Shown: positions 1 through 64,000 of the stretch, piece by piece | Layout of the letters: every line of letters starts with the position of its first letter | Position numbering within the stretch: position 1 is the stretch's first letter | NCBI GenBank assembly: GCA_033977065.1 | Contig: JAXCHI010000002.1 | Coordinates: 320,001-384,000 of the forward strand | From: Candidatus Algichlamydia australiensis | GTDB lineage: Bacteria > Chlamydiota > Chlamydiia > Chlamydiales > JAJFMI01 | DNA length: 64,000 bases | Direction of reading: 5' to 3' | Translations under genes and position numbers: made by a program | The notes under the pieces: model-generated | The model's database searches: none | What the model saw: the letters and a program-made list of their open reading frames with translations, nothing else | Told to the model about the DNA's origin: nothing

Positions 1-583
1 CACGGTAGACCTTGCGAAATTTTTCCATCTCGGCTCCACGAATCGCACTGACGACATGGCGCATAAACGTCTCACCTCGCACATAAAAAACGCGCTGTCC
101 TTCCTGGCGTAATTTTTTACATAATGCCATGAGCAAGTGACTCTTTCCTGAGCCCTTCGGGCCATAAAGATAGATGGGATTGAACTCTTCAGAAGGCTTT
201 TTAGAGATCTCTTCAAAAAGTTTAAAGCTCATCTGATTCTCATCAGAAACAACAAAGTTTGAAAAGTGCGCGTAAGGATCAACAGCATCGCTTGCAAAAA
301 CAAGCTCCTCTCCTTTTTCGCTCTGGGATTTTTCAGAAATAATGTTTTGTTTGGCAAGGGTTATATGAATGCGAATAGGGCGACCGGAAGGGGTGCGCAG
401 TTTTTTTTCTGCTTTTTCACGAAGGTGCTGCTCAAACCATTCCCGAACAAAAGCGTCTTTTGCCTCTAAAAAGAGATTGCGCGCATCAAAGCGCGCAAGT
501 ACCAAGGCTTTGAGCCACTTATTGCTGTTAGCGACTCCTAACTCTTTCTCTTGGCTTTTTACAAAGTTCTCCCATGCCTTCAT
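1..583 (-). CDS. dnaA: Chromosomal replication initiator DnaA (chlamydial dnaA1 type), truncated by the window edge
   Basis: Manual translation from the ATG at 583 gives MKAWENFVKSQEKELG..NKWL..FDARNLFLEAKDAF, then FNPIYLYGPKGSGKSHLLMA (Walker A). The frame stays open to position 1. It is missing from the ORF track because it has no stop in the window. Confidence 0.93.
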   Translation of the reverse strand, partial: MKAWENFVKSQEKELGVANSNKWLKALVLARFDARNLFLEAKDAFVREWFEQHLREKAEKKLRTPSGRPIRIHITLAKQNIISEKSQSEKGEELVFASDAVDPYAHFSNFVVSDENQMSFKLFEEISKKPSEEFNPIYLYGPKGSGKSHLLMALCKKLRQEGQRVFYVRGETFMRHVVSAIRGAEMEKFRKVYR

Positions 584-615
584 TCACTAGAGTGTAGGAG
601 AAGCCCTATTTCAAT

Positions 616-2058
616 TCAAACAGCAGCAAGTTTAGCTTTTTCTTTTAAAATATTTTTAACTTCTGCAGGGCAATTCTCTTTCCAAGGATTGCTCTGATTG
701 ATTGCATCTCTCTTTTTTGAAATAAATGCAAGAACAGCATTAACAGCAGATTGTAACGGATTTACACCATTCTTAATTTGGCAGTGTAGCATCCAATTTT
801 TCACTTTTTCATTTGTGTCTTGGAGAACTTTAAATTGTTTTCCCCCGGGATCATTTGGATTCCTGTCGGGATGAAGTTTCAACGAAAGTTTAAGAAAGTT
901 TTTTCTAAGTGTTTGAGCGCTATCATTCTCTGTTACTTCAAGGGCTGCAAACTCATCTTGAGTTGGCTTTTCAAATACCTCTCCGTCCTTTGAGGACGTT
1001 GTTTGATGCAAAACATCCCAAAGCGCAGGAAGATATTCTAGCCTGAATTCTCCACTTGCAAATAGAGCATTAGAAAACTCTTCTTGTGACGGGGGGTGAT
1101 CAGAAAGAATCTTTGTGATTTTTTGAATGATTTCCTCTTTCTGTTTTAGTGCTTCCTTCTTATCGTTATGTGCGGCTTCAATGTAAAATTGGTCACCAAG
1201 AGGACTGTTATGTTCAGGGCTTTTAAGACGTTCTATTTCTTGGTCATAATTTTCTCCTTTGTAAACAGCTATATCAAGAAGAATATTTGTGAGAGCCTTC
1301 ATAGGTAACGATTCTAGTAGCTTACTATTATCTGATAAAAGTCCTATGGCTGTGAGTATCTTAGGATATCTAGCAGTGGTTTGATTTTGAGTGCCAACTG
1401 ATTTTCTAAACTCATCAATGCCTATATTTTTGCTTAGTATGTACAAGCCCAATGGTGAAAGCTTATTTGCATATTTTTCTTTATTTTCTGTGCTGAGATT
1501 ACTCCAGATTTCATCAACTAAGCAGAATTCAAGAGCCTCTTGCTGTTTGAGATTTCCGCAAGAGGGCTTACCAACAAGTGATAATTTTGCAAACTGTTTC
1601 TCTGAAAGTATTTCTCTTAAGAAGTGTTTCTGCAAGTTGGTTAAGGAAGCAAAAACGCTCATTGCGTCATTGGAAGTTGAAAGTGTCCAATACCATGAAG
1701 AGAAGAAAACTTTCATATGCTTGTAACCAAGCGGTTTTCCAAATTCTAATGCTCCTTGCTCTTCTAATCTCTCAGTAAATGAAGTAGCTGAAAACTCAAT
1801 TATTTTATTAAACGAGAAATAATAAGCTGCTGTGAGAGTGACTAAGAGAGTGGTAAGGGCAATTCCTCCTTTTACATCAGAAAATTTGCAGTTTGGTGTT
1901 TTAGAAGCCCATTCGTATGTTTGTCCAGCCATACCCAAAGCTGACAATCCTAGCATTGCAAGGACAAATCCGTAGGTTTTACCGACCACAGCTCCCTGCT
2001 GTTCACAAAGGTCCATAAGAGTAAAAGAAGGTCTGTGTGGTTGTACTGGTTTTAACAT
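616..2058 (-). CDS. Hypothetical membrane protein with a C-terminal DnaJ (J) domain
   Basis: Two N-terminal hydrophobic stretches. LRKNFLKLSLKLHPDRNPNDPGGKQFKVLQD is a J-domain with an intact HPD. GGAG RBS upstream; AT-rich. Confidence 0.8.
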   Translation of the reverse strand: MLKPVQPHRPSFTLMDLCEQQGAVVGKTYGFVLAMLGLSALGMAGQTYEWASKTPNCKFSDVKGGIALTTLLVTLTAAYYFSFNKIIEFSATSFTERLEEQGALEFGKPLGYKHMKVFFSSWYWTLSTSNDAMSVFASLTNLQKHFLREILSEKQFAKLSLVGKPSCGNLKQQEALEFCLVDEIWSNLSTENKEKYANKLSPLGLYILSKNIGIDEFRKSVGTQNQTTARYPKILTAIGLLSDNSKLLESLPMKALTNILLDIAVYKGENYDQEIERLKSPEHNSPLGDQFYIEAAHNDKKEALKQKEEIIQKITKILSDHPPSQEEFSNALFASGEFRLEYLPALWDVLHQTTSSKDGEVFEKPTQDEFAALEVTENDSAQTLRKNFLKLSLKLHPDRNPNDPGGKQFKVLQDTNEKVKNWMLHCQIKNGVNPLQSAVNAVLAFISKKRDAINQSNPWKENCPAEVKNILKEKAKLAAV

Positions 2059-2129
2059 GTTTATCTCCGTATAAATTCAAGAGACCATTTTAACACATTC
2101 TTAAATAAACTCCGAATATTAAATAAAAA

Positions 2130-4493
2130 TTATGCTTTTTGAGGGGAAGATTTACCATTCATCTTTTTGTGAGTGTACCACTGCTGGAGGGCTGAGAGAC
2201 TCATCGAGGAGATCCAGTAGAGATTCAAGCCTGAGGGGAAGCGGTAGAAGAGGAAGGTGAAGACAACAGCCATTATCGTGCCCATGTTTTGGGCCTGTTT
2301 CTCTTGCTCGTTTGCTGGTTTTTTCCCAGAGAGCTTCTTCATCATGCGCTGCTGTAGGAACATGATGCCACCGAGTAGGAAGGGGAGGAGGTGGAATGAA
2401 GTACCAAAGAAAGGGATAGGGGTGCTCCATGAAAAGAGAATATCGGGGGCAGTCAGGTTGTCAATCCAGCCTGGGATGAAACTGGCTCCGCGGAGCGCAA
2501 AGACAGATTTGAGTAGATCAAACATTCCAATGAGGAAAGGCATCTGGATCAGCATGGGGAGGCAGCCGCCCATGAGTGGATTCGCGCCGCCCTCTTTGTA
2601 GAGTTTCATCATCTCCATCTTTTGACGCTGTGGATCTTTTGCATAGCGCTCTTGGATCGCTTTAATTTTTGGCGAGAGCTGCTGCATGCGGATTGTCGAT
2701 TTGACGGACCAAGCGTTCAGCGGATAGAGCATGATGCGCAAGAAAACGGTGAGAAGAATAATGGAGAAGCCCCAAGAGTGGACGACTTGGTAGATCATGT
2801 TGAGGACAAAGAAGAGAAACTTAGCAAAGGGCGCGGAGATGAACGAGAAGATTCCGTGAAAGCTTATAGCTGACTTGTAATCGGGGTTGTAACCTTGATC
2901 GGCGTAGGCTTGATCTACTTGTTTGAGGACAGTTGATTCAAGTGGACCGGCGTAGAAGCGAAAGGTTTGGGTCTGGTTTGTCGGGGCAAGAGGGAGGAAA
3001 GTTTCGTAGCCGGGAAACTTTGCGGCTGGGTAGAGGTTGTGTTCAGCGTCGATGATGGTCAGACGCGAAGGGTCAAAGTTGCCAGGGACGTGGTCTGTTT
3101 TAAGACCGGGGCCAATGTCTGTGAGAGGATCGAGCAGTAGGGTAAAAAAGCCGTTGGAGTTGCTGACCCAGTCAGGCTGCATATGGGCGTAGGTTGTGGA
3201 GTCTTTTTTTGGCAGGCTGAGTTTTGATACTTCTACCTTATCAATGTGTGAGCTGCGTACTTTAATATCGGGGTTGGAGCGTCCTGAAATGAGCTCTGCT
3301 TCAGGTATTCCGCTGCCAAGCCAGAGACCGCGTGTATCTCCGTCAACGCGAACAGAAAGATCTAGCACGTAGGGTGCGTTGGTGTTTTCTGGAGGAAAGG
3401 AGTAGGTTTTGGTGATGCGACGACTGCTAGTTGTTGCTTCAAACACAATTTGATTTTGTGTTTGGCTACGCATAGTAAAGGGAAGGGCAGAGAGCCCAGG
3501 ATCTGAGGACTGGATCGTTAGGGCGTTAAAACGAGGAGATTCTTGAAAGGCATTTTTTCCTTGAATGCTGCGACGGAGGAGGGGGTAGTAACCGCCTTTT
3601 GTCGGTTGCATTTGCACGCGGCTTCCTGAGGCATCGACAATTTGATAGCTGTTATTAGGAAAGCGGTCGTTGAGAGAGTATTTTTCAGCAATGATGCGGT
3701 CAGCTTCTACAGGAAGAACAACGCTCGCATTATCTTTATCACTTTTGAAGGGTAGGTTGATTTCACTGATCGATCCGCCAATATTGGAAAAGACGATCTG
3801 CTGGTACTCATTTTCTAATACGTAAAACTGCTCTTGAACCCCTTGTGTTGTTTTGGGTTTTAAGATGGTAATGGCTTCTTGAAAGTGGATATCAGCTGTC
3901 AGCTCTTCATAGCGCCCTTTTAGGGAGTCATAGTAGCCAACAGGGACGTAATTACCTGCAAAATTGTAGAGGGCGATTGCAGGCTCTGCTGGCTTTCCAG
4001 AGGGGAAGAGAAGGGTGTTGTCTTCAGAGACGGCAAGTGTAACAGTGGGAGATTGTCCGAGGGTAACAAGTTGCAGGTCGTAAGCGCCAATCTGCGGTGG
4101 GTAGGTAGAAGCTAGAGATTCGCCTTCACTTGCTGTATAGAGAAATGGAGCACCGAGATCTCCTTTGATTGAGAGAGAGAGTTTTTTTCCATTTTTCGTG
4201 TAAAGAACTGAGGGGCGGTTGTCGAATGGGGTGATGAGATAATTTTCTCCGTACTGCAATGCGTTTGTTGCAAACTCTGCGCCCGCTTCATCGCGATAGA
4301 GTGCGGTGAGAGGGAACTGGCTCATTGAGGCGACGCGACCAGATACGTCCTGGACCATGAGCTGCTGTTCTTTGGCTTTTTGCTCTTTATATTTTTGAAT
4401 CGCAGCATCTTCACCCTTGCGGAAGAAGAGAGATTGAATGAGAAAAAAGGAGCAGGTTGTAATAACCAAAAAAAGTGTTGTGCGTTTATCCAT
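2130..4493 (-). CDS. yidC: Membrane protein insertase YidC (long chlamydial form)
   Basis: Probable start MDKRT at 4493. Motifs WGFSIILLTVFLRIMLYPL, GGCLPMLIQMP and PSGLNLYW; large periplasmic domain. Confidence 0.96.
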   Translation of the reverse strand: MDKRTTLFLVITTCSFFLIQSLFFRKGEDAAIQKYKEQKAKEQQLMVQDVSGRVASMSQFPLTALYRDEAGAEFATNALQYGENYLITPFDNRPSVLYTKNGKKLSLSIKGDLGAPFLYTASEGESLASTYPPQIGAYDLQLVTLGQSPTVTLAVSEDNTLLFPSGKPAEPAIALYNFAGNYVPVGYYDSLKGRYEELTADIHFQEAITILKPKTTQGVQEQFYVLENEYQQIVFSNIGGSISEINLPFKSDKDNASVVLPVEADRIIAEKYSLNDRFPNNSYQIVDASGSRVQMQPTKGGYYPLLRRSIQGKNAFQESPRFNALTIQSSDPGLSALPFTMRSQTQNQIVFEATTSSRRITKTYSFPPENTNAPYVLDLSVRVDGDTRGLWLGSGIPEAELISGRSNPDIKVRSSHIDKVEVSKLSLPKKDSTTYAHMQPDWVSNSNGFFTLLLDPLTDIGPGLKTDHVPGNFDPSRLTIIDAEHNLYPAAKFPGYETFLPLAPTNQTQTFRFYAGPLESTVLKQVDQAYADQGYNPDYKSAISFHGIFSFISAPFAKFLFFVLNMIYQVVHSWGFSIILLTVFLRIMLYPLNAWSVKSTIRMQQLSPKIKAIQERYAKDPQRQKMEMMKLYKEGGANPLMGGCLPMLIQMPFLIGMFDLLKSVFALRGASFIPGWIDNLTAPDILFSWSTPIPFFGTSFHLLPFLLGGIMFLQQRMMKKLSGKKPANEQEKQAQNMGTIMAVVFTFLFYRFPSGLNLYWISSMSLSALQQWYTHKKMNGKSSPQKA

Positions 4494-6540
4494 ACTTGTT
4501 CGTGCGATCCTCAAATTTTTGCATAAATTTTTTAAATGCAGGTTCATCCCGTATTGGGTCTAGCCACTCATCATGCATGAGTTCATGATAGGAGGGAAGA
4601 ACTTCGTGCTTTTCCGACTTTTCTAAAAAGCGCATGGCGTGTGGAAAATTTTCTTGCTGTATCTCTAAGCAGGCAAGATGAAAAAAGGCGGGCGCGTAGC
4701 CGTGGCGTGCAGCTTGCGTCAATTTTTGTCTTGCCATTTGAAAGTAACTCTCAGCCTCTTCGCTGTTTTCTAGAGAAGAGCCAAGGCTGATAAGAGTCAC
4801 ACCCCAGTCAAGTAGGAGTTGCTCTTCGTTATCTGTGCGCTTCTCTTCTAAGCGGTAGTGGTGCAGAGCGCGCAAAAAGATAGAGGGGTCATCCAGGAGC
4901 TCTCCAAGATGGGAGTAGACAATAGCAAGGCGGTAGTGAATTTGGGGAAACTCGGGGTCTACGAGCAAAATTTGATTCAAAAGATCGAGTGCCTGGATAT
5001 AGATCCCTTCATCATCCTCGTAATCTCCCAACATATCGAGTGCACTTGCGTACTCAAAGTGCCATCTAGGCAGTGTGTAAAGAGCATTTTTATGAAGAGA
5101 GAAAGCCTTTTCAAATTGGGAAAGCGCTAACTCAAGTGGCGCTTTTTTTCCTTCTAGTTCCGCATTTTTTGTCAGGGCTGTTGCGAGAGTGTAGTGGTGA
5201 ACACTTGACCCTTTTAGATTCAGCGCACGCTTGAGAAAGCGGAGGCTCAAATTCAAATCTTCACGTTCGCCTGCGTAGTCGAAGCAGTAGAGGTAGGCGC
5301 GACCCATTGCGTACCAGATATGAAAGTTTGTTGAGCGGAAGGAGAGTCCTTTTTGGTACTTTTCAATCGCCTGAAAGTGGTAATCAAGATCGTCGTAATA
5401 GATCCCAAGTGCTTCGAGTGATTCGCCGTAGGCAAGGAAGAATTCAGGGTCAGATTTACACTTGCTTTCAATGCCATTTAGGATGTTTTGTCCATCGTAA
5501 ATCCAATTGATCTCTTCACGACTTTTGCCAATTGCTGTAAGAAGGCGTGCCTTTAAAATATTGATTTCGAGGTTGCGGTTGTGGAATCGCGCAGCGCGCT
5601 TGCACTTATCTAGACCGCTTACAAGCAATTTTCGATTGTTTGTATGCGTGCCGGCAGTGAGCAAAAGCTTTGCTGATGCAGTCCAGACAGAGAGGTTATT
5701 TGAGCCTAGCTCGGTCGCAGTTGCAAAAGACTCACTTGCTTGTACAAAGTGCTCTTCATCAAGTGTGAGGTAGAAAATTTTTGCAAAGGCTTGTCCTAGA
5801 TCGTACCAGCATGAGAATGAGCTTAGCTCGCATGATACAGCGTGTTTGAGATGTTCAATTCCTTTTTGATAGAGAGAGAAATCGTTGAGCTGCTCAGCAA
5901 GGCAGATAGTTGTATTGCCAAAAATTTGCCAGAATTCTGCAGGAAATTTCTCTTTTGTGGCTGCTGCTTTTTCAAAGGATTGCAGAGCGAGCCGTGTGTC
6001 AAGTGCTTCGCCGGACTGATTAGCAATAGCAACCCATGCTAAGGCGTGATCCCAGTAGAGGTCGGGAAGGATGTCTCTAGCAATCAGATCTTTTGACTCA
6101 AGCGCTTCGGTAAAAATTTCTTTCGCTTTTTGAAAATAATGATTTTCACTACGCTGTTTGCCAAGAATAAAATAGGCACAACCTAGAGGATGAAGACTTT
6201 TGGCATCCTTAACGCGATTCAAAAATCGTATTGCTGGTAAAAGATATTTTTCTTTACTCGGTGCACTTCCAAAATGGAAGGCGGCAAGACCCATCGAATA
6301 AAAGAGCTCGAGATTTTCTGGGTCGTTGGCAGCAGCAAGTTCAAAAAATTGAAATCCACTTGCATCGCCTTGTAAGAGCTTAGTTTCCCCCTTACGGAAA
6401 AGTACATCCGAAACGGAGTCTCCTTGAAGAAGATCTTCTTCAAGGAGGAGTTCTTCTAGAAGACTGCGCTGCTTTGGGGCCTCTTTTTCAAAAAAAGACT
6501 CCCTAAGTAGACTCTCTGGGGTTTGCTTTGCTCTGTCCAT
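4486..6540 (-). CDS. Tetratricopeptide-repeat protein
   Basis: Repeated helical TPR-like units (e.g. WYDLGQAF, WYAMGRAYL, HYRLAIVYSHLG). Its stop overlaps the yidC start. Confidence 0.8.
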   Translation of the reverse strand: MDRAKQTPESLLRESFFEKEAPKQRSLLEELLLEEDLLQGDSVSDVLFRKGETKLLQGDASGFQFFELAAANDPENLELFYSMGLAAFHFGSAPSKEKYLLPAIRFLNRVKDAKSLHPLGCAYFILGKQRSENHYFQKAKEIFTEALESKDLIARDILPDLYWDHALAWVAIANQSGEALDTRLALQSFEKAAATKEKFPAEFWQIFGNTTICLAEQLNDFSLYQKGIEHLKHAVSCELSSFSCWYDLGQAFAKIFYLTLDEEHFVQASESFATATELGSNNLSVWTASAKLLLTAGTHTNNRKLLVSGLDKCKRAARFHNRNLEINILKARLLTAIGKSREEINWIYDGQNILNGIESKCKSDPEFFLAYGESLEALGIYYDDLDYHFQAIEKYQKGLSFRSTNFHIWYAMGRAYLYCFDYAGEREDLNLSLRFLKRALNLKGSSVHHYTLATALTKNAELEGKKAPLELALSQFEKAFSLHKNALYTLPRWHFEYASALDMLGDYEDDEGIYIQALDLLNQILLVDPEFPQIHYRLAIVYSHLGELLDDPSIFLRALHHYRLEEKRTDNEEQLLLDWGVTLISLGSSLENSEEAESYFQMARQKLTQAARHGYAPAFFHLACLEIQQENFPHAMRFLEKSEKHEVLPSYHELMHDEWLDPIRDEPAFKKFMQKFEDRTNKYG

Positions 6541-6583
6541 CAATAGTTGTGGATTATACCCTTCTTCCTGCACAATCGTCAAC

Positions 6584-7021
6584 ATGAGAAAGTTCGATTT
6601 TCAAAATAATTTTATATATAAAAAATTTGTTCATATGGCCGATACAGACGCCACGCAAAATCTTTACTTTACAGCTCCTCTACGCTTTTCTACAGAGGCA
6701 TTTGAGCGCTTTTTACATGAAGAAGACTTCGATTTAAAAGGTCTGCAACTTCCTATTGTGCATACCGAATCGGACCTTTTCTCTCCCACAAAACGCGGCG
6801 AAGAACTGACCATTTATTTAACGCTTTACAAGCTTGGAACGAGCTCATTTACTTTGCAAACAGAACTCTTCTCTGATCGCCTTATCGGACGCAATCGCAT
6901 TGTCCATGTAGCATTTGACTCTGTAAGAAAATGCTCAGTGGAGATTCCGGCAGAGTTGCGCGCTCTTCTCCTCACGATCAAGGGGGAAGAAGTTGTCGGG
7001 AATCTTAAAGCGCGGGAGTAG
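6584..7021 (+). CDS. Hot-dog-fold thioesterase, probable 1,4-dihydroxy-2-naphthoyl-CoA hydrolase
   Basis: DTDATQNLYF and LPIVHTESDLFSP..GEEL resemble 4HBT/cyanobacterial-type DHNA-CoA thioesterases. It converges on menE. Confidence 0.75.
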   Translation: MRKFDFQNNFIYKKFVHMADTDATQNLYFTAPLRFSTEAFERFLHEEDFDLKGLQLPIVHTESDLFSPTKRGEELTIYLTLYKLGTSSFTLQTELFSDRLIGRNRIVHVAFDSVRKCSVEIPAELRALLLTIKGEEVVGNLKARE

Positions 7022-8041
7022 CTCTTCTAGTTTTTCTCGAATATTTACTATGGGAAAAGGGTCGAGGTAGGCGATGGGACGCATTCCAAATTTGGGATTC
7101 TCTTTTGCTTCTACAAGAGCGCGCTGAACTTCTGGAATGGAGAGGAGCGCAGCCTCGATCTCTTCAGGTTGAATATTCTCCCCACCGCTGATGAATTGGC
7201 GATCTTTGCGCCCCACAATTTGCAAACCCTGGTTGCTAAGCCGTCCGATATCTTTTGTGCAGAACCACTCTCCAGGCGCATCCTCACCCAGATAACCGGC
7301 AAAAAGTGTTTTGCCTCCCACCAAAATCTCGCCATCATCTGCAAGCTTGAGTTTGCGGTAAGGAAGAACTTGAAGAAACTGATTAGGATTCCACGGTGCA
7401 GCAGCAATTACGGAGCTCATTTCTGTCATGCCGTAACTGATCCAGATCGGGAGATCATAACTTCCCAAATTGTGCGGCATCGCTTGTCCGCCAAGTAGAA
7501 CGGTTCGTAGGCTCGGGTACGCTCTTTTTTTTAATCGCATTAGCTGTAGAGGAACAAACGAGACGCGCGTAATTTTTTCGCATATGATCTCTTTAGAAAA
7601 ATCGGGACTTTGTGGAATGACAAGTGTGCCACCTGAAAGCAGCGCGCGCCAGATGATTGCGAGACCTCCCACGTGGAAGTAGGGCAGAGTGAGTAAGAAT
7701 CGATCGGACTCGTTTAGATCAAAAGTTTTGATCGCTCCTAATGCGCTGTAAATTAGATTTTCTTTTGTGAGTTGTGCAATTTTTGGGTTGCCAGAAGAGC
7801 CAGAAGTCAAAAGTGAAGGGTAGATCGTCTCTTTCTGCGCAAATTCTCTCGCTTGTGCAAATGGTAGGCGGTAGGAGAGGGGAAAGGGGTTGATTGATTT
7901 CAGCAAGTAAAGAATTGATTCTAGCGTGTTGTGGGCGTAAAACGGGGGACTTTTTTGTTGAAAAATTTCTAGCTCACCGTAGGTGATCGAGCGCTTGCCA
8001 TCTTGAATAGCAATTTTATTAGAATTGGTATGAGATAGCAT
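6935..8041 (-). CDS. menE: O-succinylbenzoate-CoA ligase
   Basis: AMP-binding motifs TSGSSGNPK, YGMTEMSS and GRKDRQFISGGENIQPEEIE; men cluster context. Confidence 0.9.
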   Translation of the reverse strand: MLSHTNSNKIAIQDGKRSITYGELEIFQQKSPPFYAHNTLESILYLLKSINPFPLSYRLPFAQAREFAQKETIYPSLLTSGSSGNPKIAQLTKENLIYSALGAIKTFDLNESDRFLLTLPYFHVGGLAIIWRALLSGGTLVIPQSPDFSKEIICEKITRVSFVPLQLMRLKKRAYPSLRTVLLGGQAMPHNLGSYDLPIWISYGMTEMSSVIAAAPWNPNQFLQVLPYRKLKLADDGEILVGGKTLFAGYLGEDAPGEWFCTKDIGRLSNQGLQIVGRKDRQFISGGENIQPEEIEAALLSIPEVQRALVEAKENPKFGMRPIAYLDPFPIVNIREKLEELLPRFKIPDNFFPLDREEKSAQLCRNLH

Positions 8042-8774
8042 CGAGTCCCATTGCCTCTGTTGGAAAGCCACAAGTTATAGCCATATGTTTAATGGCTTCC
8101 AAGCCTACGCTACTTTCATAGCTTGTACTAAGGTGTGAAATGATTCCGCGTTTTTTGCCTTCATCGCGTAAAAAACAGCACAACCCAACTCCTCCTTGTA
8201 GAGTCGGCTTAATAATAAAGTGGTCAGCAGTTTGAAGGCAAAAACTTAAAGGGCGATCGCGCAGAGATTCATCAAGTGCATAGGGGTGGGGGCAGCACTT
8301 TTTTAATGTAAGAATTTGTTCGGGATATTCAAGGGGTTCTTCCACAAACTGAAACGCTCCTTCTGGAAACGCACCTAAAACCATTTTTGCTTTTTCAAGC
8401 GAGTATTTTCGATTGATATCGAGGCGCAAAGGGATTTTTCCCACATACTTACGAATCAAGATTATTGCCTCTTCAGCTGTTAAGTGCCCTATTTTTAACT
8501 TTAGCGCTTTGCACCCTTCCTGCATTTTGTTCAGCGCACAAATTCCGACCCGGAGCCTAACCTTCGGAAATTTTTTTTGGAGAAAAAGCGATTCGAGCCC
8601 AAAGGAGACCGAAGGGGCAAACGTTCCCTCGCGCAAATGGGTGATCGCATCGTCAAGAGATTCTCTGCTCCAGCCAGGAAGAGGAGCTACTTCGCTTTTT
8701 GCATCTCCCCAAATCAGGTGTAGGCCTTTACGCCTGTTGTGCTGATATTGAAAAATTTCTAAAGGAAGTGGCAT
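8019..8774 (-). CDS. menC: O-succinylbenzoate synthase (enolase superfamily)
   Basis: Motifs EVAPLPGWSRESL, KLKIG, LRLDIN, EEP, ALDESL and IIKPTLQGG. Confidence 0.88.
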   Translation of the reverse strand: MPLPLEIFQYQHNRRKGLHLIWGDAKSEVAPLPGWSRESLDDAITHLREGTFAPSVSFGLESLFLQKKFPKVRLRVGICALNKMQEGCKALKLKIGHLTAEEAIILIRKYVGKIPLRLDINRKYSLEKAKMVLGAFPEGAFQFVEEPLEYPEQILTLKKCCPHPYALDESLRDRPLSFCLQTADHFIIKPTLQGGVGLCCFLRDEGKKRGIISHLSTSYESSVGLEAIKHMAITCGFPTEAMGLDAISYQF

Positions 8775-9607
8775 AGCGCAAGCAGTAGACAGAAGCTGAA
8801 CTCGAGCGGGGGCGTTTTGGCGAATGCAATCCGATCATCTTGTACTTGCAAGAGTTGAATTGTGGGAATCAGAAAAATTGCAGAGGGAAGCATTAGAAGG
8901 GGTTTTCTTGTCATCATTGCGTAAGGAATAGGAAGGATAAGAGCAACCAGAATGGAGATAGAAAAAAGTTGTAGTGCGACATTACGACCGAAGCGTACAG
9001 GAATGGTTTTACGGCCCGCCTCGCAATCTCCTTCTAAATCGCGAATGTTGTTGCGGTTTAAAATTGCAGCAGAGTAAAGCCCTGGAACAAACCCTAGCCA
9101 AATACCTGGAAAATAGAGCGCTTTTGTTTGCAAAAAAATGGTTCCGCCGACAGCAATTGGCCCAAAGAAGAGAAGAGTGACAAGATCTCCAAGCCCAATT
9201 CGCGCAAGTGAGTGCGATCCGGCTGTGTAAAAAATAGCGAAAGCGATTGAGAGGGCAAGCAAAAAAGCAAAAATCGCTCCGCCTTGGAAAATTAAGTAGC
9301 TTCCTAAAACAGCTGCAAAGCCAAACGTTAGAAAAATGCCCTTGGCCATCGCAGTTTTTTGGATCAAACCCGATGCAACAGCGCGCGTTGGTCCGACGCG
9401 TTTATTCGTATCGACACCTTGCTTGGCATCAAAAAAATCATTTGTAAGATTGGCGCCCATCTGAATTGTCAGTGCGCAAAAGAGCGTGCAAAGATAGAGA
9501 GGAAAATCAAAGCTTCCCAGCTGGAACGCGATGGCTCCGCCCAAAAGAACGGGAGCCATTCCGATCAGTAAAGTTTTTGGCCTTGCGGCTAGCACCCAGT
9601 TTTTCAT
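8759..9607 (-). CDS. menA: DHNA octaprenyltransferase
   Basis: Motifs [18 protein letters not shown] and [13 protein letters not shown]; multiple TM segments. Confidence 0.93.
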
Positions 9608-10449
9608 GGTCTCTTAGGAAATTGCTTAAAGTTAGGCTTGCGTTTTTCAACAAAAGAGTTACGGCCCTCTTGTGCCTCCTCTGTCATATAGAAAAGAAGA
9701 GTTGCGTTGCCTGCAAGCTCTTGCAGGCCTGATTGACCATCGCAGTCCGCATTCATCGCCGCTTTGATGCAACGAATCGCAAGAGGGGAGTGTTCCAAAA
9801 TTTTCAAACACCACTCCACAGTGACCTGTTCCAAATCTTCTAAAGGTACAACTGTATTGACAAGTCCCATCTTCTCCGCTTCAAATGCATCGTACTGCTT
9901 GCAGAGATACCAGATCTCACGCGCTTTTTTTTGGCCGACATGACGTGCCAAATAGCTCGAACCAAAACCACCATCAAAAGAGCCAACTTTTGGCCCTGTC
10001 TGTCCAAAAATGGCATTCTCTGCTGCGATTGTGAGATCGCAAAGGACATGGAGAACATGACCGCCGCCAATCGCATAGCCAGCAACCATCGCCACAATTG
10101 GTTTGGGACAGTGACGCATCTGTTTTTGGAAATCCAAAACATTCAAACGGTTGGTGCCATCGTCGTCGGCATAACCTGCATCACCACGAATCTTCTGATC
10201 ACCGCCCGAGCAGAAAGCTTTTTCCCCTTTGCCAGTTAAAATAATCACGCCAATACTCTCGTCATTACGAGCATCTTCTAAAGCGCGCATCATCTCTTTT
10301 ACTGTTTGGGGGCGGAAGGCGTTGTGAACCTCCGGACGATTGATGGTGATCTTAGCGATCCCATTCCATTTATGATACTCAATGTCGGTAAACTCGCGAG
10401 CAACCGACCAATCAATTTTCTCTAGAAGCTGTTCCATGTGGGCCATCAT
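9604..10449 (-). CDS. menB: 1,4-dihydroxy-2-naphthoyl-CoA synthase
   Basis: Motifs [19 protein letters not shown] and [14 protein letters not shown]. The start is 10449 or 10437. Confidence 0.97.
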
Positions 10450-10517
10450 GCCTAAATAAAAAAAATCGTGCAATCTTGCTCTTGCTTTTTTTTAGTATGT
10501 GCTTTCATAATGCTGCT

Positions 10518-11102
10518 ATGTTTAGCGGGGTTCTTTTTAGTTCTGCAACTTCTGATTTGTACTCCCGAGTTAGCAGAGGATACAACACCTTTCGAGCTTA
10601 TAATCTAATAACTTCAGGTGAGGAAAATCTTAGGGAAAGATTTATGAGTTTACTCAAATCTGGCATAGATCCAAATCACAAGAATGGTTTCTTTCTCGAC
10701 TATTTTATATCAATTGGCGATTTGGATATGGCGTCTAAATTGTTGGATCATGGTGCAAGTACGACTCTAACAAAGAAAAATTACAGAGCTATAATACCTC
10801 AAAAAAAGGAATTTTCACCCAAAGATCTTTTCAAAGGAGAGCTAAAACAAAATTCACAAAAAATTGAGCTTTACGCAAAGTTTGCAGAACTAAAAGAGCT
10901 ACGCAAGTTTGTAAATTTCTTATATCAGCATGAGAAGAATGATTTCATCATAGATATCCTGCAGATGAGGCTTCAAGAGACATGGAACGAGGTTGAAAGA
11001 AAGGAACTTGAAAGCACTATTCGTTGGGCAAACACTTTAAAGCACAGGGAGGATTCGCTCTGGGTTATCCCTAAATCCTATGGCTGGGGCATAGAATGTT
11101 AA
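10518..11102 (+). CDS. Hypothetical protein with one ankyrin-like repeat (paralog A)
   Basis: LLKSGIDPNHKNGFFLDYFISIGDLDMASKLLDHGA; clearly homologous to the ORF at 11305-11877. Confidence 0.7.
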   Translation: MFSGVLFSSATSDLYSRVSRGYNTFRAYNLITSGEENLRERFMSLLKSGIDPNHKNGFFLDYFISIGDLDMASKLLDHGASTTLTKKNYRAIIPQKKEFSPKDLFKGELKQNSQKIELYAKFAELKELRKFVNFLYQHEKNDFIIDILQMRLQETWNEVERKELESTIRWANTLKHREDSLWVIPKSYGWGIEC

Positions 11103-11236
11103 AGAGCATTTCCGTAGGTGGCAAAGGTGCGCGGTTTGAGCTTTTTGTCAAAACTTTTGAGAGAGAGACTTAGGCTTTTGTGGGAAGCATAGTTCTCTTC
11201 GCGATTACCCCCAGTTTCAACGATACAAGGGCCATC
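11100..11236 (-). pseudogene. Duplicated, diverged 3' fragment of menD
   Basis: Aligns to 11880-12017 (ttccgtagg..gcaaaggtgcgcggtttgagctttttgtcaaaac..gcatagttctcttcgcgat). Confidence 0.9.
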
Positions 11237-11304
11237 ATGCCTAAATAAAAAAATCGTGCAATCTTGCTCTTGCTTTTTTTTATGGGTATCCTCAAAATGC
11301 TCTT

Positions 11305-11877
11305 ATGTTTAATGGGGTTACTAACCGTAGATCTGTTGGTTTTCAATACTTAATTAAAAGAGAATTAAACACGCTTGAAGCATGTGCTCTAATTAATTCA
11401 GATGAAGGGGATTTTAGGGAGAAATTTGTAGCTTTACTCGAATACGGCATAGATGTAAATCACAAAAATGGTTTTTTCCTTAACTATTTTCTATCAATGG
11501 GGGACTTGGATATGGGGTGTAAATTGTTGAATTATCACGCAAATATCAGTTTAACAAAGAGAAATTACAAAACTGTAATACCTCCAAAAGAGTTTTCATC
11601 CGAAGATTTCTTTTTAGAGAAATCCAAGCTAAACATGCAAAAAATTGGGCTCTATATAAGATTTGCAGAACTAAAAGAGCTACACTATTTCGTAAATTTT
11701 TTGCGTCAGTACGAGATAAATGATTCCCTCATAACTCTCTTGGAGATGAGGCTTCAAGAGTCATGGGACGAGGCTGAGAGAGAGGAAATTAAAAGCATAA
11801 TCAATCAGGCAAAAATTTTAAGGTGCAAGGGGAATCCTCTCTGGGTTATTCCTGAATCTTATGGCTGGGGGGTATAG
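11305..11877 (+). CDS. Hypothetical protein with one ankyrin-like repeat (paralog B)
   Basis: LLEYGIDVNHKNGFFLNYFLSMGDLDMGCKLLNYHA; shares the C-terminal LWVIPxSYGWG with paralog A. Confidence 0.7.
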   Translation: MFNGVTNRRSVGFQYLIKRELNTLEACALINSDEGDFREKFVALLEYGIDVNHKNGFFLNYFLSMGDLDMGCKLLNYHANISLTKRNYKTVIPPKEFSSEDFFLEKSKLNMQKIGLYIRFAELKELHYFVNFLRQYEINDSLITLLEMRLQESWDEAEREEIKSIINQAKILRCKGNPLWVIPESYGWGV

Positions 11878-11879
11878 TA

Positions 11880-13604
11880 TTAAAGAGCGTTTCCGTAGGT
11901 AGCAAAGGTGCGCGGTTTGAGCTTTTTGTCAAAACCTTTGAGAGAAAGGTTTAAGCTTTTGTGGAAAGCATAGTTCTCTTCGCGATCACTCTCAATTTCA
12001 ATGATACATGGGCCATCTTGTGGGGCTGAATAGAGCGCCATCTCTTCGAGTTCTTCGCGATTTTTGGGTTTTAAGTATTGCAGAGAAAATTGCTCTGCAA
12101 TCGCGCGAAAGTCGCGTGCGTGGGAGCAGACAAGTGCCTCTTCAGCAAACTCTTTTTTCGAGCGAATGGCGCGGAAAGAGTAGATACCCCCACCGCCGTT
12201 GTTAATTACGAAGAAAGTTATCGGTAGATCGCGTTTGAGCTGAGCTAAAGAATTGAGATCGTGAAGGAAAGCGAGATCTCCAATGACGGCCCAAGTGCGT
12301 TTTTTTACCGCTTTAGCAATACCAATTGCTGTAGCGATATTGCCATCGATACCAGAGAGCCCACGGTTAGCAAAGAGGGGGCCCGATTTTTTTGCATGAG
12401 AGTAGAGAAAAGAGAAGTCGCGGATGGGCATGCTATTGGAGAGGAAAAGCGCTTCAAAAGGACCGAGATGGTTTGAAAAGAGGCGTGCTACCTCCATTTC
12501 TGACAAGCTTTTTTTAGTTTCAAAAAACGTATTTATTTTTGCTGCAATTGTGCGGTTGAGATCTTGCCATAGTGCAGTGTAGGGGTTCGGACCTGAACCT
12601 TTTAATTGAGAGGCAAGCTCTTTTGTAAAGAGAAGTGGGTCTGCTTTGATATGATCAGTAACAATATGAGCGGGGTCAAATCTCTTTTGCCCGACATGAA
12701 ACATCTTTTCAGGGGGATTTTGCGCTAAATAGTCGAGCAGAGTGCGGCTCATATACCCTTTTCCAAGATGCAAAACTGCAGTAGGGGCAAGGTTTTTAGA
12801 ATCAGAGCTCGCTCCTAGAATCGCTTCAAAGTGGGGAATTGTGTGAGACTGCTTATCACGACAGTGGGAGAGGATATCGGGGAGAATAGGCCAATTGAGT
12901 TTGCGGGCAAGTTCTGCAATTGCCGGCATCTCACTTGAAAGAGAGAGGCGGCCTGCAATAATCACCCCTTTTTCATGACGCATTAGCTCATCAGCAATCT
13001 CTTGCATGGACTCTTTGGCAATTGTGGGGGTAGAAAAATAGGTGCGTTTGGGAGATAGATTCAAATCCTGAGAAGTTTTTCCCACTAAAGGTTTGCGGAA
13101 TTGGCAATTGATTTGGACAGGTCCTTGGGGCAAACTTAGGGCATTTTGCAGAGCGTGGTGACACTTCTGTTGGAGAAACTGGGGAGATAGAGTGTTACTG
13201 GGGCAGTCGATATTGATACTTCTCTTTACGTGTGTGCCAAAAAAGTTCAATTGATCAGTTGTCTGATTAGCACCGCAATCTTGCAGTTCTGGAGGGCGGT
13301 CAGCTGTAAGAACGATTAGAGGGATCTCATCGTGGTAGGCCTCCATTACAGCAGGCATCATATTACCAAGAGCCGTTCCAGAGGTGGCGACAAGGGCAAC
13401 GGGCATGCCACTTGCTTTCGCGTAACCCAAGGCGTGAAAACCGACACCACGCTCATCAAAATGGGTCATTACTTGTGCAAGAGGGTGCTCATGGATTGCC
13501 ATGATCAGTGGAGTCGAACGCGATCCCGGTGCGATACAGAAGTAGCGCACTTTTTGATGAATCAATTCTTTTACAACAATTTTTGCCCAGGTTACATTGT
13601 CCAT
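11880..13604 (-). CDS. menD: SEPHCHC synthase (TPP-dependent)
   Basis: Motifs PGSRSTPL, HFDERG, TSGTA, TADRP, NRGLSGIDG, GDLAFLHD and NNGGGGI. Confidence 0.96.
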   Translation of the reverse strand: MDNVTWAKIVVKELIHQKVRYFCIAPGSRSTPLIMAIHEHPLAQVMTHFDERGVGFHALGYAKASGMPVALVATSGTALGNMMPAVMEAYHDEIPLIVLTADRPPELQDCGANQTTDQLNFFGTHVKRSINIDCPSNTLSPQFLQQKCHHALQNALSLPQGPVQINCQFRKPLVGKTSQDLNLSPKRTYFSTPTIAKESMQEIADELMRHEKGVIIAGRLSLSSEMPAIAELARKLNWPILPDILSHCRDKQSHTIPHFEAILGASSDSKNLAPTAVLHLGKGYMSRTLLDYLAQNPPEKMFHVGQKRFDPAHIVTDHIKADPLLFTKELASQLKGSGPNPYTALWQDLNRTIAAKINTFFETKKSLSEMEVARLFSNHLGPFEALFLSNSMPIRDFSFLYSHAKKSGPLFANRGLSGIDGNIATAIGIAKAVKKRTWAVIGDLAFLHDLNSLAQLKRDLPITFFVINNGGGGIYSFRAIRSKKEFAEEALVCSHARDFRAIAEQFSLQYLKPKNREELEEMALYSAPQDGPCIIEIESDREENYAFHKSLNLSLKGFDKKLKPRTFATYGNAL

Positions 13605-14599
13605 AATTTTAATTTATTATTGAGTTCACTCCATTCGTCATAACAGTTCGACCCATTCAAGATACCGCTTCCAGCAAATAGATGCAATTCGTTTCTCTTA
13701 ATTAGCGCGGAACGAATGGCAACAAAAAAATGCGAGCGCTCTTTTTCCATGTAACCAACAGGCGCAGCAAACCAGCCGCGATCAAAACTTTCAAGTTCAT
13801 GGAGTTTTTGCAACGCTTCTTTCTTAGGTAAACCACCCGTTGCTGGCGTGGGATGCAGAGCGCCAAGCAGATCTTGATCGGAGATATTCTGCTTTAGCTC
13901 GGCAGAAAAGGGGGTAAAAAGGTGCTCGACGTTGGGAGTTTGCAAAAGTTGCGGCTCCTCTTCAAACAAAACTCTGCTGCACAAAGGAGAGAGGGTTTGA
14001 GCAAGTTCCTTTTGAACAAAGCGAAACTCCTGTAGATCTTTTTTTGAGTGTAGGAGCTCTTTGCCTCTTCCTCTTGTTCTAGTACCAGCAATTGCTGCGG
14101 TCGAAAGCTGCCTTCCCTCTCTTCTAAAGAGCCACTCGGGTGTAGACCCCAAAAATGTCGTCTCAGGATCCATTTGAAAGAAGAAGAGCAAACCCTTGCC
14201 AACTAAATTGCGTAAGAGAAGAAATGGATTTAAAGGTTTGTCATATGTCATGACCGTTTTGCGTGCAAATACGGCTTTTTGCAAATCTGCATCAAGTAGT
14301 GCTTGTAAAGCTCTTTTATACTCAGGGTAACTAGGAGAGTGTTGCATCCTTTCAGGAAGGGCAAAAGGAAATTGTTTCTTCTCAATCTTCCCGTACTTAA
14401 ATTTGCGTGGTGAAAAAAAAGTTGTTACCGGAAATTTTTCCCAAAGCTGTCCCTTTCTTGGATAAGGAAAAAAATCCTGCGCACCAAAAACAAGCTTGCC
14501 AATCTGAGCAGAGCGACCTACTCCAGCTAATCCTAAATTGCCCTCCGCAAAAAGAACCTTTGGAAATTCTGTTTGGTTTTTCAACCAATCAATGAGCAC
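13592..14599 (-). CDS. menF: Isochorismate synthase
   Basis: Motifs KAVFAR, GSTPE, AIAGT, LHPTPATGG, FDRGWFA and VAIRSAL. Confidence 0.9.
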   Translation of the reverse strand: MLIDWLKNQTEFPKVLFAEGNLGLAGVGRSAQIGKLVFGAQDFFPYPRKGQLWEKFPVTTFFSPRKFKYGKIEKKQFPFALPERMQHSPSYPEYKRALQALLDADLQKAVFARKTVMTYDKPLNPFLLLRNLVGKGLLFFFQMDPETTFLGSTPEWLFRREGRQLSTAAIAGTRTRGRGKELLHSKKDLQEFRFVQKELAQTLSPLCSRVLFEEEPQLLQTPNVEHLFTPFSAELKQNISDQDLLGALHPTPATGGLPKKEALQKLHELESFDRGWFAAPVGYMEKERSHFFVAIRSALIKRNELHLFAGSGILNGSNCYDEWSELNNKLKLWTM

Positions 14600-15301
14600 T
14601 CAAAGCTCTCCCACATAGAGAGAAACGGCCCCCATCATCAAAGGGTAGACAGCTGCTTTACGAAACCCACTATCGCGCATCAACGCACAAAAAACAGAGC
14701 CATACGGAAACGACTCAATTGTCTCATTGAGATAGCGATACGCTTCTTGGTTCTTTGAGAGCAGACCACCAATGCGCGGCAGTATATGTCTTAAATAAAA
14801 GAGGTGACCGGTTTTAATCATCTGGTTTTTAGGAAGGGAGAACTCCAAAATAGCTGCCCTTCCATCAGGTTTCAACACGCGTTTAATCTCACGCAAACAC
14901 TCTTTGGGATCGCTCATATTGCGAATACCGAAACTTGAAGAGACAAAGTGAAAGGAGTTATCGGGAAAAGGCAGTTCTAATCCAGAAGCTTTTTGAAAAC
15001 GCACCTGTTTTCCATAAGGCTTGCGTGCTAACTTCTTTTTCCCAATTTTGAGCAGCTCTTCAGCTAAATCAATCCCAACAACCTCGGCAATATTTCCAGA
15101 TTTTTCCATCAACGCAATAATCTGATCGCCCGTGCCCGTAGCAATATCCAAAACGCGCATGTTCCGCCTTTGTGGCAAATACATCGCGACTCTTTTGCGC
15201 CAACGCATATCAAAGCCAAAAGAGAGGATTCGATTGATCCGATCATAAGTGGGGGAGATGCGATCAAACATCTCAAAAGATTTTTCCTTTTGCACGCTCA
15301 T
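14600..15301 (-). CDS. ubiE: Demethylmenaquinone methyltransferase UbiE/MenG
   Basis: Motifs MFDRISPTYDRINRILSFG, VLDIATGTGD and AYRYLNETI. Confidence 0.95.
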   Translation of the reverse strand: MSVQKEKSFEMFDRISPTYDRINRILSFGFDMRWRKRVAMYLPQRRNMRVLDIATGTGDQIIALMEKSGNIAEVVGIDLAEELLKIGKKKLARKPYGKQVRFQKASGLELPFPDNSFHFVSSSFGIRNMSDPKECLREIKRVLKPDGRAAILEFSLPKNQMIKTGHLFYLRHILPRIGGLLSKNQEAYRYLNETIESFPYGSVFCALMRDSGFRKAAVYPLMMGAVSLYVGEL

Positions 15302-15329
15302 GGCCGCATTATGCACATCTCACAAAATC

Positions 15330-15358
15330 TTGACAAATCTTAGTTTTTAACGCATGCT
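15330..15358 (+). promoter_or_regulatory. Putative sigma70/66 promoter of the Fic-like gene
   Basis: TTGACA-17 nt-CATGCT, followed by AGGAG before the ATG at 15382. Confidence 0.5.
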
Positions 15359-15381
15359 CTTTTACCCACAAGGAGAATAAA

Positions 15382-16542
15382 ATGTTAATAAATCAGGTCC
15401 CCCGGTTTTCTGATAAACCGATTACGATTGTTCCCAACTATCTTTATCAAAACCCTCATCAAGGTCCATATGCGGAAATTGAACCCTGCTTACTCGAAGA
15501 TATAAAATTTGCGCCAGCTTCACAAGAGTTGATTCAAAAAATAGTTCAAGAAACAGGAAAAACAGAGGAGCGAGTTACGGCTGAATTTAATTGGATAACA
15601 GCAGTTAGTAAACTCGAAAAAATATTAAAAAACAAAGGCGGGCGATTTGCAAGAGATCTATCTTTTTTCTATTTTCAACAGTTGCAAAATGCATTAGAGC
15701 CTAAAGAAAGTTTTTCTACTTTTTCATTGCGATCGGTACCGATAAGATGGGCTAAAGCAAATTGTACAGATATTAACGAAATTGTTCTTGGGTGTTTTTT
15801 TGAAAGCCATGGTCCTAAAGCTTTAAAGGCAATCTATCCTAGAATGGTTGATTTATGCCCAGTGTTAGGACAGAAATCGATTCTAGAAACAACACCTGAA
15901 GACTCCTATTTTCTTTCTAAAAAAATACTAGTAGATTTTTTTAACGAAATTAAATCCGGGAAAAGGGAAATTAAGTTTCAAAATGAGAACGATCGGGAGT
16001 GGTTTGAAAAGAATAAAGGGGAAATTGATGTAAAGTATTTAGAGCGTTTGTCTCCTGCAGATCTTTCTAGTGTGCCAGGGTTTTCTGAGAATCAAGATCT
16101 CTTTGAGAGAGCAATGAACGAGAATGGGTGGTTTTTTTGTGATATGGGAAAGTGGTATCGGAAGAGAACATATGTTTTCCCCCCTCCAGCAGATTTATTT
16201 AAACTATACTCTGAGACCCAAGAGTACTGCGTAAACAGAAATCATCACCCAATTTTGAAAGCATGTCGTGTTTGGTTTGACTGTGTAAAAAATCACTACT
16301 GCATCGCAGCGAATAAGCGCACCGGGAGAGCGTTAGCAATTGGAATACTTCTTTCGAATGGATATTTGCCACCGCGCATTGATGAAGAAAAGGAAGACTA
16401 TCCTCTTGCTAATTACAAAACATTTGAGGATCCAGACGGCTTTGAGAAGTTTGTGGATTATGTTGCTAGGAAGATCATCGAAGATCATACATGGGTTGTC
16501 CCATCATATAGCCATGAAATTGAAGTTGGAGACCTCGACTAG
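15382..16542 (+). CDS. Fic/Doc-family protein with a divergent motif
   Basis: HYCIAANKRTGR followed by ILLSNGYLPP resembles the Fic/Doc signature and its following helix. Confidence 0.65.
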   Translation: MLINQVPRFSDKPITIVPNYLYQNPHQGPYAEIEPCLLEDIKFAPASQELIQKIVQETGKTEERVTAEFNWITAVSKLEKILKNKGGRFARDLSFFYFQQLQNALEPKESFSTFSLRSVPIRWAKANCTDINEIVLGCFFESHGPKALKAIYPRMVDLCPVLGQKSILETTPEDSYFLSKKILVDFFNEIKSGKREIKFQNENDREWFEKNKGEIDVKYLERLSPADLSSVPGFSENQDLFERAMNENGWFFCDMGKWYRKRTYVFPPPADLFKLYSETQEYCVNRNHHPILKACRVWFDCVKNHYCIAANKRTGRALAIGILLSNGYLPPRIDEEKEDYPLANYKTFEDPDGFEKFVDYVARKIIEDHTWVVPSYSHEIEVGDLD

Positions 16543-16563
16543 ATTTTGACAAACCTTTCGAAT

Positions 16564-16602
16564 AACAGAGGATAAATTAAAATATTTAATTTATCCTCTG
16601 TT
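16564..16602. terminator. Perfect 18-bp inverted repeat
   Basis: aacagaggataaattaaa-ata-tttaatttatcctctgtt, just downstream of the Fic-like gene. Confidence 0.6.
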
Positions 16603-16669
16603 GTTTCTATATATTTTTATTTGTAATTCCTGTAAAATGGGGTGGACTTTTCCAAAGGAGAACTAAAAT

Positions 16670-17254
16670 ATGACTACAATTTGCCCTGTGCAGCAAATTC
16701 TTACTGATAACCAAACAGAGGCTGATCAAACACGCGAACTTTCAAAATATTATTTTAAAAATAGGACATCTCTTGAGGGTTGGCAAAAAACCGCAGAAAT
16801 TTCTAATGCAGTTGGGGTGGTTCTATTCCTTGGTTTGCAGGATTATCTAAGCGTTACGACGAATAAAGTTCTCTTGTGTTGTGCGATTGCTACTGGTATT
16901 TTTCACACGGCTGCATATTTACAAAAGTTTTTTTGTATTGCTATTCGTCGTCTTGCATCGTGTGAAGGAGAAAAATGTCATGCATTTCATCTTCTTGTAA
17001 ATAAGAAATCAAAGTTAGATAGCAAGAACACTCTAATATTTCGTATTTACGCAGTAAGTTTCTTAAACGCTCTTTTTTTTCAATCAAGCAGTTTTCATAG
17101 TTATTTTTCCGATAAACTAATTTGGAGTCTTACTATTATACCTTTACTGACAATTAGAACTATTCAACAGGATTTGTACAATGAAGAGCTATCTGAAGCT
17201 GCTTTAAATGGCGAGTTTGACACAGTTTGTAAGCAGCTTGTGAATCCAGAATAA
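16670..17254 (+). CDS. Hypothetical membrane protein
   Basis: AAGGAG RBS; two pairs of hydrophobic segments; no recognisable family. Confidence 0.6.
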   Translation: MTTICPVQQILTDNQTEADQTRELSKYYFKNRTSLEGWQKTAEISNAVGVVLFLGLQDYLSVTTNKVLLCCAIATGIFHTAAYLQKFFCIAIRRLASCEGEKCHAFHLLVNKKSKLDSKNTLIFRIYAVSFLNALFFQSSSFHSYFSDKLIWSLTIIPLLTIRTIQQDLYNEELSEAALNGEFDTVCKQLVNPE

Positions 17255-17309
17255 AACTTAAGTTCTTTAATCGCGCCTAAGTAAACCTTTGTTTTTGGAG
17301 ATTATTTCC

Positions 17310-17478
17310 TCTGTACTGGACAAAAATTTCACCAATGGATGAGCTGTGCCTTTATCAAATCGATTCTCCTTCTCGTCCATAGCACTATGGGCTATGGACT
17401 CGTCGCTCGAAACGCTGCTGCTTCGATTTGATTTTGGCTCGCTTTGCTCCTCTTGGCAAAATTTTTGTCCAGTACAGA
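17310..17478. mobile_element. MITE-like palindromic element (family 2, intact copy)
   Basis: Perfect 20-bp TIRs (tctgtactggacaaaaattt) and flanking direct repeat AGATTATTTC at 17299-17308 and 17479-17488. A second partial copy lies near 54367. Confidence 0.8.
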
Positions 17479-17481
17479 AGA

Positions 17482-18519
17482 TTATTTCAATTCGTTTTCA
17501 ATTTCTTCAATTGTTGGAAGAGAGTCTTTCAAATTTTCGGGGAGCGATTCCATTATTTGTGTCTCATACTCAGCAACACCAATCGGTTTTTTTACGTCTC
17601 GAAGGGCGTACTCTACTTTCACTCCTTTTTTATCTTTGCAGAGCAAAAGACCGATGCTGGGTTGATCTGGAGGAGAGCGAAGGAGATCGTCAACTGCGCT
17701 TAAATAGAAATTCATTTGTCCTGCATCACGTGGGTCAAAGGAACCAGCTTTAAGTTCTACAACAACATAGCAATGAAGTTTTGTATGATAGAAGAGCAAA
17801 TCTAAGTGATAGGTGTCGTCTGCTACAGTAATTGGATATTGTCGCCCCATAAATGCAAAGCCGTGTCCCAGCTCAACCAAAAACTTCTGAATGTGGTCAA
17901 GTAAACCTCCCTCCAGCTCTTTTTCATCAAACTTTTCTCTTAGAGTCAGAAAGTCAAAATTGTAGGGATCTTTGAGAGTAGCTTGGGCTAAATCAGATTG
18001 AAGAGGTGGCAGAGTATCTTTAAAATTTGAGATTGTTTTCCCTTGTCGCTCGTAAAGGTTGCTTGTAATCCAGTGAAGTAAAACGTTACGGCTCCAACCG
18101 TTTTCAATTGTTTTCTTTATGTACCAGATTCTTTCTTCGTGAGAATTTATTTTCTCTATAAGTAGGATGTTGTGTCCCCATGGAATAGAAAAAATAATGT
18201 GTTTTTGAAATAGTCCCACAGCTTGTGGGACTATTTCGTAAGCTCTGTAAAACGCGCTCATTCTAAACAGGTTGGTTCTCGAGAATCCTTTCATATCTGG
18301 AAAAGCAGATTTGAGGTCTTTAGATAGTTTCTCAAGAGCTTTTGCACCCCATCCCTCTTCTTTTTGCTTTTGGCTAAGAGCGCTACCAATCTCCCAATAG
18401 AGTTGGATGAGCTCTCTGTTAACAGAAAGAGCTGCTTTGATTTGTGAAGAACGTACTTTTTGCTTAATTTCTTGCAAAAGTTGTTTGTACCCCGAACCGA
18501 TAACAGTTGCTTCCGACAT
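17482..18519 (-). CDS. YhcG/DUF1016 PD-(D/E)XK nuclease-domain protein
   Basis: Motifs VNRELIQLYWEIG, KDPYNFDFL, ELGHGFAFMGRQ, DLLFYHTKLHCYVVVELK and GQMNFYL. Confidence 0.93.
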   Translation of the reverse strand: MSEATVIGSGYKQLLQEIKQKVRSSQIKAALSVNRELIQLYWEIGSALSQKQKEEGWGAKALEKLSKDLKSAFPDMKGFSRTNLFRMSAFYRAYEIVPQAVGLFQKHIIFSIPWGHNILLIEKINSHEERIWYIKKTIENGWSRNVLLHWITSNLYERQGKTISNFKDTLPPLQSDLAQATLKDPYNFDFLTLREKFDEKELEGGLLDHIQKFLVELGHGFAFMGRQYPITVADDTYHLDLLFYHTKLHCYVVVELKAGSFDPRDAGQMNFYLSAVDDLLRSPPDQPSIGLLLCKDKKGVKVEYALRDVKKPIGVAEYETQIMESLPENLKDSLPTIEEIENELK

Positions 18520-18593
18520 TACCAAATCTCCCTTTGCGATAAATTATGAAGATTTTAAGAGATTATAGCAACTTCTTGAGTTGTAGCAGTAAT

Positions 18594-20408
18594 TTAGCCG
18601 CGGGCTTTGCTTTTGCGTTCGACCTCTGTCAGGTAGCGTTTGCGCAAGCGGATTGTTTTGGGAGTCACTTCAATAAGCTCATCATCTTCAATAAAATCGA
18701 TCGCTTGCTCGAGAGTCATTTTTCGTGGAGGTGTAAGGACGACGTTTTCGTCTGTGCCTGAGGCGCGGACGTTTGTCAATTTTTTCTCTCGGACGGCGTT
18801 GACAACGAGATCGTTGTCGCGGTTGTGTTCTCCGACAAGCATCCCTTCGTAGACTTCGTCATTGGCGGTGCAAAAGAGCGTGCCGCGCTCTTGGAGATTG
18901 AAGAGGGAGTAGGGAGTAGCGCGTCCTTTGCCGCCAGCAATCATAGCGCCGTTTTTGCGGCCCGGGATTTCGCCTTTCCATGGGGCGAAGGAATCGAAAG
19001 TAGAGGTCAAAATTCCTTTGCCGCGAGTTTGTGTGAGGAAATCACTGCGATAGCCCATCAGCGCACGGGTTGGCATCCAAAATTGAATGGTGGAGATGCT
19101 ATGCTCATTGGTTTGCATTTCGCGCATCTCACCCTTACGGCGGTTAAGCTCTTCGATAACAGAACCAGAAAACTCTTCTGGCACTTCGATGTGTACTAGT
19201 TCGTAGGGTTCGTGGCGAATTCCCTCTACCTCTTTAATGAGAACTTGCGGTTTGGAGAGAGAGAATTCAAAATTTTCGCGACGCATCGCTTCAATGAGAA
19301 TGGCAAGGTGCAGCTCGCCCTTTCCAAAGACGCGTACAAAATCTTCTTTGCCATAATGCTCCTCAATATTGTAGGAAATGTTCGCACGTTTTTCTTTAAG
19401 GAGTCGATCGCGAATCTTATTCATGGTGACGTGTGCCCCATCTTTTCCTACAAACGGGCTGCTGTTAACGAGGAAGTCAACAGAGAGGGTGGGCTCAGAA
19501 AGCTCGATAGGAGGGAGTTGGTTGACGTTTTCAGGATCGCAGAGGGTATCACCAATGTTGACTTCTGGTGCTCCGGCAATCGAGACAATATCTCCGACAA
19601 AAGCCTCTTCAAGTTCGACTTTTTCCAGGCCAAGGTACCCCTGGATACGTGTCACTTTGTGCTGAGTCGGGTGGCCTTCACGGTTGATCATGGTGAAAGA
19701 GTCAGCTTTTTTGATTTTCCCTTCTAGAATACGACCGGTTGCTTGGCGACCGAGGTAGTCATCATAAGAGAGGGTAGTCGCTTGCATGAGGAAGGGAAGA
19801 TCAGGATTTCCTGAAGGCTCAGGAATTTTTTCAATGATCATTTCAAATAGCGGACGCATGTCGACACGTGGATCATCAAGTTTGAGCATAGCGAAGCCGT
19901 TCAAGGCTGAGGCGTAGAGATAGGGGAAGTCAAGCTGTTCGTCGGTGGCGCCGAGTTCAACAAAAAGATCGAAGGTGAGGTTAAGCGCATTTTCAGGATC
20001 AGCGTGTGGGCGGTCGATTTTGTTAAAGACAACAATTGGTTTGAGACCAAGTTTGAGTGCTTCAGAGAGAACAAAACGCGTCTGGGGCATGGGACCGTCT
20101 GCGGCATCAACAAGAAGAAGAACAGAGCTTACCATGCCAAGTACGCGTTCCACTTCTCCAGAAAAGTCGGCGTGCCCGGGAGTGTCAATTAAATTTATTT
20201 TTACATCATCGAAATAAAGGCTTGTATGCTTAGCAAATATTGTAATTCCCCGCTCACGTTCCAAAGCGTAACTATCCATCACGCGTTCAGGCACAGCTTC
20301 TCCTTCACGAAAGAGCTGAGATTGGGCTAGTAAACTATCTAAAAGTGTTGTCTTTCCATGATCGATGTGAGCGATGATGGCAATATTTCGTATGCTTTTC
20401 TTTGTCAT
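18594..20408 (-). CDS. typA: Translational GTPase TypA/BipA
   Basis: Motifs [42 protein letters not shown] and [10 protein letters not shown]. Confidence 0.97.
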
Positions 20409-20485
20409 AATAGAATCATTGTAACAGATTGTCTCTTTCGTTAACAGAAGCAAAATAGTTGTACTTTTGAAAGAATTTTGGTACA

Positions 20486-23309
<2,824 letters not shown>

Positions 23310-23317
23310 AGGTATTT

Positions 23318-25777
23318 ATGTCCTACACAAAAGGCGAAGAAATATTAGACCGCAATGTTGAAGAAGAGGTGAAGGAGAGCTATATCCGCTACTCCATGTC
23401 TGTGATTATTTCACGGGCCCTGCCCGATGTGCGCGACGGGTTAAAACCCTCCCAGCGCCGTATCCTCTACGCCATGCGCCAACTCAATCTCTCTCCTGGA
23501 GCTAAGCACAGAAAGTGCGCAAAAATATCTGGAGATACATCAGGGGACTTTCACCCGCATGGGGAGACGGTCATCTACCCAACGCTTGTGCGAATGGCGC
23601 AAGAGTGGGTGATGCGCTATCCACTTGTGGATGGACAAGGAAACTTTGGATCTGTTGATGGCGATCCGCCAGCTGCGATGCGTTATACAGAAGCGCGTCT
23701 AACGCACCCCTGCATGGCCTTAATGGAGGATCTTGACAAAGAGACTGTTGACTTTGTTCCTAACTACGACGAAACCAAAAAAGAGCCGACCGTTCTCCCT
23801 GCAAAATTCCCAAACCTGCTCTGCAACGGCTCATCAGGTATTGCTGTCGGAATGGCAACCAATATCCCGCCACACAACTTGGGTGAATTGATTCTTGCAG
23901 CCAACCTGCTTCTTGATGATCCAGCGACAACCATCGACCAGATCATGCAAGTGATGCCAGCACCTGACTTCCCATCAGGTGGGGTGATCTGCGGTTATCG
24001 CGGGATCAAAGAAGCCTTCCATACAGGACGTGGAAAAATTATCTTACGTGGACTCATTGAAGTCGAAGATATGCAGCAGGCTGATCGCCAGCGCATCATT
24101 ATCAATGAAATTCCTTACAACGTAAACAAGTCGCGACTCATTGAAAAAATAGCCGACCTGATTAACGACAAAGCCATCACAGGAATTGCCGACCTGCGCG
24201 ATGAGTCGGACAAAGATGGCATGCGCATTGCACTTGATCTGAAACGCGGTGAGATCCCCGACGTGATTGCCAACCAGCTCTACAAATATACCGATATGCA
24301 GGTTACCTTCGGCTGCAACATGCTTGCGCTAGATAAAGGTCTACCGCGCGTGATGAACGTCAAGCAGATGTTGCAATCGTGGATCGATCACCGCATTGAA
24401 GTCATCCGCCGCCGCACACGCTATGAGCTTGCTAAAGCCGAAGCGCGCGCTCATATCTTAGAAGGTTACCTTAAAGCGCTTGATAACCTCGATGAGCTTG
24501 TCAAAATGATCCGCGCCTCTGCGAACCGTGACGAGGCAAAACGCGGGATTATCGCCCGCTTTGAGTTTACCGATCGCCAGGCCAACGCTGTCCTCGACTT
24601 AAAACTCTATCAACTTACCGGACTTGAACTTGATAAGATCCAAGCTGAGTACGATGAACTCCAAAAGAAAATTGCGCATTACCGCAAAATTTTGGCTAGC
24701 GAGCAGATGGTACGCGACATCATTAAAGATGAACTTGAAGCTCTAAAAAAGCATGCGAAGTCTGACCGCCGCACAAAAATCATTGCGGCAGAAGGCGAGT
24801 TCAATATGGAAGACCTCATTGCTGATGAGCAGGTGATCATCACCATCTCTGGCGATGACTATGTCAAACGCATGCCAGTCAACACCTTCCGTGAACAGCG
24901 TCGTGGAGGCCAAGGCGTTGTCGGCATTGAGATGCGCAAAGACTCTGACTCATTAAAAGATGTCTATACTGCTTCAACACACGACCATCTTCTTGTCTTT
25001 ACAAACTTTGGTCGCTGCTACCAGCTGAAAGTTTGGGAGATCCCAGAATCGGGTCGTCGTTCTAAAGGAAAGGCACTTGTCAACCTTCTTGAAGGCATTT
25101 CAAAAGATGAAAAAATTGCTGCAGTAATGCGTGTGAAAAACTTCGAAGATCAAGCTTGTATCCTTCTTGCAACAGCAAACGGTGTGGTCAAGAAGACAGA
25201 GCTTTCCGCTTTCAGCAACCAGCGCAAAAAAGGCGTCTTTGCCATCAACATTGATGAGGGAGATGAAGTGATTGCTGCTCGTCTTGTGCTAGATGAACAA
25301 GAGGTAATGCTCTTTACCAAGGCAGGAATGGCTGTACGCTTTAACCAAGAAGATGTGCGTGCAATGGGCCGCATGGCGCGTGGAGTGCGTGGTGTCTCCT
25401 TAAAAGATAAAGCAGATGGTGTTATTTCTTGCGAAATTGTTACAGGCAATGAAACACTTCTTATTGTTTGTGAAAACGGATTTGGAAAACGCTCAAATGT
25501 TGACCAGTTCCGCAAAACAAAACGCGGGGGAGTGGGTGTTCGCTCTATCATCACAAGCCGTCGCAACGGTGACGTGGTTGGTGCGATCTCAGTTGGCGAT
25601 CGCGATAGCGTACTTGTCATGTCAAATTCAGGGCAGACAATCCGCATGCGCATGAAAGATGTGCGTGTGATGGGACGCTCCACACAAGGCGTCTGCTTAG
25701 TCAACCTCAAAGGCAAAGAAGACTCCATTGTTGGCCTGCAGAAACTGGAAGACATTGAAAAAGAGGAAGAGGCTTGA
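23318..25777 (+). CDS. gyrA: DNA gyrase subunit A
   Basis: Motifs RALPDVRDGLKP, HPHGE, AAMRYTE and GyrA-box QRRGGQG. Confidence 0.98.
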   Translation: MSYTKGEEILDRNVEEEVKESYIRYSMSVIISRALPDVRDGLKPSQRRILYAMRQLNLSPGAKHRKCAKISGDTSGDFHPHGETVIYPTLVRMAQEWVMRYPLVDGQGNFGSVDGDPPAAMRYTEARLTHPCMALMEDLDKETVDFVPNYDETKKEPTVLPAKFPNLLCNGSSGIAVGMATNIPPHNLGELILAANLLLDDPATTIDQIMQVMPAPDFPSGGVICGYRGIKEAFHTGRGKIILRGLIEVEDMQQADRQRIIINEIPYNVNKSRLIEKIADLINDKAITGIADLRDESDKDGMRIALDLKRGEIPDVIANQLYKYTDMQVTFGCNMLALDKGLPRVMNVKQMLQSWIDHRIEVIRRRTRYELAKAEARAHILEGYLKALDNLDELVKMIRASANRDEAKRGIIARFEFTDRQANAVLDLKLYQLTGLELDKIQAEYDELQKKIAHYRKILASEQMVRDIIKDELEALKKHAKSDRRTKIIAAEGEFNMEDLIADEQVIITISGDDYVKRMPVNTFREQRRGGQGVVGIEMRKDSDSLKDVYTASTHDHLLVFTNFGRCYQLKVWEIPESGRRSKGKALVNLLEGISKDEKIAAVMRVKNFEDQACILLATANGVVKKTELSAFSNQRKKGVFAINIDEGDEVIAARLVLDEQEVMLFTKAGMAVRFNQEDVRAMGRMARGVRGVSLKDKADGVISCEIVTGNETLLIVCENGFGKRSNVDQFRKTKRGGVGVRSIITSRRNGDVVGAISVGDRDSVLVMSNSGQTIRMRMKDVRVMGRSTQGVCLVNLKGKEDSIVGLQKLEDIEKEEEA

Positions 25778-26421
25778 AGCTACCCGGACTCTTCATTACC
25801 TTTGAAGGGGGAGAGGGGGCTGGCAAGAGCACCTTGATAGAGCACCTTGCTGAAAAACTGCGTACTGATGGTCATGAAATCATCCAAACACGTGAACCTG
25901 GAGGCTGCTCGCTTTCGAACCGCATCCGCGATCTGCTCAACCATAAAGAGAGCTTCATCTCTGCCAAAACGGAACTCCTTCTCTTTCTTGCTTCACGAGC
26001 GCAACACGTTGAAGAAGTGATCGAGCCGGCACTTAGAGCTGGCAAAATGGTTCTTTGCGATCGCTTTAATGACTCTACGCTCGCGTATCAAGGTGTCGCG
26101 CGCAGCATCGATTTAAAACTCGTAAAAGAGTTGTGCGACTTTGTCTCCCTCCATATTGAACCCGATCTTACCCTTTTTCTTGATATTGATCCTGAAGAGG
26201 GGCTGCGTCGCATCAAAAGTCGCCAAGATGATCATACTCCTCTTGAAAACCTCGACAATGAAGGTCTAGACTTTCATACAGACGTGCGCAAAGCCTACCT
26301 CTCTATGATCCAGGAAAATCCGAAACGCATGCGCCGCGTTGATGCTTCGCTTACTCCGAGCGAAGTTTGCCGCCTTGCCTACAAAGAGATCACCAGCTAT
26401 GTCGCAAATACTCGGGCATGA
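25774..26421 (+). CDS. tmk: Thymidylate kinase
   Basis: Motifs FITFEGGEGAGKST, TREPGG and CDRFNDSTLAYQG. Confidence 0.96.
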   Translation: MKLPGLFITFEGGEGAGKSTLIEHLAEKLRTDGHEIIQTREPGGCSLSNRIRDLLNHKESFISAKTELLLFLASRAQHVEEVIEPALRAGKMVLCDRFNDSTLAYQGVARSIDLKLVKELCDFVSLHIEPDLTLFLDIDPEEGLRRIKSRQDDHTPLENLDNEGLDFHTDVRKAYLSMIQENPKRMRRVDASLTPSEVCRLAYKEITSYVANTRA

Positions 26422-27220
26422 AAAAGAGCGCAAAGCTCTCGATCGACTCCTCGCAACAGAACGCCTCCCTGCAACCCTTCTTTTTCACGGCCTAGACGGT
26501 ATCGGCAAAAAACTCATTGCACAAGATTTTGCGCAAAAACTCTCCTCAAACGAAGACATTCGTACCTTTGCTCCCGAAGCCAAATCAGGTTATCTCATTG
26601 AAACGATCAAACGCATCATTACTGAGGCAATGCAAAACCCCTACAATGCTCCTTGCAGAATCCTTATTCTTGATGATGCGCACAAAATGCTGCCTGCTCA
26701 CGCAAACGCTCTACTCAAGACCCTAGAAGAACCACTCCCCACAACGAACTTTATCCTCATCACCGATCAACCACAAAAACTTCTTCCTACTATCTGCTCT
26801 CGTAGTTTTGCCCTAAAATTTCAGCCTCTGCCTAACCTACCCAAGCTCGCCTGCGGTTCCCTCGGTCGTCAAAAACGCCTCGAGCAAAACGACCTTTACA
26901 CGCGCTTTCTCTCCTGGATCATGGCACCCGACTTTTGCGCCTCTCAAGAAGCGCTTGCGACTTTTGAAGAGACTGAGCTTCCTGACATCCTCCACCTCTA
27001 TCTTCTTTGGATTCGCGATCTGGAACACTTGAAACTGGGCGGAAACAACCTGCACTTTGATGCTGACCTCATCACACCCTACAAAGAACAAAACTATCCC
27101 AGCTACGAGATAGCCCTCAAACAAGTAGAAAAAGTAGAAGACGCGCTGCTCTACAACGTCAAATGGCAAGCGTTACTTGGTGCACTCCGGGAAACCCACA
27201 GCAACGCGGTAAATCTCTAA
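26399..27220 (+). CDS. holB: DNA polymerase III delta' subunit
   Basis: Motifs ANALLKTLEEP and LLPTICSR; follows tmk. Confidence 0.88.
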   Translation: MSQILGHEKERKALDRLLATERLPATLLFHGLDGIGKKLIAQDFAQKLSSNEDIRTFAPEAKSGYLIETIKRIITEAMQNPYNAPCRILILDDAHKMLPAHANALLKTLEEPLPTTNFILITDQPQKLLPTICSRSFALKFQPLPNLPKLACGSLGRQKRLEQNDLYTRFLSWIMAPDFCASQEALATFEETELPDILHLYLLWIRDLEHLKLGGNNLHFDADLITPYKEQNYPSYEIALKQVEKVEDALLYNVKWQALLGALRETHSNAVNL

Positions 27221-27754
27221 TAAATGGTCCACGCCATTCATAGCTCTGTGAGGATGTTCCTCACTTCCCAGACCCAGAAATTTGGCAATCTTGTCTTTTG
27301 TAAACCCCGTTTTCCAAGGCAAATGCTCACCCTTTTGTAGTTGCAAAGCCCAAAACATAGAAGCCATATCAAGCCAGTGATAGGGCCAACCATTTTGTTC
27401 TTGCACATCAACGTCAATAATTGAAGAGAAAAAAACACGATCAAAAGAGGGGTTTTGGCAGATAAAAACGCTGCTGCCGCGTTTGATCCCTTGCGCCTTA
27501 AAATCAAGAATGACCTCTTTTGCAATCTCATCCGCGCTTATACCATGCGTTACATCTTCCCAAGTAAACCCATTCACATCTAAACTCTCGGGATCACTCT
27601 GCTTCCACTCATCATGAGTAATCTTGCGCAGAGAGGAGAATTGGCTTAAACACTCTCCGCTGTTTAAATCCACAATCTTGTACGCGAGCTCGATAAGACG
27701 ATGCTGACGAAAATTTAAACCATTCGTTTCTGTATCTAGAAAAATGCCCTTCAT
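27173..27754 (-). CDS. DEDD-family 3'-5' exonuclease
   Basis: Motifs FLDTETNG, QNPSFDRVF and HRAMNG. Confidence 0.8.
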   Translation of the reverse strand: MKGIFLDTETNGLNFRQHRLIELAYKIVDLNSGECLSQFSSLRKITHDEWKQSDPESLDVNGFTWEDVTHGISADEIAKEVILDFKAQGIKRGSSVFICQNPSFDRVFFSSIIDVDVQEQNGWPYHWLDMASMFWALQLQKGEHLPWKTGFTKDKIAKFLGLGSEEHPHRAMNGVDHLLEIYRVAVGFPECTK

Positions 27755-27821
27755 CAAAAAATTAGCATGTAAAATGAAACTTTATGTTAACAAATAGGAA
27801 GACGGTTGACAAGGACTAACG

Positions 27822-28280
27822 ATGGATATTGGACTAAAAAAAGAGGATTGCAAAACGATTTGCACCATATTAAATACAACACTTGCTACTACATACGCTA
27901 TCTATCTCAAAACACAATTTTTTCATTGGAATGTTACTGGAAAAGAGTTCTATGCGCTGCACGTCTTATTTCAAAAACAGTATGAAGAGATGGCCGAAGC
28001 GATTGATGAAGTTGCTGAGCGCGTTCGCGCACTTGGAGAATATCCTCCAGGATCTTTTTCTTCTTTTGCTAAACTTTCACAAATTCAAGAAGAAAGTCTA
28101 GCGCCCTCTTCAGATAAGATGCTTCAAATTCTCACAACAGATCATCAAACTCTTATCTGCTATCTGCGCAAACATCTGTCTCAAATAGAAGATCTGCAAG
28201 ATGGCGCAACAGCTGATTTGATCAATAAGCGCCTTGCTATACATGAGAAGGCGGCATGGATGCTTCGTTCAAGTATTTAA
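27822..28280 (+). CDS. dps: Dps/ferritin-like DNA protection protein
   Basis: Motifs HWNVTGKEFYALH, DEVAERVRALG and HEKAAWML. Confidence 0.95.
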   Translation: MDIGLKKEDCKTICTILNTTLATTYAIYLKTQFFHWNVTGKEFYALHVLFQKQYEEMAEAIDEVAERVRALGEYPPGSFSSFAKLSQIQEESLAPSSDKMLQILTTDHQTLICYLRKHLSQIEDLQDGATADLINKRLAIHEKAAWMLRSSI

Positions 28281-28407
28281 ATTTTTAAGCTCTTTTCTTT
28301 ATTTTTCTTTTACAAAAAATTCACTTCATCTATAAGTGTCATCTACATAACAGTTGGTGCGTACTTTTCTGAAAGGGCGCATCAAAAAAAAGATGAGGTA
28401 ATTAAAG

Positions 28408-29337
28408 ATGGCAACAGAAGTAGCAAGAAGAGTAGCAAATGAAGCAATGGAAATGTGCTCTGCAGGGGTTGGTAGAGTAGATTTATTAAAGGATCCCAAA
28501 TTAAAAGATGCAGTATTGGTAATTACAACAATTGCCTCTGCAACATTTTTTGCAATTTCAATTTACAAAATCTTTACTACTTGGGGACAAAAACAAAAAA
28601 TTTCTGATCTTAATGCTGAAGTAAAAGGTCTAAAAGACAACGTAGAAGAAAAAGGCAAAGAGGTAAGTGAGCTACAAAAAGATAAAGCTGACATGCAGAG
28701 AACCGTCGATACTAAAACAGAAGAAATTAGAAAACTTCGATTGCAGGTAGATGATGTACAAGAAAAGTTAGCTGGAGCTGAATCTGAACTTGCTAAAGAC
28801 AATGAACGAATAGCAAAAATTGCTATGGAAAGCGCTAAAAATGTGCTTTACCTACAAAACCAAGAAGAATGCTTTGATGAAGAAAGTTCAACAATTACAG
28901 TTGAAGCAGGATCAGAGGCCGCTCTTCAAGAATACCTGAATGGTACTCCTGCAAAGGAAGAAGAAACGAGCGCAAAGCCAGCAGCAGCAGAAGAAAGCGC
29001 GGAGCCAAAGGCAGCGGAAGAAAGCGCGGAGCCAAAGGCAGCGGAAGAAAGCGCGGAGCCAAAGGCAGCGGAAGAAAGCGCGGAGCCAAAGGCAGCGGAA
29101 GAAAGCGCGGAGCCAAAGGCAGCGGAAGAAAGCGCGGAGCCAAAGGCAGCGGAAGAAAGCGCGGAGCCAAAGGCAGCGGAAGAAAGCGCGGAGCCAAAGG
29201 CAGCGGAAGAAAGCGCGGAGCCAAAGGCAGCGGAAGAAAGCGCGGAGCCAAAGGCAGCGGAAGCAAACGCGGAGCCAAAGGCAGCGGAAGCAAACGCGGA
29301 GCCAGCAGCAACGGAAGACACTGAAGAAGAAAAGTGA
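28408..29337 (+). CDS. Membrane-anchored coiled-coil protein with a C-terminal 9-aa tandem repeat
   Basis: GAGG RBS, one TM segment, a heptad-rich region, then (AAEESAEPK)n. Confidence 0.8.
   Translation: MATEVARRVANEAMEMCSAGVGRVDLLKDPKLKDAVLVITTIASATFFAISIYKIFTTWGQKQKISDLNAEVKGLKDNVEEKGKEVSELQKDKADMQRTVDTKTEEIRKLRLQVDDVQEKLAGAESELAKDNERIAKIAMESAKNVLYLQNQEECFDEESSTITVEAGSEAALQEYLNGTPAKEEETSAKPAAAEESAEPKAAEESAEPKAAEESAEPKAAEESAEPKAAEESAEPKAAEESAEPKAAEESAEPKAAEESAEPKAAEESAEPKAAEESAEPKAAEANAEPKAAEANAEPAATEDTEEEK
28984..29304 (+). repeat. 27-bp in-frame tandem repeat, about 12 units
   Basis: Ten copies of gcagcggaagaaagcgcggagccaaag (the first with one synonymous change), plus two EANAEP variants. 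Confidence 0.97.
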
Positions 29338-29395
29338 GGTTAGTAAAAAGTGGCCTCTTTGCTGTGCCTGAGAATTGCTTTTAGGTGCTGTAATC

Positions 29396-29437
29396 AAAAG
29401 TCCATGGAGAAAGTTCTCTGTGGGCTTTTTTTGTTTT
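29396..29437 (+). terminator. Rho-independent terminator
   Basis: aaagtccatggaga-aagt-tctctgtgggcttt followed by a T-run. Confidence 0.65.
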
Positions 29438-29526
29438 CAGATCGAGGTTTAGTCCTTTACAGTTTGTTTTAGTTTTTGATAAACTTATCCTTTCTTTAAT
29501 AACAATTAGAAAATTTAAGGATAATA

Positions 29527-30309
29527 ATGAATACATCATCTATTGGTAGCAGCGATTCTTCACAAACTATCTCCTGGTATTCTGCAGCGATCGGCGCTGC
29601 AAGCACTATTAGCGTATTTGCTATCGGCTATTTAGTTTTACGTAATTATAGCTGGAAAGGCGGTTATGTTAACCCTCTTCAAAAAACAGTCACGAGTTTA
29701 ACAAATAAATCACAAGAACAAGAAGAACATCTTGATAAGCTAAAAATACAAATTAAAAATCTAAGAAACGAACTAGATAAAAAAGCTAGGCATTTAACGG
29801 ATATTAGTGCTGAAAGAGATTGTTATTTGAAGCAAATTCATGAATATCTTGATACGGATGATGTTGAAACGAATCTTTTGAACCAAGTTAGCGAGTTTAT
29901 AGAATCTGAGGAGATAGAGTCTGAGGAGATAGAGTCTGAGGAGTCGGATTTGATGTTAGAGAACTCGGCTAAAATTCAACAGAAAGATATGCGACTTCTA
30001 TTTTTTTATACAATGATGCATCAACAACTAAAACTAGTAAGCGAAGGAGATAGTTCAGATATAGAAGATTTAATAAATCAAGTCGATACTCTTTTAAGCT
30101 TAATAGAAAAGTTTACTGAATTTGATGATTCAAGAGTTGAAAGTGCTCTAATAGAAATTTCAAACCAAAATATTTCATACAACGAAGCACTTAAAGAGCT
30201 GTCTGAATTAATTAAATCATTCAGAGAACCTGAAAAGAAACATGGGAAGGAAAAAAGGGAAATACTGAATAGGGAAGCCGAAATTGAGGAAATACTCTCA
30301 TATAGCTAA
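29527..30309 (+). CDS. Membrane-anchored coiled-coil protein
   Basis: Ser-rich N-terminus, one TM segment, coiled coil, and three IESEE (15-bp) repeats near 29899-29943. Confidence 0.7.
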   Translation: MNTSSIGSSDSSQTISWYSAAIGAASTISVFAIGYLVLRNYSWKGGYVNPLQKTVTSLTNKSQEQEEHLDKLKIQIKNLRNELDKKARHLTDISAERDCYLKQIHEYLDTDDVETNLLNQVSEFIESEEIESEEIESEESDLMLENSAKIQQKDMRLLFFYTMMHQQLKLVSEGDSSDIEDLINQVDTLLSLIEKFTEFDDSRVESALIEISNQNISYNEALKELSELIKSFREPEKKHGKEKREILNREAEIEEILSYS

Positions 30310-30382
30310 TTGGCATTGATTGAATTCAATTATTTAGTTAGTATGTCGTCTTAACTCTCCATTGTGCTATCATGGAATGATT

Positions 30383-30784
30383 ATGGCGATTACCAGAGAG
30401 AAATTCAGAGAAGCGCTCTTTCAAGCGCTTTTTGCTTTAGATCACGATCCTGATGGTGAGGTTATCCCTATCTTGATGCGTCAAGTTAAAATTTCAAAGT
30501 CGGCTGCTCGTGAAGTACAAGAGCGAGCGATTGAGGTTTTGGCGAAAAAAGAGGAGCTCGATGAGAAGATTTCAAGTGTTTCTGAAGGGTACAGTTTAGA
30601 GCGGATTACTCAGGCTGAGCGCAATATCATGCGACTGGGTCTTTTTGAAATTTTATTTGACGAAGAGATTCCCGGCCCTGTTTCCATTTCTGAGGCGATT
30701 CGTTTGACACGAAAATTTGGTTCGCGCGATAGTGCGAAGTTCGTGAACGCAATATTAGACAAAATTTATGTCTCCATTTCTTGA
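30383..30784 (+). CDS. nusB: Transcription antitermination factor NusB
   Basis: Motifs REALFQALF, ERNIMRLG and EAIRLTRKFG..SAKFVNAILD. Confidence 0.93.
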   Translation: MAITREKFREALFQALFALDHDPDGEVIPILMRQVKISKSAAREVQERAIEVLAKKEELDEKISSVSEGYSLERITQAERNIMRLGLFEILFDEEIPGPVSISEAIRLTRKFGSRDSAKFVNAILDKIYVSIS

Positions 30785-31625
30785 ATATGTCTCTTTAGCA
30801 AAATTTACTACTTTCGGTATTGGGGGGCCTGCGCGTTTTTTTGCGGAGGTAGTCACCATTGAGCAGATGCAAGAGGTTTTACGGGCAGCAGGAGAGTTGC
30901 CCCTTTTTATTTTAGGAAATGGTTCCAATCTTCTTTTTGACGATCGCGGTTTTGACGGTCTTGTGATTCATAATAAAATTCAATTTTGTAATCGAGATGG
31001 CGGGCGTTTTCACGTAGGTGCAGGCTACAATTTTTCTCTTTTGGGTTCACAGACGTCTCGACTGGGATTTGGTGGTTTGGAATTTGCTTCGGGGATCCCA
31101 GGGAGTGTTGGCGGTGCGGTTTGTATGAATGCAGGAGCTAATGGTGCAGAGACAAAAGACTCTCTTGAGAGTGTAGGTTTTGTTGATAGACAGGGGAATT
31201 TTCAAGAGTTTTTGCGAAAAGATTTGGAGTTTTCTTACCGCACTTCTCCTTTTCAAAAGAAGGAGGGAGCGATTGTTTCAGCCATTTTTTCTTTGGAAAA
31301 GGTGGAAGGAGCACGAGAAAAGAGAGTGAAGATTGTGCGCTATCGTCAGGAGACGCAGCCGTATGGAGAAAAGTCTGCTGGCTGTATTTTTCGCAATCCT
31401 GAGAATAGCAGTGCAGGCGCCTTGATTGAGGAGGCGGGTTTGAAGGGTGTCCAGGTAGGGGGGGCAGTGGTTTCAGAAAAGCATGCAAATTTTATTGTAA
31501 ACCCTGAAGGTAAAGCGAAGGCTAAAGATGTTTTGCGTTTGATGGAGCTTGTGCAATTTCAGGTAAAGGAGAAGACGGGTAAGAAATTAGAATTTGAGGT
31601 GCGCTATGTCGGATTTTCGCGCTGA
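30768..31625 (+). CDS. murB: UDP-N-acetylenolpyruvoylglucosamine reductase
   Basis: Motifs TTFGIGGPA, GNGSNLLF, GIPGSVGGAVCMNAGA, SAGCIFRNP and SEKHANF. Confidence 0.96.
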   Translation: MSPFLEYVSLAKFTTFGIGGPARFFAEVVTIEQMQEVLRAAGELPLFILGNGSNLLFDDRGFDGLVIHNKIQFCNRDGGRFHVGAGYNFSLLGSQTSRLGFGGLEFASGIPGSVGGAVCMNAGANGAETKDSLESVGFVDRQGNFQEFLRKDLEFSYRTSPFQKKEGAIVSAIFSLEKVEGAREKRVKIVRYRQETQPYGEKSAGCIFRNPENSSAGALIEEAGLKGVQVGGAVVSEKHANFIVNPEGKAKAKDVLRLMELVQFQVKEKTGKKLEFEVRYVGFSR

Positions 31626-32418
31626 TTTGCACTGTCATTCAAACTGTTCTGATGGGACAGACTCCCCGATAGAACTGTTGCACTTGGCAAAAAAAGAGGG
31701 GCTAAGCGGGCTTTCAATCACTGATCACGATACGCTTGCTGCCTATACAAAAGAGTTTTTTTCCGAGGCAAAAAAACTGGAGCTTGAGATTTTAGTGGGG
31801 GTCGAATTTTCGGCTGATCATCGCGGTCATAGTGTCCATATTTTAGGGTATGGTGTTGACCCAGAATCTGAAGCGATGCAGAAATTGCAAAAACACCACT
31901 TGATGCGCCGAGCTAAGCGCAATCAAGCGATTTTAGATAAGCTTGCAAAAAAGGGATTTCCGATTGATCCCTTGCCAAAAGAGGGTGTTGTGGGCAGGCC
32001 GCATATTGCCCAAAAGATGGTAGAAAAGGGCTATGTCAAAGATATTAGCGAAGCTTTTCAAAATTATTTAGGTGATGGAAAATCGTGCTATATTGTTCTC
32101 GATCCCGTTTCTGTAGAGAAGACTGTTGCAGCAATTCATGAGGCGGGAGGCAAGGCGTTTATTGCCCATCCCCACCTTCATTCGTCAGCAAAATTTGTAA
32201 AAGAGCTACTAAAATTTCCATTTGATGGGTTAGAATGTTATTATGGAAATTTTTTTCCTCACCATGAGAGAAGATGGCTTCAGTTAGCTGAAAGCAAAAA
32301 TTTACTTGTGAGTGGAGGCTCCGATTACCATGGAGCGATTAAGCCAAGAAGCAGCTTAGGTTCTTCTTGGGTAGATAATGCGACTTTTGTTAAAATAAGA
32401 CCCCATGAATTTTATTGA
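31606..32418 (+). CDS. PHP-family phosphoesterase (TrpH/YciV-like)
   Basis: Motifs DLHCHSNCSDG, ITDHD, GRPHIA, AHP and GGSDYHG. Confidence 0.92.
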   Translation: MSDFRADLHCHSNCSDGTDSPIELLHLAKKEGLSGLSITDHDTLAAYTKEFFSEAKKLELEILVGVEFSADHRGHSVHILGYGVDPESEAMQKLQKHHLMRRAKRNQAILDKLAKKGFPIDPLPKEGVVGRPHIAQKMVEKGYVKDISEAFQNYLGDGKSCYIVLDPVSVEKTVAAIHEAGGKAFIAHPHLHSSAKFVKELLKFPFDGLECYYGNFFPHHERRWLQLAESKNLLVSGGSDYHGAIKPRSSLGSSWVDNATFVKIRPHEFY

Positions 32419-33511
32419 GAAATTGAGTCAATTGAGGCGCGGTCGTATGAATGGTCGTAGTCTAGAAGTTAGCCATAAATTTAAAGAATTTCTTTGCAGC
32501 CCTGATCGCGCTTATCCAATTGTGCACATTGCTGGTAGCAATGGAAAAGGCTCAGTTGCCATTAAAATAGCGCGTGCTTTGGAGCATGCAGGCTACCGGG
32601 TAGGGCTCTTTACTTCTCCCCATACACATACTTATTTTGAACGAATTCGTATCAATGGAGAGATGATTTCAGAGAAAGAAGTAGAAGAGATTGGGCAAAA
32701 ACTCCTTGATTACGCCGAAGTAAATTATTTAGAACCAACTTTTTTTGAGACGACAACTTGGATTGCTATGGAGTATTTTCGCAAAAACCAAGTCGAAATC
32801 GCAATTATTGAAGCGGGTCTTGGGGGACGATTGGACAGCACCAATGCGATTGATAAACGGCTGCTCTCTGTTATCCCTTCAATTAGCCTTGAACATAAGG
32901 AAGTTTTGGGAAATAGCATTGAAGAAATTGCGAAAGAGAAAGCGGGAATCATTCGTAATAATGATGTAGTTTTAGGACCTAGCGCTAATTGCGAGGAAAT
33001 TCTTGAAGTGGCAAAAATTCATGGAGCCACTGTCCACATTGCAGAAGAGGGGCTGCACTATGAGATCGAAAATCAAAATGTAGCAAGAAAGAGCTTAGAA
33101 CTTATGCGGAAGCACTTTACTATTCCTTCTCAGGCAATTAACCAGGGATTACTTGCAAAAATGCCGGGGCGATTTGAGCTCCTTGAGCCCGATATCCTTT
33201 GCGATGCGGCGCATAATCCTGCGGGCTTGCGCGCACTACTACATCTTCTTGAAATGGCTTATCCAAGTAGAAACTTTCGTTTTGGAATTGCCCTTTCAAA
33301 TCACAAAGATCATGATGCTTTTTTACAATTACTTGAAGAATCAGAAATCCCTTACCACTGGCTCGAAGTAGAACATGAGCGATTGCAAAGGGCAGAAAAA
33401 CAGATCAGTTTTCAGAAACTAAAAGAGCTCGCCCGGAGGAAGGGCGAGCTCTTGGTTTTATGCGGTAGCATATATTTAAGAGGAGCGATCAAGCAAACTT
33501 CGCTTGTATAA
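32405..33511 (+). CDS. folC: Folylpolyglutamate/dihydrofolate synthase
   Basis: Motifs HIAGSNGKGS, TSPH, EAGLGGRLDSTN and DAAHNPAG. Confidence 0.93.
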   Translation: MNFIEKLSQLRRGRMNGRSLEVSHKFKEFLCSPDRAYPIVHIAGSNGKGSVAIKIARALEHAGYRVGLFTSPHTHTYFERIRINGEMISEKEVEEIGQKLLDYAEVNYLEPTFFETTTWIAMEYFRKNQVEIAIIEAGLGGRLDSTNAIDKRLLSVIPSISLEHKEVLGNSIEEIAKEKAGIIRNNDVVLGPSANCEEILEVAKIHGATVHIAEEGLHYEIENQNVARKSLELMRKHFTIPSQAINQGLLAKMPGRFELLEPDILCDAAHNPAGLRALLHLLEMAYPSRNFRFGIALSNHKDHDAFLQLLEESEIPYHWLEVEHERLQRAEKQISFQKLKELARRKGELLVLCGSIYLRGAIKQTSLV

Positions 33512-34223
33512 CATCGGTAGCTTGTGTCTGCTCCATATATTCTGGTAGCTCTCTTTCCATACGAGCTACCTCTTCTTTAGCTGAAGCACCTAAATCATCA
33601 CCATTTGCAATGAAATAGCCGGTACGGATTGCTGCTTCAGCAAGTTGGCGGCTAAGGACGTAGGCACGAGTCAAATCAAGAGTAATTGTAAACTCATTGA
33701 GGCAGGCTCCCATTTCATGAATCAAAAGATTAAATACCTCTTTTGTTGACTGTGGCAGGCCGTGATAGAGCGAAAAAAATTGCTGTTTATGACCAGAGAC
33801 CAAAAGAACTCCAGCCATGTCGTAGAGATAAAAAGCCATTTCTGCACGATCCTTTATCTCTAGTCCAGAGTAGAGGGTAGGACTCAGTATACTCTCTTTT
33901 TTAGTTTCTCTTCGAAGTCTTGCTTTAGCTACTTCTAATTTGCGGCGCAGTGAAGCTGCAGGAGCAAACTCCTCTTCAAATTGGGTTATATCAAGCAAAA
34001 TTTTTGCTTTTTCACCAGACTCAAGCTCTTTACTCGCACGCTTGATAAGCGCCTCTCCACGCTCATTTTCTGCTTTTATGAACGCTTGATGAAGCAAGCT
34101 GCCGTGGAGCTCATTCTGCTTATCTGTTTGGGGGTTGATTTGGGAAAGTTGTTCAAGGGAAAAGTATATAGAACTTTTTTGAATTCGCTCGAGTTCACGA
34201 GCTACTTTAAAGGCGTTAGCCAT
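33489..34223 (-). CDS. Hypothetical protein
   Basis: 244-codon ORF with a GAGG RBS; no recognisable motif. Confidence 0.6.
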   Translation of the reverse strand: MANAFKVARELERIQKSSIYFSLEQLSQINPQTDKQNELHGSLLHQAFIKAENERGEALIKRASKELESGEKAKILLDITQFEEEFAPAASLRRKLEVAKARLRRETKKESILSPTLYSGLEIKDRAEMAFYLYDMAGVLLVSGHKQQFFSLYHGLPQSTKEVFNLLIHEMGACLNEFTITLDLTRAYVLSRQLAEAAIRTGYFIANGDDLGASAKEEVARMERELPEYMEQTQATDVIQAKFA

Positions 34224-34431
34224 ATTAAACCTCTTATATTTATTATAATTATTATAAAGCTTTATTATGAGATTTATTAAGATCTCTTAATTAACTTTAC
34301 TCCAACTACAATTCATTAGCAAGTCATCGTACATTGATAACTCAGGTTTAATCTTATGTTCGATTTATCGCAAGCAATTTCAGCAAAAAAAGCGCTTCTA
34401 AATCACTTAAAAATAGATGGTTAATAAATTC

Positions 34432-34983
34432 TTAATTGCATGTTCGTTGAATAAAAATAAGTGATGGAGATTTGAGGCGATTTTTCCATTCGATCGATGT
34501 AGAAGTGTATTTATTTTTTGAGATCGAAGAAACAAAATTTGAAATACTCTTTTCTTCAACCGCTCCTTCAGAATGCCCTGGATAACAAGTAATCGAAATC
34601 AAGCCGCCAGGCCTAATGATCTGCAGTGCGTTCTCAATGCTAGCGAGTGTAGACGCAGTCATTGTGGTGACGCTCTTGTCACTCCCAGGTAAATAACCAA
34701 GATTATAGACGATGATCTTGGGAGAGACAGGGGGTAAAACTATGTGAGAGCCATGGTAGAAGTGTGTATTAGAAAGAAAAAATTTCAATTTTGATCGTGT
34801 GTTTTCGATCGCCTCTTTCTGTAGGTCAATGCAGTGCAATTGGCCGGTAGGTGCAATGAGCTGGGCTAAAAAGAGGGAGTCGTTGCCATTGCCGCAGGTA
34901 GCATCTATGGCGATATCGCCAGGTTGTAAGACTTTTTTCCAAAAATCGTGTGCCAAATCTATGTGAGAGCGAAAAAGATTCAT
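34432..34983 (-). CDS. SAM-dependent RNA methyltransferase (YtqB/MnmM-like)
   Basis: Motifs IDATCGNGNDS, YNLGYLPGSDK and YPGHSEG. Confidence 0.88.
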   Translation of the reverse strand: MNLFRSHIDLAHDFWKKVLQPGDIAIDATCGNGNDSLFLAQLIAPTGQLHCIDLQKEAIENTRSKLKFFLSNTHFYHGSHIVLPPVSPKIIVYNLGYLPGSDKSVTTMTASTLASIENALQIIRPGGLISITCYPGHSEGAVEEKSISNFVSSISKNKYTSTSIEWKNRLKSPSLIFIQRTCN

Positions 34984-35024
34984 GGAATTATTCTAGCACA
35001 TTCTGTATGATTGGTTCTACGACC

Positions 35025-35098
35025 GGGGTATTAGCTCAGTTGGTTAGAGCGCCACGTTGACATCGTGGAGGTCAGCTGTTCGAGTCAGCTATATCCCA
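35025..35098 (+). tRNA. tRNA-Val(GAC)
   Basis: Acceptor stem GGGGTAT/ATATCCC-A, D-arm AGCTCAGTTGGTTAGAGC, anticodon arm CCACG-TTGACAT-CGTGG, T-arm AGCTG-TTCGAGT-CAGCT. Confidence 0.96.
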
Positions 35099-35101
35099 AT
35101 T

Positions 35102-36292
35102 TTGAAAAATTCTCTTTCCAACAATCAAACCCTTGCAGAGCTGCTTGCCAGCTCTGTAATGGACCTATTTCCAAAAGCGCAAATTCTCTATACAAGCGGA
35201 TCGCGTGAAGGTTTTTTTACCGATGTAATCTTTCCAGATCCTTTTGCAAAAGAGCAGATGGCGTTTATAGAGCAGCGCATGCGAGAAAAAATTGCAAAGG
35301 GCGTTGAAGTGCGCAAGCTCGACATGTTAGGGGAGAGCCTTACACACTTTCTCAAAGATCAGGGACAGATTGTTGCAGCAGCCCTCCTAAATGATCGTCT
35401 GGGTGAAGTTTTGCCAGTAATTCAAATTGATCGCTATGCGAACCTTTGTGAGCAGCCATTCACAGACGAACTGGATGCTTCATGGTCACCAAAGATAAAA
35501 ACATTTTTCCAATGTGAACCCTTTACGTTTCGCGATCATCAAGAGAGTGTAACAAGAATTAGTGGATTTGAAGGGCAAAAAAGCAAAAAAAAGAGCCATA
35601 TAGATTTGGGAAAACCTCTCTTTTCTTTTTTTCCAAAGAGGCCAGTTACACGAAATGGTTCTGTAGAAATCTTTTGGCATGGAGAAGGAAGCAGGCTCTT
35701 TTCTCAAATCATTTCTTTGTGGAAGCAAGCGAATATTGAGGAAGTGAAGCTCCCTCCTGGTTGTACTCTTAAAGAGTATGTTCAATTTACGGGAAAGAAG
35801 AGTGCAGGGACAATTAGAGAAGAAATTTTCCATAATCAAAATTTTATATATGGTCTTTTAGACCCTTTGCGATCCACTCAAGCCCAGACCATTCAGCTCC
35901 TTCCCAAAAAAAATATTGCGAAAACTCTCATTTCTCTCTTGCAATTCTCTGCAAAGACTTATAAAATGTTAGACTTAAAGTGGCATGCATACTTGACGGT
36001 GCCGACGCAGAGGCTAGATGGCCATGACGCGCTTGTAGAGATCCTAGAGAGCTCAGCGGTAGAAGCTGAAATTGCCCTCGAGAAGAAGTTTGTTCCTGGG
36101 AAGGGTTTGCCAAGGATCTCGCTTAGAGTAAAAGATGTTTTTCAAAAAGAGTGGACTGTATCAACTCTTCTTTTAGAAAAAGTTGAAGGAGATATTCTTC
36201 TTTCACATAAACTTTTTACTTCAATTGAGCGCTTGATCGCGTTGATGCTTGAAAATAGTCAAGGTTTGCCTAGAATTAGTGAGAATTCATGA
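35102..36292 (+). CDS. Degenerate threonyl-tRNA-synthetase-like protein
   Basis: Eroded ThrRS landmarks in the correct order: LAELLASSVMDLFPKAQ, EGFFTD, HIDLGKPLF, IFWHGEG, PRISLRVKDVFQKEWTVST and TSIERLIALMLE. No anticodon-binding domain. TTG start at 35102, just after tRNA-Val. Confidence 0.75.
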   Translation: MKNSLSNNQTLAELLASSVMDLFPKAQILYTSGSREGFFTDVIFPDPFAKEQMAFIEQRMREKIAKGVEVRKLDMLGESLTHFLKDQGQIVAAALLNDRLGEVLPVIQIDRYANLCEQPFTDELDASWSPKIKTFFQCEPFTFRDHQESVTRISGFEGQKSKKKSHIDLGKPLFSFFPKRPVTRNGSVEIFWHGEGSRLFSQIISLWKQANIEEVKLPPGCTLKEYVQFTGKKSAGTIREEIFHNQNFIYGLLDPLRSTQAQTIQLLPKKNIAKTLISLLQFSAKTYKMLDLKWHAYLTVPTQRLDGHDALVEILESSAVEAEIALEKKFVPGKGLPRISLRVKDVFQKEWTVSTLLLEKVEGDILLSHKLFTSIERLIALMLENSQGLPRISENS

Positions 36293-36305
36293 GAGAAACA
36301 GTTAA

Positions 36306-36851
36306 GTGAAAAAGTTCGGAAGTAGAAGACCGACGGGGCCGCGCCAAAGAGTGAACCGCGATGTGCGAGCACCAAAAGTGCGTGTGATAGGTCCAAATGG
36401 AGATCAGCTTGGAGTTATGTCCTCGCGAGATGCCCAGTTTAAAGCCCAAAATTTAGGCTTAGATTTAGTAGAAATCTCTCCGAACGCAAGTCCGCCAGTT
36501 TGTAAGATCCTTGATTATGGAAAGTACAAATACGAGCAGACAAAGAAAGAGAAAGAGAGCAAAAAATTGCAGCATCAGATCAAGATCAAAGAGATCAAGG
36601 TCAAACCAAATATTGACACTCATGATCTTGAAGTGAAACTGAAGCGAGCAAGAGATTTTATTGAGAAAGGAAATAAGGTGAAGGTAACCTGCATGTTCCG
36701 TGGACGCGAAATGGCGCACAAGGACGTGGGAAAGCGTGTTGTGGATAAAGTTTGTGAAGAACTATCTGATATTGCTGATGCAGAAGCACAAGCAAAGCAG
36801 ATGGGTCGCAACCTCTCTCTGACCTTAGCGCCAAAGCGAAAGAAGTTATGA
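36306..36851 (+). CDS. infC: Translation initiation factor IF-3
   Basis: Motifs LDLVEISPNASPPVCKILDYGKYKY and FRGRE. Confidence 0.97.
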   Translation: MKKFGSRRPTGPRQRVNRDVRAPKVRVIGPNGDQLGVMSSRDAQFKAQNLGLDLVEISPNASPPVCKILDYGKYKYEQTKKEKESKKLQHQIKIKEIKVKPNIDTHDLEVKLKRARDFIEKGNKVKVTCMFRGREMAHKDVGKRVVDKVCEELSDIADAEAQAKQMGRNLSLTLAPKRKKL

Positions 36852-37051
36852 CAAAAGTAAAAGCAAAAACAAAGAAAGCAGTAAAAGCAAGATTCAAGCT
36901 CACAGGGGCAGGAAAGTTGTTGCGCAGCCGACAAGGCAAGCGCCACATCCTATCTAAAAAGAGCTCAAAGAGGAAACGTCATTTGGGAAACCGTGCGCTA
37001 GTTGCCACATCTCACTTGAACCTCTACAAACGATTGATTAAAGGAGTATAG
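36848..37051 (+). CDS. rpmI: 50S ribosomal protein L35
   Basis: KTKKAVKARFKLTGAGK..HILSKKS; operon position. Confidence 0.95.
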   Translation: MTKVKAKTKKAVKARFKLTGAGKLLRSRQGKRHILSKKSSKRKRHLGNRALVATSHLNLYKRLIKGV

Positions 37052-37057
37052 TCCAAA

Positions 37058-37417
37058 ATGGCTAGAGTAACATCTGCGGTAGCGTCGCGTCGTCGTCGCA
37101 AGCGCATCTTAAAAAGAGCAAAAGGTTTTGTGGGCGACCGCAAAAACCACCTGCGCCTTTCAAAAGACGCAGTGATGAAGGCGCTCGCATTTAACTATCG
37201 CGATCGCAAAAACAAAAAGCGCAATTTCCGCCGTTTATGGCAAATTCGCATTAACGTAGCGTCACGAGTAAACGGTATTTCATACAGCCGTCTAATCGAT
37301 GGTTTGAATAAAGCAGGCTGTGAGATCAACCGAAAAATGCTTGCTGATATGGCGGTACGTGATCCTGCAAGCTTTGCTCAAGTAGCAACCACTGCAAAAG
37401 AGGCGCTTGTAAGCTAA
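37058..37417 (+). CDS. rplT: 50S ribosomal protein L20
   Basis: Motifs MARVT, YRDRKNKKRNFRRLWQIRIN and NRKMLAD. Confidence 0.97.
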   Translation: MARVTSAVASRRRRKRILKRAKGFVGDRKNHLRLSKDAVMKALAFNYRDRKNKKRNFRRLWQIRINVASRVNGISYSRLIDGLNKAGCEINRKMLADMAVRDPASFAQVATTAKEALVS

Positions 37418-37418
37418 C

Positions 37419-38438
37419 GTGTTAGACCGGATTCAAAAACTCAAAGAATCCTATAAAAGCGAACTGGATCAGGTAAAGAAAAGTCGAGACTTAGAAGATC
37501 TAAAAGTCAAATATCTCGGCCGTAAAGGCCCGATCCAGGCGCTGATGCAGTCCTTGCGTGACATGCCAGCTGATCAGCGCCCACAAATGGGCAAAGTGAT
37601 CAACGAGCTTAAGCAAACCATTACCCTTGATCTAGACGATCGTCTAAACACCCTCATCCAACAAGAGCGAAACGCGCAGATCTCTTCTGAATCCGTTGAT
37701 ATCTCCCTGCCTGGTCGCAAAAAATCTCCAGGTCGTATCCATCCACTTTCGCAGATGATGGATGAAATCCTCGCAGTTCTCATAGAAATGGGGTTTACTG
37801 TTCAAGAGACACCAGAAATTGAGTCAGAGTATTACAATTACGGTGGCCTCAATTATCCTCCTGATCATCCTGCGCGCGATATGCAAGATACCTTCTACCT
37901 CGCTCCCGAAATTCTTCTCCGCTCGCATAACACGAACGTGCAACAGCGCGTGATGGAGCATCACAACCCGCCCATAAGGATCTGTTCTCATGGAAAGTGT
38001 TATCGCAATGAGACGATCACATCTCGCTCTCACGTACTCTTCCATCAAGTGGATGTGCTCTATATCGATAAAAATGTCTCCTTTGCTGATCTGCTCGCAA
38101 CAAAAAAAGCCTTTTTTGAAAAACTCCTAGGACACGAAGTGGAACTTCGCGTACGTCCTAGCTATTTTCCCTTTGTTGAACCAGGCATGGAAGTGGACAT
38201 CCGTTGCACCTCTTGTCAAGGCAAAGGTTGCCGCCTCTGTAAAGAGACAGGCTGGCTAGAAGTTTCTGGAGCGGGTATGGTCCATCCTGAAGTTCTGAAA
38301 GAGGGAGGCGTTGATCCTGAACACTACTCAGGATTTGCTTGGGGTGGGGGAGTTGAGAGACTTTTCATGCTACGTCATGGAGTTACAGACATCCGCCTCT
38401 TTACAGATAACGACATGCGCTTCCTCTCCCAATTCTAA
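37419..38438 (+). CDS. pheS: Phenylalanine-tRNA ligase alpha subunit
   Basis: Motifs HPARDMQDTF, FHQV, RPSYFPFVEP, GMVHPEVL and GVERL. Confidence 0.97.
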   Translation: MLDRIQKLKESYKSELDQVKKSRDLEDLKVKYLGRKGPIQALMQSLRDMPADQRPQMGKVINELKQTITLDLDDRLNTLIQQERNAQISSESVDISLPGRKKSPGRIHPLSQMMDEILAVLIEMGFTVQETPEIESEYYNYGGLNYPPDHPARDMQDTFYLAPEILLRSHNTNVQQRVMEHHNPPIRICSHGKCYRNETITSRSHVLFHQVDVLYIDKNVSFADLLATKKAFFEKLLGHEVELRVRPSYFPFVEPGMEVDIRCTSCQGKGCRLCKETGWLEVSGAGMVHPEVLKEGGVDPEHYSGFAWGGGVERLFMLRHGVTDIRLFTDNDMRFLSQF

Positions 38439-38519
38439 AACTTCTTCCTTTGCCCCCATTTCAATAAATGATTAGGAACTTCCAAAATAGTTGCTCATTA
38501 GCTATACTCTTGCCTATGC

Positions 38520-38830
38520 GGCAGAGTGGCCAGGAAGGGTTAAAAAGCTGCTCTCTTTGATCGCAATTTTTAAATTGAGAATAGATTGGTTTTGGAGAAT
38601 GAAGTGAACTGTATCAAGTTCACGAGTTCGAAAAATCGATATAGGCCAATTTAAAAACTGTGGTCAAAAAGTCTGAGCTTTTTAGGACTTCCCGATGCGT
38701 CTGTCTTGAAAACAGAAGTGCCGCAAGGTACCGGGGGTTCGACGGCCAGCAATGCTGGACGGGGCTTTCGAGCGAAGTGAGGAAGAGCCCGAAGGGCCGG
38801 AGGGCGTAAGCCCGGAGCCAATCCCTCCTC
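38520..38830 (+). pseudogene. Interrupted duplicate of tRNA-Ser(TGA)
   Basis: D-arm fragment ggcagagtggcc (38520-38531), a 160-bp palindromic insert, then an exact copy of the anticodon and variable arms (to 38742), a 78-nt T-loop insert, and atccctcctc. A diverged copy of the tRNA promoter lies upstream. Confidence 0.85.
38533..38692. mobile_element. Palindromic RPE/MITE-like element (family 1, copy A)
   Basis: Imperfect TIRs ggaagggttaaaaagct / agctttttaggacttcc. It is a long imperfect hairpin homologous to 61284-61433. Confidence 0.75.
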
Positions 38831-38889
38831 GGTGTTATCGATAAAAAACTTTCAAAATAGCTGCTGATTAGCTATACTTTGATCTATCT

Positions 38890-38974
38890 GGAAGAGTGGC
38901 AGAGTGGCCGAATGCGTCTGTCTTGAAAACAGAAGTGCCGCAAGGTACCGGGGGTTCGAATCCCTCCTCTTCCG
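38890..38974 (+). tRNA. tRNA-Ser(TGA)
   Basis: Acceptor stem GGAAGAG/CTCTTCC-G, anticodon arm TCTGT-CTTGAAA-ACAGA, long variable arm, GGTTCGAATCC. TATACT -10 element at 38873. Confidence 0.97.
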
Positions 38975-39567
38975 AATTTATCGATACAATCTTCAATAAT
39001 AAAATTGTGATACATGCGAATTTGGGATGAGAACCCAAGGGGTTCGACGGCCAGCATTGCTGGACGGGGCTTTCGAACGAAGAGAGAAAGAGCCCGAAGG
39101 GCCGGAGGACGTAGTCCGTAGCCAATCCCTCCTCTTCCGAATTTATCGATACAATCTTCAATAATAAAATTGTGATACATGCGAATTTGGGATGAGAACC
39201 CAAGGGGTTCGACGGCCAGCATTGCTGGACGGGGCTTTCGAACGAAGAGAGAAAGAGCCCGAAGGGCCGGAGGACGTAGTCCGTAGCCAATCCCTCCTCT
39301 TCCGAATTTATCGATACAATCTTCAATAATAAAATTGTGATACATGCGAATTTGGGATGAGAACCCAAGGGGTTCGACGGCCAGCAATGCTGGACGGGGC
39401 TTTCGAACGAAGAGAGAAAGAGCCCGAAGGGCCGGAGGACGTAGTCCGTAGCCAATCCCTCCTCTTCCGAATTTATCGATACAATCTTCAATAAAACAAT
39501 TAGGATACAGGTAAGCTTGGGATGAGAACCCGTGGGTTCGACGGCCAGCATTGCTGGACGGGGCTTC
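38975..39567 (+). repeat. tRNA-linked tandem repeat, 165-bp unit, about 3.6 copies
   Basis: Units start at 38975, 39140, 39305 and 39470 (partial). Each full unit ends in the tRNA-Ser 3' end AATCCCTCCTCTTCCG. Confidence 0.95.
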
Positions 39568-39786
39568 CAAGCTTATGGGAGATCAAAAGACTGCTCACGA
39601 GATACTCATTGAGTTTTTTAGAATTTTCGGCTCGACCTATCGGTACAGCAGTTATTCAGTGCTTCCTTAAGGAAGTTATTTAAGAATTATTTATTTTTTG
39701 GTATCATTGTTGTCTAAAGGATGTTTTGTATCCTAAAAATCCATTTAATTATAGAATTATAACTATTTTTATAAAAAGGTTTTTTT

Positions 39787-40782
39787 ATGAATAAAGAGAT
39801 AAATATTGAGTTAATAGGTGTTGGAAAATACTTACCTTCAAGAAAGGTTGCAGCTTCTGGAATTGATAATACATTAAAAACGAAATTAGGCTGGTCTCTC
39901 AATGCAACAGGAGTAAAATATCGTTTCTTTTCAGATGGTGAAACTTCTTCTGAAATGGGTGCTAAAGCAATAAATGAAGCAATAAAAAACACTAATATTT
40001 CCAAATTTGATTTTGACGCACTCGTTAGCGTAGGTGGAACAACACAGCAGCCAATTCCTTGTACAGCATCATTAATTGCAGCTCAACTTGGCTTAAGAAA
40101 AGGATTGATTGCTTTTGATGTTAACGCTACTTGTTTAGGATTTCTTGTTGCACTTGATCTTTTAGCAAAACAAATTTCTCTTGGCTGTTATAACAGAGTG
40201 GCACTTGTTGCTTCTGAAATTGCTTCTGAAGGTCTAAACTGGCAGCAAAAAGAGAGTGCAGCTCTTTTTGGTGACGGCGCTGCAGCCGTTATTATTGGTC
40301 CAGGAAAAAAAGGAGGGAGCAAAATCATTGCAAGCCACTTTGAAACCTATTCTGAAGGTGTAGAGTTTTGCCAAATTCGCGGTGGTTCCGCAAAGCTACA
40401 TGCAAAGTATCACTCTAAAGAAAATAGCTCAGAATACTTGTTTGATATGCATGGCTCTAGCTTATTTAAGCTGGTCATGAAAAAATTGCCTAGTTTTCTT
40501 AAGGATCTTCTTGCGCAAGCAAATCTTGCTTTAAGTGATATTGATCTTGTAATTCCCCACCAAGCAAGTTTATCTGCTCTGACTTTGTTAAGAAAACGTC
40601 TTGGCCTTTCTGAAAAAAAATTCTTTATTAACGTTCACGAGCACGGAAATATTATTTCAGCTTCTATTCCATTAGCTTTGCATGATGCACTTAATCAAGA
40701 TCGAATTCAACGTGGTAATAAAGTTCTGCTTCTAGGTTCTTCAGCAGGAGTCTCTTTAGGAGGAGTGGTTCTTGAGTATTAG
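39787..40782 (+). CDS. 3-oxoacyl-ACP synthase III (FabH/OleA-like)
   Basis: Catalytic Cys (NATCLGF), His (PHQAS) and Asn (HGN); FGDGAAA. Confidence 0.9.
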   Translation: MNKEINIELIGVGKYLPSRKVAASGIDNTLKTKLGWSLNATGVKYRFFSDGETSSEMGAKAINEAIKNTNISKFDFDALVSVGGTTQQPIPCTASLIAAQLGLRKGLIAFDVNATCLGFLVALDLLAKQISLGCYNRVALVASEIASEGLNWQQKESAALFGDGAAAVIIGPGKKGGSKIIASHFETYSEGVEFCQIRGGSAKLHAKYHSKENSSEYLFDMHGSSLFKLVMKKLPSFLKDLLAQANLALSDIDLVIPHQASLSALTLLRKRLGLSEKKFFINVHEHGNIISASIPLALHDALNQDRIQRGNKVLLLGSSAGVSLGGVVLEY

Positions 40783-41923
40783 CAAAACCATTCTTATTAC
40801 TGGAGCTCGAGCTCCAGTTGCGTTAGACTTGGCCCGTTTGTTATCTGCAAGCGGTGCTCGGGTTATGGTTGCTGAGACGAGTAAAAAACATTTATGCCGT
40901 TTTTCAAATGCAGTAGAGAGGAGTTTTGTGGTTCCTGCTCCCATTTACAGTTCAAAACATTTTACAAATGCAATTATTGAACTTGTTAAATGCCATCAAA
41001 TTGATGTGATTGTACCAATGTGCGAAGAAGTATTCTTTTTAGCAGAAAGGCATAGTGACATTTCTTCAATTTGTACTCTTCTCTGCGATCCATTATCAAA
41101 ACTTGAGCCTCTTCATAACAAAGAGAAATTTATTAAATTATTAGAGAATATAGGCTTGCCTTTTCCTGAAACTGTTTTGTTAACATCTAAAAATGCTGTC
41201 AAATCTGCGGCTGAAAGATGGAAAAAAACAGTATTTAAACCAGTCTATTCTCGTTTTGCTCGGCAAGTAGTAATTTGTGAAGGAGAAAATACAGCTAAGG
41301 CAGAGTCTATCATCCCTACAAAAAGTCAACCATGGATCGCTCAAGAATTTATTGAAGGTAGGCGTCTTTGTTCTTATGGCTTTGCGCGTAATGGCAAGCT
41401 CTTAGCCCATGTCACCTATCCTGTAGAATATTGTGTAGGTGAAACGGGATCTGCTCTTGCTTTTAGAAGTATTGAACATTCACTATCATTTCAATTTGTC
41501 CAAAATTTAGTTAAGTTTCTTAATTTTACAGGTCAAATCAGTCTAGATTTTATCGAAAGGCATGATGGAACTCTTGTCGCAATTGAATGTAACCCACGAG
41601 CAACTAGTGGCCTGCATCTATTCAATTCATCTGACAAACTTCCTTCTGCCATGATTGAAGGTAAGCATGTCGCATATTTACCTGAAGGTCGAAAAGGACA
41701 ACTGTTAATTCCTCTGCTTTTATTGGGAGGGATAAAGTTAAAGCCTAAAAAATTATTAAATATATTTTTCTTTGGTAGAGATGTAATATTTTCCCTAAAA
41801 GATATTTTACCTGCTCTCTTCTCACCCTTGCTTCTGATCTATTACGCTTTGCAAGGATATAGAAAAAACATGACGATTACAGAGGTATCTACATATGATA
41901 TCGAATGGAATGGGGGTTTATGA
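40772..41923 (+). CDS. ATP-grasp domain protein
   Basis: Motifs ITGARAPVALDLAR, LHNKEKF, KPVYSRF, QEFIEG and IECNPRATSG. Confidence 0.85.
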   Translation: MSISKTILITGARAPVALDLARLLSASGARVMVAETSKKHLCRFSNAVERSFVVPAPIYSSKHFTNAIIELVKCHQIDVIVPMCEEVFFLAERHSDISSICTLLCDPLSKLEPLHNKEKFIKLLENIGLPFPETVLLTSKNAVKSAAERWKKTVFKPVYSRFARQVVICEGENTAKAESIIPTKSQPWIAQEFIEGRRLCSYGFARNGKLLAHVTYPVEYCVGETGSALAFRSIEHSLSFQFVQNLVKFLNFTGQISLDFIERHDGTLVAIECNPRATSGLHLFNSSDKLPSAMIEGKHVAYLPEGRKGQLLIPLLLLGGIKLKPKKLLNIFFFGRDVIFSLKDILPALFSPLLLIYYALQGYRKNMTITEVSTYDIEWNGGL

Positions 41924-42912
41924 GAGTAGCTGTCACAGGTGCAACGGGTTTTTTAGGACAACAAATTGTTGCGAAATTACTAAAGAAAAAGTGTGATGTT
42001 ATCGCTTTAGGTCGCAATAAAAAAATTGGCTCAAATCTTGGAGAAATGGGCGCAAGGTTTGTGAAAGCAGACTTAAATTCTTGGAAGGAGATGGCTTGTG
42101 CTTTTGATGGTTGTTCTGCTGTCATTCACTCTGCTGCACTCTCTTCCCCATGGGGTTCAAAAAGAGCTTTTTATGAAGCTAATGTTCTTGGAACTCGAAA
42201 TGTTTTAAGAGCAATAGAATTTTCTAATGTTCAACGAATCGTCCATATCTCAACTCCAAGCGTATATTTTGATTATACAGATCGTTTGCAGATTTCTGAA
42301 GATGAGCAATTACCGCGAAAGATGGTGAATCAATATGCTCGATCAAAGTTGGAAGCTGAAAAAATTGTTATGAAGGCTTTTGAGCAAGGGCTTGAGACAA
42401 TAATCATTAGGCCTCGCGCACTATTCGGCCCTGGCGATACAACTCTTTTTCCTCGACTAATTAAGGCAAATAATTTGATTGGTATTCCTATTACAAATCC
42501 TAAACCAATTTTGACAGACCTGACGTATGTCGAAAACGCAGCAGACGCTGCTTTGCTCTGTTTAAACGCTTCTCGAATTTGTTTGGGAAAAGCTTATAAC
42601 ATTACAGATGGGGAGCCCACTTCATTAGAAGAGCTCCTCAAAGGCCTATTTTCTTCGTTGAATGTTTTTTTTCGTAAGCGACGAGTCCCATACTCACTTG
42701 CATTTGGTTTGGCTCTTTTTTCGGAAGGAATTGGAACTTTGATTGGCAAAGAACCAAGTTTAACAAGATATGGAATAGGGGTTCTTAGTAGGAGCATGAC
42801 CCTCGATATATCACGAGCCAAAATGGAACTTGGGTACCATCCACAGGTTCGTACTCAAGAAGGGATTGCACGCTTCATATGCTGGTGGAAATCGGGTGGT
42901 GCTAATGGTTAA
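41920..42912 (+). CDS. NAD-dependent epimerase / 3-beta-HSD-like SDR (OleD-like)
   Basis: Motifs GATGFLG, HSAALSSPWG, YARSK and RPRALFGPGD. Confidence 0.9.
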   Translation: MRVAVTGATGFLGQQIVAKLLKKKCDVIALGRNKKIGSNLGEMGARFVKADLNSWKEMACAFDGCSAVIHSAALSSPWGSKRAFYEANVLGTRNVLRAIEFSNVQRIVHISTPSVYFDYTDRLQISEDEQLPRKMVNQYARSKLEAEKIVMKAFEQGLETIIIRPRALFGPGDTTLFPRLIKANNLIGIPITNPKPILTDLTYVENAADAALLCLNASRICLGKAYNITDGEPTSLEELLKGLFSSLNVFFRKRRVPYSLAFGLALFSEGIGTLIGKEPSLTRYGIGVLSRSMTLDISRAKMELGYHPQVRTQEGIARFICWWKSGGANG

Positions 42913-43726
42913 AGTTACTCTACTCAATACCGGATACTGCAGAGCTTGGGGGAAAATTGCAGTAAATTGTTGGAGCTGGCAGAGACGTTCTTTTCCTGCA
43001 ATAGTAGCTATGATAGAGCATCCAAAAGAAGGAATTATTTTATTTGATACTGGTTACAGTGAGTCATTTTTTTCTGCGACAAAGAAATTTCCTTACCGTT
43101 TTTATCGTTGGATTACACCCATATACCATAAGAATCAAGAATCGGTGAAGCATCAGCTTGAAGCTCGCGGATTTGGAGCTGACGATGTGCGCGCAATTTT
43201 TATTTCTCATTTTCATGCAGATCATCTATGTGGACTGTGTGATTTTGATAAGGCTAAGTTCTTTTGCTCAGGCACATCTGCAAGAGAAATTAAAAACCTT
43301 AGAGGAGTTTTTGCTTTGCGAAAAGGGTTCTTACCAGACCTTCTTCCTAATGACTTTTTTACTAGGACACAATATCTAGAAAATCTTCAGCTAAAAAATG
43401 TTGGGATACCCAACTCCCCATTTGAAATGGGAATTGATTTATTTCATGATCGCTCTATTGTAGCTATTTTTTTACCAGGTCACGCTCAAGGGCAGATGGG
43501 CTTACTTATTGATCAAAAAACATTTCTAATCGCAGATGCCGTGTGGAATTGTGAAGCTGTCAGAAAGAATATTCCTCCTCATAATCTGGCTCACCTTCTC
43601 CATGAGAATAAAAAAGCTTATCTTGAGACATTTAATAAACTGCATCAGCTTTCACGTTCTCATCCGGAAATACGACTTGTTCCAACGCATTGCCCGTCGG
43701 TTTTAGAAAGTAAAGGGGGAGTATGA
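42905..43726 (+). CDS. Metallo-beta-lactamase-fold hydrolase
   Basis: Motifs LFDTGY, SHFHADH, PGHAQGQ, ADA and PTHC. Confidence 0.9.
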   Translation: MVKVTLLNTGYCRAWGKIAVNCWSWQRRSFPAIVAMIEHPKEGIILFDTGYSESFFSATKKFPYRFYRWITPIYHKNQESVKHQLEARGFGADDVRAIFISHFHADHLCGLCDFDKAKFFCSGTSAREIKNLRGVFALRKGFLPDLLPNDFFTRTQYLENLQLKNVGIPNSPFEMGIDLFHDRSIVAIFLPGHAQGQMGLLIDQKTFLIADAVWNCEAVRKNIPPHNLAHLLHENKKAYLETFNKLHQLSRSHPEIRLVPTHCPSVLESKGGV

Positions 43727-45051
43727 AAACCCCAATTCTTCCATTTATTTACAGTTATTTTAATGCCTGTCGCTCTGTAAGAAGATTTCCTTCAAAAAAG
43801 GTTTTAAAATCCTGGCAGGAAAAGCAAGTGCAACGCCACTTACACTGGTTAAGAGGGCATTCTCCCTACTATGCGCAGCGGTTGAAAAGGGTAAACATTT
43901 CTGATTGGCGACAACTGGAGACAGTAAGCAAGTCTGAGATGATGGAGAATTTTGATCGGATAAACACAGCTTCATTAAAAAAAGAGAAATTATTAAATTT
44001 CGCCCTTGCCAACGAAGAGAGTAGAGACTTTGGAAAAGAGGTGGGCAGATTTACTGTTGGGCTCTCATCAGGTACATCTGGTAACAAGGGATTATTCGTT
44101 GTATCTGAAAAAGAGAGGTCTTGTTGGGCAGGATATATCTTGGCACGCATGTTACCAAGGCCTCTATGGCATAAGCAAAGAATTGCTCTTTTTTTACGCT
44201 CAGGAGGCCCCCTTTATCAAAGTACAGGTGGAGTGAGAATACAATTCCAATATTTTGATATATTTAAATCCCTTGATGAGCACTTAGACGCTTTGCAAGA
44301 GTATCAGCCTACTCTTATCGTGGGGCCACCATCTGTACTGAAATTTCTCGCTGAAAAAATTTCAGCTGATAAGCTTTTAATTAAGCCAGAGAAAATCGTT
44401 TCAGTAGCTGAAGTATTGGATCCAATTGATCAAATCCGTATTGAGAATGCCTTTGGTTTCCCGATTCATCAGGTCTATCAAGCTACTGAAGGGTGCATTG
44501 CCTCAACTTGTTCTCATGGTACCCTGCACTTACATGAGGATCTAATGTGCATTGAAAAAGAAGTAGTTGACCTATCGTTTAATCGCTTCGTACCGATTAT
44601 CACAGATTTTTCCCGCACTACTCAACCAATTGTGCGATATAGACTAGATGACATTTTAGTTGAGAAAAAGACCCCATGCCCCTGTGGATCTATATTTACC
44701 CAACTTGAAAGCATTGAGGGACGTTGTGATGATACGCTGGTATTTGAATCTAAAGATAAAAATACTTGTGTAGCGATTTACCCCGATTTTTTTAGACGAT
44801 GTGTTGCTTTTTCCTCTAACCAAATATTTGAGTATCGAATTGTCCAAACAAATTTTGACCAGCTACTAATCGAGTTTTCTTCCCTTTCTAAGGAACGAGA
44901 GAGAATAAAGAAAAAGATCTATAAAGAGTTAGTACAGCTTTTTACTCAAAAAAATGTTGCCATACCAGATATAAGCTATTCTTTATGGAAACCGCATCCA
45001 GTTCATCAAAAAATGAGGCGTGTGTTTCGGAAATTTGATATTTATGAGTGA
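43723..45051 (+). CDS. Adenylate-forming enzyme (F390-synthetase/PaaK-like)
   Basis: Motifs VGLSSGTSGNKGLF, VAEVL, YQATEG, RYRLDD and IEGRCDD. Confidence 0.88.
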   Translation: MKTPILPFIYSYFNACRSVRRFPSKKVLKSWQEKQVQRHLHWLRGHSPYYAQRLKRVNISDWRQLETVSKSEMMENFDRINTASLKKEKLLNFALANEESRDFGKEVGRFTVGLSSGTSGNKGLFVVSEKERSCWAGYILARMLPRPLWHKQRIALFLRSGGPLYQSTGGVRIQFQYFDIFKSLDEHLDALQEYQPTLIVGPPSVLKFLAEKISADKLLIKPEKIVSVAEVLDPIDQIRIENAFGFPIHQVYQATEGCIASTCSHGTLHLHEDLMCIEKEVVDLSFNRFVPIITDFSRTTQPIVRYRLDDILVEKKTPCPCGSIFTQLESIEGRCDDTLVFESKDKNTCVAIYPDFFRRCVAFSSNQIFEYRIVQTNFDQLLIEFSSLSKERERIKKKIYKELVQLFTQKNVAIPDISYSLWKPHPVHQKMRRVFRKFDIYE

Positions 45052-46192
45052 TATTCAGCTTTATTCATTTGATGAATGCAACACGATTCCATTTCCTTCT
45101 ACATATGAAGGAGAGTACGCAAGAGGATTTTTTGAAGCATTTATGAAAGAGGGGGCTAAGAAATTCATCTCAAACATTGAAACGCAAATTTATTGTCTTA
45201 AAATCGATGATCACTTTTTCCCCGTAACAGTAAATAAAGCAGAGTATGATAACTCATATGTTACTTCGCCATTTGGAATCATCAAATACGCTCAAGAAGA
45301 ATTGAAACGGTTTGACCACTGGTTTCTTACTCCTTTGTTAAAACCAATACTGAGAATAATAGGTAAATTTTTAAAAAAGGGTAAAATTAATCAAGTTGTT
45401 TCAGTCAATAATTGGCTATTGTCTACAAACCTTTATCCTCAAATAATACCAAAACAAATCAGTGAAGCTGTAGTGCTGCTTCAAAAAAGGTTCCCATCAC
45501 ATTGTATTCTCTGGCGTTCGATAAATCGAACCTATCCTCATAATTTACTAGAACACTTTAAAGAGCTACCTTGCCGCTTACTTTTTTCTAGGCAAATATA
45601 TTTTTATAATCCATTTAATAAAAACTCATTAAACTCTAAGCAAAGGTGGAATATCAAAAATGATCGTAAGTTAATCCAACTTAATGATTATGAAGTTGTA
45701 ACTGGCGATAAGATAAAAACTGAAGATATACCAAGGATAAAAGAGTTGTATGATCTACTCTACCTTAAAAAGTATACAGCACTAAATCCACAGTTTACAG
45801 AAGAGTTTATTCGTCTAGCTATAGATAAAAAACTTTTGACAATTATCGCCATTCGTAAAAATAGAAAAATTGATGGGATTATAGGGTATTTCACAAAAGA
45901 AAATGTAATGACAACACCCCTTTTAGGATATGATACCGCTTTGCCCCAAAAAGTCGGTCTTTATCGTATGCTTACTGCCATTTGTATTGATGAGGCGGAT
46001 CGTAATAGAATTTTACTCCATCATAGTTCTGGAGCCGCCCATTTTAAGAGGGTACGTGGGATGACAGCCGACCGTGAGTATACCGCAGTTTTTCATAAAC
46101 ATCTCTTTAAAAGACGCCAGATAATATGGGCTTTACTTACCTCATTTTTTAACAAAGTTGGAGAGCCAATTCTAACTCAATTTAAGCTTTAA
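45044..46192 (+). CDS. GNAT-like / unknown protein ending the operon
   Basis: Motifs VNNWLLSTNLY, YLKKYTALNPQFT, TTPLLGYD and SSGAAHFKRVRG (GNAT/FemAB-like C-terminus). Translationally coupled to the preceding gene. Confidence 0.7.
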   Translation: MSDIQLYSFDECNTIPFPSTYEGEYARGFFEAFMKEGAKKFISNIETQIYCLKIDDHFFPVTVNKAEYDNSYVTSPFGIIKYAQEELKRFDHWFLTPLLKPILRIIGKFLKKGKINQVVSVNNWLLSTNLYPQIIPKQISEAVVLLQKRFPSHCILWRSINRTYPHNLLEHFKELPCRLLFSRQIYFYNPFNKNSLNSKQRWNIKNDRKLIQLNDYEVVTGDKIKTEDIPRIKELYDLLYLKKYTALNPQFTEEFIRLAIDKKLLTIIAIRKNRKIDGIIGYFTKENVMTTPLLGYDTALPQKVGLYRMLTAICIDEADRNRILLHHSSGAAHFKRVRGMTADREYTAVFHKHLFKRRQIIWALLTSFFNKVGEPILTQFKL

Positions 46193-46239
46193 TATTATTC
46201 GCTCAAGTTGCTACCCCTTTCCTATAGAGTAACTTGAGT

Positions 46240-46455
46240 TTATTCTTCCCAGAATTCTTTATGAACGGCTACGCCTCTAGTTGAGGTAGAGTCAACAACA
46301 GCGATTTTGTGGATATGCAGGGCTTTCATAACGCCTAGGGCCAAGATAGCGTTTGATGCGTCGACGCTTGCGAAGGGATTTTTGATTTCTTCATTGCTTT
46401 TCCCAGTTGCGGTTTTGAGATATTCGCGCAGATCCTTCCTTTTGATTTCATCTCC
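46240..46455 (-). pseudogene. Start-less 71-codon gene remnant
   Basis: Open frame GDEIKRKDLREYL..DASNAILALGVMKALHIHKIAVVDSTSTRGVAVHKEFWEE-stop, bounded upstream by an in-frame TAA. A hairpin at 46202-46238 follows it. Confidence 0.45.
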
Positions 46456-46544
46456 TTAAGAAGGGGCCAATTTCAATAAATATTGTATTTAACTTATAAT
46501 TAATTACTTAAGTACTGCTCTCTAGAAAAAAATATGAAAAATCA

Positions 46545-46604
46545 TTGACAAGCACTAGATTTTCCTGGAAAATCTAGTGTATAGACTAGATATTCTGGAA
46601 AACT
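46545..46604 (+). promoter_or_regulatory. Promoter with a palindromic operator-like site
   Basis: TTGACA (46545) is followed by the perfect palindrome cactagattttcc-t-ggaaaatctagtg (46553-46579) and a degenerate second copy. Confidence 0.65.
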
Positions 46605-47780
46605 ATGATTACAAGGTTATTAAAAGAAAAGTTAGATAGAGCATTGTCTAGAGGAAAGAGCGTGTTGCTTTTAGGTCCTCGTCAAACAGGTAAGACAACT
46701 TTAATTAAGAAGTATAAAGCTGATTTAGTAATCACGCTTTTGCTGTCTAAAGTAAGAAGGCGATATGAAGTAGACCCCGACCAATTAATTCGAGAAGTAC
46801 AGGCTTTGCATAAGAAAAATGGCAAACCGCCTTTGATTATTATCGATGAAGTACAAAAAGTACCTCCTCTTATGGATGGAGTTCAGTATTTAATTGACGA
46901 AAACTTGGGGCAATTTATTCTTACTGGGTCTTCTGCACGAAAATTACGTACAGGTCAACATGTGAATCTTCTTCCAGGACGCGTTATTCAAATGCGTCTT
47001 GATCCATTTACTATAAATGAGTTCATGCATGAGAGTATTGAAGAGTATTTAAAGTATGGTTCGCTTCCTGCAATCTCATTAGAAAAAGATTCGACAAATC
47101 GAGAAGAAGAATTAGATTCTTATGTGGATTTATATCTTGAGGATGAAGTTCGCGCTGAAGCACTGGTGCGCGACATCGGTTCATTTGAAAATTTTTTGCG
47201 ATTGGCAGCAATAGAATCTGGAAATATTGTCAATTTCGGAAAAATTTCCCAAGATGTAGGAGTAGCGAGTAGTACAATTTCTGCTTACTACCAAATTTTA
47301 GAAGATTGCCTTATTGTCGAGCGCATCGAGCCTTATACAGAAAGTGTAATACGCAAGAAATTAATTCGTTCTCCTATTTATCTTTTTTTCGATTTGGGTC
47401 TGCGTCGATTGGCTGCTGCAGAACAAGCTGTTTTGCCTCAAAAGCATTTGGGAGCTTTATTTGAGCAATTTATTGGTCTAGAGCTTGTTCGCTGGGCGCG
47501 TTTACAGAAGAAAAAGATTTCCATACATTTTTGGCGGGACGCTAATGGCCCTGAAGTAGATTGGGTTGTTAAATGTGGAGAGTCGCTCATTCCTATAGAA
47601 GTCAAATGGACAGAAGCACCTTCACCTCGAGATGCAAAGCATCTTGAACTTTTTTTAAGAGAGTATCCCGAAGCAAAAAAAGCATTTGTTGTTTGTAGAG
47701 TAGACAGGCCACAACAGTTGAAAGAGGGAATTCAAGCTATTTCATGGAAAAAACTCTATGAGGTACTTCAACTGGAATAG
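46605..47780 (+). CDS. AAA_14 ATPase with DUF4143 domain
   Basis: Motifs GPRQTGKTT, IIDEVQK, FILTGSS, YFFDLG-like, and EVDWV..IPIEVK. Confidence 0.9.
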   Translation: MITRLLKEKLDRALSRGKSVLLLGPRQTGKTTLIKKYKADLVITLLLSKVRRRYEVDPDQLIREVQALHKKNGKPPLIIIDEVQKVPPLMDGVQYLIDENLGQFILTGSSARKLRTGQHVNLLPGRVIQMRLDPFTINEFMHESIEEYLKYGSLPAISLEKDSTNREEELDSYVDLYLEDEVRAEALVRDIGSFENFLRLAAIESGNIVNFGKISQDVGVASSTISAYYQILEDCLIVERIEPYTESVIRKKLIRSPIYLFFDLGLRRLAAAEQAVLPQKHLGALFEQFIGLELVRWARLQKKKISIHFWRDANGPEVDWVVKCGESLIPIEVKWTEAPSPRDAKHLELFLREYPEAKKAFVVCRVDRPQQLKEGIQAISWKKLYEVLQLE

Positions 47781-48342
47781 CATGTCCACAATTAGGAACT
47801 AATTGAGACTCTATTCCCATTCGCAAAAGCCTTTCATGAATGGGCAAATATTTTTCATCTAACTCCCCAAAAACAAACCTTACGGGCATCTCGGGAAGTT
47901 TTTCCCAGAGGTTTGGTTGTTTGGAGAGGCGGTAGTGAGCAAAGAGTTTGTGCGCCTCTTCTAAATTTACCTGTTTGCGTCTCTGTAACATTTCAGGGAA
48001 ATTTTTTGAATTGCGCAAAGAAGCGAAGAGAGGCTGCGCGTACCACTTTTCGATAAAGTCGGATTGCTTCATGACAGCAAGCCATTTTTTTTCCCAGAGA
48101 ATGCGCTTGGGAATTTCTGAAGGATCAATTCCAGGATTTGCTGAGATGGCAATGACTTCCTTGACTGCTTCAGGATATTGGTGGGTAAACATGAGCGCAA
48201 TTCGTCCGCCCATAGAATAACCAATCAGAGTAAGATTTTTTCCATAGGAAAGAAGATCTGAAAGTTTTTCAGGAAGAGGAATGGCGTTGCAATTCGGAAA
48301 ATCTTCCGGAGCACCGAGAAAACCAGGAAGAAATATTTTCAT
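47737..48342 (-). CDS. menH: SHCHC synthase (alpha/beta hydrolase)
   Basis: Motifs PGFLG, GYSMGGRIAL, WYAQPLF, GELDEKY and GHAI. It is the gene missing from the men cluster. Confidence 0.8.
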   Translation of the reverse strand: MKIFLPGFLGAPEDFPNCNAIPLPEKLSDLLSYGKNLTLIGYSMGGRIALMFTHQYPEAVKEVIAISANPGIDPSEIPKRILWEKKWLAVMKQSDFIEKWYAQPLFASLRNSKNFPEMLQRRKQVNLEEAHKLFAHYRLSKQPNLWEKLPEMPVRFVFGELDEKYLPIHERLLRMGIESQLVPNCGHAIPVEVPHRVFSMK

Positions 48343-49022
48343 TTATATTTGTATTGTGAGAGGTATTTTTTAAAGAGGTCGGGGTGGTTTTCTTGCACGG
48401 CAAGTTCGATTTTTTCAATTTGTTCTATCGTCATTTTTTTGGTATGAAATTGAAGGTCTTCTCCTTTTGACTGCGCGCCGCCCATCCGGCGGTAGTAGCG
48501 TATCAGGCGGTCGCGGTGGTAATTAAAATCTTCCATGTAACGGGTGAGATATTTGGGATCAGCTTCAAGAAAATGAAGAACTTTTTTCAGTTCAAGTTCA
48601 GGGTCACGCATAAGGTCTTCATAGTAGATTAGCAGACGATCTTTTTCTGGCCATTTTTCGTAAGTGTAGAGATTGGCAAAGTAGTCGTAGCTTCCTTCAA
48701 TCGCTTTCAAAGTCTTTTCAAAGTTTTGAAAGTGGCGCGTAATCGCCTCGCGATAGTTGCGCACAATCAATAGCATCCGATCGCCCTCTTCTCGAACTGC
48801 GGGCCCTCGCTGAAAGTTATGCGTGTGGATTAACGGCTCGTTTGCAGGATTTGCTCCAAGATCAAACCACTTCCAATTCGTTTTTTGGCCGCCCACGTAC
48901 CAATTGCGCTTTGTAAGATATTCTAGGCTGTAGAGCATAAAGTGTGTCCCAGAGCGTGGCGCTGTTACCAGGTAGTCTTTTGCGAAGAGGGTAAATGGTA
49001 AAAGAAAAAAAAGTACTTTCAT
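48339..49022 (-). CDS. Sulfotransferase-domain protein
   Basis: 5'-PSB-like PRSGTH, 3'-PB-like IVRNYREAI, and YYEDLMRDPELELKKVLHFL; short signal-like N-terminus. Confidence 0.75.
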   Translation of the reverse strand: MKVLFFLLPFTLFAKDYLVTAPRSGTHFMLYSLEYLTKRNWYVGGQKTNWKWFDLGANPANEPLIHTHNFQRGPAVREEGDRMLLIVRNYREAITRHFQNFEKTLKAIEGSYDYFANLYTYEKWPEKDRLLIYYEDLMRDPELELKKVLHFLEADPKYLTRYMEDFNYHRDRLIRYYRRMGGAQSKGEDLQFHTKKMTIEQIEKIELAVQENHPDLFKKYLSQYKYK

Positions 49023-49037
49023 GTTTCTACTCTATTC

Positions 49038-51491
49038 TTATCCAATAATTTTTCTCCACAAAAGCGAGTAAAGTGGTTCATCTTTCAAAAATCTTATTTC
49101 TCGCATTAATTCGTTGTATCGCACTTCATCAATTGCTTTACCTTTCCAGATTGCTAGTTCTTTTTTTTGCTCTTCTGTGAATTTGCAATCAAGTGTTCCA
49201 ATACGGTCCAATCTTGCTACATATATACCAACTTTTCCATAGTTAGCTTCTGCAAACGCTTTTGCAGCCAATCTGTGGATGATTTGAGCGGAAGCAGCTT
49301 TGTCTCCATTTTGCTCGTATATATTTGCTAACTTCCAAGCAAGTTTCGCGCTTAAAACGTAAGAGTACAATTTCTTAAGTGTCTCTTCTTCTTGTTCTGG
49401 TTGTTTTTTTATCAACCATTTTGCACATTCAACTGCAAGCTGTTCATATTGAATTTCCTTCACTTCACAAAGTAGGGTAAAAAGTCCTCTTTTTAGAAGA
49501 GTTGAATTTGGAAGATCTGCATAAGCATTCATATAAATTTCAATAGCCTTACGCGTTTGTGCTTCTTTCTGCTCCTCATTTTCATTTGCTTTTTTTAGAC
49601 AATTTTCAGCCCATATTACATAGAGTTCTTGAAGCTTTTCTTGAGTTAGTATCCCTTTAAAAGTCTCGCACGAGGGGGTAATCAGTTGAATAAAGTACTC
49701 GTCATAATTGCTTTCTTGCACTTCCTTATAGAAATGAGTAACAAATTCATCGATAATCGGGGAGTGAGATGGTCCTTCTAATTCTATTCCAAATGCTTCA
49801 AATCCATGTTCTGGGTGAATCTCTGCGACCATTGATTCTATCTGATCGAGAAGAATCTCATTATAGTTAGAATTTTTACTATTTATGATTTTTTCTGCTA
49901 GAAGAACGCGTAAGGAGATGTTTGTGGGAAACGCCTTAACAGCGTTCATTAAAATAGTAATTTCCTTTTTAGGAGCACAGTTTCCTGTCCATACCAAGTA
50001 AAGCCTTATGAGTTTTTGATCATCCCAAACACGTTGAAAAAGTTGAATATTGTCGTTGATAACTTGAAAATAGTACTCATCGAAATTTTGTTCGTAGACA
50101 TAGGTGTAAATTTCATTCATCATACGGTCGAGATAGAAAGAGTCTCTTTCATCTATTGAGTATTGATGCTCGATCCATCTCACTTCTTGAAGAAGGCGAT
50201 CTGTGCATTTTGGTTGTTTACATCTAAACAAAAAGAACAAGAACTTTAAGTGAAGGTAGGAATACAAAGGCAGTACCTGTAAGCTTTTTTCGTAGATAGA
50301 AAGAGTGTTTTTGGTTCGAATTGAATGGTTAATAAGCTCAGCTTCCCAATCAAGAGGTTCAGCTACAGAGGTAGATTGAGCACAAGATTTTGCACATGCA
50401 TGATACTCTCGAGCGATTTCTACATCAGTGTAGGGTTTCCCCCGAGCTGCGATCATGCTGGAGATCTTGTATAGATGGTCAGTGGGATTTTGGCTCAATT
50501 CAAAAGCTTTTTCGTTGTAAAAAACCGCATTTTGATATTGCTTTAGTTCAAAAAATCTGCGGGCGATTTCTCTACATAAAATAAGTTCCTCTTTTTGTGC
50601 AAATGAGCTATTTTCCTCAAGTGTTTTGTAGCGAATGATATAGGGGAGAGGATTTTTCTCTGCTTTTTTGGTTGCTCTATTAAAATATTCAAGAGAAATT
50701 AATGGATTTTTTGGATCGTAGGTACGCAAAAATGCAAACAACAAGATAAGCATTTTTCCCTCATCCTTTGGAGCAATTTCCACAAGTTTTTCAAATGCAG
50801 CACTGGATTTGGGATCAATATTTAAAATTTTATAGCATATTTTGCGGCAGTAAGTTGCGTCAATGTCTTTCTTCAGTAAAGTTGTGTACCAGCTTAGTGC
50901 CTCTTTATTTTTATCAATAGATTGCAAGAAATCTGCTAATAGCTCTAAAGCTGAGATCGATTGGTCATTTGATAAGTAGGATTGGTAGAGAGCATTTTCT
51001 GTTTTTTGATCATTTTTACAAACAAAATGCAATATGGCCAGGTAAAGATGAGCGAGTTCTTTATCTTGTTGCAATCCTTTTGAATACTCTTTGTCTGTTG
51101 CAAGCTTAATCTGGTTTTCTAAACTTTTACAAAGGTTTTGATATACTTCTATCCAATCACTACTATTATCTTTAAAGTTATCAGGAAGATTTGGGACTGT
51201 GCTGTTTTCCCTGCGTATCCAGTTGCTTATGCGTTTCATTGTTTCAGATACACGAGGAATAAACCGCTTTTCTAGCTCTTCTTGTGTTACCCAATCGGTG
51301 TCGTATTCTTTAAAAACAGGAAACTGTTTTGGATGTGCACCGATTTCTACGTCGAGCACGTTAAACGTTCCCAATTCATGACCATAGACAAAAATGCGAA
51401 ATGTATCTGGCTCCGGACCTAATTGGAATAGGCAAGCTCCTGAAGGATGGAAGAAGGCTTTTTTGTAGGGAAAAGCATTTGTGACAAGCAT
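49038..51491 (-). CDS. Large helical-repeat (TPR-like) hypothetical protein
   Basis: 817-codon AT-rich ORF with a GGAG RBS and TPR-like segments (ALELLADFLQ..EALSWY; KQYQNAVFYNEKAFEL). Confidence 0.7.
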   Translation of the reverse strand: MLVTNAFPYKKAFFHPSGACLFQLGPEPDTFRIFVYGHELGTFNVLDVEIGAHPKQFPVFKEYDTDWVTQEELEKRFIPRVSETMKRISNWIRRENSTVPNLPDNFKDNSSDWIEVYQNLCKSLENQIKLATDKEYSKGLQQDKELAHLYLAILHFVCKNDQKTENALYQSYLSNDQSISALELLADFLQSIDKNKEALSWYTTLLKKDIDATYCRKICYKILNIDPKSSAAFEKLVEIAPKDEGKMLILLFAFLRTYDPKNPLISLEYFNRATKKAEKNPLPYIIRYKTLEENSSFAQKEELILCREIARRFFELKQYQNAVFYNEKAFELSQNPTDHLYKISSMIAARGKPYTDVEIAREYHACAKSCAQSTSVAEPLDWEAELINHSIRTKNTLSIYEKSLQVLPLYSYLHLKFLFFLFRCKQPKCTDRLLQEVRWIEHQYSIDERDSFYLDRMMNEIYTYVYEQNFDEYYFQVINDNIQLFQRVWDDQKLIRLYLVWTGNCAPKKEITILMNAVKAFPTNISLRVLLAEKIINSKNSNYNEILLDQIESMVAEIHPEHGFEAFGIELEGPSHSPIIDEFVTHFYKEVQESNYDEYFIQLITPSCETFKGILTQEKLQELYVIWAENCLKKANENEEQKEAQTRKAIEIYMNAYADLPNSTLLKRGLFTLLCEVKEIQYEQLAVECAKWLIKKQPEQEEETLKKLYSYVLSAKLAWKLANIYEQNGDKAASAQIIHRLAAKAFAEANYGKVGIYVARLDRIGTLDCKFTEEQKKELAIWKGKAIDEVRYNELMREIRFLKDEPLYSLLWRKIIG

Positions 51492-51547
51492 AAAAGACTC
51501 CTGAAAAATTTAAAGATTAGATTGGAATTTACTACTCTTTAAGAAAT

Positions 51548-54266
51548 CTATGCAAGATCTTTTTCAAATAAAAGGATTTTTTGTTCAGGATCAGCAAAGG
51601 TCGAGGTGAAGCCGCGCTTTTTGAGCATGGCAATTAGACCACTATTTTCATTGAGGACTTGCGCTTTGAGAACGTTTATTCCTTCGCGTTTTGCCATGTC
51701 GATTGTAAAGTCGAGAAGAAGGGTACCAAGGCCTTTTCCCTGGAAATCATCCGTGATGATGAGTTTGAAGAGAGCAGCGTCTGTGCCAGGCCAGCGGCTC
51801 AAGCGTGATACGGCTATGATGTTCTGATTATTCTCTGCAACAATTGCCATCTCTTGCTCGTAGTCAGCAGAGCAGATATGGATAAGGCGATTGTGTGCGG
51901 TGCGCTCTTCAAGCGAGATAAATTGGAAGTAGCGAGAGCGTACGGAGTCTTCGGAAAGTTTTCGATGAAACTCGCTCATGGCAGGCTCATCTTCCGGACG
52001 AACGGGGCGAAGTATCAGGGGTGTTTTGTCTTTGAGAGTAGCCTCTTGAATGTATTCCACAGGGTAGGGACGGATGGCAAGGTTGGAGAGTTTTTTTGAA
52101 CCGGGTGGGTGCAAAATGATGCGCGCATCTAAGGCAATAATTTCGTTTTCGTTTGCAAGAAGGGGATTGATATCACACTCTTTAATATGGGGCTGCTCAG
52201 CTATCATGCGCGAGAAGCTCACGAGAAGCGTTTCCAGATCGTTCATATTAACGCTGCCGCGCCCACGTACGCCTTGCAGTGCGGTATAAATTTTTGTCTC
52301 CTCCATCATACGGCGAGCGAGTGTAGCGTTGAGAGGAGGTAGAGCGAGTGTGGAGTCTTTAAAGACTTCAACGAGCTGGCCACCAGAACCAAAAAGGAGC
52401 ACGGGACCAAACTGTTCATCCATGGTGCTTCCTAAAATAATTTCATAGCCTTCCAGCTTTACCATGCGCTGGATAGTGACTCCTTGAAAGTGCTCGGCAC
52501 CTTTGAGTTTTGTAACGGAATTTTTGATCGAATTAAATCCGTCGATGACTTCTTGAGCATTTTTGAGATTGAGAAGTACGCCCCCAACATCTGTTTTGTG
52601 GGTAATCGTTTCAGAGTGGAGTTTGGCAACAACGGGGTAGGTAAGTTGTTCGGCTGCTTGTTTGGCTTCATCGGCAGTTTCGCAAATGATTGTTTCTACG
52701 ACAGGAATGCCGTACGCTTTTAAGAGATCTTTTGACTCCATTTCGGTCAGAAGATCGCGGCCCTCTTTGAGCGCTTGTGAAATGATTTTTTCAGGTAGCT
52801 CAGGTTTTTCTGTAATATTGTCGCGAATTGGAGGGGTTTCGTAGAGCGCTTTGAGCTCAAAAGAGTGTTTCCACATTTTTGCAAATGTTTTAGCTGCCTC
52901 ATCGGGATAGGGAAAGCAAGGGATTCCGCTCTCTTTTAGGATCTGCGCGCCTTTTTCTACGCTTTTTCCGCCCATCCAGCTGGCAAGCAGAGGCTTGCCA
53001 GGAATGTTCGCGTGAGGTTTAAGGAGTTCTGCTGTCTTCTCGGGCTCGGTCATATCTTGTGGTGAGAGCACGACGAGAAGGCCATCTGTATTGGGATCTT
53101 TTGCAACAATATTAACAGACTCGGTGTAGCGAGAAGCGTCAGCGTCGCCCAAAAGATCGACAGGGTTGCCGCGGCTCCAGGCTGCGGGCAGAAATTTATC
53201 TAGGCTGGCAAGTGTGTCTGGGTGGAGTTCGGTGAGTTCAGCACCGAACGTTGCAGCGCTATCAGTTGCGAGTACAGCGGGACCACCAGCATTTGTGAGA
53301 ATGGTCAGATTGGGACTCTTCGGCTCTGGTTGTTTCGGCCAGCACGAGTGCCATATTGAAGAGCTCTTCAATTGTATCGACGCGCATTACGCCGGCTCTT
53401 TTGAAGGCAGCATCAAGCACATCATCGCTTCCTGCCATCGAGCCTGTGTGGGAAGCCGCGGCTTGTGCAGCTACTTCTGTTCGGCCTGATTTAATCACGA
53501 CGATAGGCTTTGTAAGCGCAACGCGGCGCGCTGCTGCCAAAAAGGAGCGCGGATCACCGATCGATTCCATGTAGATTAAAATACTTTTTGTGTGGTGATC
53601 ATCTCCCAGGTAATTGATGAGGTCGCCCCACTGCACGTCTGCCATAGACCCGATCGAAACAAAGGAGCTAAAGCCAATTTTCTCCTTTAAGCTCCAATCT
53701 AAAACGGCTGTACACATGGCGCCAGACTGGCTGATGAAGGCGACATTACCGGGGTAGGCCATGTCAGCCGCAAAGGTGGCGTTGAGTCCCAAGATGGGAT
53801 TCATGACGCCAAGGCAGTTGGGGCCGATAATGCGCATGCCAGCTCTTCTTGCAATGGTGAGAACTTCTTGCTCCAGTTTTTCCCCGGGAGGGCCGAGTTC
53901 TTTGAATCCCGCAGAGATAATGATGGCTGCCGGTATTTTTTTGTCAGCGCACTCTTGCATAAGAGCTGGCACGGTTTTGGCAGGGGTGATGATGACAACT
54001 AAATCAATCTCCCCGTCCACGTTGCCAACGTTTTTATAGCATTTTATGCCTAAAACCTCTTCGCGTTTAGGGTTAATAGGCAGGATCTCTCCACCGAAGT
54101 CGGTGGTTTTTAGATTTTGCATAAGTGTACGACCTACGCTTCCTTGCTTTTCGGTCGCTCCGATAATGGCAACTCGTTTAGGGTGGAAAATTTTATCTAG
54201 GGGCTGAAGAGGCGCGCCAAGATAGTTTTGTGAAGGATCAGTATTTTTATCAATGGGGTCGTACAT
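51548..54266 (-). pseudogene. Bifunctional acyl-CoA ligase-like / GNAT acetyltransferase (Pat/YfiQ family), split by a frameshift
   Basis: N-half has GPNCLG, SQSG and HTGS; C-half has TNAGGP, NPVD, HKTDVGGV, DINPL and a GNAT FQGKGLG. One extra base near 53337-53340 separates the two frames. Confidence 0.85.
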
Positions 54267-54366
54267 ACTAATATTATTAGTATTTATTAATTAAAATATC
54301 AATTAGTTTTATCAAAAAAAATAATTACTAACCAAAATTTAAAACTTAAGTTTTAAAGTATTAGTT

Positions 54367-54460
54367 TCTTCCTCATCCATATTACTATGGGCTATGGACT
54401 CGTTGCTCGAAACACTGCTGCTTTGACTTTGGCTCGCTTTGTCCCCCTTAGCAAAATTTT
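54367..54460. repeat. Partial, diverged copy of the family 2 element
   Basis: actatgggctatggactcg..gctcgaaac.ctgctgctt..tttggctcgcttt..gcaaaatttt matches 17380-17465. Confidence 0.85.
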
Positions 54461-54567
54461 CTATTGCAAAACACTTGCTATATTCGATTGTAAATAGTTG
54501 GTCGATAGATGGTTGAAGTAAGAGGGTATCTACAAATGAACTTTCGTCGAATTTTTGGATTATTTTG

Positions 54568-54603
54568 GCCGATTTTTCGGTTGAAATGAACCAAAAAATC
54601 GGC
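54568..54603. terminator. Hairpin downstream of the esterase gene
   Basis: gccgatttttcggtt-gaaatg-aaccaaaaaatcggc. Confidence 0.5.
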
Positions 54604-54614
54604 TGAATTTTAAT

Positions 54615-55247
54615 TCAAAGACACTCTCTAAGCGAGAGAAGCTTCTCTAAAGGTTTTTCAGGAATAATATGACCTCCGTCATATTCTACCAAGGTTATAT
54701 TAGACGAAGGATTCTCTTGCATCTTTTTGTAGTAGTTTTTGGCTAGGTTATAGTGAGCTTTATCTTGTTTTCCGATTAAGAGAAAAATTGTATTTTTCTG
54801 ATTGGTCTTTTCTGGATAAATACCAGCTCCGATAACGATTAAGGGTACTTCTACTGATTTGATTTCAGCTAGCTTCAGAAGAAAAAAGCCTCCGTTTGAA
54901 AATCCGATATAACCAGAGACATTTACACCCGGAATCTGCTGCCTAATATTGGTATACGTTTCTAGTACTTCTTCCTTGGTATGATGAGGCCAACAAAGTT
55001 TGTTTTGGTACTCTGAACACCTTTTTTGAGGAGGAATAGCAATGATTCCAATGCCGAGATTTTTGCCAATTTCGTCCAAAATTTTTCGGTTACTTATTTC
55101 TGGAATTGAATTGAAACAGTCTGTTAGTCCACACAGATAAATCCAGTATTTTTTTGCATTTGGGCTCCCAAGTATAATTTCTTTATCACGTTTTTGACAG
55201 GAACAAAAACTACCGAATACAACTAAAATAATAAAAAAATGCCTCAT
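54615..55247 (-). CDS. Putative lipoprotein alpha/beta-hydrolase (esterase)
   Basis: Signal peptide with Cys; GFSNGG nucleophile elbow; IGKQD; GGH. Confidence 0.72.
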   Translation of the reverse strand: MRHFFIILVVFGSFCSCQKRDKEIILGSPNAKKYWIYLCGLTDCFNSIPEISNRKILDEIGKNLGIGIIAIPPQKRCSEYQNKLCWPHHTKEEVLETYTNIRQQIPGVNVSGYIGFSNGGFFLLKLAEIKSVEVPLIVIGAGIYPEKTNQKNTIFLLIGKQDKAHYNLAKNYYKKMQENPSSNITLVEYDGGHIIPEKPLEKLLSLRECL

Positions 55248-55333
55248 AGATATTCTTTAGGAAACGCTAGACAACTCCACCATACTCCAAACTCGTTAAG
55301 AATTCCAAAAATAGTACAACATAACGGAAATAA

Positions 55334-56470
55334 TTAAATATTAATTTTTCTGTTGCAGAGTACAAGTGTTTCGACATGAGACGTTTGAGGGAAGAGGTCG
55401 AAGGGTTGGACGGTGTTAACTGTAAAGATTTTGTTAAGTTGAGAGAGGTCCCGGGAGAGGGTAGCGGGATCACAGGAAATATAGAGAAGTTTTTTTGGCG
55501 GGTGAGTGAGGATCGTTTCAAGGACTTGTGGATGAAGACCTCCGCGTGGGGGATTAAGAAAAATTGTGTCAAAGGTTCCAAGTGTGGGAATTTTCTGTTC
55601 GAGAAGGTCACAGTGAAAGGTGACGTTTTTCATGTTATTGAGTTGAGCGTTTACGCGGGCATTTTGAATGGCTGTGCGGCCCGATTCTACGCCGATTACT
55701 TCCTGAGCGTGCTTAGCAGCAAGAAGAGTAAGGGTGCCGACACCGCAGTAGGCGTCAAGAACGCGAGAGGTAGGCGTCAAGGAAGCAAGTTTAAGAGTAT
55801 GGTTATAGAGTTGTAAGGCCTGTTTGGGATTGATTTGGAAAAAGTCTTTTGGACCGATGCGAAAGGTTAAATTATTGAGGGTTTCAGTGAGGAAAGGACG
55901 ATCGGGTTTGCCATTGCAGATGAGCATGGTTTCATCTGTTGTATGCGAGGTCCGGATGATGGCTTCACGGCAATTTTTGACTTGTGGAAGTTTTGCATCA
56001 CCGGTGGGATTGTGGATGTAGCATTTTGTAATGGGGACAGTTGTGTGAGAATGTTTTTTATGAAAACCACCCTTGTGCAGATGGATCTTATGACGGTAGT
56101 AGAGGGGATCGGGAGAAGCGATACAAGGTTCGACGGGATAGTTGATTTTTCCGATACGCGTAAGAGTCTCTTGAACGCGTTTGCTCTTCCATTTGAGTTG
56201 TTCGGGGTAAGTTAGATGCATGAGCTGGCAGCCTCCGCAGGTGCCAAATAGCGGACAGATAGGTTCTGTTCGGTGAGGAGAGGGGGTGAGAACTTTTTGA
56301 AGTTTTGCGCGAGCGAATTTTTTTTTGGATTGGATGATGGTGACTTCAACTGTTTCATCAGGAAGTGCACCATCAACAAAGACTGCTTTGCCATCAAGAA
56401 ATCCAACCCCCTCTCCTGATGAGGAGAGATCTTCTATTTTAAGAGGCGATTTCGACAAGTTTAATTTCAA
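55334..56470 (-). CDS. rlmD: 23S rRNA (uracil-5)-methyltransferase, RlmD/TrmA family
   Basis: TRAM domain, [35 protein letters not shown] and FPQTSHVE. Confidence 0.88.
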
Positions 56471-56870
56471 AAGTCAGGTCACGTCCAGCTAAAGGATGGT
56501 TGGCATCAAGTGTCACTTTATCATCACCAACTTTCGTTACTGTTACAAGCGCTTGAAAACCTTCGTCTGATTTTACTTCAAGCTGCTGGCCAACTTCAGG
56601 CGCAATATGAGGAGGAAACTGGGAGCGCTCTACCTCAGTTACGAGCTCATCTTGACGCGGCCCGTACGCCTCTTTTGACTCAATTGTTACTTTTTTACTG
56701 TCGCCAACACTCATGCCCGTTACAGCGGTTTCAAAGCCTGGAATGACATCGCCACTGCCGAGAGTAAATTCTAGAGGATCGCGATCAGCTGAACTATCAA
56801 AAACCATCCCATCAGGAAGTGTGCCTGTGTAATGAACTTTTACTTTATCACCTTGTTTTGCTTCTGCCAT
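56439..56870 (-). CDS. FKBP-type peptidyl-prolyl isomerase (SlyD/SlpA-like)
   Basis: Motifs VKVHYTG..FDSS, VIPGFE, AYG and DANHPLAG. Confidence 0.93.
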
Positions 56871-56946
56871 TTCATTCTCCGGGTAAAGGATCATTCTGCC
56901 TGGGTAACAGTTGTAAAGCAAGAGAAAAGGAGATATTCTACAAGGA

Positions 56947-57894
56947 ATGGAAAAACTACGTGTAGCTATTCTCTACGGCGGAAAATCTGCTGAGCACGAT
57001 GTCTCAATTCTATCTGCCATGCAAATATTTGAGGCGATTGATCGGGAAAAATTTGATCCTATCCCCATTTTAATTGGAAGGGATGGAAAATTTGCTATTG
57101 AAAAGTTGCTTTCTGGGATCGATGTAGTCTTTCCCGTTTTGCATGGACCATTTGGAGAAGATGGGAGTATGCAGGGATTTTTAGAGATTTTGGGGTTGCC
57201 CTATGTTGGTTGTGGCGTAGCAAGTAGTGCGATTGCTATGGATAAGGAGCTAACAAAAAAAATACTATGTAGTGAAGATTTACCTACCGCGCGCTATCTT
57301 GCTGCTAAAAGTGCAAGTTGTTTTTCATTTGACCAGGTGAAAAGAGAGTTGGGGCTCCCTTTTTTTCTTAAACCTGTTCATTTAGGCTCCTCTGTTGGAA
57401 TAGAAAAAATAGAAGAGGAGGCGCAATTTTTGCCAGCATTGCAGGCTGCGCTTGCACATGATTGCCGTGTGATTTTTGAAGAGTTTATTGAGGGAAGAGA
57501 GGTTGAGTGCGCTATTTTAGGAAATAAGAGTCCTCGCGCTTCTTTGCCAGGTGAAATTGTGCTTCCTCAAGGTGCCTACTATGATTTTTCGTTAAAGACT
57601 TCACGATCAGGTGATGTCGGCTACTCTGTTCCCGCAGATTTACAAGCGTCGATCCAAGAAGAGGTTAAGAGCATGGCAATCCGCGCTTTTCAAGCAATTG
57701 GAGGAAGGGGAATGGCGCGGGTAGATTTCTTTTTACTCCCCGACGGAAGGCTCTATGTTAATGAGATCAACCCCATCCCCGGCTTTACCAAGACCAGCCT
57801 CTACCCCCAAATGTGGGAGGCAAGCGGTTATGAATTCAAAAAAATTATTTCTGAATTAATTTATCTTGCTAATAGTCAATTAGTTAAAAATTAA
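56947..57894 (+). CDS. ddl: D-alanine--D-alanine ligase
   Basis: Motifs [29 protein letters not shown] and NEINPIPG. Confidence 0.93.
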
Positions 57895-57901
57895 TAAGAT
57901 T

Positions 57902-57930
57902 TTCACATTTTATTTATAAAATGCTATAAT
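57902..57930 (+). promoter_or_regulatory. Putative sigma70/66 promoter
   Basis: TTCACA-17 nt-TATAAT upstream of the ATG at 57954. Confidence 0.55.
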
Positions 57931-57953
57931 TATTTATATAATAACGGCATATT

Positions 57954-59408
57954 ATGAATAGAATACAAAGGGACGTATTACAGGCGTGCTTGGTCACTCT
58001 CTCTCCTCAAGGGGTAGATCGCATACGAAATAATCTCACTTTAAAAGAGCAGGAGCTGCTTCGAGGGGGGTATTTTTTTGATTTGCCTATGCGCGAAATT
58101 GATGCAGGGCGCTTTCACTCACTTCTTCTTCATTTGAGTGGGAAACCGCAAAGATTTTCTTTAATCGAGCGTATTAAGAGGATTTTTCACATAAATAATC
58201 CCGCAGCTATGAAACAATTTTATCACGATATAGAGAGCGGGAAGGTATTACCTATTGGTGAAATGACCAAATTTATGATGAGCCGGAATGGGGATCCTAA
58301 AGAGGCAAAAGTTGAGAAGGAACGTCTTATAGAGCTCTACAAAGAGATGAAGAACAATCCTGATGCTTCTGAAGAAGAAAAAAGTGCTGTTTTCCAAAAA
58401 ATTATTTTTTTCTCTCATCTAGAAGATTTTCCTCCAGCAAAAAACCTTATGGTTGAACTAAATTTTGACCTTGAGGATTCTATTGAAATTGAAGAAAACG
58501 AAGTAGAAAATTTCTTTGACGTTCGGGCGTATGAGCTAGAATTAAAAGACTTGAAAGAGAAAGAGTCGAGTGAAGATTTACAGAAGCAGTTACAAGACGC
58601 GATTAGCGAATTGAGAGGGTATAAGGACTCTTATGCCGAAAACGTTCGATCAAAGTACATAGAATTTCTACTTGAAATGCGTGCAAAGGATGCAATAGTC
58701 CCTGAACGGAGTTTGTTTTCTGAAAGAGTAAGCATGAGATCGGGCGAATGGGGAAGTTTTGTCAATCGAGTTTCTACGCGAGAAGAGAGTGTAGTCTATG
58801 CAGATGAACCTTTTGAAAGAGAAAGTAATGAAGAGGGTGAAATTGAAGGAGATCCCTTTGCAGACTTCTCTATGGATATGATTTCGGATGGAGAAGAGGA
58901 GAGATTAATTGACATCCCTCTACCTAAAAATCAAGGGCCACCTGATGAAGACCAATCTTCTATTCGCAATTCAGCGTTTGGTCTTAATCCAAATGAATTT
59001 GTAGAGTTGAATCTTGACGATCCGCCTCAAAGTCAATTTAATCACATTTTACAGTGTGTGAAAAGTGCTGTGATGAACTTTTTTGAGCGCTTCAAAAAGC
59101 GAGAAGTCTCTTTTGATCTGAGAAGACATGAAAGTCATCTTCTTGAAGAAGAGCTTGAGGCTGAAGTGAAGCAGCCAGAAAGAGCACTAACTGAATCTGA
59201 GCAAAAATGGTCTCCAATTGAAGAGACAAAAAAGCTCTTTAAAAACACGATGGATCTTGTTGGAGTATCTTTTGCTAAAAAAGAAGAGCTCGTTGTTGAT
59301 CAGAAAGAGAAGACAAAATCTCGTACCGAAACTGAGCGGCAGAGATCTTACTTAGCGAGCATAAAAGGTCTCTTTCAATCTACCTTAGCCTCTGTAGGTG
59401 GAGGGTAG
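57954..59408 (+). CDS. Acidic hypothetical protein
   Basis: 484 codons, Glu/Asp-rich, with its own promoter; no family recognised. Confidence 0.7.
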   Translation: MNRIQRDVLQACLVTLSPQGVDRIRNNLTLKEQELLRGGYFFDLPMREIDAGRFHSLLLHLSGKPQRFSLIERIKRIFHINNPAAMKQFYHDIESGKVLPIGEMTKFMMSRNGDPKEAKVEKERLIELYKEMKNNPDASEEEKSAVFQKIIFFSHLEDFPPAKNLMVELNFDLEDSIEIEENEVENFFDVRAYELELKDLKEKESSEDLQKQLQDAISELRGYKDSYAENVRSKYIEFLLEMRAKDAIVPERSLFSERVSMRSGEWGSFVNRVSTREESVVYADEPFERESNEEGEIEGDPFADFSMDMISDGEEERLIDIPLPKNQGPPDEDQSSIRNSAFGLNPNEFVELNLDDPPQSQFNHILQCVKSAVMNFFERFKKREVSFDLRRHESHLLEEELEAEVKQPERALTESEQKWSPIEETKKLFKNTMDLVGVSFAKKEELVVDQKEKTKSRTETERQRSYLASIKGLFQSTLASVGGG

Positions 59409-60597
59409 CAAATAACCCGGCAAGCGCTGCACATCCTGCTCCTACCATTAGTGGCAATCCCAATAAAAGTCCTGCAAGTTGGCCTCCAATAATTGCTGTG
59501 AAAGCCTCAGAAAAGACCATAGCAGATTGATTGAGCCCCAGCGCTTCGCCTTGTATCTCTTTTGGCGCGTTCTCAGATACACGCAGAGCTCCATAAGTGA
59601 TTCCCCATGCAATTCCAAAACTGGGAGGAATAAGCGTGACTAGAAGAGCGTAGGGCGATGCGGGAATAATTACAATAATGAGACCGATAGCAACTAAAAA
59701 AGAGGTGACAATAAAAACTCGCGAGGCAGTTAAATTTTTAAATAATCTAGCTTGGAAAAGAGGAGCTAGAGCAATCGGGATCGAGTTATAGGACATAATT
59801 TCAGCAAGCGATGAGGCGGAGTAATCGTACTTTTGAACAAGAAAGACGGGTAAGAAGCTGAAAAAGAAAAAAATCGCCATAAAGAGAAGGGTGTTGACGC
59901 CAAGAATGGGACGGAGTTGGCGGTTGCGTAGCCCTCGAAATAAAGTAGTAAAGACTTGAAAGAGTTTCAGCTCTCCTTCTCTGTTGCTGCTCGCCTTTCT
60001 TGGAAAACTTTTTAAAATATAAAAAAATGTAAAAAAGCTTACGACCGCTGCTACCCAAAAAGGAGTCGCATAAGTAAAGGAGCTGACAAGGTTGGGGTCG
60101 GACAGTTTTCCTCCCATGAAAGGGCCAATTACCCATGCGAGTGAAGAGAGGGACATAGTCCAGCTAAAGCATTTGCGCTTCTCCGCTTCAGAAGTGGCAA
60201 TGTCTGCTAAAGTTGCTTGTGCAATAACAATATTTCCTTCTACGAGTCCACTTAAAAATCGAGAGAGAAAGAGTAGAAAAGGGAGAGAGTGGGTAACGGA
60301 GATAGCAGAGCCGACATAGGCTGGAATGATAGCAGCAAGCGAGTAGAGCAGTACTCGTTTACGCCCAAAATAATCGGAGAGTTTCCCGATAAGAGGACAA
60401 CCTATCAGTTGCCCTATGGGATACATACTAAGCAGAAGACCCAAATAAATATTTCGAATTTCAGGGGATAAAGAGCCGACAAAAAAAATTGAATCCTCTT
60501 CTAAAAAAAGGGGAGGAAAAATGGGAAAGGTAATAGAGAAGCCGAGATAGCCTAGAAAGACTACTGTTGATATAGGGAGGATTTCCTTGAATTTCAT
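59380..60597 (-). CDS. MFS transporter (TetA/DHA1-like)
   Basis: MFS motif A GKLSDYFGRKRVL; about 12 TM segments. Confidence 0.92.
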   Translation of the reverse strand: MKFKEILPISTVVFLGYLGFSITFPIFPPLFLEEDSIFFVGSLSPEIRNIYLGLLLSMYPIGQLIGCPLIGKLSDYFGRKRVLLYSLAAIIPAYVGSAISVTHSLPFLLFLSRFLSGLVEGNIVIAQATLADIATSEAEKRKCFSWTMSLSSLAWVIGPFMGGKLSDPNLVSSFTYATPFWVAAVVSFFTFFYILKSFPRKASSNREGELKLFQVFTTLFRGLRNRQLRPILGVNTLLFMAIFFFFSFLPVFLVQKYDYSASSLAEIMSYNSIPIALAPLFQARLFKNLTASRVFIVTSFLVAIGLIIVIIPASPYALLVTLIPPSFGIAWGITYGALRVSENAPKEIQGEALGLNQSAMVFSEAFTAIIGGQLAGLLLGLPLMVGAGCAALAGLFATLHLQRLR

Positions 60598-60644
60598 ACG
60601 GCCTACCATTATACTAAAGATGAAGAATTTTTGCTGGATCTCTT

Positions 60645-61085
60645 ATGACAACATCTACAACAATTGACAATCTGCCCAAAACCGAGCATCTGCGATATGC
60701 AGAAGAGCAGATTGAATTTGATCCTAAGTTTATTCAAGAAGCTTTTATTGGAGGCTTAGCAGCCGCTCCTGAGATTACCAATGGGTATAAACCTCTTTTG
60801 GATCTGTTGCTTGGATTTCATAAGACAAATGCTCCTTTTGCACACTTTGCCGAGCCGCCCGTTTTACGTAAGCGGAAAAAACACAGGCGTAAACTCTTTT
60901 CTCGTAGAGGAATTTTAGCTGATATCGATAGTGAGGATCTCCCTGAAGATATGGAGGGGTTTGAGCTCTCTGATGGTTCAACCCGAGATAGGGAGCTTTT
61001 GGAGGCTTTTTTAAAAGATTTGCGGTACATAGATGCGCTGGTATTGGAGGCCTATGGTAAGATAGACCGCCTCCAAATGGGGTGA
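60645..61085 (+). CDS. Hypothetical protein, possibly DUF5399/CT273-like
   Basis: TIDNL..RYA, FAHFAEPP and a C-terminal helix ending QMG recall a chlamydia-specific family. This is from memory and unverified. Confidence 0.5.
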   Translation: MTTSTTIDNLPKTEHLRYAEEQIEFDPKFIQEAFIGGLAAAPEITNGYKPLLDLLLGFHKTNAPFAHFAEPPVLRKRKKHRRKLFSRRGILADIDSEDLPEDMEGFELSDGSTRDRELLEAFLKDLRYIDALVLEAYGKIDRLQMG

Positions 61086-61113
61086 GGTGCAAATTTCCAG
61101 GGCTAAAGTTTTT

Positions 61114-61268
61114 CGGCTCCATCTCGCTGCGCCAAATCGCAATTCAGCCGCCAAGCCGTGTTAGTTCACACTTTCATGGCGGCTGAATTGCGATTTTGCT
61201 TTGCGAGATAAAGCCGCTAGGCCGCTTCGCGCATCATTAGATTTTTTATGAAAAAACCGTGAACTAAC
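61114..61268. ncRNA. Candidate structured RNA/DNA element with pseudoknot potential
   Basis: Perfect 20-bp stem 61134-61153/61177-61196. Its loop GTTAGTTCAC is complementary to GTGAACTAAC at 61259-61268. Confidence 0.45.
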
Positions 61269-61283
61269 TTTGACGCATAAGGA

Positions 61284-61433
61284 GTCGCTGAACAGCTGCT
61301 CTTTTCGATAAAATATCAAAAATTGAGAAAAAATTTTTTTTGGAGAACGGAGCTAGCTTAGCAAAAGCTAGCGAGTTCGAAAAAGAAATTTGAGCCAATT
61401 TTTGGTGTTTTAGTGGAAAGTCTGATCAGTGAC
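61284..61433. mobile_element. Palindromic RPE/MITE-like element (family 1, copy B)
   Basis: Shares six conserved motifs with 38533-38692 and has covarying stems. Confidence 0.7.
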
Positions 61434-61665
61434 GCATCAGGTCACGGTGCATCTCTTTCATCTTTCTGAGATGCTTGTCCATCATTCGACGCATGTCCGA
61501 TGCAATGGCGCGAAGAATTTGCTTGCAAATTCTTTTGTTAATTTCGCCCTCTTCAAGCTCTTCGCAGCCTTTCAAAAAGTTTTCTCTACCGTGGTCAGAG
61601 AAGATGCTCATCTTCTCCTTGACCTCATTAGGAAGTGGAGGCTGTGACAGCGGGGTAGTCGTCAT
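61426..61665 (-). CDS. Small helical hypothetical protein
   Basis: GGAG RBS; overlaps the end of the secretin gene; Met/Lys-rich amphipathic C-terminus. Confidence 0.6.
   Translation of the reverse strand: MTTTPLSQPPLPNEVKEKMSIFSDHGRENFLKGCEELEEGEINKRICKQILRAIASDMRRMMDKHLRKMKEMHRDLMRH

Positions 61666-64000: not shown

Follow-up and report, generated by a model that had tools for sequence, protein, structure and literature searches.

Copy number, fold and mobility of a palindromic family

The 64,000-nucleotide stretch of Candidatus Algichlamydia australiensis DNA analysed here (the window) carries two rod-like palindromic segments, copies A and B, which raise the question of what kind of element they represent and how it moves. 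The first-pass annotation of the window had placed them in one family with conserved loops and covarying stems, and had proposed a "mobile RNA/ssDNA element". We confirmed that A and B are copies of one family of non-coding, hairpin-shaped mobile elements of ~161 bases. Our preferred reading, to which we give a probability of roughly 0.6, is that both loci belong to a superfamily of ~161-bp non-autonomous DNA transposons (MITEs) of environmental chlamydiae, mobilised in trans by a DDE transposase, with the IS5 family as the best candidate.

The six motifs common to A and B all fall within conserved blocks, and the pairwise alignment has a mean column identity of 77%. The stems named in the annotation pair as claimed in both copies. 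The limits given for A, 38533-38692, are identical in the family alignment. The locus given for B is real, but its limits of 61284-61433 were slightly narrow, as the family alignment places them at 61281-61441. The features are listed below with scores from two covariance models, R1 (full-length) and R2 (core only).

38520..38834, + strand: tRNA-Ser(TGA) pseudogene, host of copy A ("filled site")
38533..38692, + strand: copy A, family 1, full-length, 160 bp, inside the D-loop of the tRNA-Ser(TGA) pseudogene
38533..38552, + strand: left terminal inverted repeat of copy A, diverged, GGAAGGGTTAAAAAGCTGCT, from the family alignment
38583..38641, + strand: apical core module of copy A (R2 match G000:C2:358583-358641, 65.0 bits; alignment A4)
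38673..38692, + strand: right terminal inverted repeat of copy A, from the family alignment
38889..38975, + strand: tRNA-Ser(TGA), intact, 200 bp downstream; serves as the "empty site" paralogous to the host of copy A
39606..39666, - strand: family-2 element, truncated left half with the same terminus and flank TTAA; inner boundary approximate
61281..61441, + strand: copy B, family 1, full-length, right terminus degenerate, lying between convergent genes (R1, 138.7 bits)
61281..61300, + strand: left terminal inverted repeat of copy B, GGAGTCGCTGAACAGCTGCT, with TAA directly before it
61331..61390, + strand: apical core module of copy B (R2 match G000:C2:381331-381390, 70.5 bits)

Copy A, though full-length, is the most diverged member of family 1 (76.4 bits with nhmmer, 145.3 bits with R1). 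Its host pseudogene is without the first 8 nt, has a 77-nt GC-rich insert in the T-loop and was called by neither ARAGORN nor Rfam. The family-2 fragment adjoins a tRNA-linked tandem array. The 12-nt near-direct repeats reported around copy B are present but are not the family's usual target duplication: the left one consists of flank plus the element's first two bases, the right one of the degenerate right end plus flank.

Further copies were readily found with profile and covariance models. In this genome, nhmmer gave 44 non-overlapping matches at E<=1, 24 of them above 70 bits. R1 gave 61 matches at E<=0.01, corresponding to 41 loci in 1.8 Mb, while R2 gave 42, every one on a single strand. 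The copies are spread over four contigs (C2, C3, C4 and C7). They are 160-162 bp long and have no ORF common to the family, and ORFs that run into an element end stop within 11-15 nt. Most copies are intergenic; copies are also seen in divergent promoter regions and within a pseudogene. Only one of the 24 family-1 copies is inside an ORF, which it splits; seven have an ORF end within 1 nt by crude ORF calls.

A search for an already known family returned none. Rfam 15 reported only two tRNAs in the window, and for four copies searched at E<=1 the only returns were hairpins of plant miRNA precursors, with scores far under the gathering threshold (for example 43.6 versus 139.7 bits). We found no published description of the family in the literature searched; the chlamydial genome papers, in the parts searched, count larger repeats only, or transposases only.

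Covarying stems and strand asymmetry

The + strand of copy A folds at -63.2 kcal/mol, compared with -31.4 +/- 3.3 for 200 shuffles (z -9.53), and that of copy B at -62.5 kcal/mol, compared with -34.2 +/- 3.2 (z -8.79). No shuffle equalled either copy (0/200 for each). Among 20 copies from this genome, 91.7% of cells are paired versus 84.3% after shuffling, and 33 of 59 pairs have changed on both sides versus 16.2 expected, a count reached in 0/500 shuffles. Slid controls gave 9-19 two-sided pairs. Helix 1, formed by the termini, covaries too, with 9/17 pairs changed on both sides in the 20 copies. The proposal of conserved loops and covarying stems is borne out, more strongly than two copies could show, and is significant within and across genomes.

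Either strand can form the rod because the whole element is an imperfect palindrome. The + strand folds clearly better and carries the conserved apical module. It was the better-folding strand in 20/24, 16/16 and 17/18 copies of three sets, and R2 never matched the opposite strand of the elements. G:U cells outnumber A:C cells by 87 to 24 in one set and by 44 to 14 in the core alignment. Among singleton changes, however, G:U (21) barely exceeds A:C (16), which suggests that master copies may have passed on much of the asymmetry between strands. In unidirectional gene contexts of this genome, 14 copies are co-oriented with the genes and four are anti-oriented, whereas elsewhere the counts are 11 and 10, i.e. 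no bias outside this genome.

A conserved apical core

At the apex of the ~161-nt rods is a strand-specific 60-nt module in which invariant unpaired G and A residues flank a covarying 4-bp helix and a hairpin. In copy A, the order is UUGGA, 4-bp helix, G-rich loop, hairpin, GA, 4-bp helix and GAAAA. We aligned 31 cores from this genome, 16 other genomes and one named MAG. In this alignment, 87.6% of cells are paired (68.5% when shuffled), and 21 of 22 pairs have changed on both sides. The unpaired residues G13, A15 and G20 are present in 31/31 cores, and A46 and A52 in 30/31. Beside the 4-bp helix, GGA lies opposite GA and G-A-N opposite G-A, an arrangement in which tandem G.A pairs could form. 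The hairpin atop the core is closed by AAC...GUU. The module was absent from the IS elements examined.

Termini, target duplications and mobility

In most of 24 copies, the terminal inverted repeat of this genome, GGAGAYACTGAAYAAC, pairs with GTTGTTCAGTRTCTCC, and the same terminal inverted repeats (TIRs) also occur in other genomes. The GGAGAY...CTGAA terminus is kept across several genomes and in two sub-families with differing stems, which implies that the ends are recognised by sequence. Identical 4-bp A/T-rich flanks border 9 of the 32 full-length elements in this genome and six more agree at 3/4 positions, compared with 2.1% identical in the mismatched-flank control. In other records, 10/16 elements had identical 4-bp flanks, seven of them TTAA, as read by eye from printed flanks. 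The duplications seen include TTAA, TTTA, CTAA, GTAA and others.

Mobility had been deduced from copy A splitting a tRNA pseudogene. This holds, as the intact tRNA-Ser paralogue downstream is unfilled and 4-bp duplications flank many copies. In addition, one intergenic site, a short and empty spacer in this genome, is filled in the sister species G409 by ~330 bp of element sequence; at the one G409 draft locus examined, the element coincides with contig ends. Copies do not occupy conserved orthologous sites.

The RNA or ssDNA part of the original proposal was not supported as stated. We saw no sign of an RNA or ssDNA intermediate. TIRs combined with 4-bp duplications of variable sequence are characteristic of DDE cut-and-paste elements. 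In the 93.4%-complete assembly of this genome, the reverse transcriptase profile (RVT_1, PF00078) had no match, nor did the HUH transposase profile (Y1_Tnp, PF01797), which does match control genomes. The former result speaks against a retro-element (retron, group II intron or SINE-like), and the latter, together with the target duplications, against an IS200/IS605-type or REP/RAYT element. DDE_3 likewise gave no match.

Candidate source of the termini

The ends of Escherichia coli IS5A (GGAAGGTGCGAATAAG, ...GAACAAG) agree with the element ends at 9/16 positions, and in both cases one end differs from the other by T/C at the same place. The plasmid contig of this genome encodes an intact IS5-family transposase (G000:C1:79720-80967; NF033578, 496.7 bits versus a cut-off of 275). 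The ends of this IS, compared by eye, are like the element ends at 12/18 positions, and the 4-bp duplication ATGT is present on both sides. Its relatives in other chlamydiae have the 4-bp duplications AAAT and AGCT. Judging from these similarities, the IS5 family is likely the best candidate source of the termini and the 4-bp duplication.

We found no autonomous partner with the same ends in this genome, where TIR pairs occurred only at MITE spacing or between adjacent MITEs. A TIR pattern applied to all species genomes gave 29 loci, none of which held a parent IS with the element's ends, and none was evident among the 100 matches listed, out of 132 TIR matches, for the genome with the most such matches (G121); these searches covered incomplete assemblies. 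Five element-rich genomes gave no match to the plasmid IS5-type transposase, and at only 12/18 positions are the ends of its IS identical to those of the element.

From the anatomy of the elements, a DDE transposase supplied in trans would bind the ~16-20-bp TIRs (GGAGAYACTGAAYAAC here). Insertion would take place at A/T-rich sites, often TTAA or TAA-containing ones at gene ends, with duplication of 4 bp. The apical module would probably act in the single-stranded element, most likely in a read-through transcript and less likely in an extruded cruciform. The core could be a putative binding or processing site that aids spread or makes insertions tolerable.

One core with many termini

R2 had matches in 27 of 150 other chlamydial genomes, with differing termini, and in 0/27 genomes of family f4. 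Within this genome, the one core is found in ~161-nt rods whose termini fall into at least five types that look unrelated, and other genomes have further termini around the same core, with TA or TAA flanks. Rod length is 155-169 nt at 23/42 core-bearing loci in this genome (mode 160-164) and 147-165 nt in other genomes. At locus C4:257880-258041, both ends were altered in concert. In ordinary MITEs, the ends are conserved while the interior drifts. At depth this element shows the reverse, a conserved interior with varying ends, for which the classical MITE model would need repeated capture or several transposases. It is an unusual mobile element, as a small folded core stays unchanged while stems and even ends change.

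Alternative explanations

The varied termini could instead mean that a mobiliser reads folded ssDNA or RNA via the apical core and cuts at a fixed distance, the apparent TIRs being merely the stem base drifting with compensation. Such a mechanism would fit the constant rod length across unrelated termini, the multiple terminus types on one core in this genome and beyond, the invariant unpaired purines of a strand-specific core, the covariation of helix 1, the concerted change at C4:257880-258041, and the failure to find a parent IS with matching ends. However, duplications of fixed 4-bp length and variable sequence, with IS5-like termini, are a DDE product on double-stranded DNA. Known single-strand transposons (IS200/IS605 and REP/RAYT) make no target duplications, whereas this element does. 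The lack of Y1_Tnp and RVT_1 matches in this genome and the conservation of GGAGAY...CTGAA despite differing stems also count against it, and we consider it unlikely. A related, tentative idea, which we also regard as rather improbable, is that of a phylum-specific class of ~161-nt rods with interchangeable ends. What selection preserves would be the strand-specific apical motif and not the transposon ends, from which the motif keeps a constant spacing; some factor would recognise the single strand in its folded form and perhaps mobilise or process it.

The folded + strand RNA may also have been co-opted by the host, for instance to bind a protein or to govern processing or stability from within 5' or 3' UTRs, and mobility would be only the means of delivery. 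The deep conservation and covariation of the core, the excess of G:U over A:C, the mostly intergenic positions with seven of 24 copies at most 1 nt from an ORF end (crude calls), and the 14 to 4 co-orientation in this genome are in its favour. Yet the 11 to 10 orientation in other genomes shows no bias, some copies occupy divergent promoter regions or sit in a pseudogene, copies do not share conserved orthologous positions and no Rfam family matched. We hold this explanation to be slightly less likely again. Nothing favours an assembly artefact or the idea that two A/T-rich hairpins are alike by chance. Both are refuted by the shuffle tests on the two copies, by the dozens of loci found across four contigs and by the homologues that many other, independent genomes carry, and their probability is negligible.

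Significance and comparison with known systems

Many environmental chlamydiae carry tens of these elements per genome, and the insertions shape their intergenic regions and have split genes and a tRNA copy. It is unusual in mobile-DNA biology for a MITE family to vary its termini while its length and a structured, strand-specific core stay constant. Such a family could bring to light a factor, from the host or the transposase, that recognises folded nucleic acid. The R1 and R2 models are a ready annotation tool for the family.

IS5-derived bacterial MITEs are similar in being small and non-coding, in TIRs that, like those of IS5A, start with GGA and include GAAYAA, in 4-bp A/T-rich duplications and in dispersed, mostly intergenic copies. 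Unlike in those MITEs, we found no parent IS with the same ends, the interior is not an IS remnant but is palindromic over the full length and carries a conserved module at its apex, and this module also occurs with unrelated termini.

Correia elements (CREE/NEMIS) of Neisseria are ~100-160-bp intergenic MITEs with inverted ends that are co-transcribed and fold into hairpins. A central factor-binding site has been reported in them, pairing involves mainly the terminal repeats, and TA rather than 4 bp is reportedly duplicated. To our knowledge, they are confined to Neisseria. By description, they resemble our element in size, inverted ends and intergenic hairpins, but ours duplicates 4 bp and forms a full-length rod with covarying stems. 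ERIC/IRU sequences of enterobacteria are imperfect palindromes that are kept across genera and fold in transcripts, with reported orientation-dependent effects on mRNA. Again by description, size and imperfect palindromes are similar, while sequence, host phylum and length differ, and we know of no report of many alternative termini around one ERIC core. Rickettsia palindromic elements, too, are palindromic, rod-like repeats of an obligate intracellular bacterium, known to insert in frame into protein-coding genes. They appear to differ from the family described here, which has only one of 24 family-1 copies in an ORF and which possesses clear terminal repeats and 4-bp duplications.

Fixed-length palindromic elements

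The two palindromic loci from which the family was proposed, copies A and B, have a mean column identity of 77% in pairwise alignment, and the predicted fold of each is one long rod. The predicted energy is -63.2 kcal/mol for copy A, against -31.4 ± 3.3 kcal/mol for 200 dinucleotide shuffles (z -9.53), and -62.5 kcal/mol for copy B (200 shuffles, -34.2 ± 3.2 kcal/mol; z -8.79). A blastn search and an iterated nhmmer profile yielded 44 non-overlapping matches at E<=1 in the Candidatus Algichlamydia australiensis assembly (1.80 Mb, seven contigs C1-C7, 93.4% complete), with scores above 70 bits for 24 of them. An alignment of these 24 copies that includes the flanks defines an element of 160-162 bp with the ends GGAGAYACTGAAYAAC...GTTGTTCAGTRTCTCC. 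Every motif that the first-pass annotation had listed as common to the two loci lies within a conserved block of the pairwise alignment of copies A and B.

A full-length covariance model (R1) made from 20 full-length copies had 61 matches at E<=0.01 in the same genome, corresponding to 41 loci. Among 150 other genomes of the order, 18 also had matches to it over the full length. The family that had been proposed from two copies was thus confirmed by further ones. The 41 loci include a second sub-family, in which the termini and the 161-bp length are shared while the stems are quite different. The element content of the window is as follows.

38533-38692: copy A, family 1
61281-61441: copy B, family 1
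~39606-39666, minus strand: truncated left half of a sub-family-2 element

The same 20-nt terminus also occurs on two elements, of 165 bp and 60 bp, in record JAFEGJ01 (L059, L071), a MAG labelled Verrucomicrobia. A transfer between members of the PVC group could explain this, as could a fault in binning or labelling.

Covariation of the stems

Over the full rod structure, 91.7% of the cells in a 20-copy alignment held standard pairs, compared with 84.3 ± 0.5% after shuffling. Changes on both sides were found in 33 of 59 pairs (expected 16.2 ± 2.3), a value reached in none of 500 shuffles, and sliding the partners by 1-3 columns left 9-19 such pairs. Since the shuffles ignore relatedness, part of this signal is sub-family structure. 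Several pairs, including columns 36/130, 37/129 and 58/109, occur as four to six standard pair types, and on this evidence the covarying stems, the central observation of the first-pass annotation, stand.

A conserved core module

R1 matches in other genomes carried the same central sequence in rods of ~147-165 nt, the termini of which can differ strongly (for example TACCnnnnCC, with flanks TA or TAA). We aligned 31 cores of 60 nt, taken from the Algichlamydia genome, one named MAG and 16 other G-numbered genomes. For a structure of three specified helices, 87.6% of the cells were paired, compared with 68.5% in shuffles. Both sides had changed in 21 of 22 pairs (slid controls, 9-14 pairs), and 148 cells were changed on both sides where 46.8 were expected, a number matched by none of 500 shuffles. 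Unpaired positions were near-invariant: G13, A15 and G20 in all 31 cores, A46 and A52 in 30, G14 in 29 and G51 in 27.

The 4-bp helix between these purines occurs in the compensated variants GAUC/GAUC, GAAC/GUUC, GACC/GGUC and GGAU/AUCC, so the apparent direct repeat cannot be due to a pair of identical protein sites in double-stranded DNA. By their geometry, the conserved purines could form tandem G.A pairs above and below this helix, each with one bulged base. The hairpin above it has a conserved AAC...GUU closure.

A covariance model of the core only (R2) matched 42 loci in the Algichlamydia genome, never on the opposite strand. Elsewhere in the phylum, 150 other genomes were scanned and 27 matched, among them 12 of 17 in family f9, 4 of 14 in f3 and 5 of 22 in f10; no match fell among the 27 genomes of f4, which measure 1.0-1.2 Mb. 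Counts per genome reached at least 32 matches and are floors, 36 candidates having been scored in each genome. Within the Algichlamydia genome, the rods built around the core have at least five different terminal sequences. Rod length was 155-169 nt at 23 of the 42 loci, with a mode of 160-164; the other loci are truncated or include chance extensions into the flanks.

Strand asymmetry and orientation

The strand carrying the purine loops folded better in 20 of 24 copies of the Algichlamydia genome (mean difference 13.5 kcal/mol), in all 16 elements fetched by pattern and in 17 of 18 fetched by model. G:U cells likewise outnumbered A:C cells, both in the family (87 to 24) and in the core compared across genomes (44 to 14). 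When singleton states alone were counted, G:U exceeded A:C only slightly (21 against 16), so much of the asymmetry may be carried by successful lineages and not produced in each copy. The asymmetry indicates selection on one single strand, for which RNA and extruded DNA are alike possible.

By crude ORF calls, copies in unidirectional gene contexts were co-oriented with the genes in 14 cases and opposed in 4 in the Algichlamydia genome, and in 11 and 10 cases among elements of other genomes. At 29 of 41 loci the strand that folds better is also the one locally rich in C (GC-skew-negative), a figure uncorrected for multiple testing, several tests having been tried. Gene orientation in this genome is almost without replication bias, for example 137 to 134 on C2.

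Insertion and mobility

Identical 4-bp sequences flank 9 of 32 full-length elements in the Algichlamydia genome (TTTA twice; TTAA, CTAA, TAAA, AAAA, TGTA, GTAA and AGTA once each), and six further elements have flanks equal at three of four positions. When each left flank was paired with the right flank of another copy, the two were identical in 2.1% of cases. Among 16 elements fetched from other genome records by terminus pattern and read by eye, ten had identical 4-bp flanks, seven of them TTAA.

A tRNA-Ser(TGA) pseudogene carries copy A in its D-loop, and an intact tRNA-Ser(TGA) paralogue is found 200 bp downstream, with promoter-like upstream sequence common to both. The duplication at copy A is no longer readable because the host pseudogene is old and altered elsewhere too. 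A short intergenic spacer at C3:~670228-670280 is occupied by element DNA, ~330 bp of it, in G409, a sister genome from the same genus. Another copy (C3:343038-343198) splits an ORF. The genes flanking copy B are on two contigs in G409, both ending at the spacer. Mobility, which had been deduced from the split pseudogene, is upheld by the paralogue pair, the filled and short spacers and the 4-bp flanks.

Inverted ends together with a duplication of fixed length and variable sequence are the hallmark that DDE transposases leave on double-stranded DNA. The earlier proposal of a mobile RNA or single-stranded DNA element is therefore partly supported: the family is mobile and conserves its structure, while the anatomy points to DDE-type transposition and not to an RNA or single-stranded DNA route.

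The two element copies at C3:261460-261620 and 264183-264325 stem from a single insertion that a segmental duplication has copied; next to each of them lies a 3' fragment, likewise duplicated, of an iron-sulfur subunit-like ORF.

Repeats near the two copies

Tandem arrays follow both tRNA-Ser genes examined, TGA (window 38959-39566) and GCT (C3:~249684-250452; L176 885-1653), with periods of 165 and 170 bp, 3.7 and 4.5 copies and 96-97% identity. The array unit begins with the tRNA 3' end from the T-loop on and terminates in the 5' half of the T-arm plus a GC-rich insert of ~77 nt, which is also present in the T-loop of the pseudogene hosting copy A. One possible origin of the arrays is recurrent site-specific integration at the 3' end of the tRNA. 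Directly upstream of copy B (window ~61107-61235) lies a member of a second, GC-richer hairpin family with at least 20 blastn matches in the Algichlamydia genome and at least 28 places in G409, so that this spacer holds several MITEs side by side.

Candidate transposase partners

Three IS types were definable in the Algichlamydia genome. An intact IS5-family element on C1 encodes, at C1:79720-80967, a transposase scoring 496.7 bits on NF033578 (cut-off 275), has the ends AGTCGACCCTGAAAAATTC and is bordered by ATGT on both sides. In the register of the shared CTGAA, its ends equal those of the palindromic elements at 12 of 18 positions by eye, and E. coli IS5A equals them at 9 of 16, including the same left/right T/C difference. 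In a sample of 400 other chlamydial genomes, 24 contained relatives of the C1 element; where these could be read, their ends are TAGTCGnCCCTGA and the duplications 4 bp long. A search of five element-rich genomes did not turn up the C1-type transposase, and the core motif was absent from all IS elements examined. Paired element termini at IS spacing were seen neither in the Algichlamydia genome nor in 29 pattern-fetched loci. G121, the genome with the most terminus matches, had 132 (0 for a reversed-pattern control), and no parent element was evident among the 100 of these that were listed. The IS5 family is the best-supported candidate source of the element.

The other two IS types do not fit. 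IS903-like copies (C2:397645-398754 and C3:388891-390000) have different ends and 9-bp duplications. The IS5_3-type (IS427-like) element at C2:~414.9-415.8 kb is decayed; its right-end resemblance failed, and intact relatives have (C)TAGATAGTGTCGTCAAGAAA ends, unlike the palindromic element. PF13358, PF01797 and PF00078 had no match in the assembly (93.4% complete), and an IS630/Tc1-type source was rejected for lack of PF13358. At C4:178234-179721, an inverted pair of family-1 copies brackets a 427-aa ORF in a composite-transposon-like layout. This ORF, which matches a choline-phosphotransferase family weakly and below threshold, is not a transposase, and the reading as a composite transposon was rejected.

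The C1 IS5-family element (C1:78.8-80.4 kb; L004 ~565-2134) interrupts a nuclease-like ORF on a plasmid contig. A long run of G directly precedes its left end, and a run of C lies in its right part, immediately behind the transposase stop codon; both could be artefacts of assembly or polishing. Another small palindromic element, the third, has GAACCTATCCAACTAAA ends and was found at C2:~414900-415050 (L003 ~1380-1550) and C3:186273-186595; it interrupts the IS5_3-type transposase gene at its 3' end and is also nested inside a sub-family-2 element.

Comparison with known systems

No Rfam family reached threshold for the elements, in line with the novelty presumed in the first-pass annotation, and full-text literature searches found no description of them. 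In the available portions of three papers, the genome paper refers to 11 transposases and does not mention small repeats (PMC11317633), the Waddlia genome paper counted only repeats >200 bp (PMC2878342), and the Cardinium MITE is an unrelated IS982 derivative (PMC9769881).

Several known structured motifs would fit poorly. The bulge length and register would be unfit for a kink-turn, the AAC/GTT boxes are apical and not basal as in integron attC sites, and CsrA-type GGA sites usually number one per element only. The hairpin lacks a following U-run on either strand, as an intrinsic terminator would require, and no internal promoter is evident.

The elements belong with the bacterial MITEs of the Correia and ERIC type. 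They differ from these in their deeply conserved, strand-specific structured core, their fixed length and their several kinds of ends.

Follow-up and report, generated by a model that had tools for sequence, protein, structure and literature searches.

The tRNA-Ser gene with anticodon UGA in Candidatus Algichlamydia australiensis is followed by tandem repeats that end in copies of its own 3' end, which raises the question of what kind of element they are and what they might do. The window, by which we mean the whole stretch of DNA analysed, comprises 64,000 nucleotides (assembly GCA_033977065.1, contig JAXCHI010000002.1, positions 320,001-384,000 of the forward strand), and positions below are counted from its first base.

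Organization of the locus

ARAGORN, Tandem Repeats Finder and BLAST bear out the original prediction that 165-bp tandem units and a diverged partial fourth follow the tRNA-Ser gene (Table 1). Across the array, whose copy count is that of the assembly, Tandem Repeats Finder gives 96% matches and zero indels. Units 1 and 2 are 100% identical and unit 3 is 95% identical over a 248-nt register in the repeat search; when one unit was used as the BLAST query, the full units matched at 100, 100 and 99% and the partial fourth at 89%. The array is no chance pattern: the core motif occurs eight times in the 1.8-Mb genome, only here and at one other tRNA-Ser locus, and the reversed control gave no matches.

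The unit anatomy proposed earlier (a spacer, two motifs, a 77-nt insert and a 3'-end stretch) agrees with direct reading of the sequence. In unit 1, GGGATGAGAACCC lies at 39024-39036 and GGGGTTCGA, which equals the 5' strand of the tRNA T-stem plus the first five T-loop bases, at 39039-39047. The insert (39048-39124) comes next and is followed by ATCCCTCCTCTTCCG at 39125-39139, the last 15 bases of the tRNA. Unit 4 retains the 5' strand of helix P1, hairpin P2 and hairpin Ha, and lacks the remainder together with the tRNA 3'-end copy. From the upstream hybrid through units 1 to 4, the Ha loop reads AAT, ATT, ATT, AAT, ATT; the alternation between ATT and AAT in the original prediction is therefore real, although it comes down to a single substitution of the middle base in a palindromic hairpin.

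Table 1. Features of the tRNA-Ser(UGA) locus in positions of the window (R1 is the model described under Identity of the repeats).
Feature	Position	Strand	Evidence or remark
Second copy of tRNA-Ser promoter region and short 5' tRNA-Ser fragment (D-arm part)	38470-38530	+	79% identical to 38840-38900
Dispersed-repeat (MITE-like) insertion, 17-nt inverted repeats at flanks	38531-38694	+	Inverted-pair search
tRNA-Ser body fragment (anticodon arm, variable arm, T-stem 5' strand, TTCGA)	38695-38742	+	48 nt, 100% identical to 38912-38959 of the live gene
Repeat module fused to tRNA body, then diverged 3'-end copy (ATCCCTCCTCGGTG): tRNA/repeat hybrid	38743-38835	+	
Promoter-like site ahead of tRNA (TTCAAA, 16 nt, TATACT)	38851-38878	+	Consensus scan
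tRNA-Ser (anticodon UGA), CCA not encoded	38889-38975	+	ARAGORN; Rfam tRNA 60.4 bits at 38890-38974
Entire tandem array, counted from tRNA T-loop	38959-39566	+	Tandem Repeats Finder: period 165, 3.7 copies
AT-rich spacer, unit 1	38976-39023	+	Repeated at 39141-39188 and 39306-39353
Unit 1, structured part	39024-39139	+	R1 66.6 bits for 39015-39139; fold; family covariation
Unit 1, P1 5' strand (GGGAT)	39024-39028		
Unit 1, GA	39029-39030		
Unit 1, hairpin P2	39031-39045		
Unit 1, GA	39046-39047		
Unit 1, module	39048-39124		
Unit 1, hairpin Ha	39051-39063		
Unit 1, hairpin Hb	39070-39090		
Unit 1, hairpin Hc	39092-39102		
Unit 1, hairpin Hd	39107-39117		
Unit 1, P1 3' strand (ATCCC)	39125-39129		
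Unit 1, tail to G73	39130-39139		
Unit 2, structured part, same as unit 1	39189-39304	+	R1 66.6 bits for 39180-39304
Unit 3, structured part; single difference, Ha loop AAT	39354-39469	+	R1 67.7 bits for 39345-39469
Unit 4, truncated and diverged	39519-39566	+	89% over 113 nt (BLAST); R1 14 bits, E 0.051

Upstream of the live gene lies a dead hybrid copy, of which 38470-38530 is the start. The MITE-like insertion splits this dead tRNA-Ser copy within the D-loop and has 16 more partial copies in the genome at 67-83% identity. The hybrid module is 93-95% identical to the unit inserts and scores 19.3 bits (E 0.0022) with R1. Further out, the array is flanked by infC, rpmI, rplT and pheS on one side and by a FabH-like gene and others on the opposite side; with housekeeping or biosynthetic genes as its neighbours, it was rejected as a type III toxin-antitoxin RNA array. 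Minus-strand open reading frames of 227-228 amino acids run over the array, and a protein-coding reading was dropped because they have no Pfam match and the 170-bp period of the sister array is not divisible by three.

That sister array follows tRNA-Ser(GCU) in the same genome, with 4.5 copies of its unit in the assembly, and its units terminate in the 3' end of their own tRNA.

Identity of the repeats

On sequence and model matches, we identify the array as a diverged set of tRNA-linked repeats (TLR; RtT-RNA type, Rfam RF00391) and not as a novel kind of element. TLRs are described as known since 1978 behind E. coli tRNA and rRNA genes and as lacking an accepted function (PMC8144298), and their function is also stated to be unknown in bioRxiv 10.1101/2024.07.17.603846. 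TLRs immediately follow the 3' end of a same-strand tRNA or rRNA gene; likewise, the array begins in the T-loop of tRNA-Ser (38959), with the first unit core 48 nt downstream of the gene. The 3' end of a TLR copies the upstream stable RNA, and here all 15 bases of ATCCCTCCTCTTCCG are present in units 1-3, a copy shorter than that in E. coli solely because CCA is not encoded. The assembled copy numbers, 3.7 here and 4.5 at the tRNA-Ser(GCU) locus, fall within the one to five units per locus of TLRs.

Among the curated Rfam covariance models run over 38000-40200, only tRNA scored above threshold and no ribozyme did; RF00391 left the window's own units unmatched even at E up to 10. The RF00391 consensus itself contains the same core motif and terminates in the tRNA 3' end, and in the units of about eight other Chlamydiales loci the model is covered over positions 1-130 of 130. 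Its gathering threshold is 45 bits, which one Chlamydiales genome passes (G184, 46.8 bits), the remaining Chlamydiales loci scoring 25.7-38.1 bits. We built model R1 from 13 units of other Chlamydiales genomes and one E. coli tyrV unit, with none from this genome. It matched the window's three full units over positions 1-124 of 124 (66.6-67.7 bits, E about 1e-15) and four units of the tRNA-Ser(GCU) locus at 65.5-66.8 bits. The core motif, in which GGATGAGAA..hairpin..GGTTCGA is accompanied by G-A pairs that face each other, is invariant in all 31 aligned units, E. coli included. The enterobacterial tRNA-linked repeats named in the original prediction were the correct lead, given the RF00391 relatives, the anatomy of E. 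coli tyrV and R1.

We also considered AUGAGAAC/GUUCGA as a hammerhead or k-turn, and rejected this since the core bases of the hammerhead consensus are absent and no Rfam ribozyme model matches.

Predicted fold and covariation

Covariation supports a predicted fold in which a closing helix (P1) is joined by a hairpin (P2) that has tandem G-A at its junction, and by three or four additional hairpins. P1 can form between GGGAT of the 5' arm and ATCCC of the tRNA 3'-end copy, and P2 between GAACCC and GGGTTC. At the junction each strand carries one G-A, the two facing each other, and the 77-nt module (Ha to Hd) branches there. A tandem G-A motif in RtT RNA has been reported from covariation (bioRxiv 10.1101/2020.02.04.933952). 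The T-loop-split tRNA 3' end of the original prediction is accurate at the sequence level throughout the family, whereas the conserved fold pairs GGGTTC with GAACCC and GGGAT with ATCCC; given these pairings, the "T-arm" is one of two possible readings. The 5S-linked E. coli member likewise resembles a split 5S 3' end. As for the hairpins first proposed, CCAGC-ATT-GCTGG and GGAC-GTA-GTCC are present, whereas the middle one partly overlaps GCCC-GAA-GGGC, which has covariation support.

Across the family alignment, 80.5% of cells are paired, compared with 72.8% in shuffles (0 of 500 reach this value) and 34-52% when the partner is slid. Double-sided changes affect 18 pairs, a count reached by 1 of 500 shuffles. 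Pairing holds in 98.8% of cells for the P1 core and P2 and in 100% for Hc, and double changes are found in 5 of 7 pairs of Hb and in all 4 of Hd. Within this genome, compensatory changes from the UGA to the GCU locus turn GCCC-GAA-GGGC into GTCC-GCA-GGAC and GGAC-GTA-GTCC into GGGCT-GTAC-AGCCC. The 5' arm follows the local tRNA, with a mean of 9.05 of 14 positions paired compared with 8.38 after permutation (maximum 8.97 in 1000 permutations), and the GAACCC/GGGTTC hairpin has a loop whose length ranges between 1 and 7 nt across the family. A long closing helix over the full acceptor strand holds in four cases (G147, G149, L114 and L116) and was rejected as a general feature; the P1 extension is paired in only 42% of cells and the contiguous helix measures 5-12 bp.

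Fold energies lie below a z of -2 in 24 of the 31 family units. The window's units fold weakly for their composition (z -0.63 and -0.24 in two runs; -1.23 at the tRNA-Ser(GCU) locus), and their closing helix is only 5 bp long. Given this short helix and weak fold, they may be decaying copies.

The stems are nearly pure Watson-Crick (G-U 3.8%). Folding is as good for the antisense strand as for the sense strand, which is more stable in 15 of 35 units; the energies show no strand preference and so cannot separate RNA from DNA. Counted over 4678 nt, the tRNA-sense strand has 126 CGNAG loop motifs and the antisense strand has 26. Of the 149 predicted loops, 37 belong to the C(GNA)G triloop class and just 6 to the GNRA class. 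This triloop type is described as best known from single-stranded DNA (PMC13037366). Viewed as DNA, the tRNA-sense strand carries three or four C(GNA)G mini-hairpins with these nearly pure Watson-Crick stems and, where a gene is co-oriented with replication, is the lagging-strand template; the 5' arm complements the final bases of the abundant stable RNA upstream.

Distribution across genomes

Of 401 Chlamydiales genomes, 14 contain the core motif, and these represent 10 of 216 genera (reversed control, 0 matches); 16 of the 18 places inspected lie immediately 3' of a tRNA-Ser gene. Across phyla, a search pattern that required a GGG/CCC T-stem found the motif at at least 120 places. A same-strand tRNA lies no more than 400 nt upstream at 63 of the 80 places fetched, and at 54 of the 80 the end of the unit matches the 14-mer of the local tRNA with two mismatches or fewer. 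Specificity for tRNA-Ser was rejected: all 16 tRNA-bearing Chlamydiales loci are Ser, yet in other phyla the motif is found behind Glu, Lys, Gly, Gln, Val, Arg, His, Leu, Met and Thr genes as well.

Reduced chlamydial genomes and members of many phyla have the same element, with its invariant core and covarying hairpins, after their tRNA genes. The majority of these copies escape the current Rfam model: on 20 sampled loci from other phyla, RF00391 gave two matches above threshold and one more at E up to 0.01, leaving 17 of 20 unmatched. This breadth argues for a conserved partner or mechanism and against an enterobacterial oddity. The comparison, of more use than this locus, which adds little on its own, provides material for a multi-phylum model and for phylogenetic profiling to find the partner.

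In four genomes (G014, G039, G147 and G149) a terminator hairpin separates the tRNA from the unit, and a duplicate of this hairpin follows the unit. Transcription of the unit there requires read-through, and the terminator is duplicated at the level of DNA. Often, the direct repeat extends beyond the mature 3' end, for instance by 48 nt in G014 and by about 5 nt beyond the 5S gene in rrnB.

A possible role as a 3' trailer RNA

We suspect, with a probability of roughly 0.55, that the TLR array is a 3' trailer RNA module that is co-transcribed with the tRNA, released by tRNA end-processing and amplified by unequal recombination. In this scenario, the tRNA-Ser promoter would drive transcription of the array as a long 3' trailer; we infer this because a scan of the + strand found no terminator-like site from the promoter-like site through 39900, and thus none between the promoter and the array. 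The enzymes of tRNA 3'-end maturation would then cut or trim at the 3' copy of each unit, given that units end in the tRNA's T-stem and acceptor 3' strand within a helix, and unit-length folded small RNAs would result. The multi-hairpin module could serve as a stable protein-binding platform for a putative partner. The copy number would shift through unequal recombination, or through slippage during replication, between the direct repeats, which would also keep the copies alike and tRNA-like, with no enzyme of the array's own involved.

Among the roles offered by the original prediction, a cassette processed into small RNAs is closest to the reports on E. coli homologues. There, rttR is an annotated small RNA over the first unit. 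The 5S-linked E. coli members are reported to be transcribed and processed, and the authors suggest that their repeated 3' end directs RNase E cleavage (PMC8144298). The excess of CGNAG motifs on the tRNA-sense strand also speaks for the RNA reading. In the RNA runs found, coverage is confined to the tRNA part and the repeats are uncovered; a contig from another organism's RNA library runs from tRNA-Ser into the start of a unit (one contig, a weak signal). Weighing against the trailer reading are the missing RF00391 match and the weak fold of the window's units, the terminator ahead of the unit in four genomes, direct repeats that outrun the mature 3' end, the almost purely Watson-Crick stems with their equally good antisense folding, and the C(GNA)G loop type.

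Alternative explanations

A less probable explanation, which we regard as a serious minority view, is that the repeats are selfish DNA with no RNA function. A hairpin module would insert or recombine at the 3' ends of stable RNA genes, perhaps as single-stranded DNA, duplicating the last 15-50 bases of its target before growing in tandem, and the hairpins would be kept for the insertion or replication step. The patchy distribution (14 of 401 genomes, 10 of 216 genera) is consistent with this, as are the direct repeats in G014 that take in the terminator, the Watson-Crick stems and the loops of DNA mini-hairpin type. An unusual module subtype recurs at both loci of this genome, each of which nevertheless has the 3' end of its own tRNA, and the hybrid at 38695-38835 shows recombination between tRNA and repeat at their common GGGGTTCGA. 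Many arrays also close with a truncated unit of which the 5' part alone is left (some 10 of the 16 loci in Chlamydiales and, outside this order, 14 of the 56 that could be assessed). However, insertion alone leaves the 5' arm's tracking of the local tRNA unexplained, and RNAs are detectable from the E. coli homologues. Nor did any transposase, reverse transcriptase or dedicated integrase turn up, in the genome or next to the array, for the non-autonomous, tandemly amplifying element of the original prediction: the genome (93.4% complete) has no match to Y1 (HUH) transposase PF01797 or reverse transcriptase PF00078 (RVT_1), and no integrase, dedicated or otherwise, lies within 5 kb of the array. 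The only two tyrosine recombinases in the genome (Phage_integrase family, 294 and 312 aa), possibly XerC and XerD, are both distant from the array.

It is rather improbable, in our view, that TLR modules act as single-stranded DNA, forming a pan-bacterial signal behind heavily transcribed stable-RNA genes. [quoted passage not shown] The strand bias of the CGNAG motifs would suit this idea, on which the fold energies are silent.

It is very improbable that the 3'-end copies are attachment sites, whether decoys or remnants, of integrative elements with tRNA-Ser genes as their target. The att repeats of tRNA-integrating elements run from the T-loop to the tRNA 3' end, and the block repeated here spans the same interval, its copies forming direct repeats. 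Against this, the T-arm is interrupted in every unit, which leaves no intact core site, and a loop of 1-7 nt fits a hairpin and not a recombinase site of fixed spacing. Members linked to 5S rRNA exist, the module is conserved across phyla, no integrase lies nearby, and the two distant tyrosine recombinases are the only ones of their kind genome-wide. The decoy attB sites of the original prediction find no support.

Least probable of all is an assembly artefact in which one unit was collapsed or expanded: the contigs of two DNA runs that hold the stretch all break inside the repeats and none crosses the whole array, so that the runs give no check of copy number, but this genome carries another array built on the same plan, 10 or more further genomes hold tandem units, E. 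coli has three of them, and substitutions separate units 3 and 4 from units 1 and 2.

Comparison with known systems

Several known systems share single features with the array. Matches to RF02223 (Proteobacterial sRNA sX4) are full-length and sub-threshold over tRNA-Ser and the first repeat bases, scoring 37.4 bits in the window; they occur at other loci too, all below the 70-bit threshold, and the model scores mostly the tRNA. We rejected these and the miRNA matches in the window as sub-threshold noise or as scoring of the tRNA. The att direct repeats at tRNA genes resemble the array in the extent of the repeated block, whereas the array has no cargo or integrase and differs in its interrupted T-arm, conserved internal fold and variable hairpin loop length. 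Mini-hairpin DNA (GCGNAGC type, as in the phage G4 and RSF1010 ssiA origins; PMC13037366) likewise has several C-G-closed GNA-triloop hairpins on one strand, a likeness of loop type alone, with no known link between TLRs and replication.

The 5S rRNA-linked TLRs of E. coli (RrA, RrB and RrF) are closer. They are reported to carry an 18-bp 3'-end copy of the upstream stable RNA and a hairpin module of the same type, and their RNAs to bind Hfq and CsrA (PMC8144298). They lie between two terminators, as do the units of G014, G039, G147 and G149; unlike the window's units, they lack the ATGAGAAC...GGTTCGA hairpin and have no R1 match.

The closest relatives are the 178-bp repeats of E. coli tyrT-tyrV (RtT RNA, rttR; RF00391). 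The window differs from these in its chlamydial host, its tRNA (Ser instead of Tyr), its 165-bp unit, the CCA that is not encoded, a closing helix of 5 bp, a lineage-specific first hairpin and Hb region, the lack of detection by the Rfam model, and an array that closes with a truncated unit. In both, the repeats are in tandem, on the same strand and directly 3' of a tRNA gene, and each unit closes with the tRNA's last 15-19 bases from the T-loop on (18-19 bp of the upstream stable RNA's 3' end in E. coli, according to PMC8144298). As read directly in tyrV, the core motif and the order of parts are also the same, and both systems have successive hairpins whose loops are C(GNA)G, one of them CCC-GAA-GGG, and a 5' arm that pairs with the 3'-end copy.

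Array anatomy and genomic context

The tandem array behind tRNA-Ser(UGA) is a real feature and a new, diverged member of an already known kind, the tRNA-linked repeats (RtT RNA type). It begins inside the T-loop of the tRNA, and direct reading of the sequence bore out both the array coordinates and the unit parts of the original prediction. Units 1 and 2 are the same and unit 3 is one base off, while an alignment of 113 nt gives 89% identity for the partial fourth. CCA is absent from the tRNA-Ser(UGA) gene and from its repeat units.

Features of the repeat array and of the tRNA/repeat hybrid that precedes it
Feature	Position	Strand	Basis or remark
tRNA-Ser (anticodon UGA)	38889-38975	+	tRNA gene prediction and Rfam
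Tandem array	38959-39566	+	period 165 bp, 3.7 copies, 96% matches, no indels
AT-rich spacer, unit 1	38976-39023	+	direct sequence
GGGAT, unit 1	39024-39028	+	direct sequence; followed by GA
GAACCC-AAG-GGGTTC, unit 1	39031-39045	+	direct sequence; followed by GA
77-nt GC-rich module, unit 1	39048-39124	+	direct sequence
ATCCCTCCTCTTCCG, unit 1 end (last 15 tRNA bases)	39125-39139	+	direct sequence
Hybrid: second copy of tRNA promoter region	within 38470-38835, first part	+	79% identical
Hybrid: scrap of tRNA D-arm	after promoter copy	+	sequence
Hybrid: 164-bp insertion with inverted ends (17-nt)	38531-38694	+	inverted repeats
Hybrid: 48 bases of the live tRNA, anticodon arm to TTCGA	38695-38742	+	identical
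Hybrid: repeat module, then diverged 3' end	immediately after 38742, to 38835	+	sequence comparison

Upstream lie genes for a putative rRNA methylase, infC, rpmI, rplT and pheS. The downstream genes (39787-45051; FabH-like KAS III, ATP-grasp, NAD-dependent epimerase, metallo-beta-lactamase fold and AMP-binding) resemble a small biosynthetic cluster. A promoter-like site occurs at 38851-38878, with no terminator-like site on the plus strand before 39900. The minus-strand ORF over the array matched no Pfam family. Neither a Y1 transposase nor RVT_1 was matched in the source genome (93.4% complete), and its two tyrosine recombinases are both distant from both arrays. Elsewhere in the window, the ORFs at 35057-36292 (411 aa) and 33489-34223 (244 aa) have no Pfam family; because the former as listed begins inside tRNA-Val (35025-35098), its true start is probably later.

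The second array of this genome, on contig C3, lies behind tRNA-Ser(GCU) and has a period of 170 bp and 4.5 copies. These units share 75-84% identity with those of the window and terminate in the 3' end of their own tRNA, ATCCCTCTCTTTCCG. Between the window and this locus two hairpins show compensatory change, GCCC-GAA-GGGC becoming GTCC-GCA-GGAC and GGAC-GTA-GTCC becoming GGGCT-GTAC-AGCCC. The core motif occurs eight times genome-wide, confined to these two tRNA-Ser loci (reversed control, 0).

Family membership and distribution

The RtT RNA model RF00391 matches chlamydial units of other genomes over its full length (positions 1-130 of 130). One unit, from genome G184, exceeds the gathering score of 45 with 46.8 bits, and others score 38.1, 32.2, 31.4, 30.2, 27.3, 26.9, 26.8 and 25.7 bits. 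The window's own units gave no RtT match up to an E-value of 10 in the Rfam scan and thus fall outside RF00391, and we therefore built a covariance model, R1. It comprises 13 units from other Chlamydiales genomes and one E. coli tyrV unit, with none from the source genome; these 14 were picked from the 48 units in hand for their common three-hairpin layout. R1 matched the three full window units at 66.6-67.7 bits and the four units of the second locus at 65.5-66.8 bits, in each case over positions 1-124 of 124, scores due in part to the invariant core and to similar tRNA-Ser ends. The truncated fourth window unit scored 14 bits, and the 5S-linked E. coli element gave no match to R1.

Across the order, the core pattern (at most one mismatch) was found in 14 of 401 genomes, which represent 10 of 216 genera and include 8 of the 304 good-quality genomes, with no match in a reversed control run alongside. 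Sixteen of the 18 places inspected sit immediately downstream of a tRNA-Ser gene (UGA 8, GGA 5, GCU 2, CGA 1); the remaining two are fragments with no tRNA within the available stretch. Units are 113-177 bp long, a locus has between one and about 4.5 of them, and each ends in the 3' end of its own tRNA.

Across phyla, a search for exact matches in one genome of each species placed the core motif at at least 120 sites. Those listed include Bacteroidota, Beta- and Gammaproteobacteria, Verrucomicrobiota, Lentisphaerota, Patescibacteria, Firmicutes and Actinobacteria, as well as two MAGs labelled archaeal. Among 80 loci fetched from these, 63 carry a tRNA on the same strand at most 400 nt upstream, and in 54 of the 80 the unit end equals the local tRNA 14-mer with at most two mismatches. 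The upstream tRNAs are Ser (31), Glu (11), Lys (5), Gly (4), Gln (3), Val (2), Arg (2) and one each of His, Leu, Met, Thr and a type that could not be assigned, a spectrum that is biased because the search pattern required a GGG/CCC T-stem. In 20 loci of other phyla, two exceeded the Rfam threshold and one more matched at E <= 0.01, and the curated model therefore covers a minority of the wider family.

The Xanthomonas sRNA sX4 (RF02223) gave sub-threshold full-length Rfam matches to tRNA-Ser plus the first repeat bases, at window 38876-39034 and at loci L034, L037, L059, L120, L076 and others; sX4 may itself be a tRNA-Ser and the start of a tRNA-linked repeat. An RNA-library contig from another habitat (run X6, record 18), which aligns at window 38890-38979, has an identical tRNA-Ser stretch and then runs into the beginning of a repeat unit (GGGATGAGAACC). 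Either DNA carry-over or a tRNA-linked repeat of a different organism, present as RNA, may explain it.

Fold and covariation

Single-sequence folds of most units have a helix, P1, in which the 5' arm pairs with the tRNA 3'-end copy, closing a junction with the GAACCC/GGGTTC hairpin (P2) and three or four module hairpins (Ha-Hd). RNAalifold on 31 units recovered P1 (GGGAT/ATCCC), P2 and the CCC/GGG hairpin, and added to P1 one covarying pair (AU 11, UA 9, GC 3, CG 1, GU 1). Covariation was tested on a 14-sequence MAFFT alignment with a hand-written structure. Paired cells made up 80.5% against 72.8% in shuffles (none of 500 reached the observed value) and 34-52% when the partner was slid; 18 pairs changed on both sides, a number reached by 1 of 500 shuffles. 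These counts are not probabilities, because the sequences are related and the structure was derived from them. The P1 core and P2 were each paired at 98.8%, Hc at 100%, Hd at 88.9% (double changes at 4 of 4 pairs) and Hb at 78.9% (5 of 7 pairs), and the P1 extension over the acceptor strand at 42%. A tandem G-A motif in RtT RNA has been described from covariation (bioRxiv 10.1101/2020.02.04.933952).

The 5' arm follows the local tRNA. Across 61 distinct units a mean of 9.05 of 14 positions paired, and 1000 permutations of the 3' arms gave a mean of 8.38 (sd 0.14, maximum 8.97). The contiguous arm helix spans 5-12 bp, with the window units at the minimum of 5 bp. Fold z-scores were below -2 in 24 of 31 units (median -2.7); the window unit scored -0.24 in one run and -0.63 in another, and the second locus -1.23.

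Loops were compared in 35 units, one per locus, from the 48 left after removal of seven spurious pattern matches. RNAfold predicted 149 hairpins, 68 with triloops. C(GNA)G loops closed 37 of the 149, against a mean of 0.76 and a maximum of 3 in 50 shuffles, and GNRA loops only 6. CGNAG occurred 126 times on the tRNA-sense strand versus 26 on the opposite strand (4678 nt). G-U pairs made up 3.8% of stems, and the sense strand folds no better than its antisense, being the more stable one in 15 of the 35 units. Mini-hairpins of the GCGNAGC type are described as extraordinarily stable in DNA and have been reported from the origins of phages G4, St-1 and alpha3 and from RSF1010 ssiA (PMC13037366). 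A DNA-level role of the repeats would be compatible with this.

Probable RNA product or possible selfish DNA module

Anatomy and an independent model both place the array in the family; it has a covarying fold, copies the local tRNA end in every unit and has no enzyme of its own. It is most likely co-transcribed with tRNA-Ser, and the tRNA 3'-end machinery would release the units, because they end in the tRNA T-stem and acceptor strand, held by a helix. The hairpin platform may have a protein-binding role, and unequal recombination of direct repeats would account for tandem growth and homogenisation. Against this RNA reading, the source genome's copies fold weakly and have a minimal closing helix, four relatives have a terminator between tRNA and unit, duplicated along with the tRNA end, the direct repeats extend beyond the mature 3' end, and the loops and stems are DNA-like.

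As the chief alternative, a selfish DNA module recombining at the 3' ends of stable-RNA genes would account for the patchy spread, for a hybrid upstream of the tRNA and for arrays whose final unit is truncated but retains its 5' part. The hybrid (38470-38835), which the original prediction did not list, is a dead tRNA-Ser/repeat fusion with its own promoter copy, and R1 scores it at 19.3 bits. Its tRNA body meets the repeat module exactly at GGGGTTCGA, and it would be the expected product of a crossover between tRNA and unit at this shared motif. The 164-bp insertion, seen also at 61291-61401, interrupts the dead tRNA-Ser copy; with 16 further partial copies dispersed in the genome (67-83% identity), it is a MITE-like dispersed repeat. 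Comparable upstream relics or second tRNA-Ser copies were seen in genomes G088 (L035) and G065 (L036).

Truncated ends that retain the 5' part close about 10 of 16 chlamydial arrays and, beyond Chlamydiales, 14 of 56 assessable loci, with seven more at locus edges; simple unequal crossing-over does not yield them. The last window unit (39519-39566) keeps the 5' arm and P2, but both the end of the module and the copy of the tRNA 3' end are missing. Similar final units were seen in L006 (2250-2275), L043, L042, L051, L050 and L037.

Comparison with the E. coli repeats

tRNA-linked repeats were first described in 1978, and E. coli has 22 of them at ten loci, one to five each; in every one, 18-19 bp equal the 3' terminus of the tRNA or rRNA that lies upstream (PMC8144298). 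By direct reading, the three units behind tyrV in E. coli K-12, the first annotated as the small RNA rttR, have the same build as the chlamydial units. The RF00391 consensus has the same core and the CCC-GAA-GGG hairpin, and terminates in the tRNA-Tyr 3' end. The order tRNA, terminator, unit and the same terminator again was read at L034, L043, L054, L059 and L037; this order in the relatives matches that of E. coli rrnB (L182), which also has two terminators.

Behind rrfB, the E. coli element consists of GAGTAGGA, a module and the last 18 bases of 5S, which in the 5S gene are preceded by GAGTAGGGA. Since this split layout occurs in both tRNA- and 5S-linked repeats, the original prediction of split 3' ends with an insert is a fair description of the sequence; once folded, though, the bases ahead of the split pair back to the arm. 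Both kinds look like a short 3'-terminal gene piece that the module interrupts some 18 bases before its end, with a complementary arm in front.
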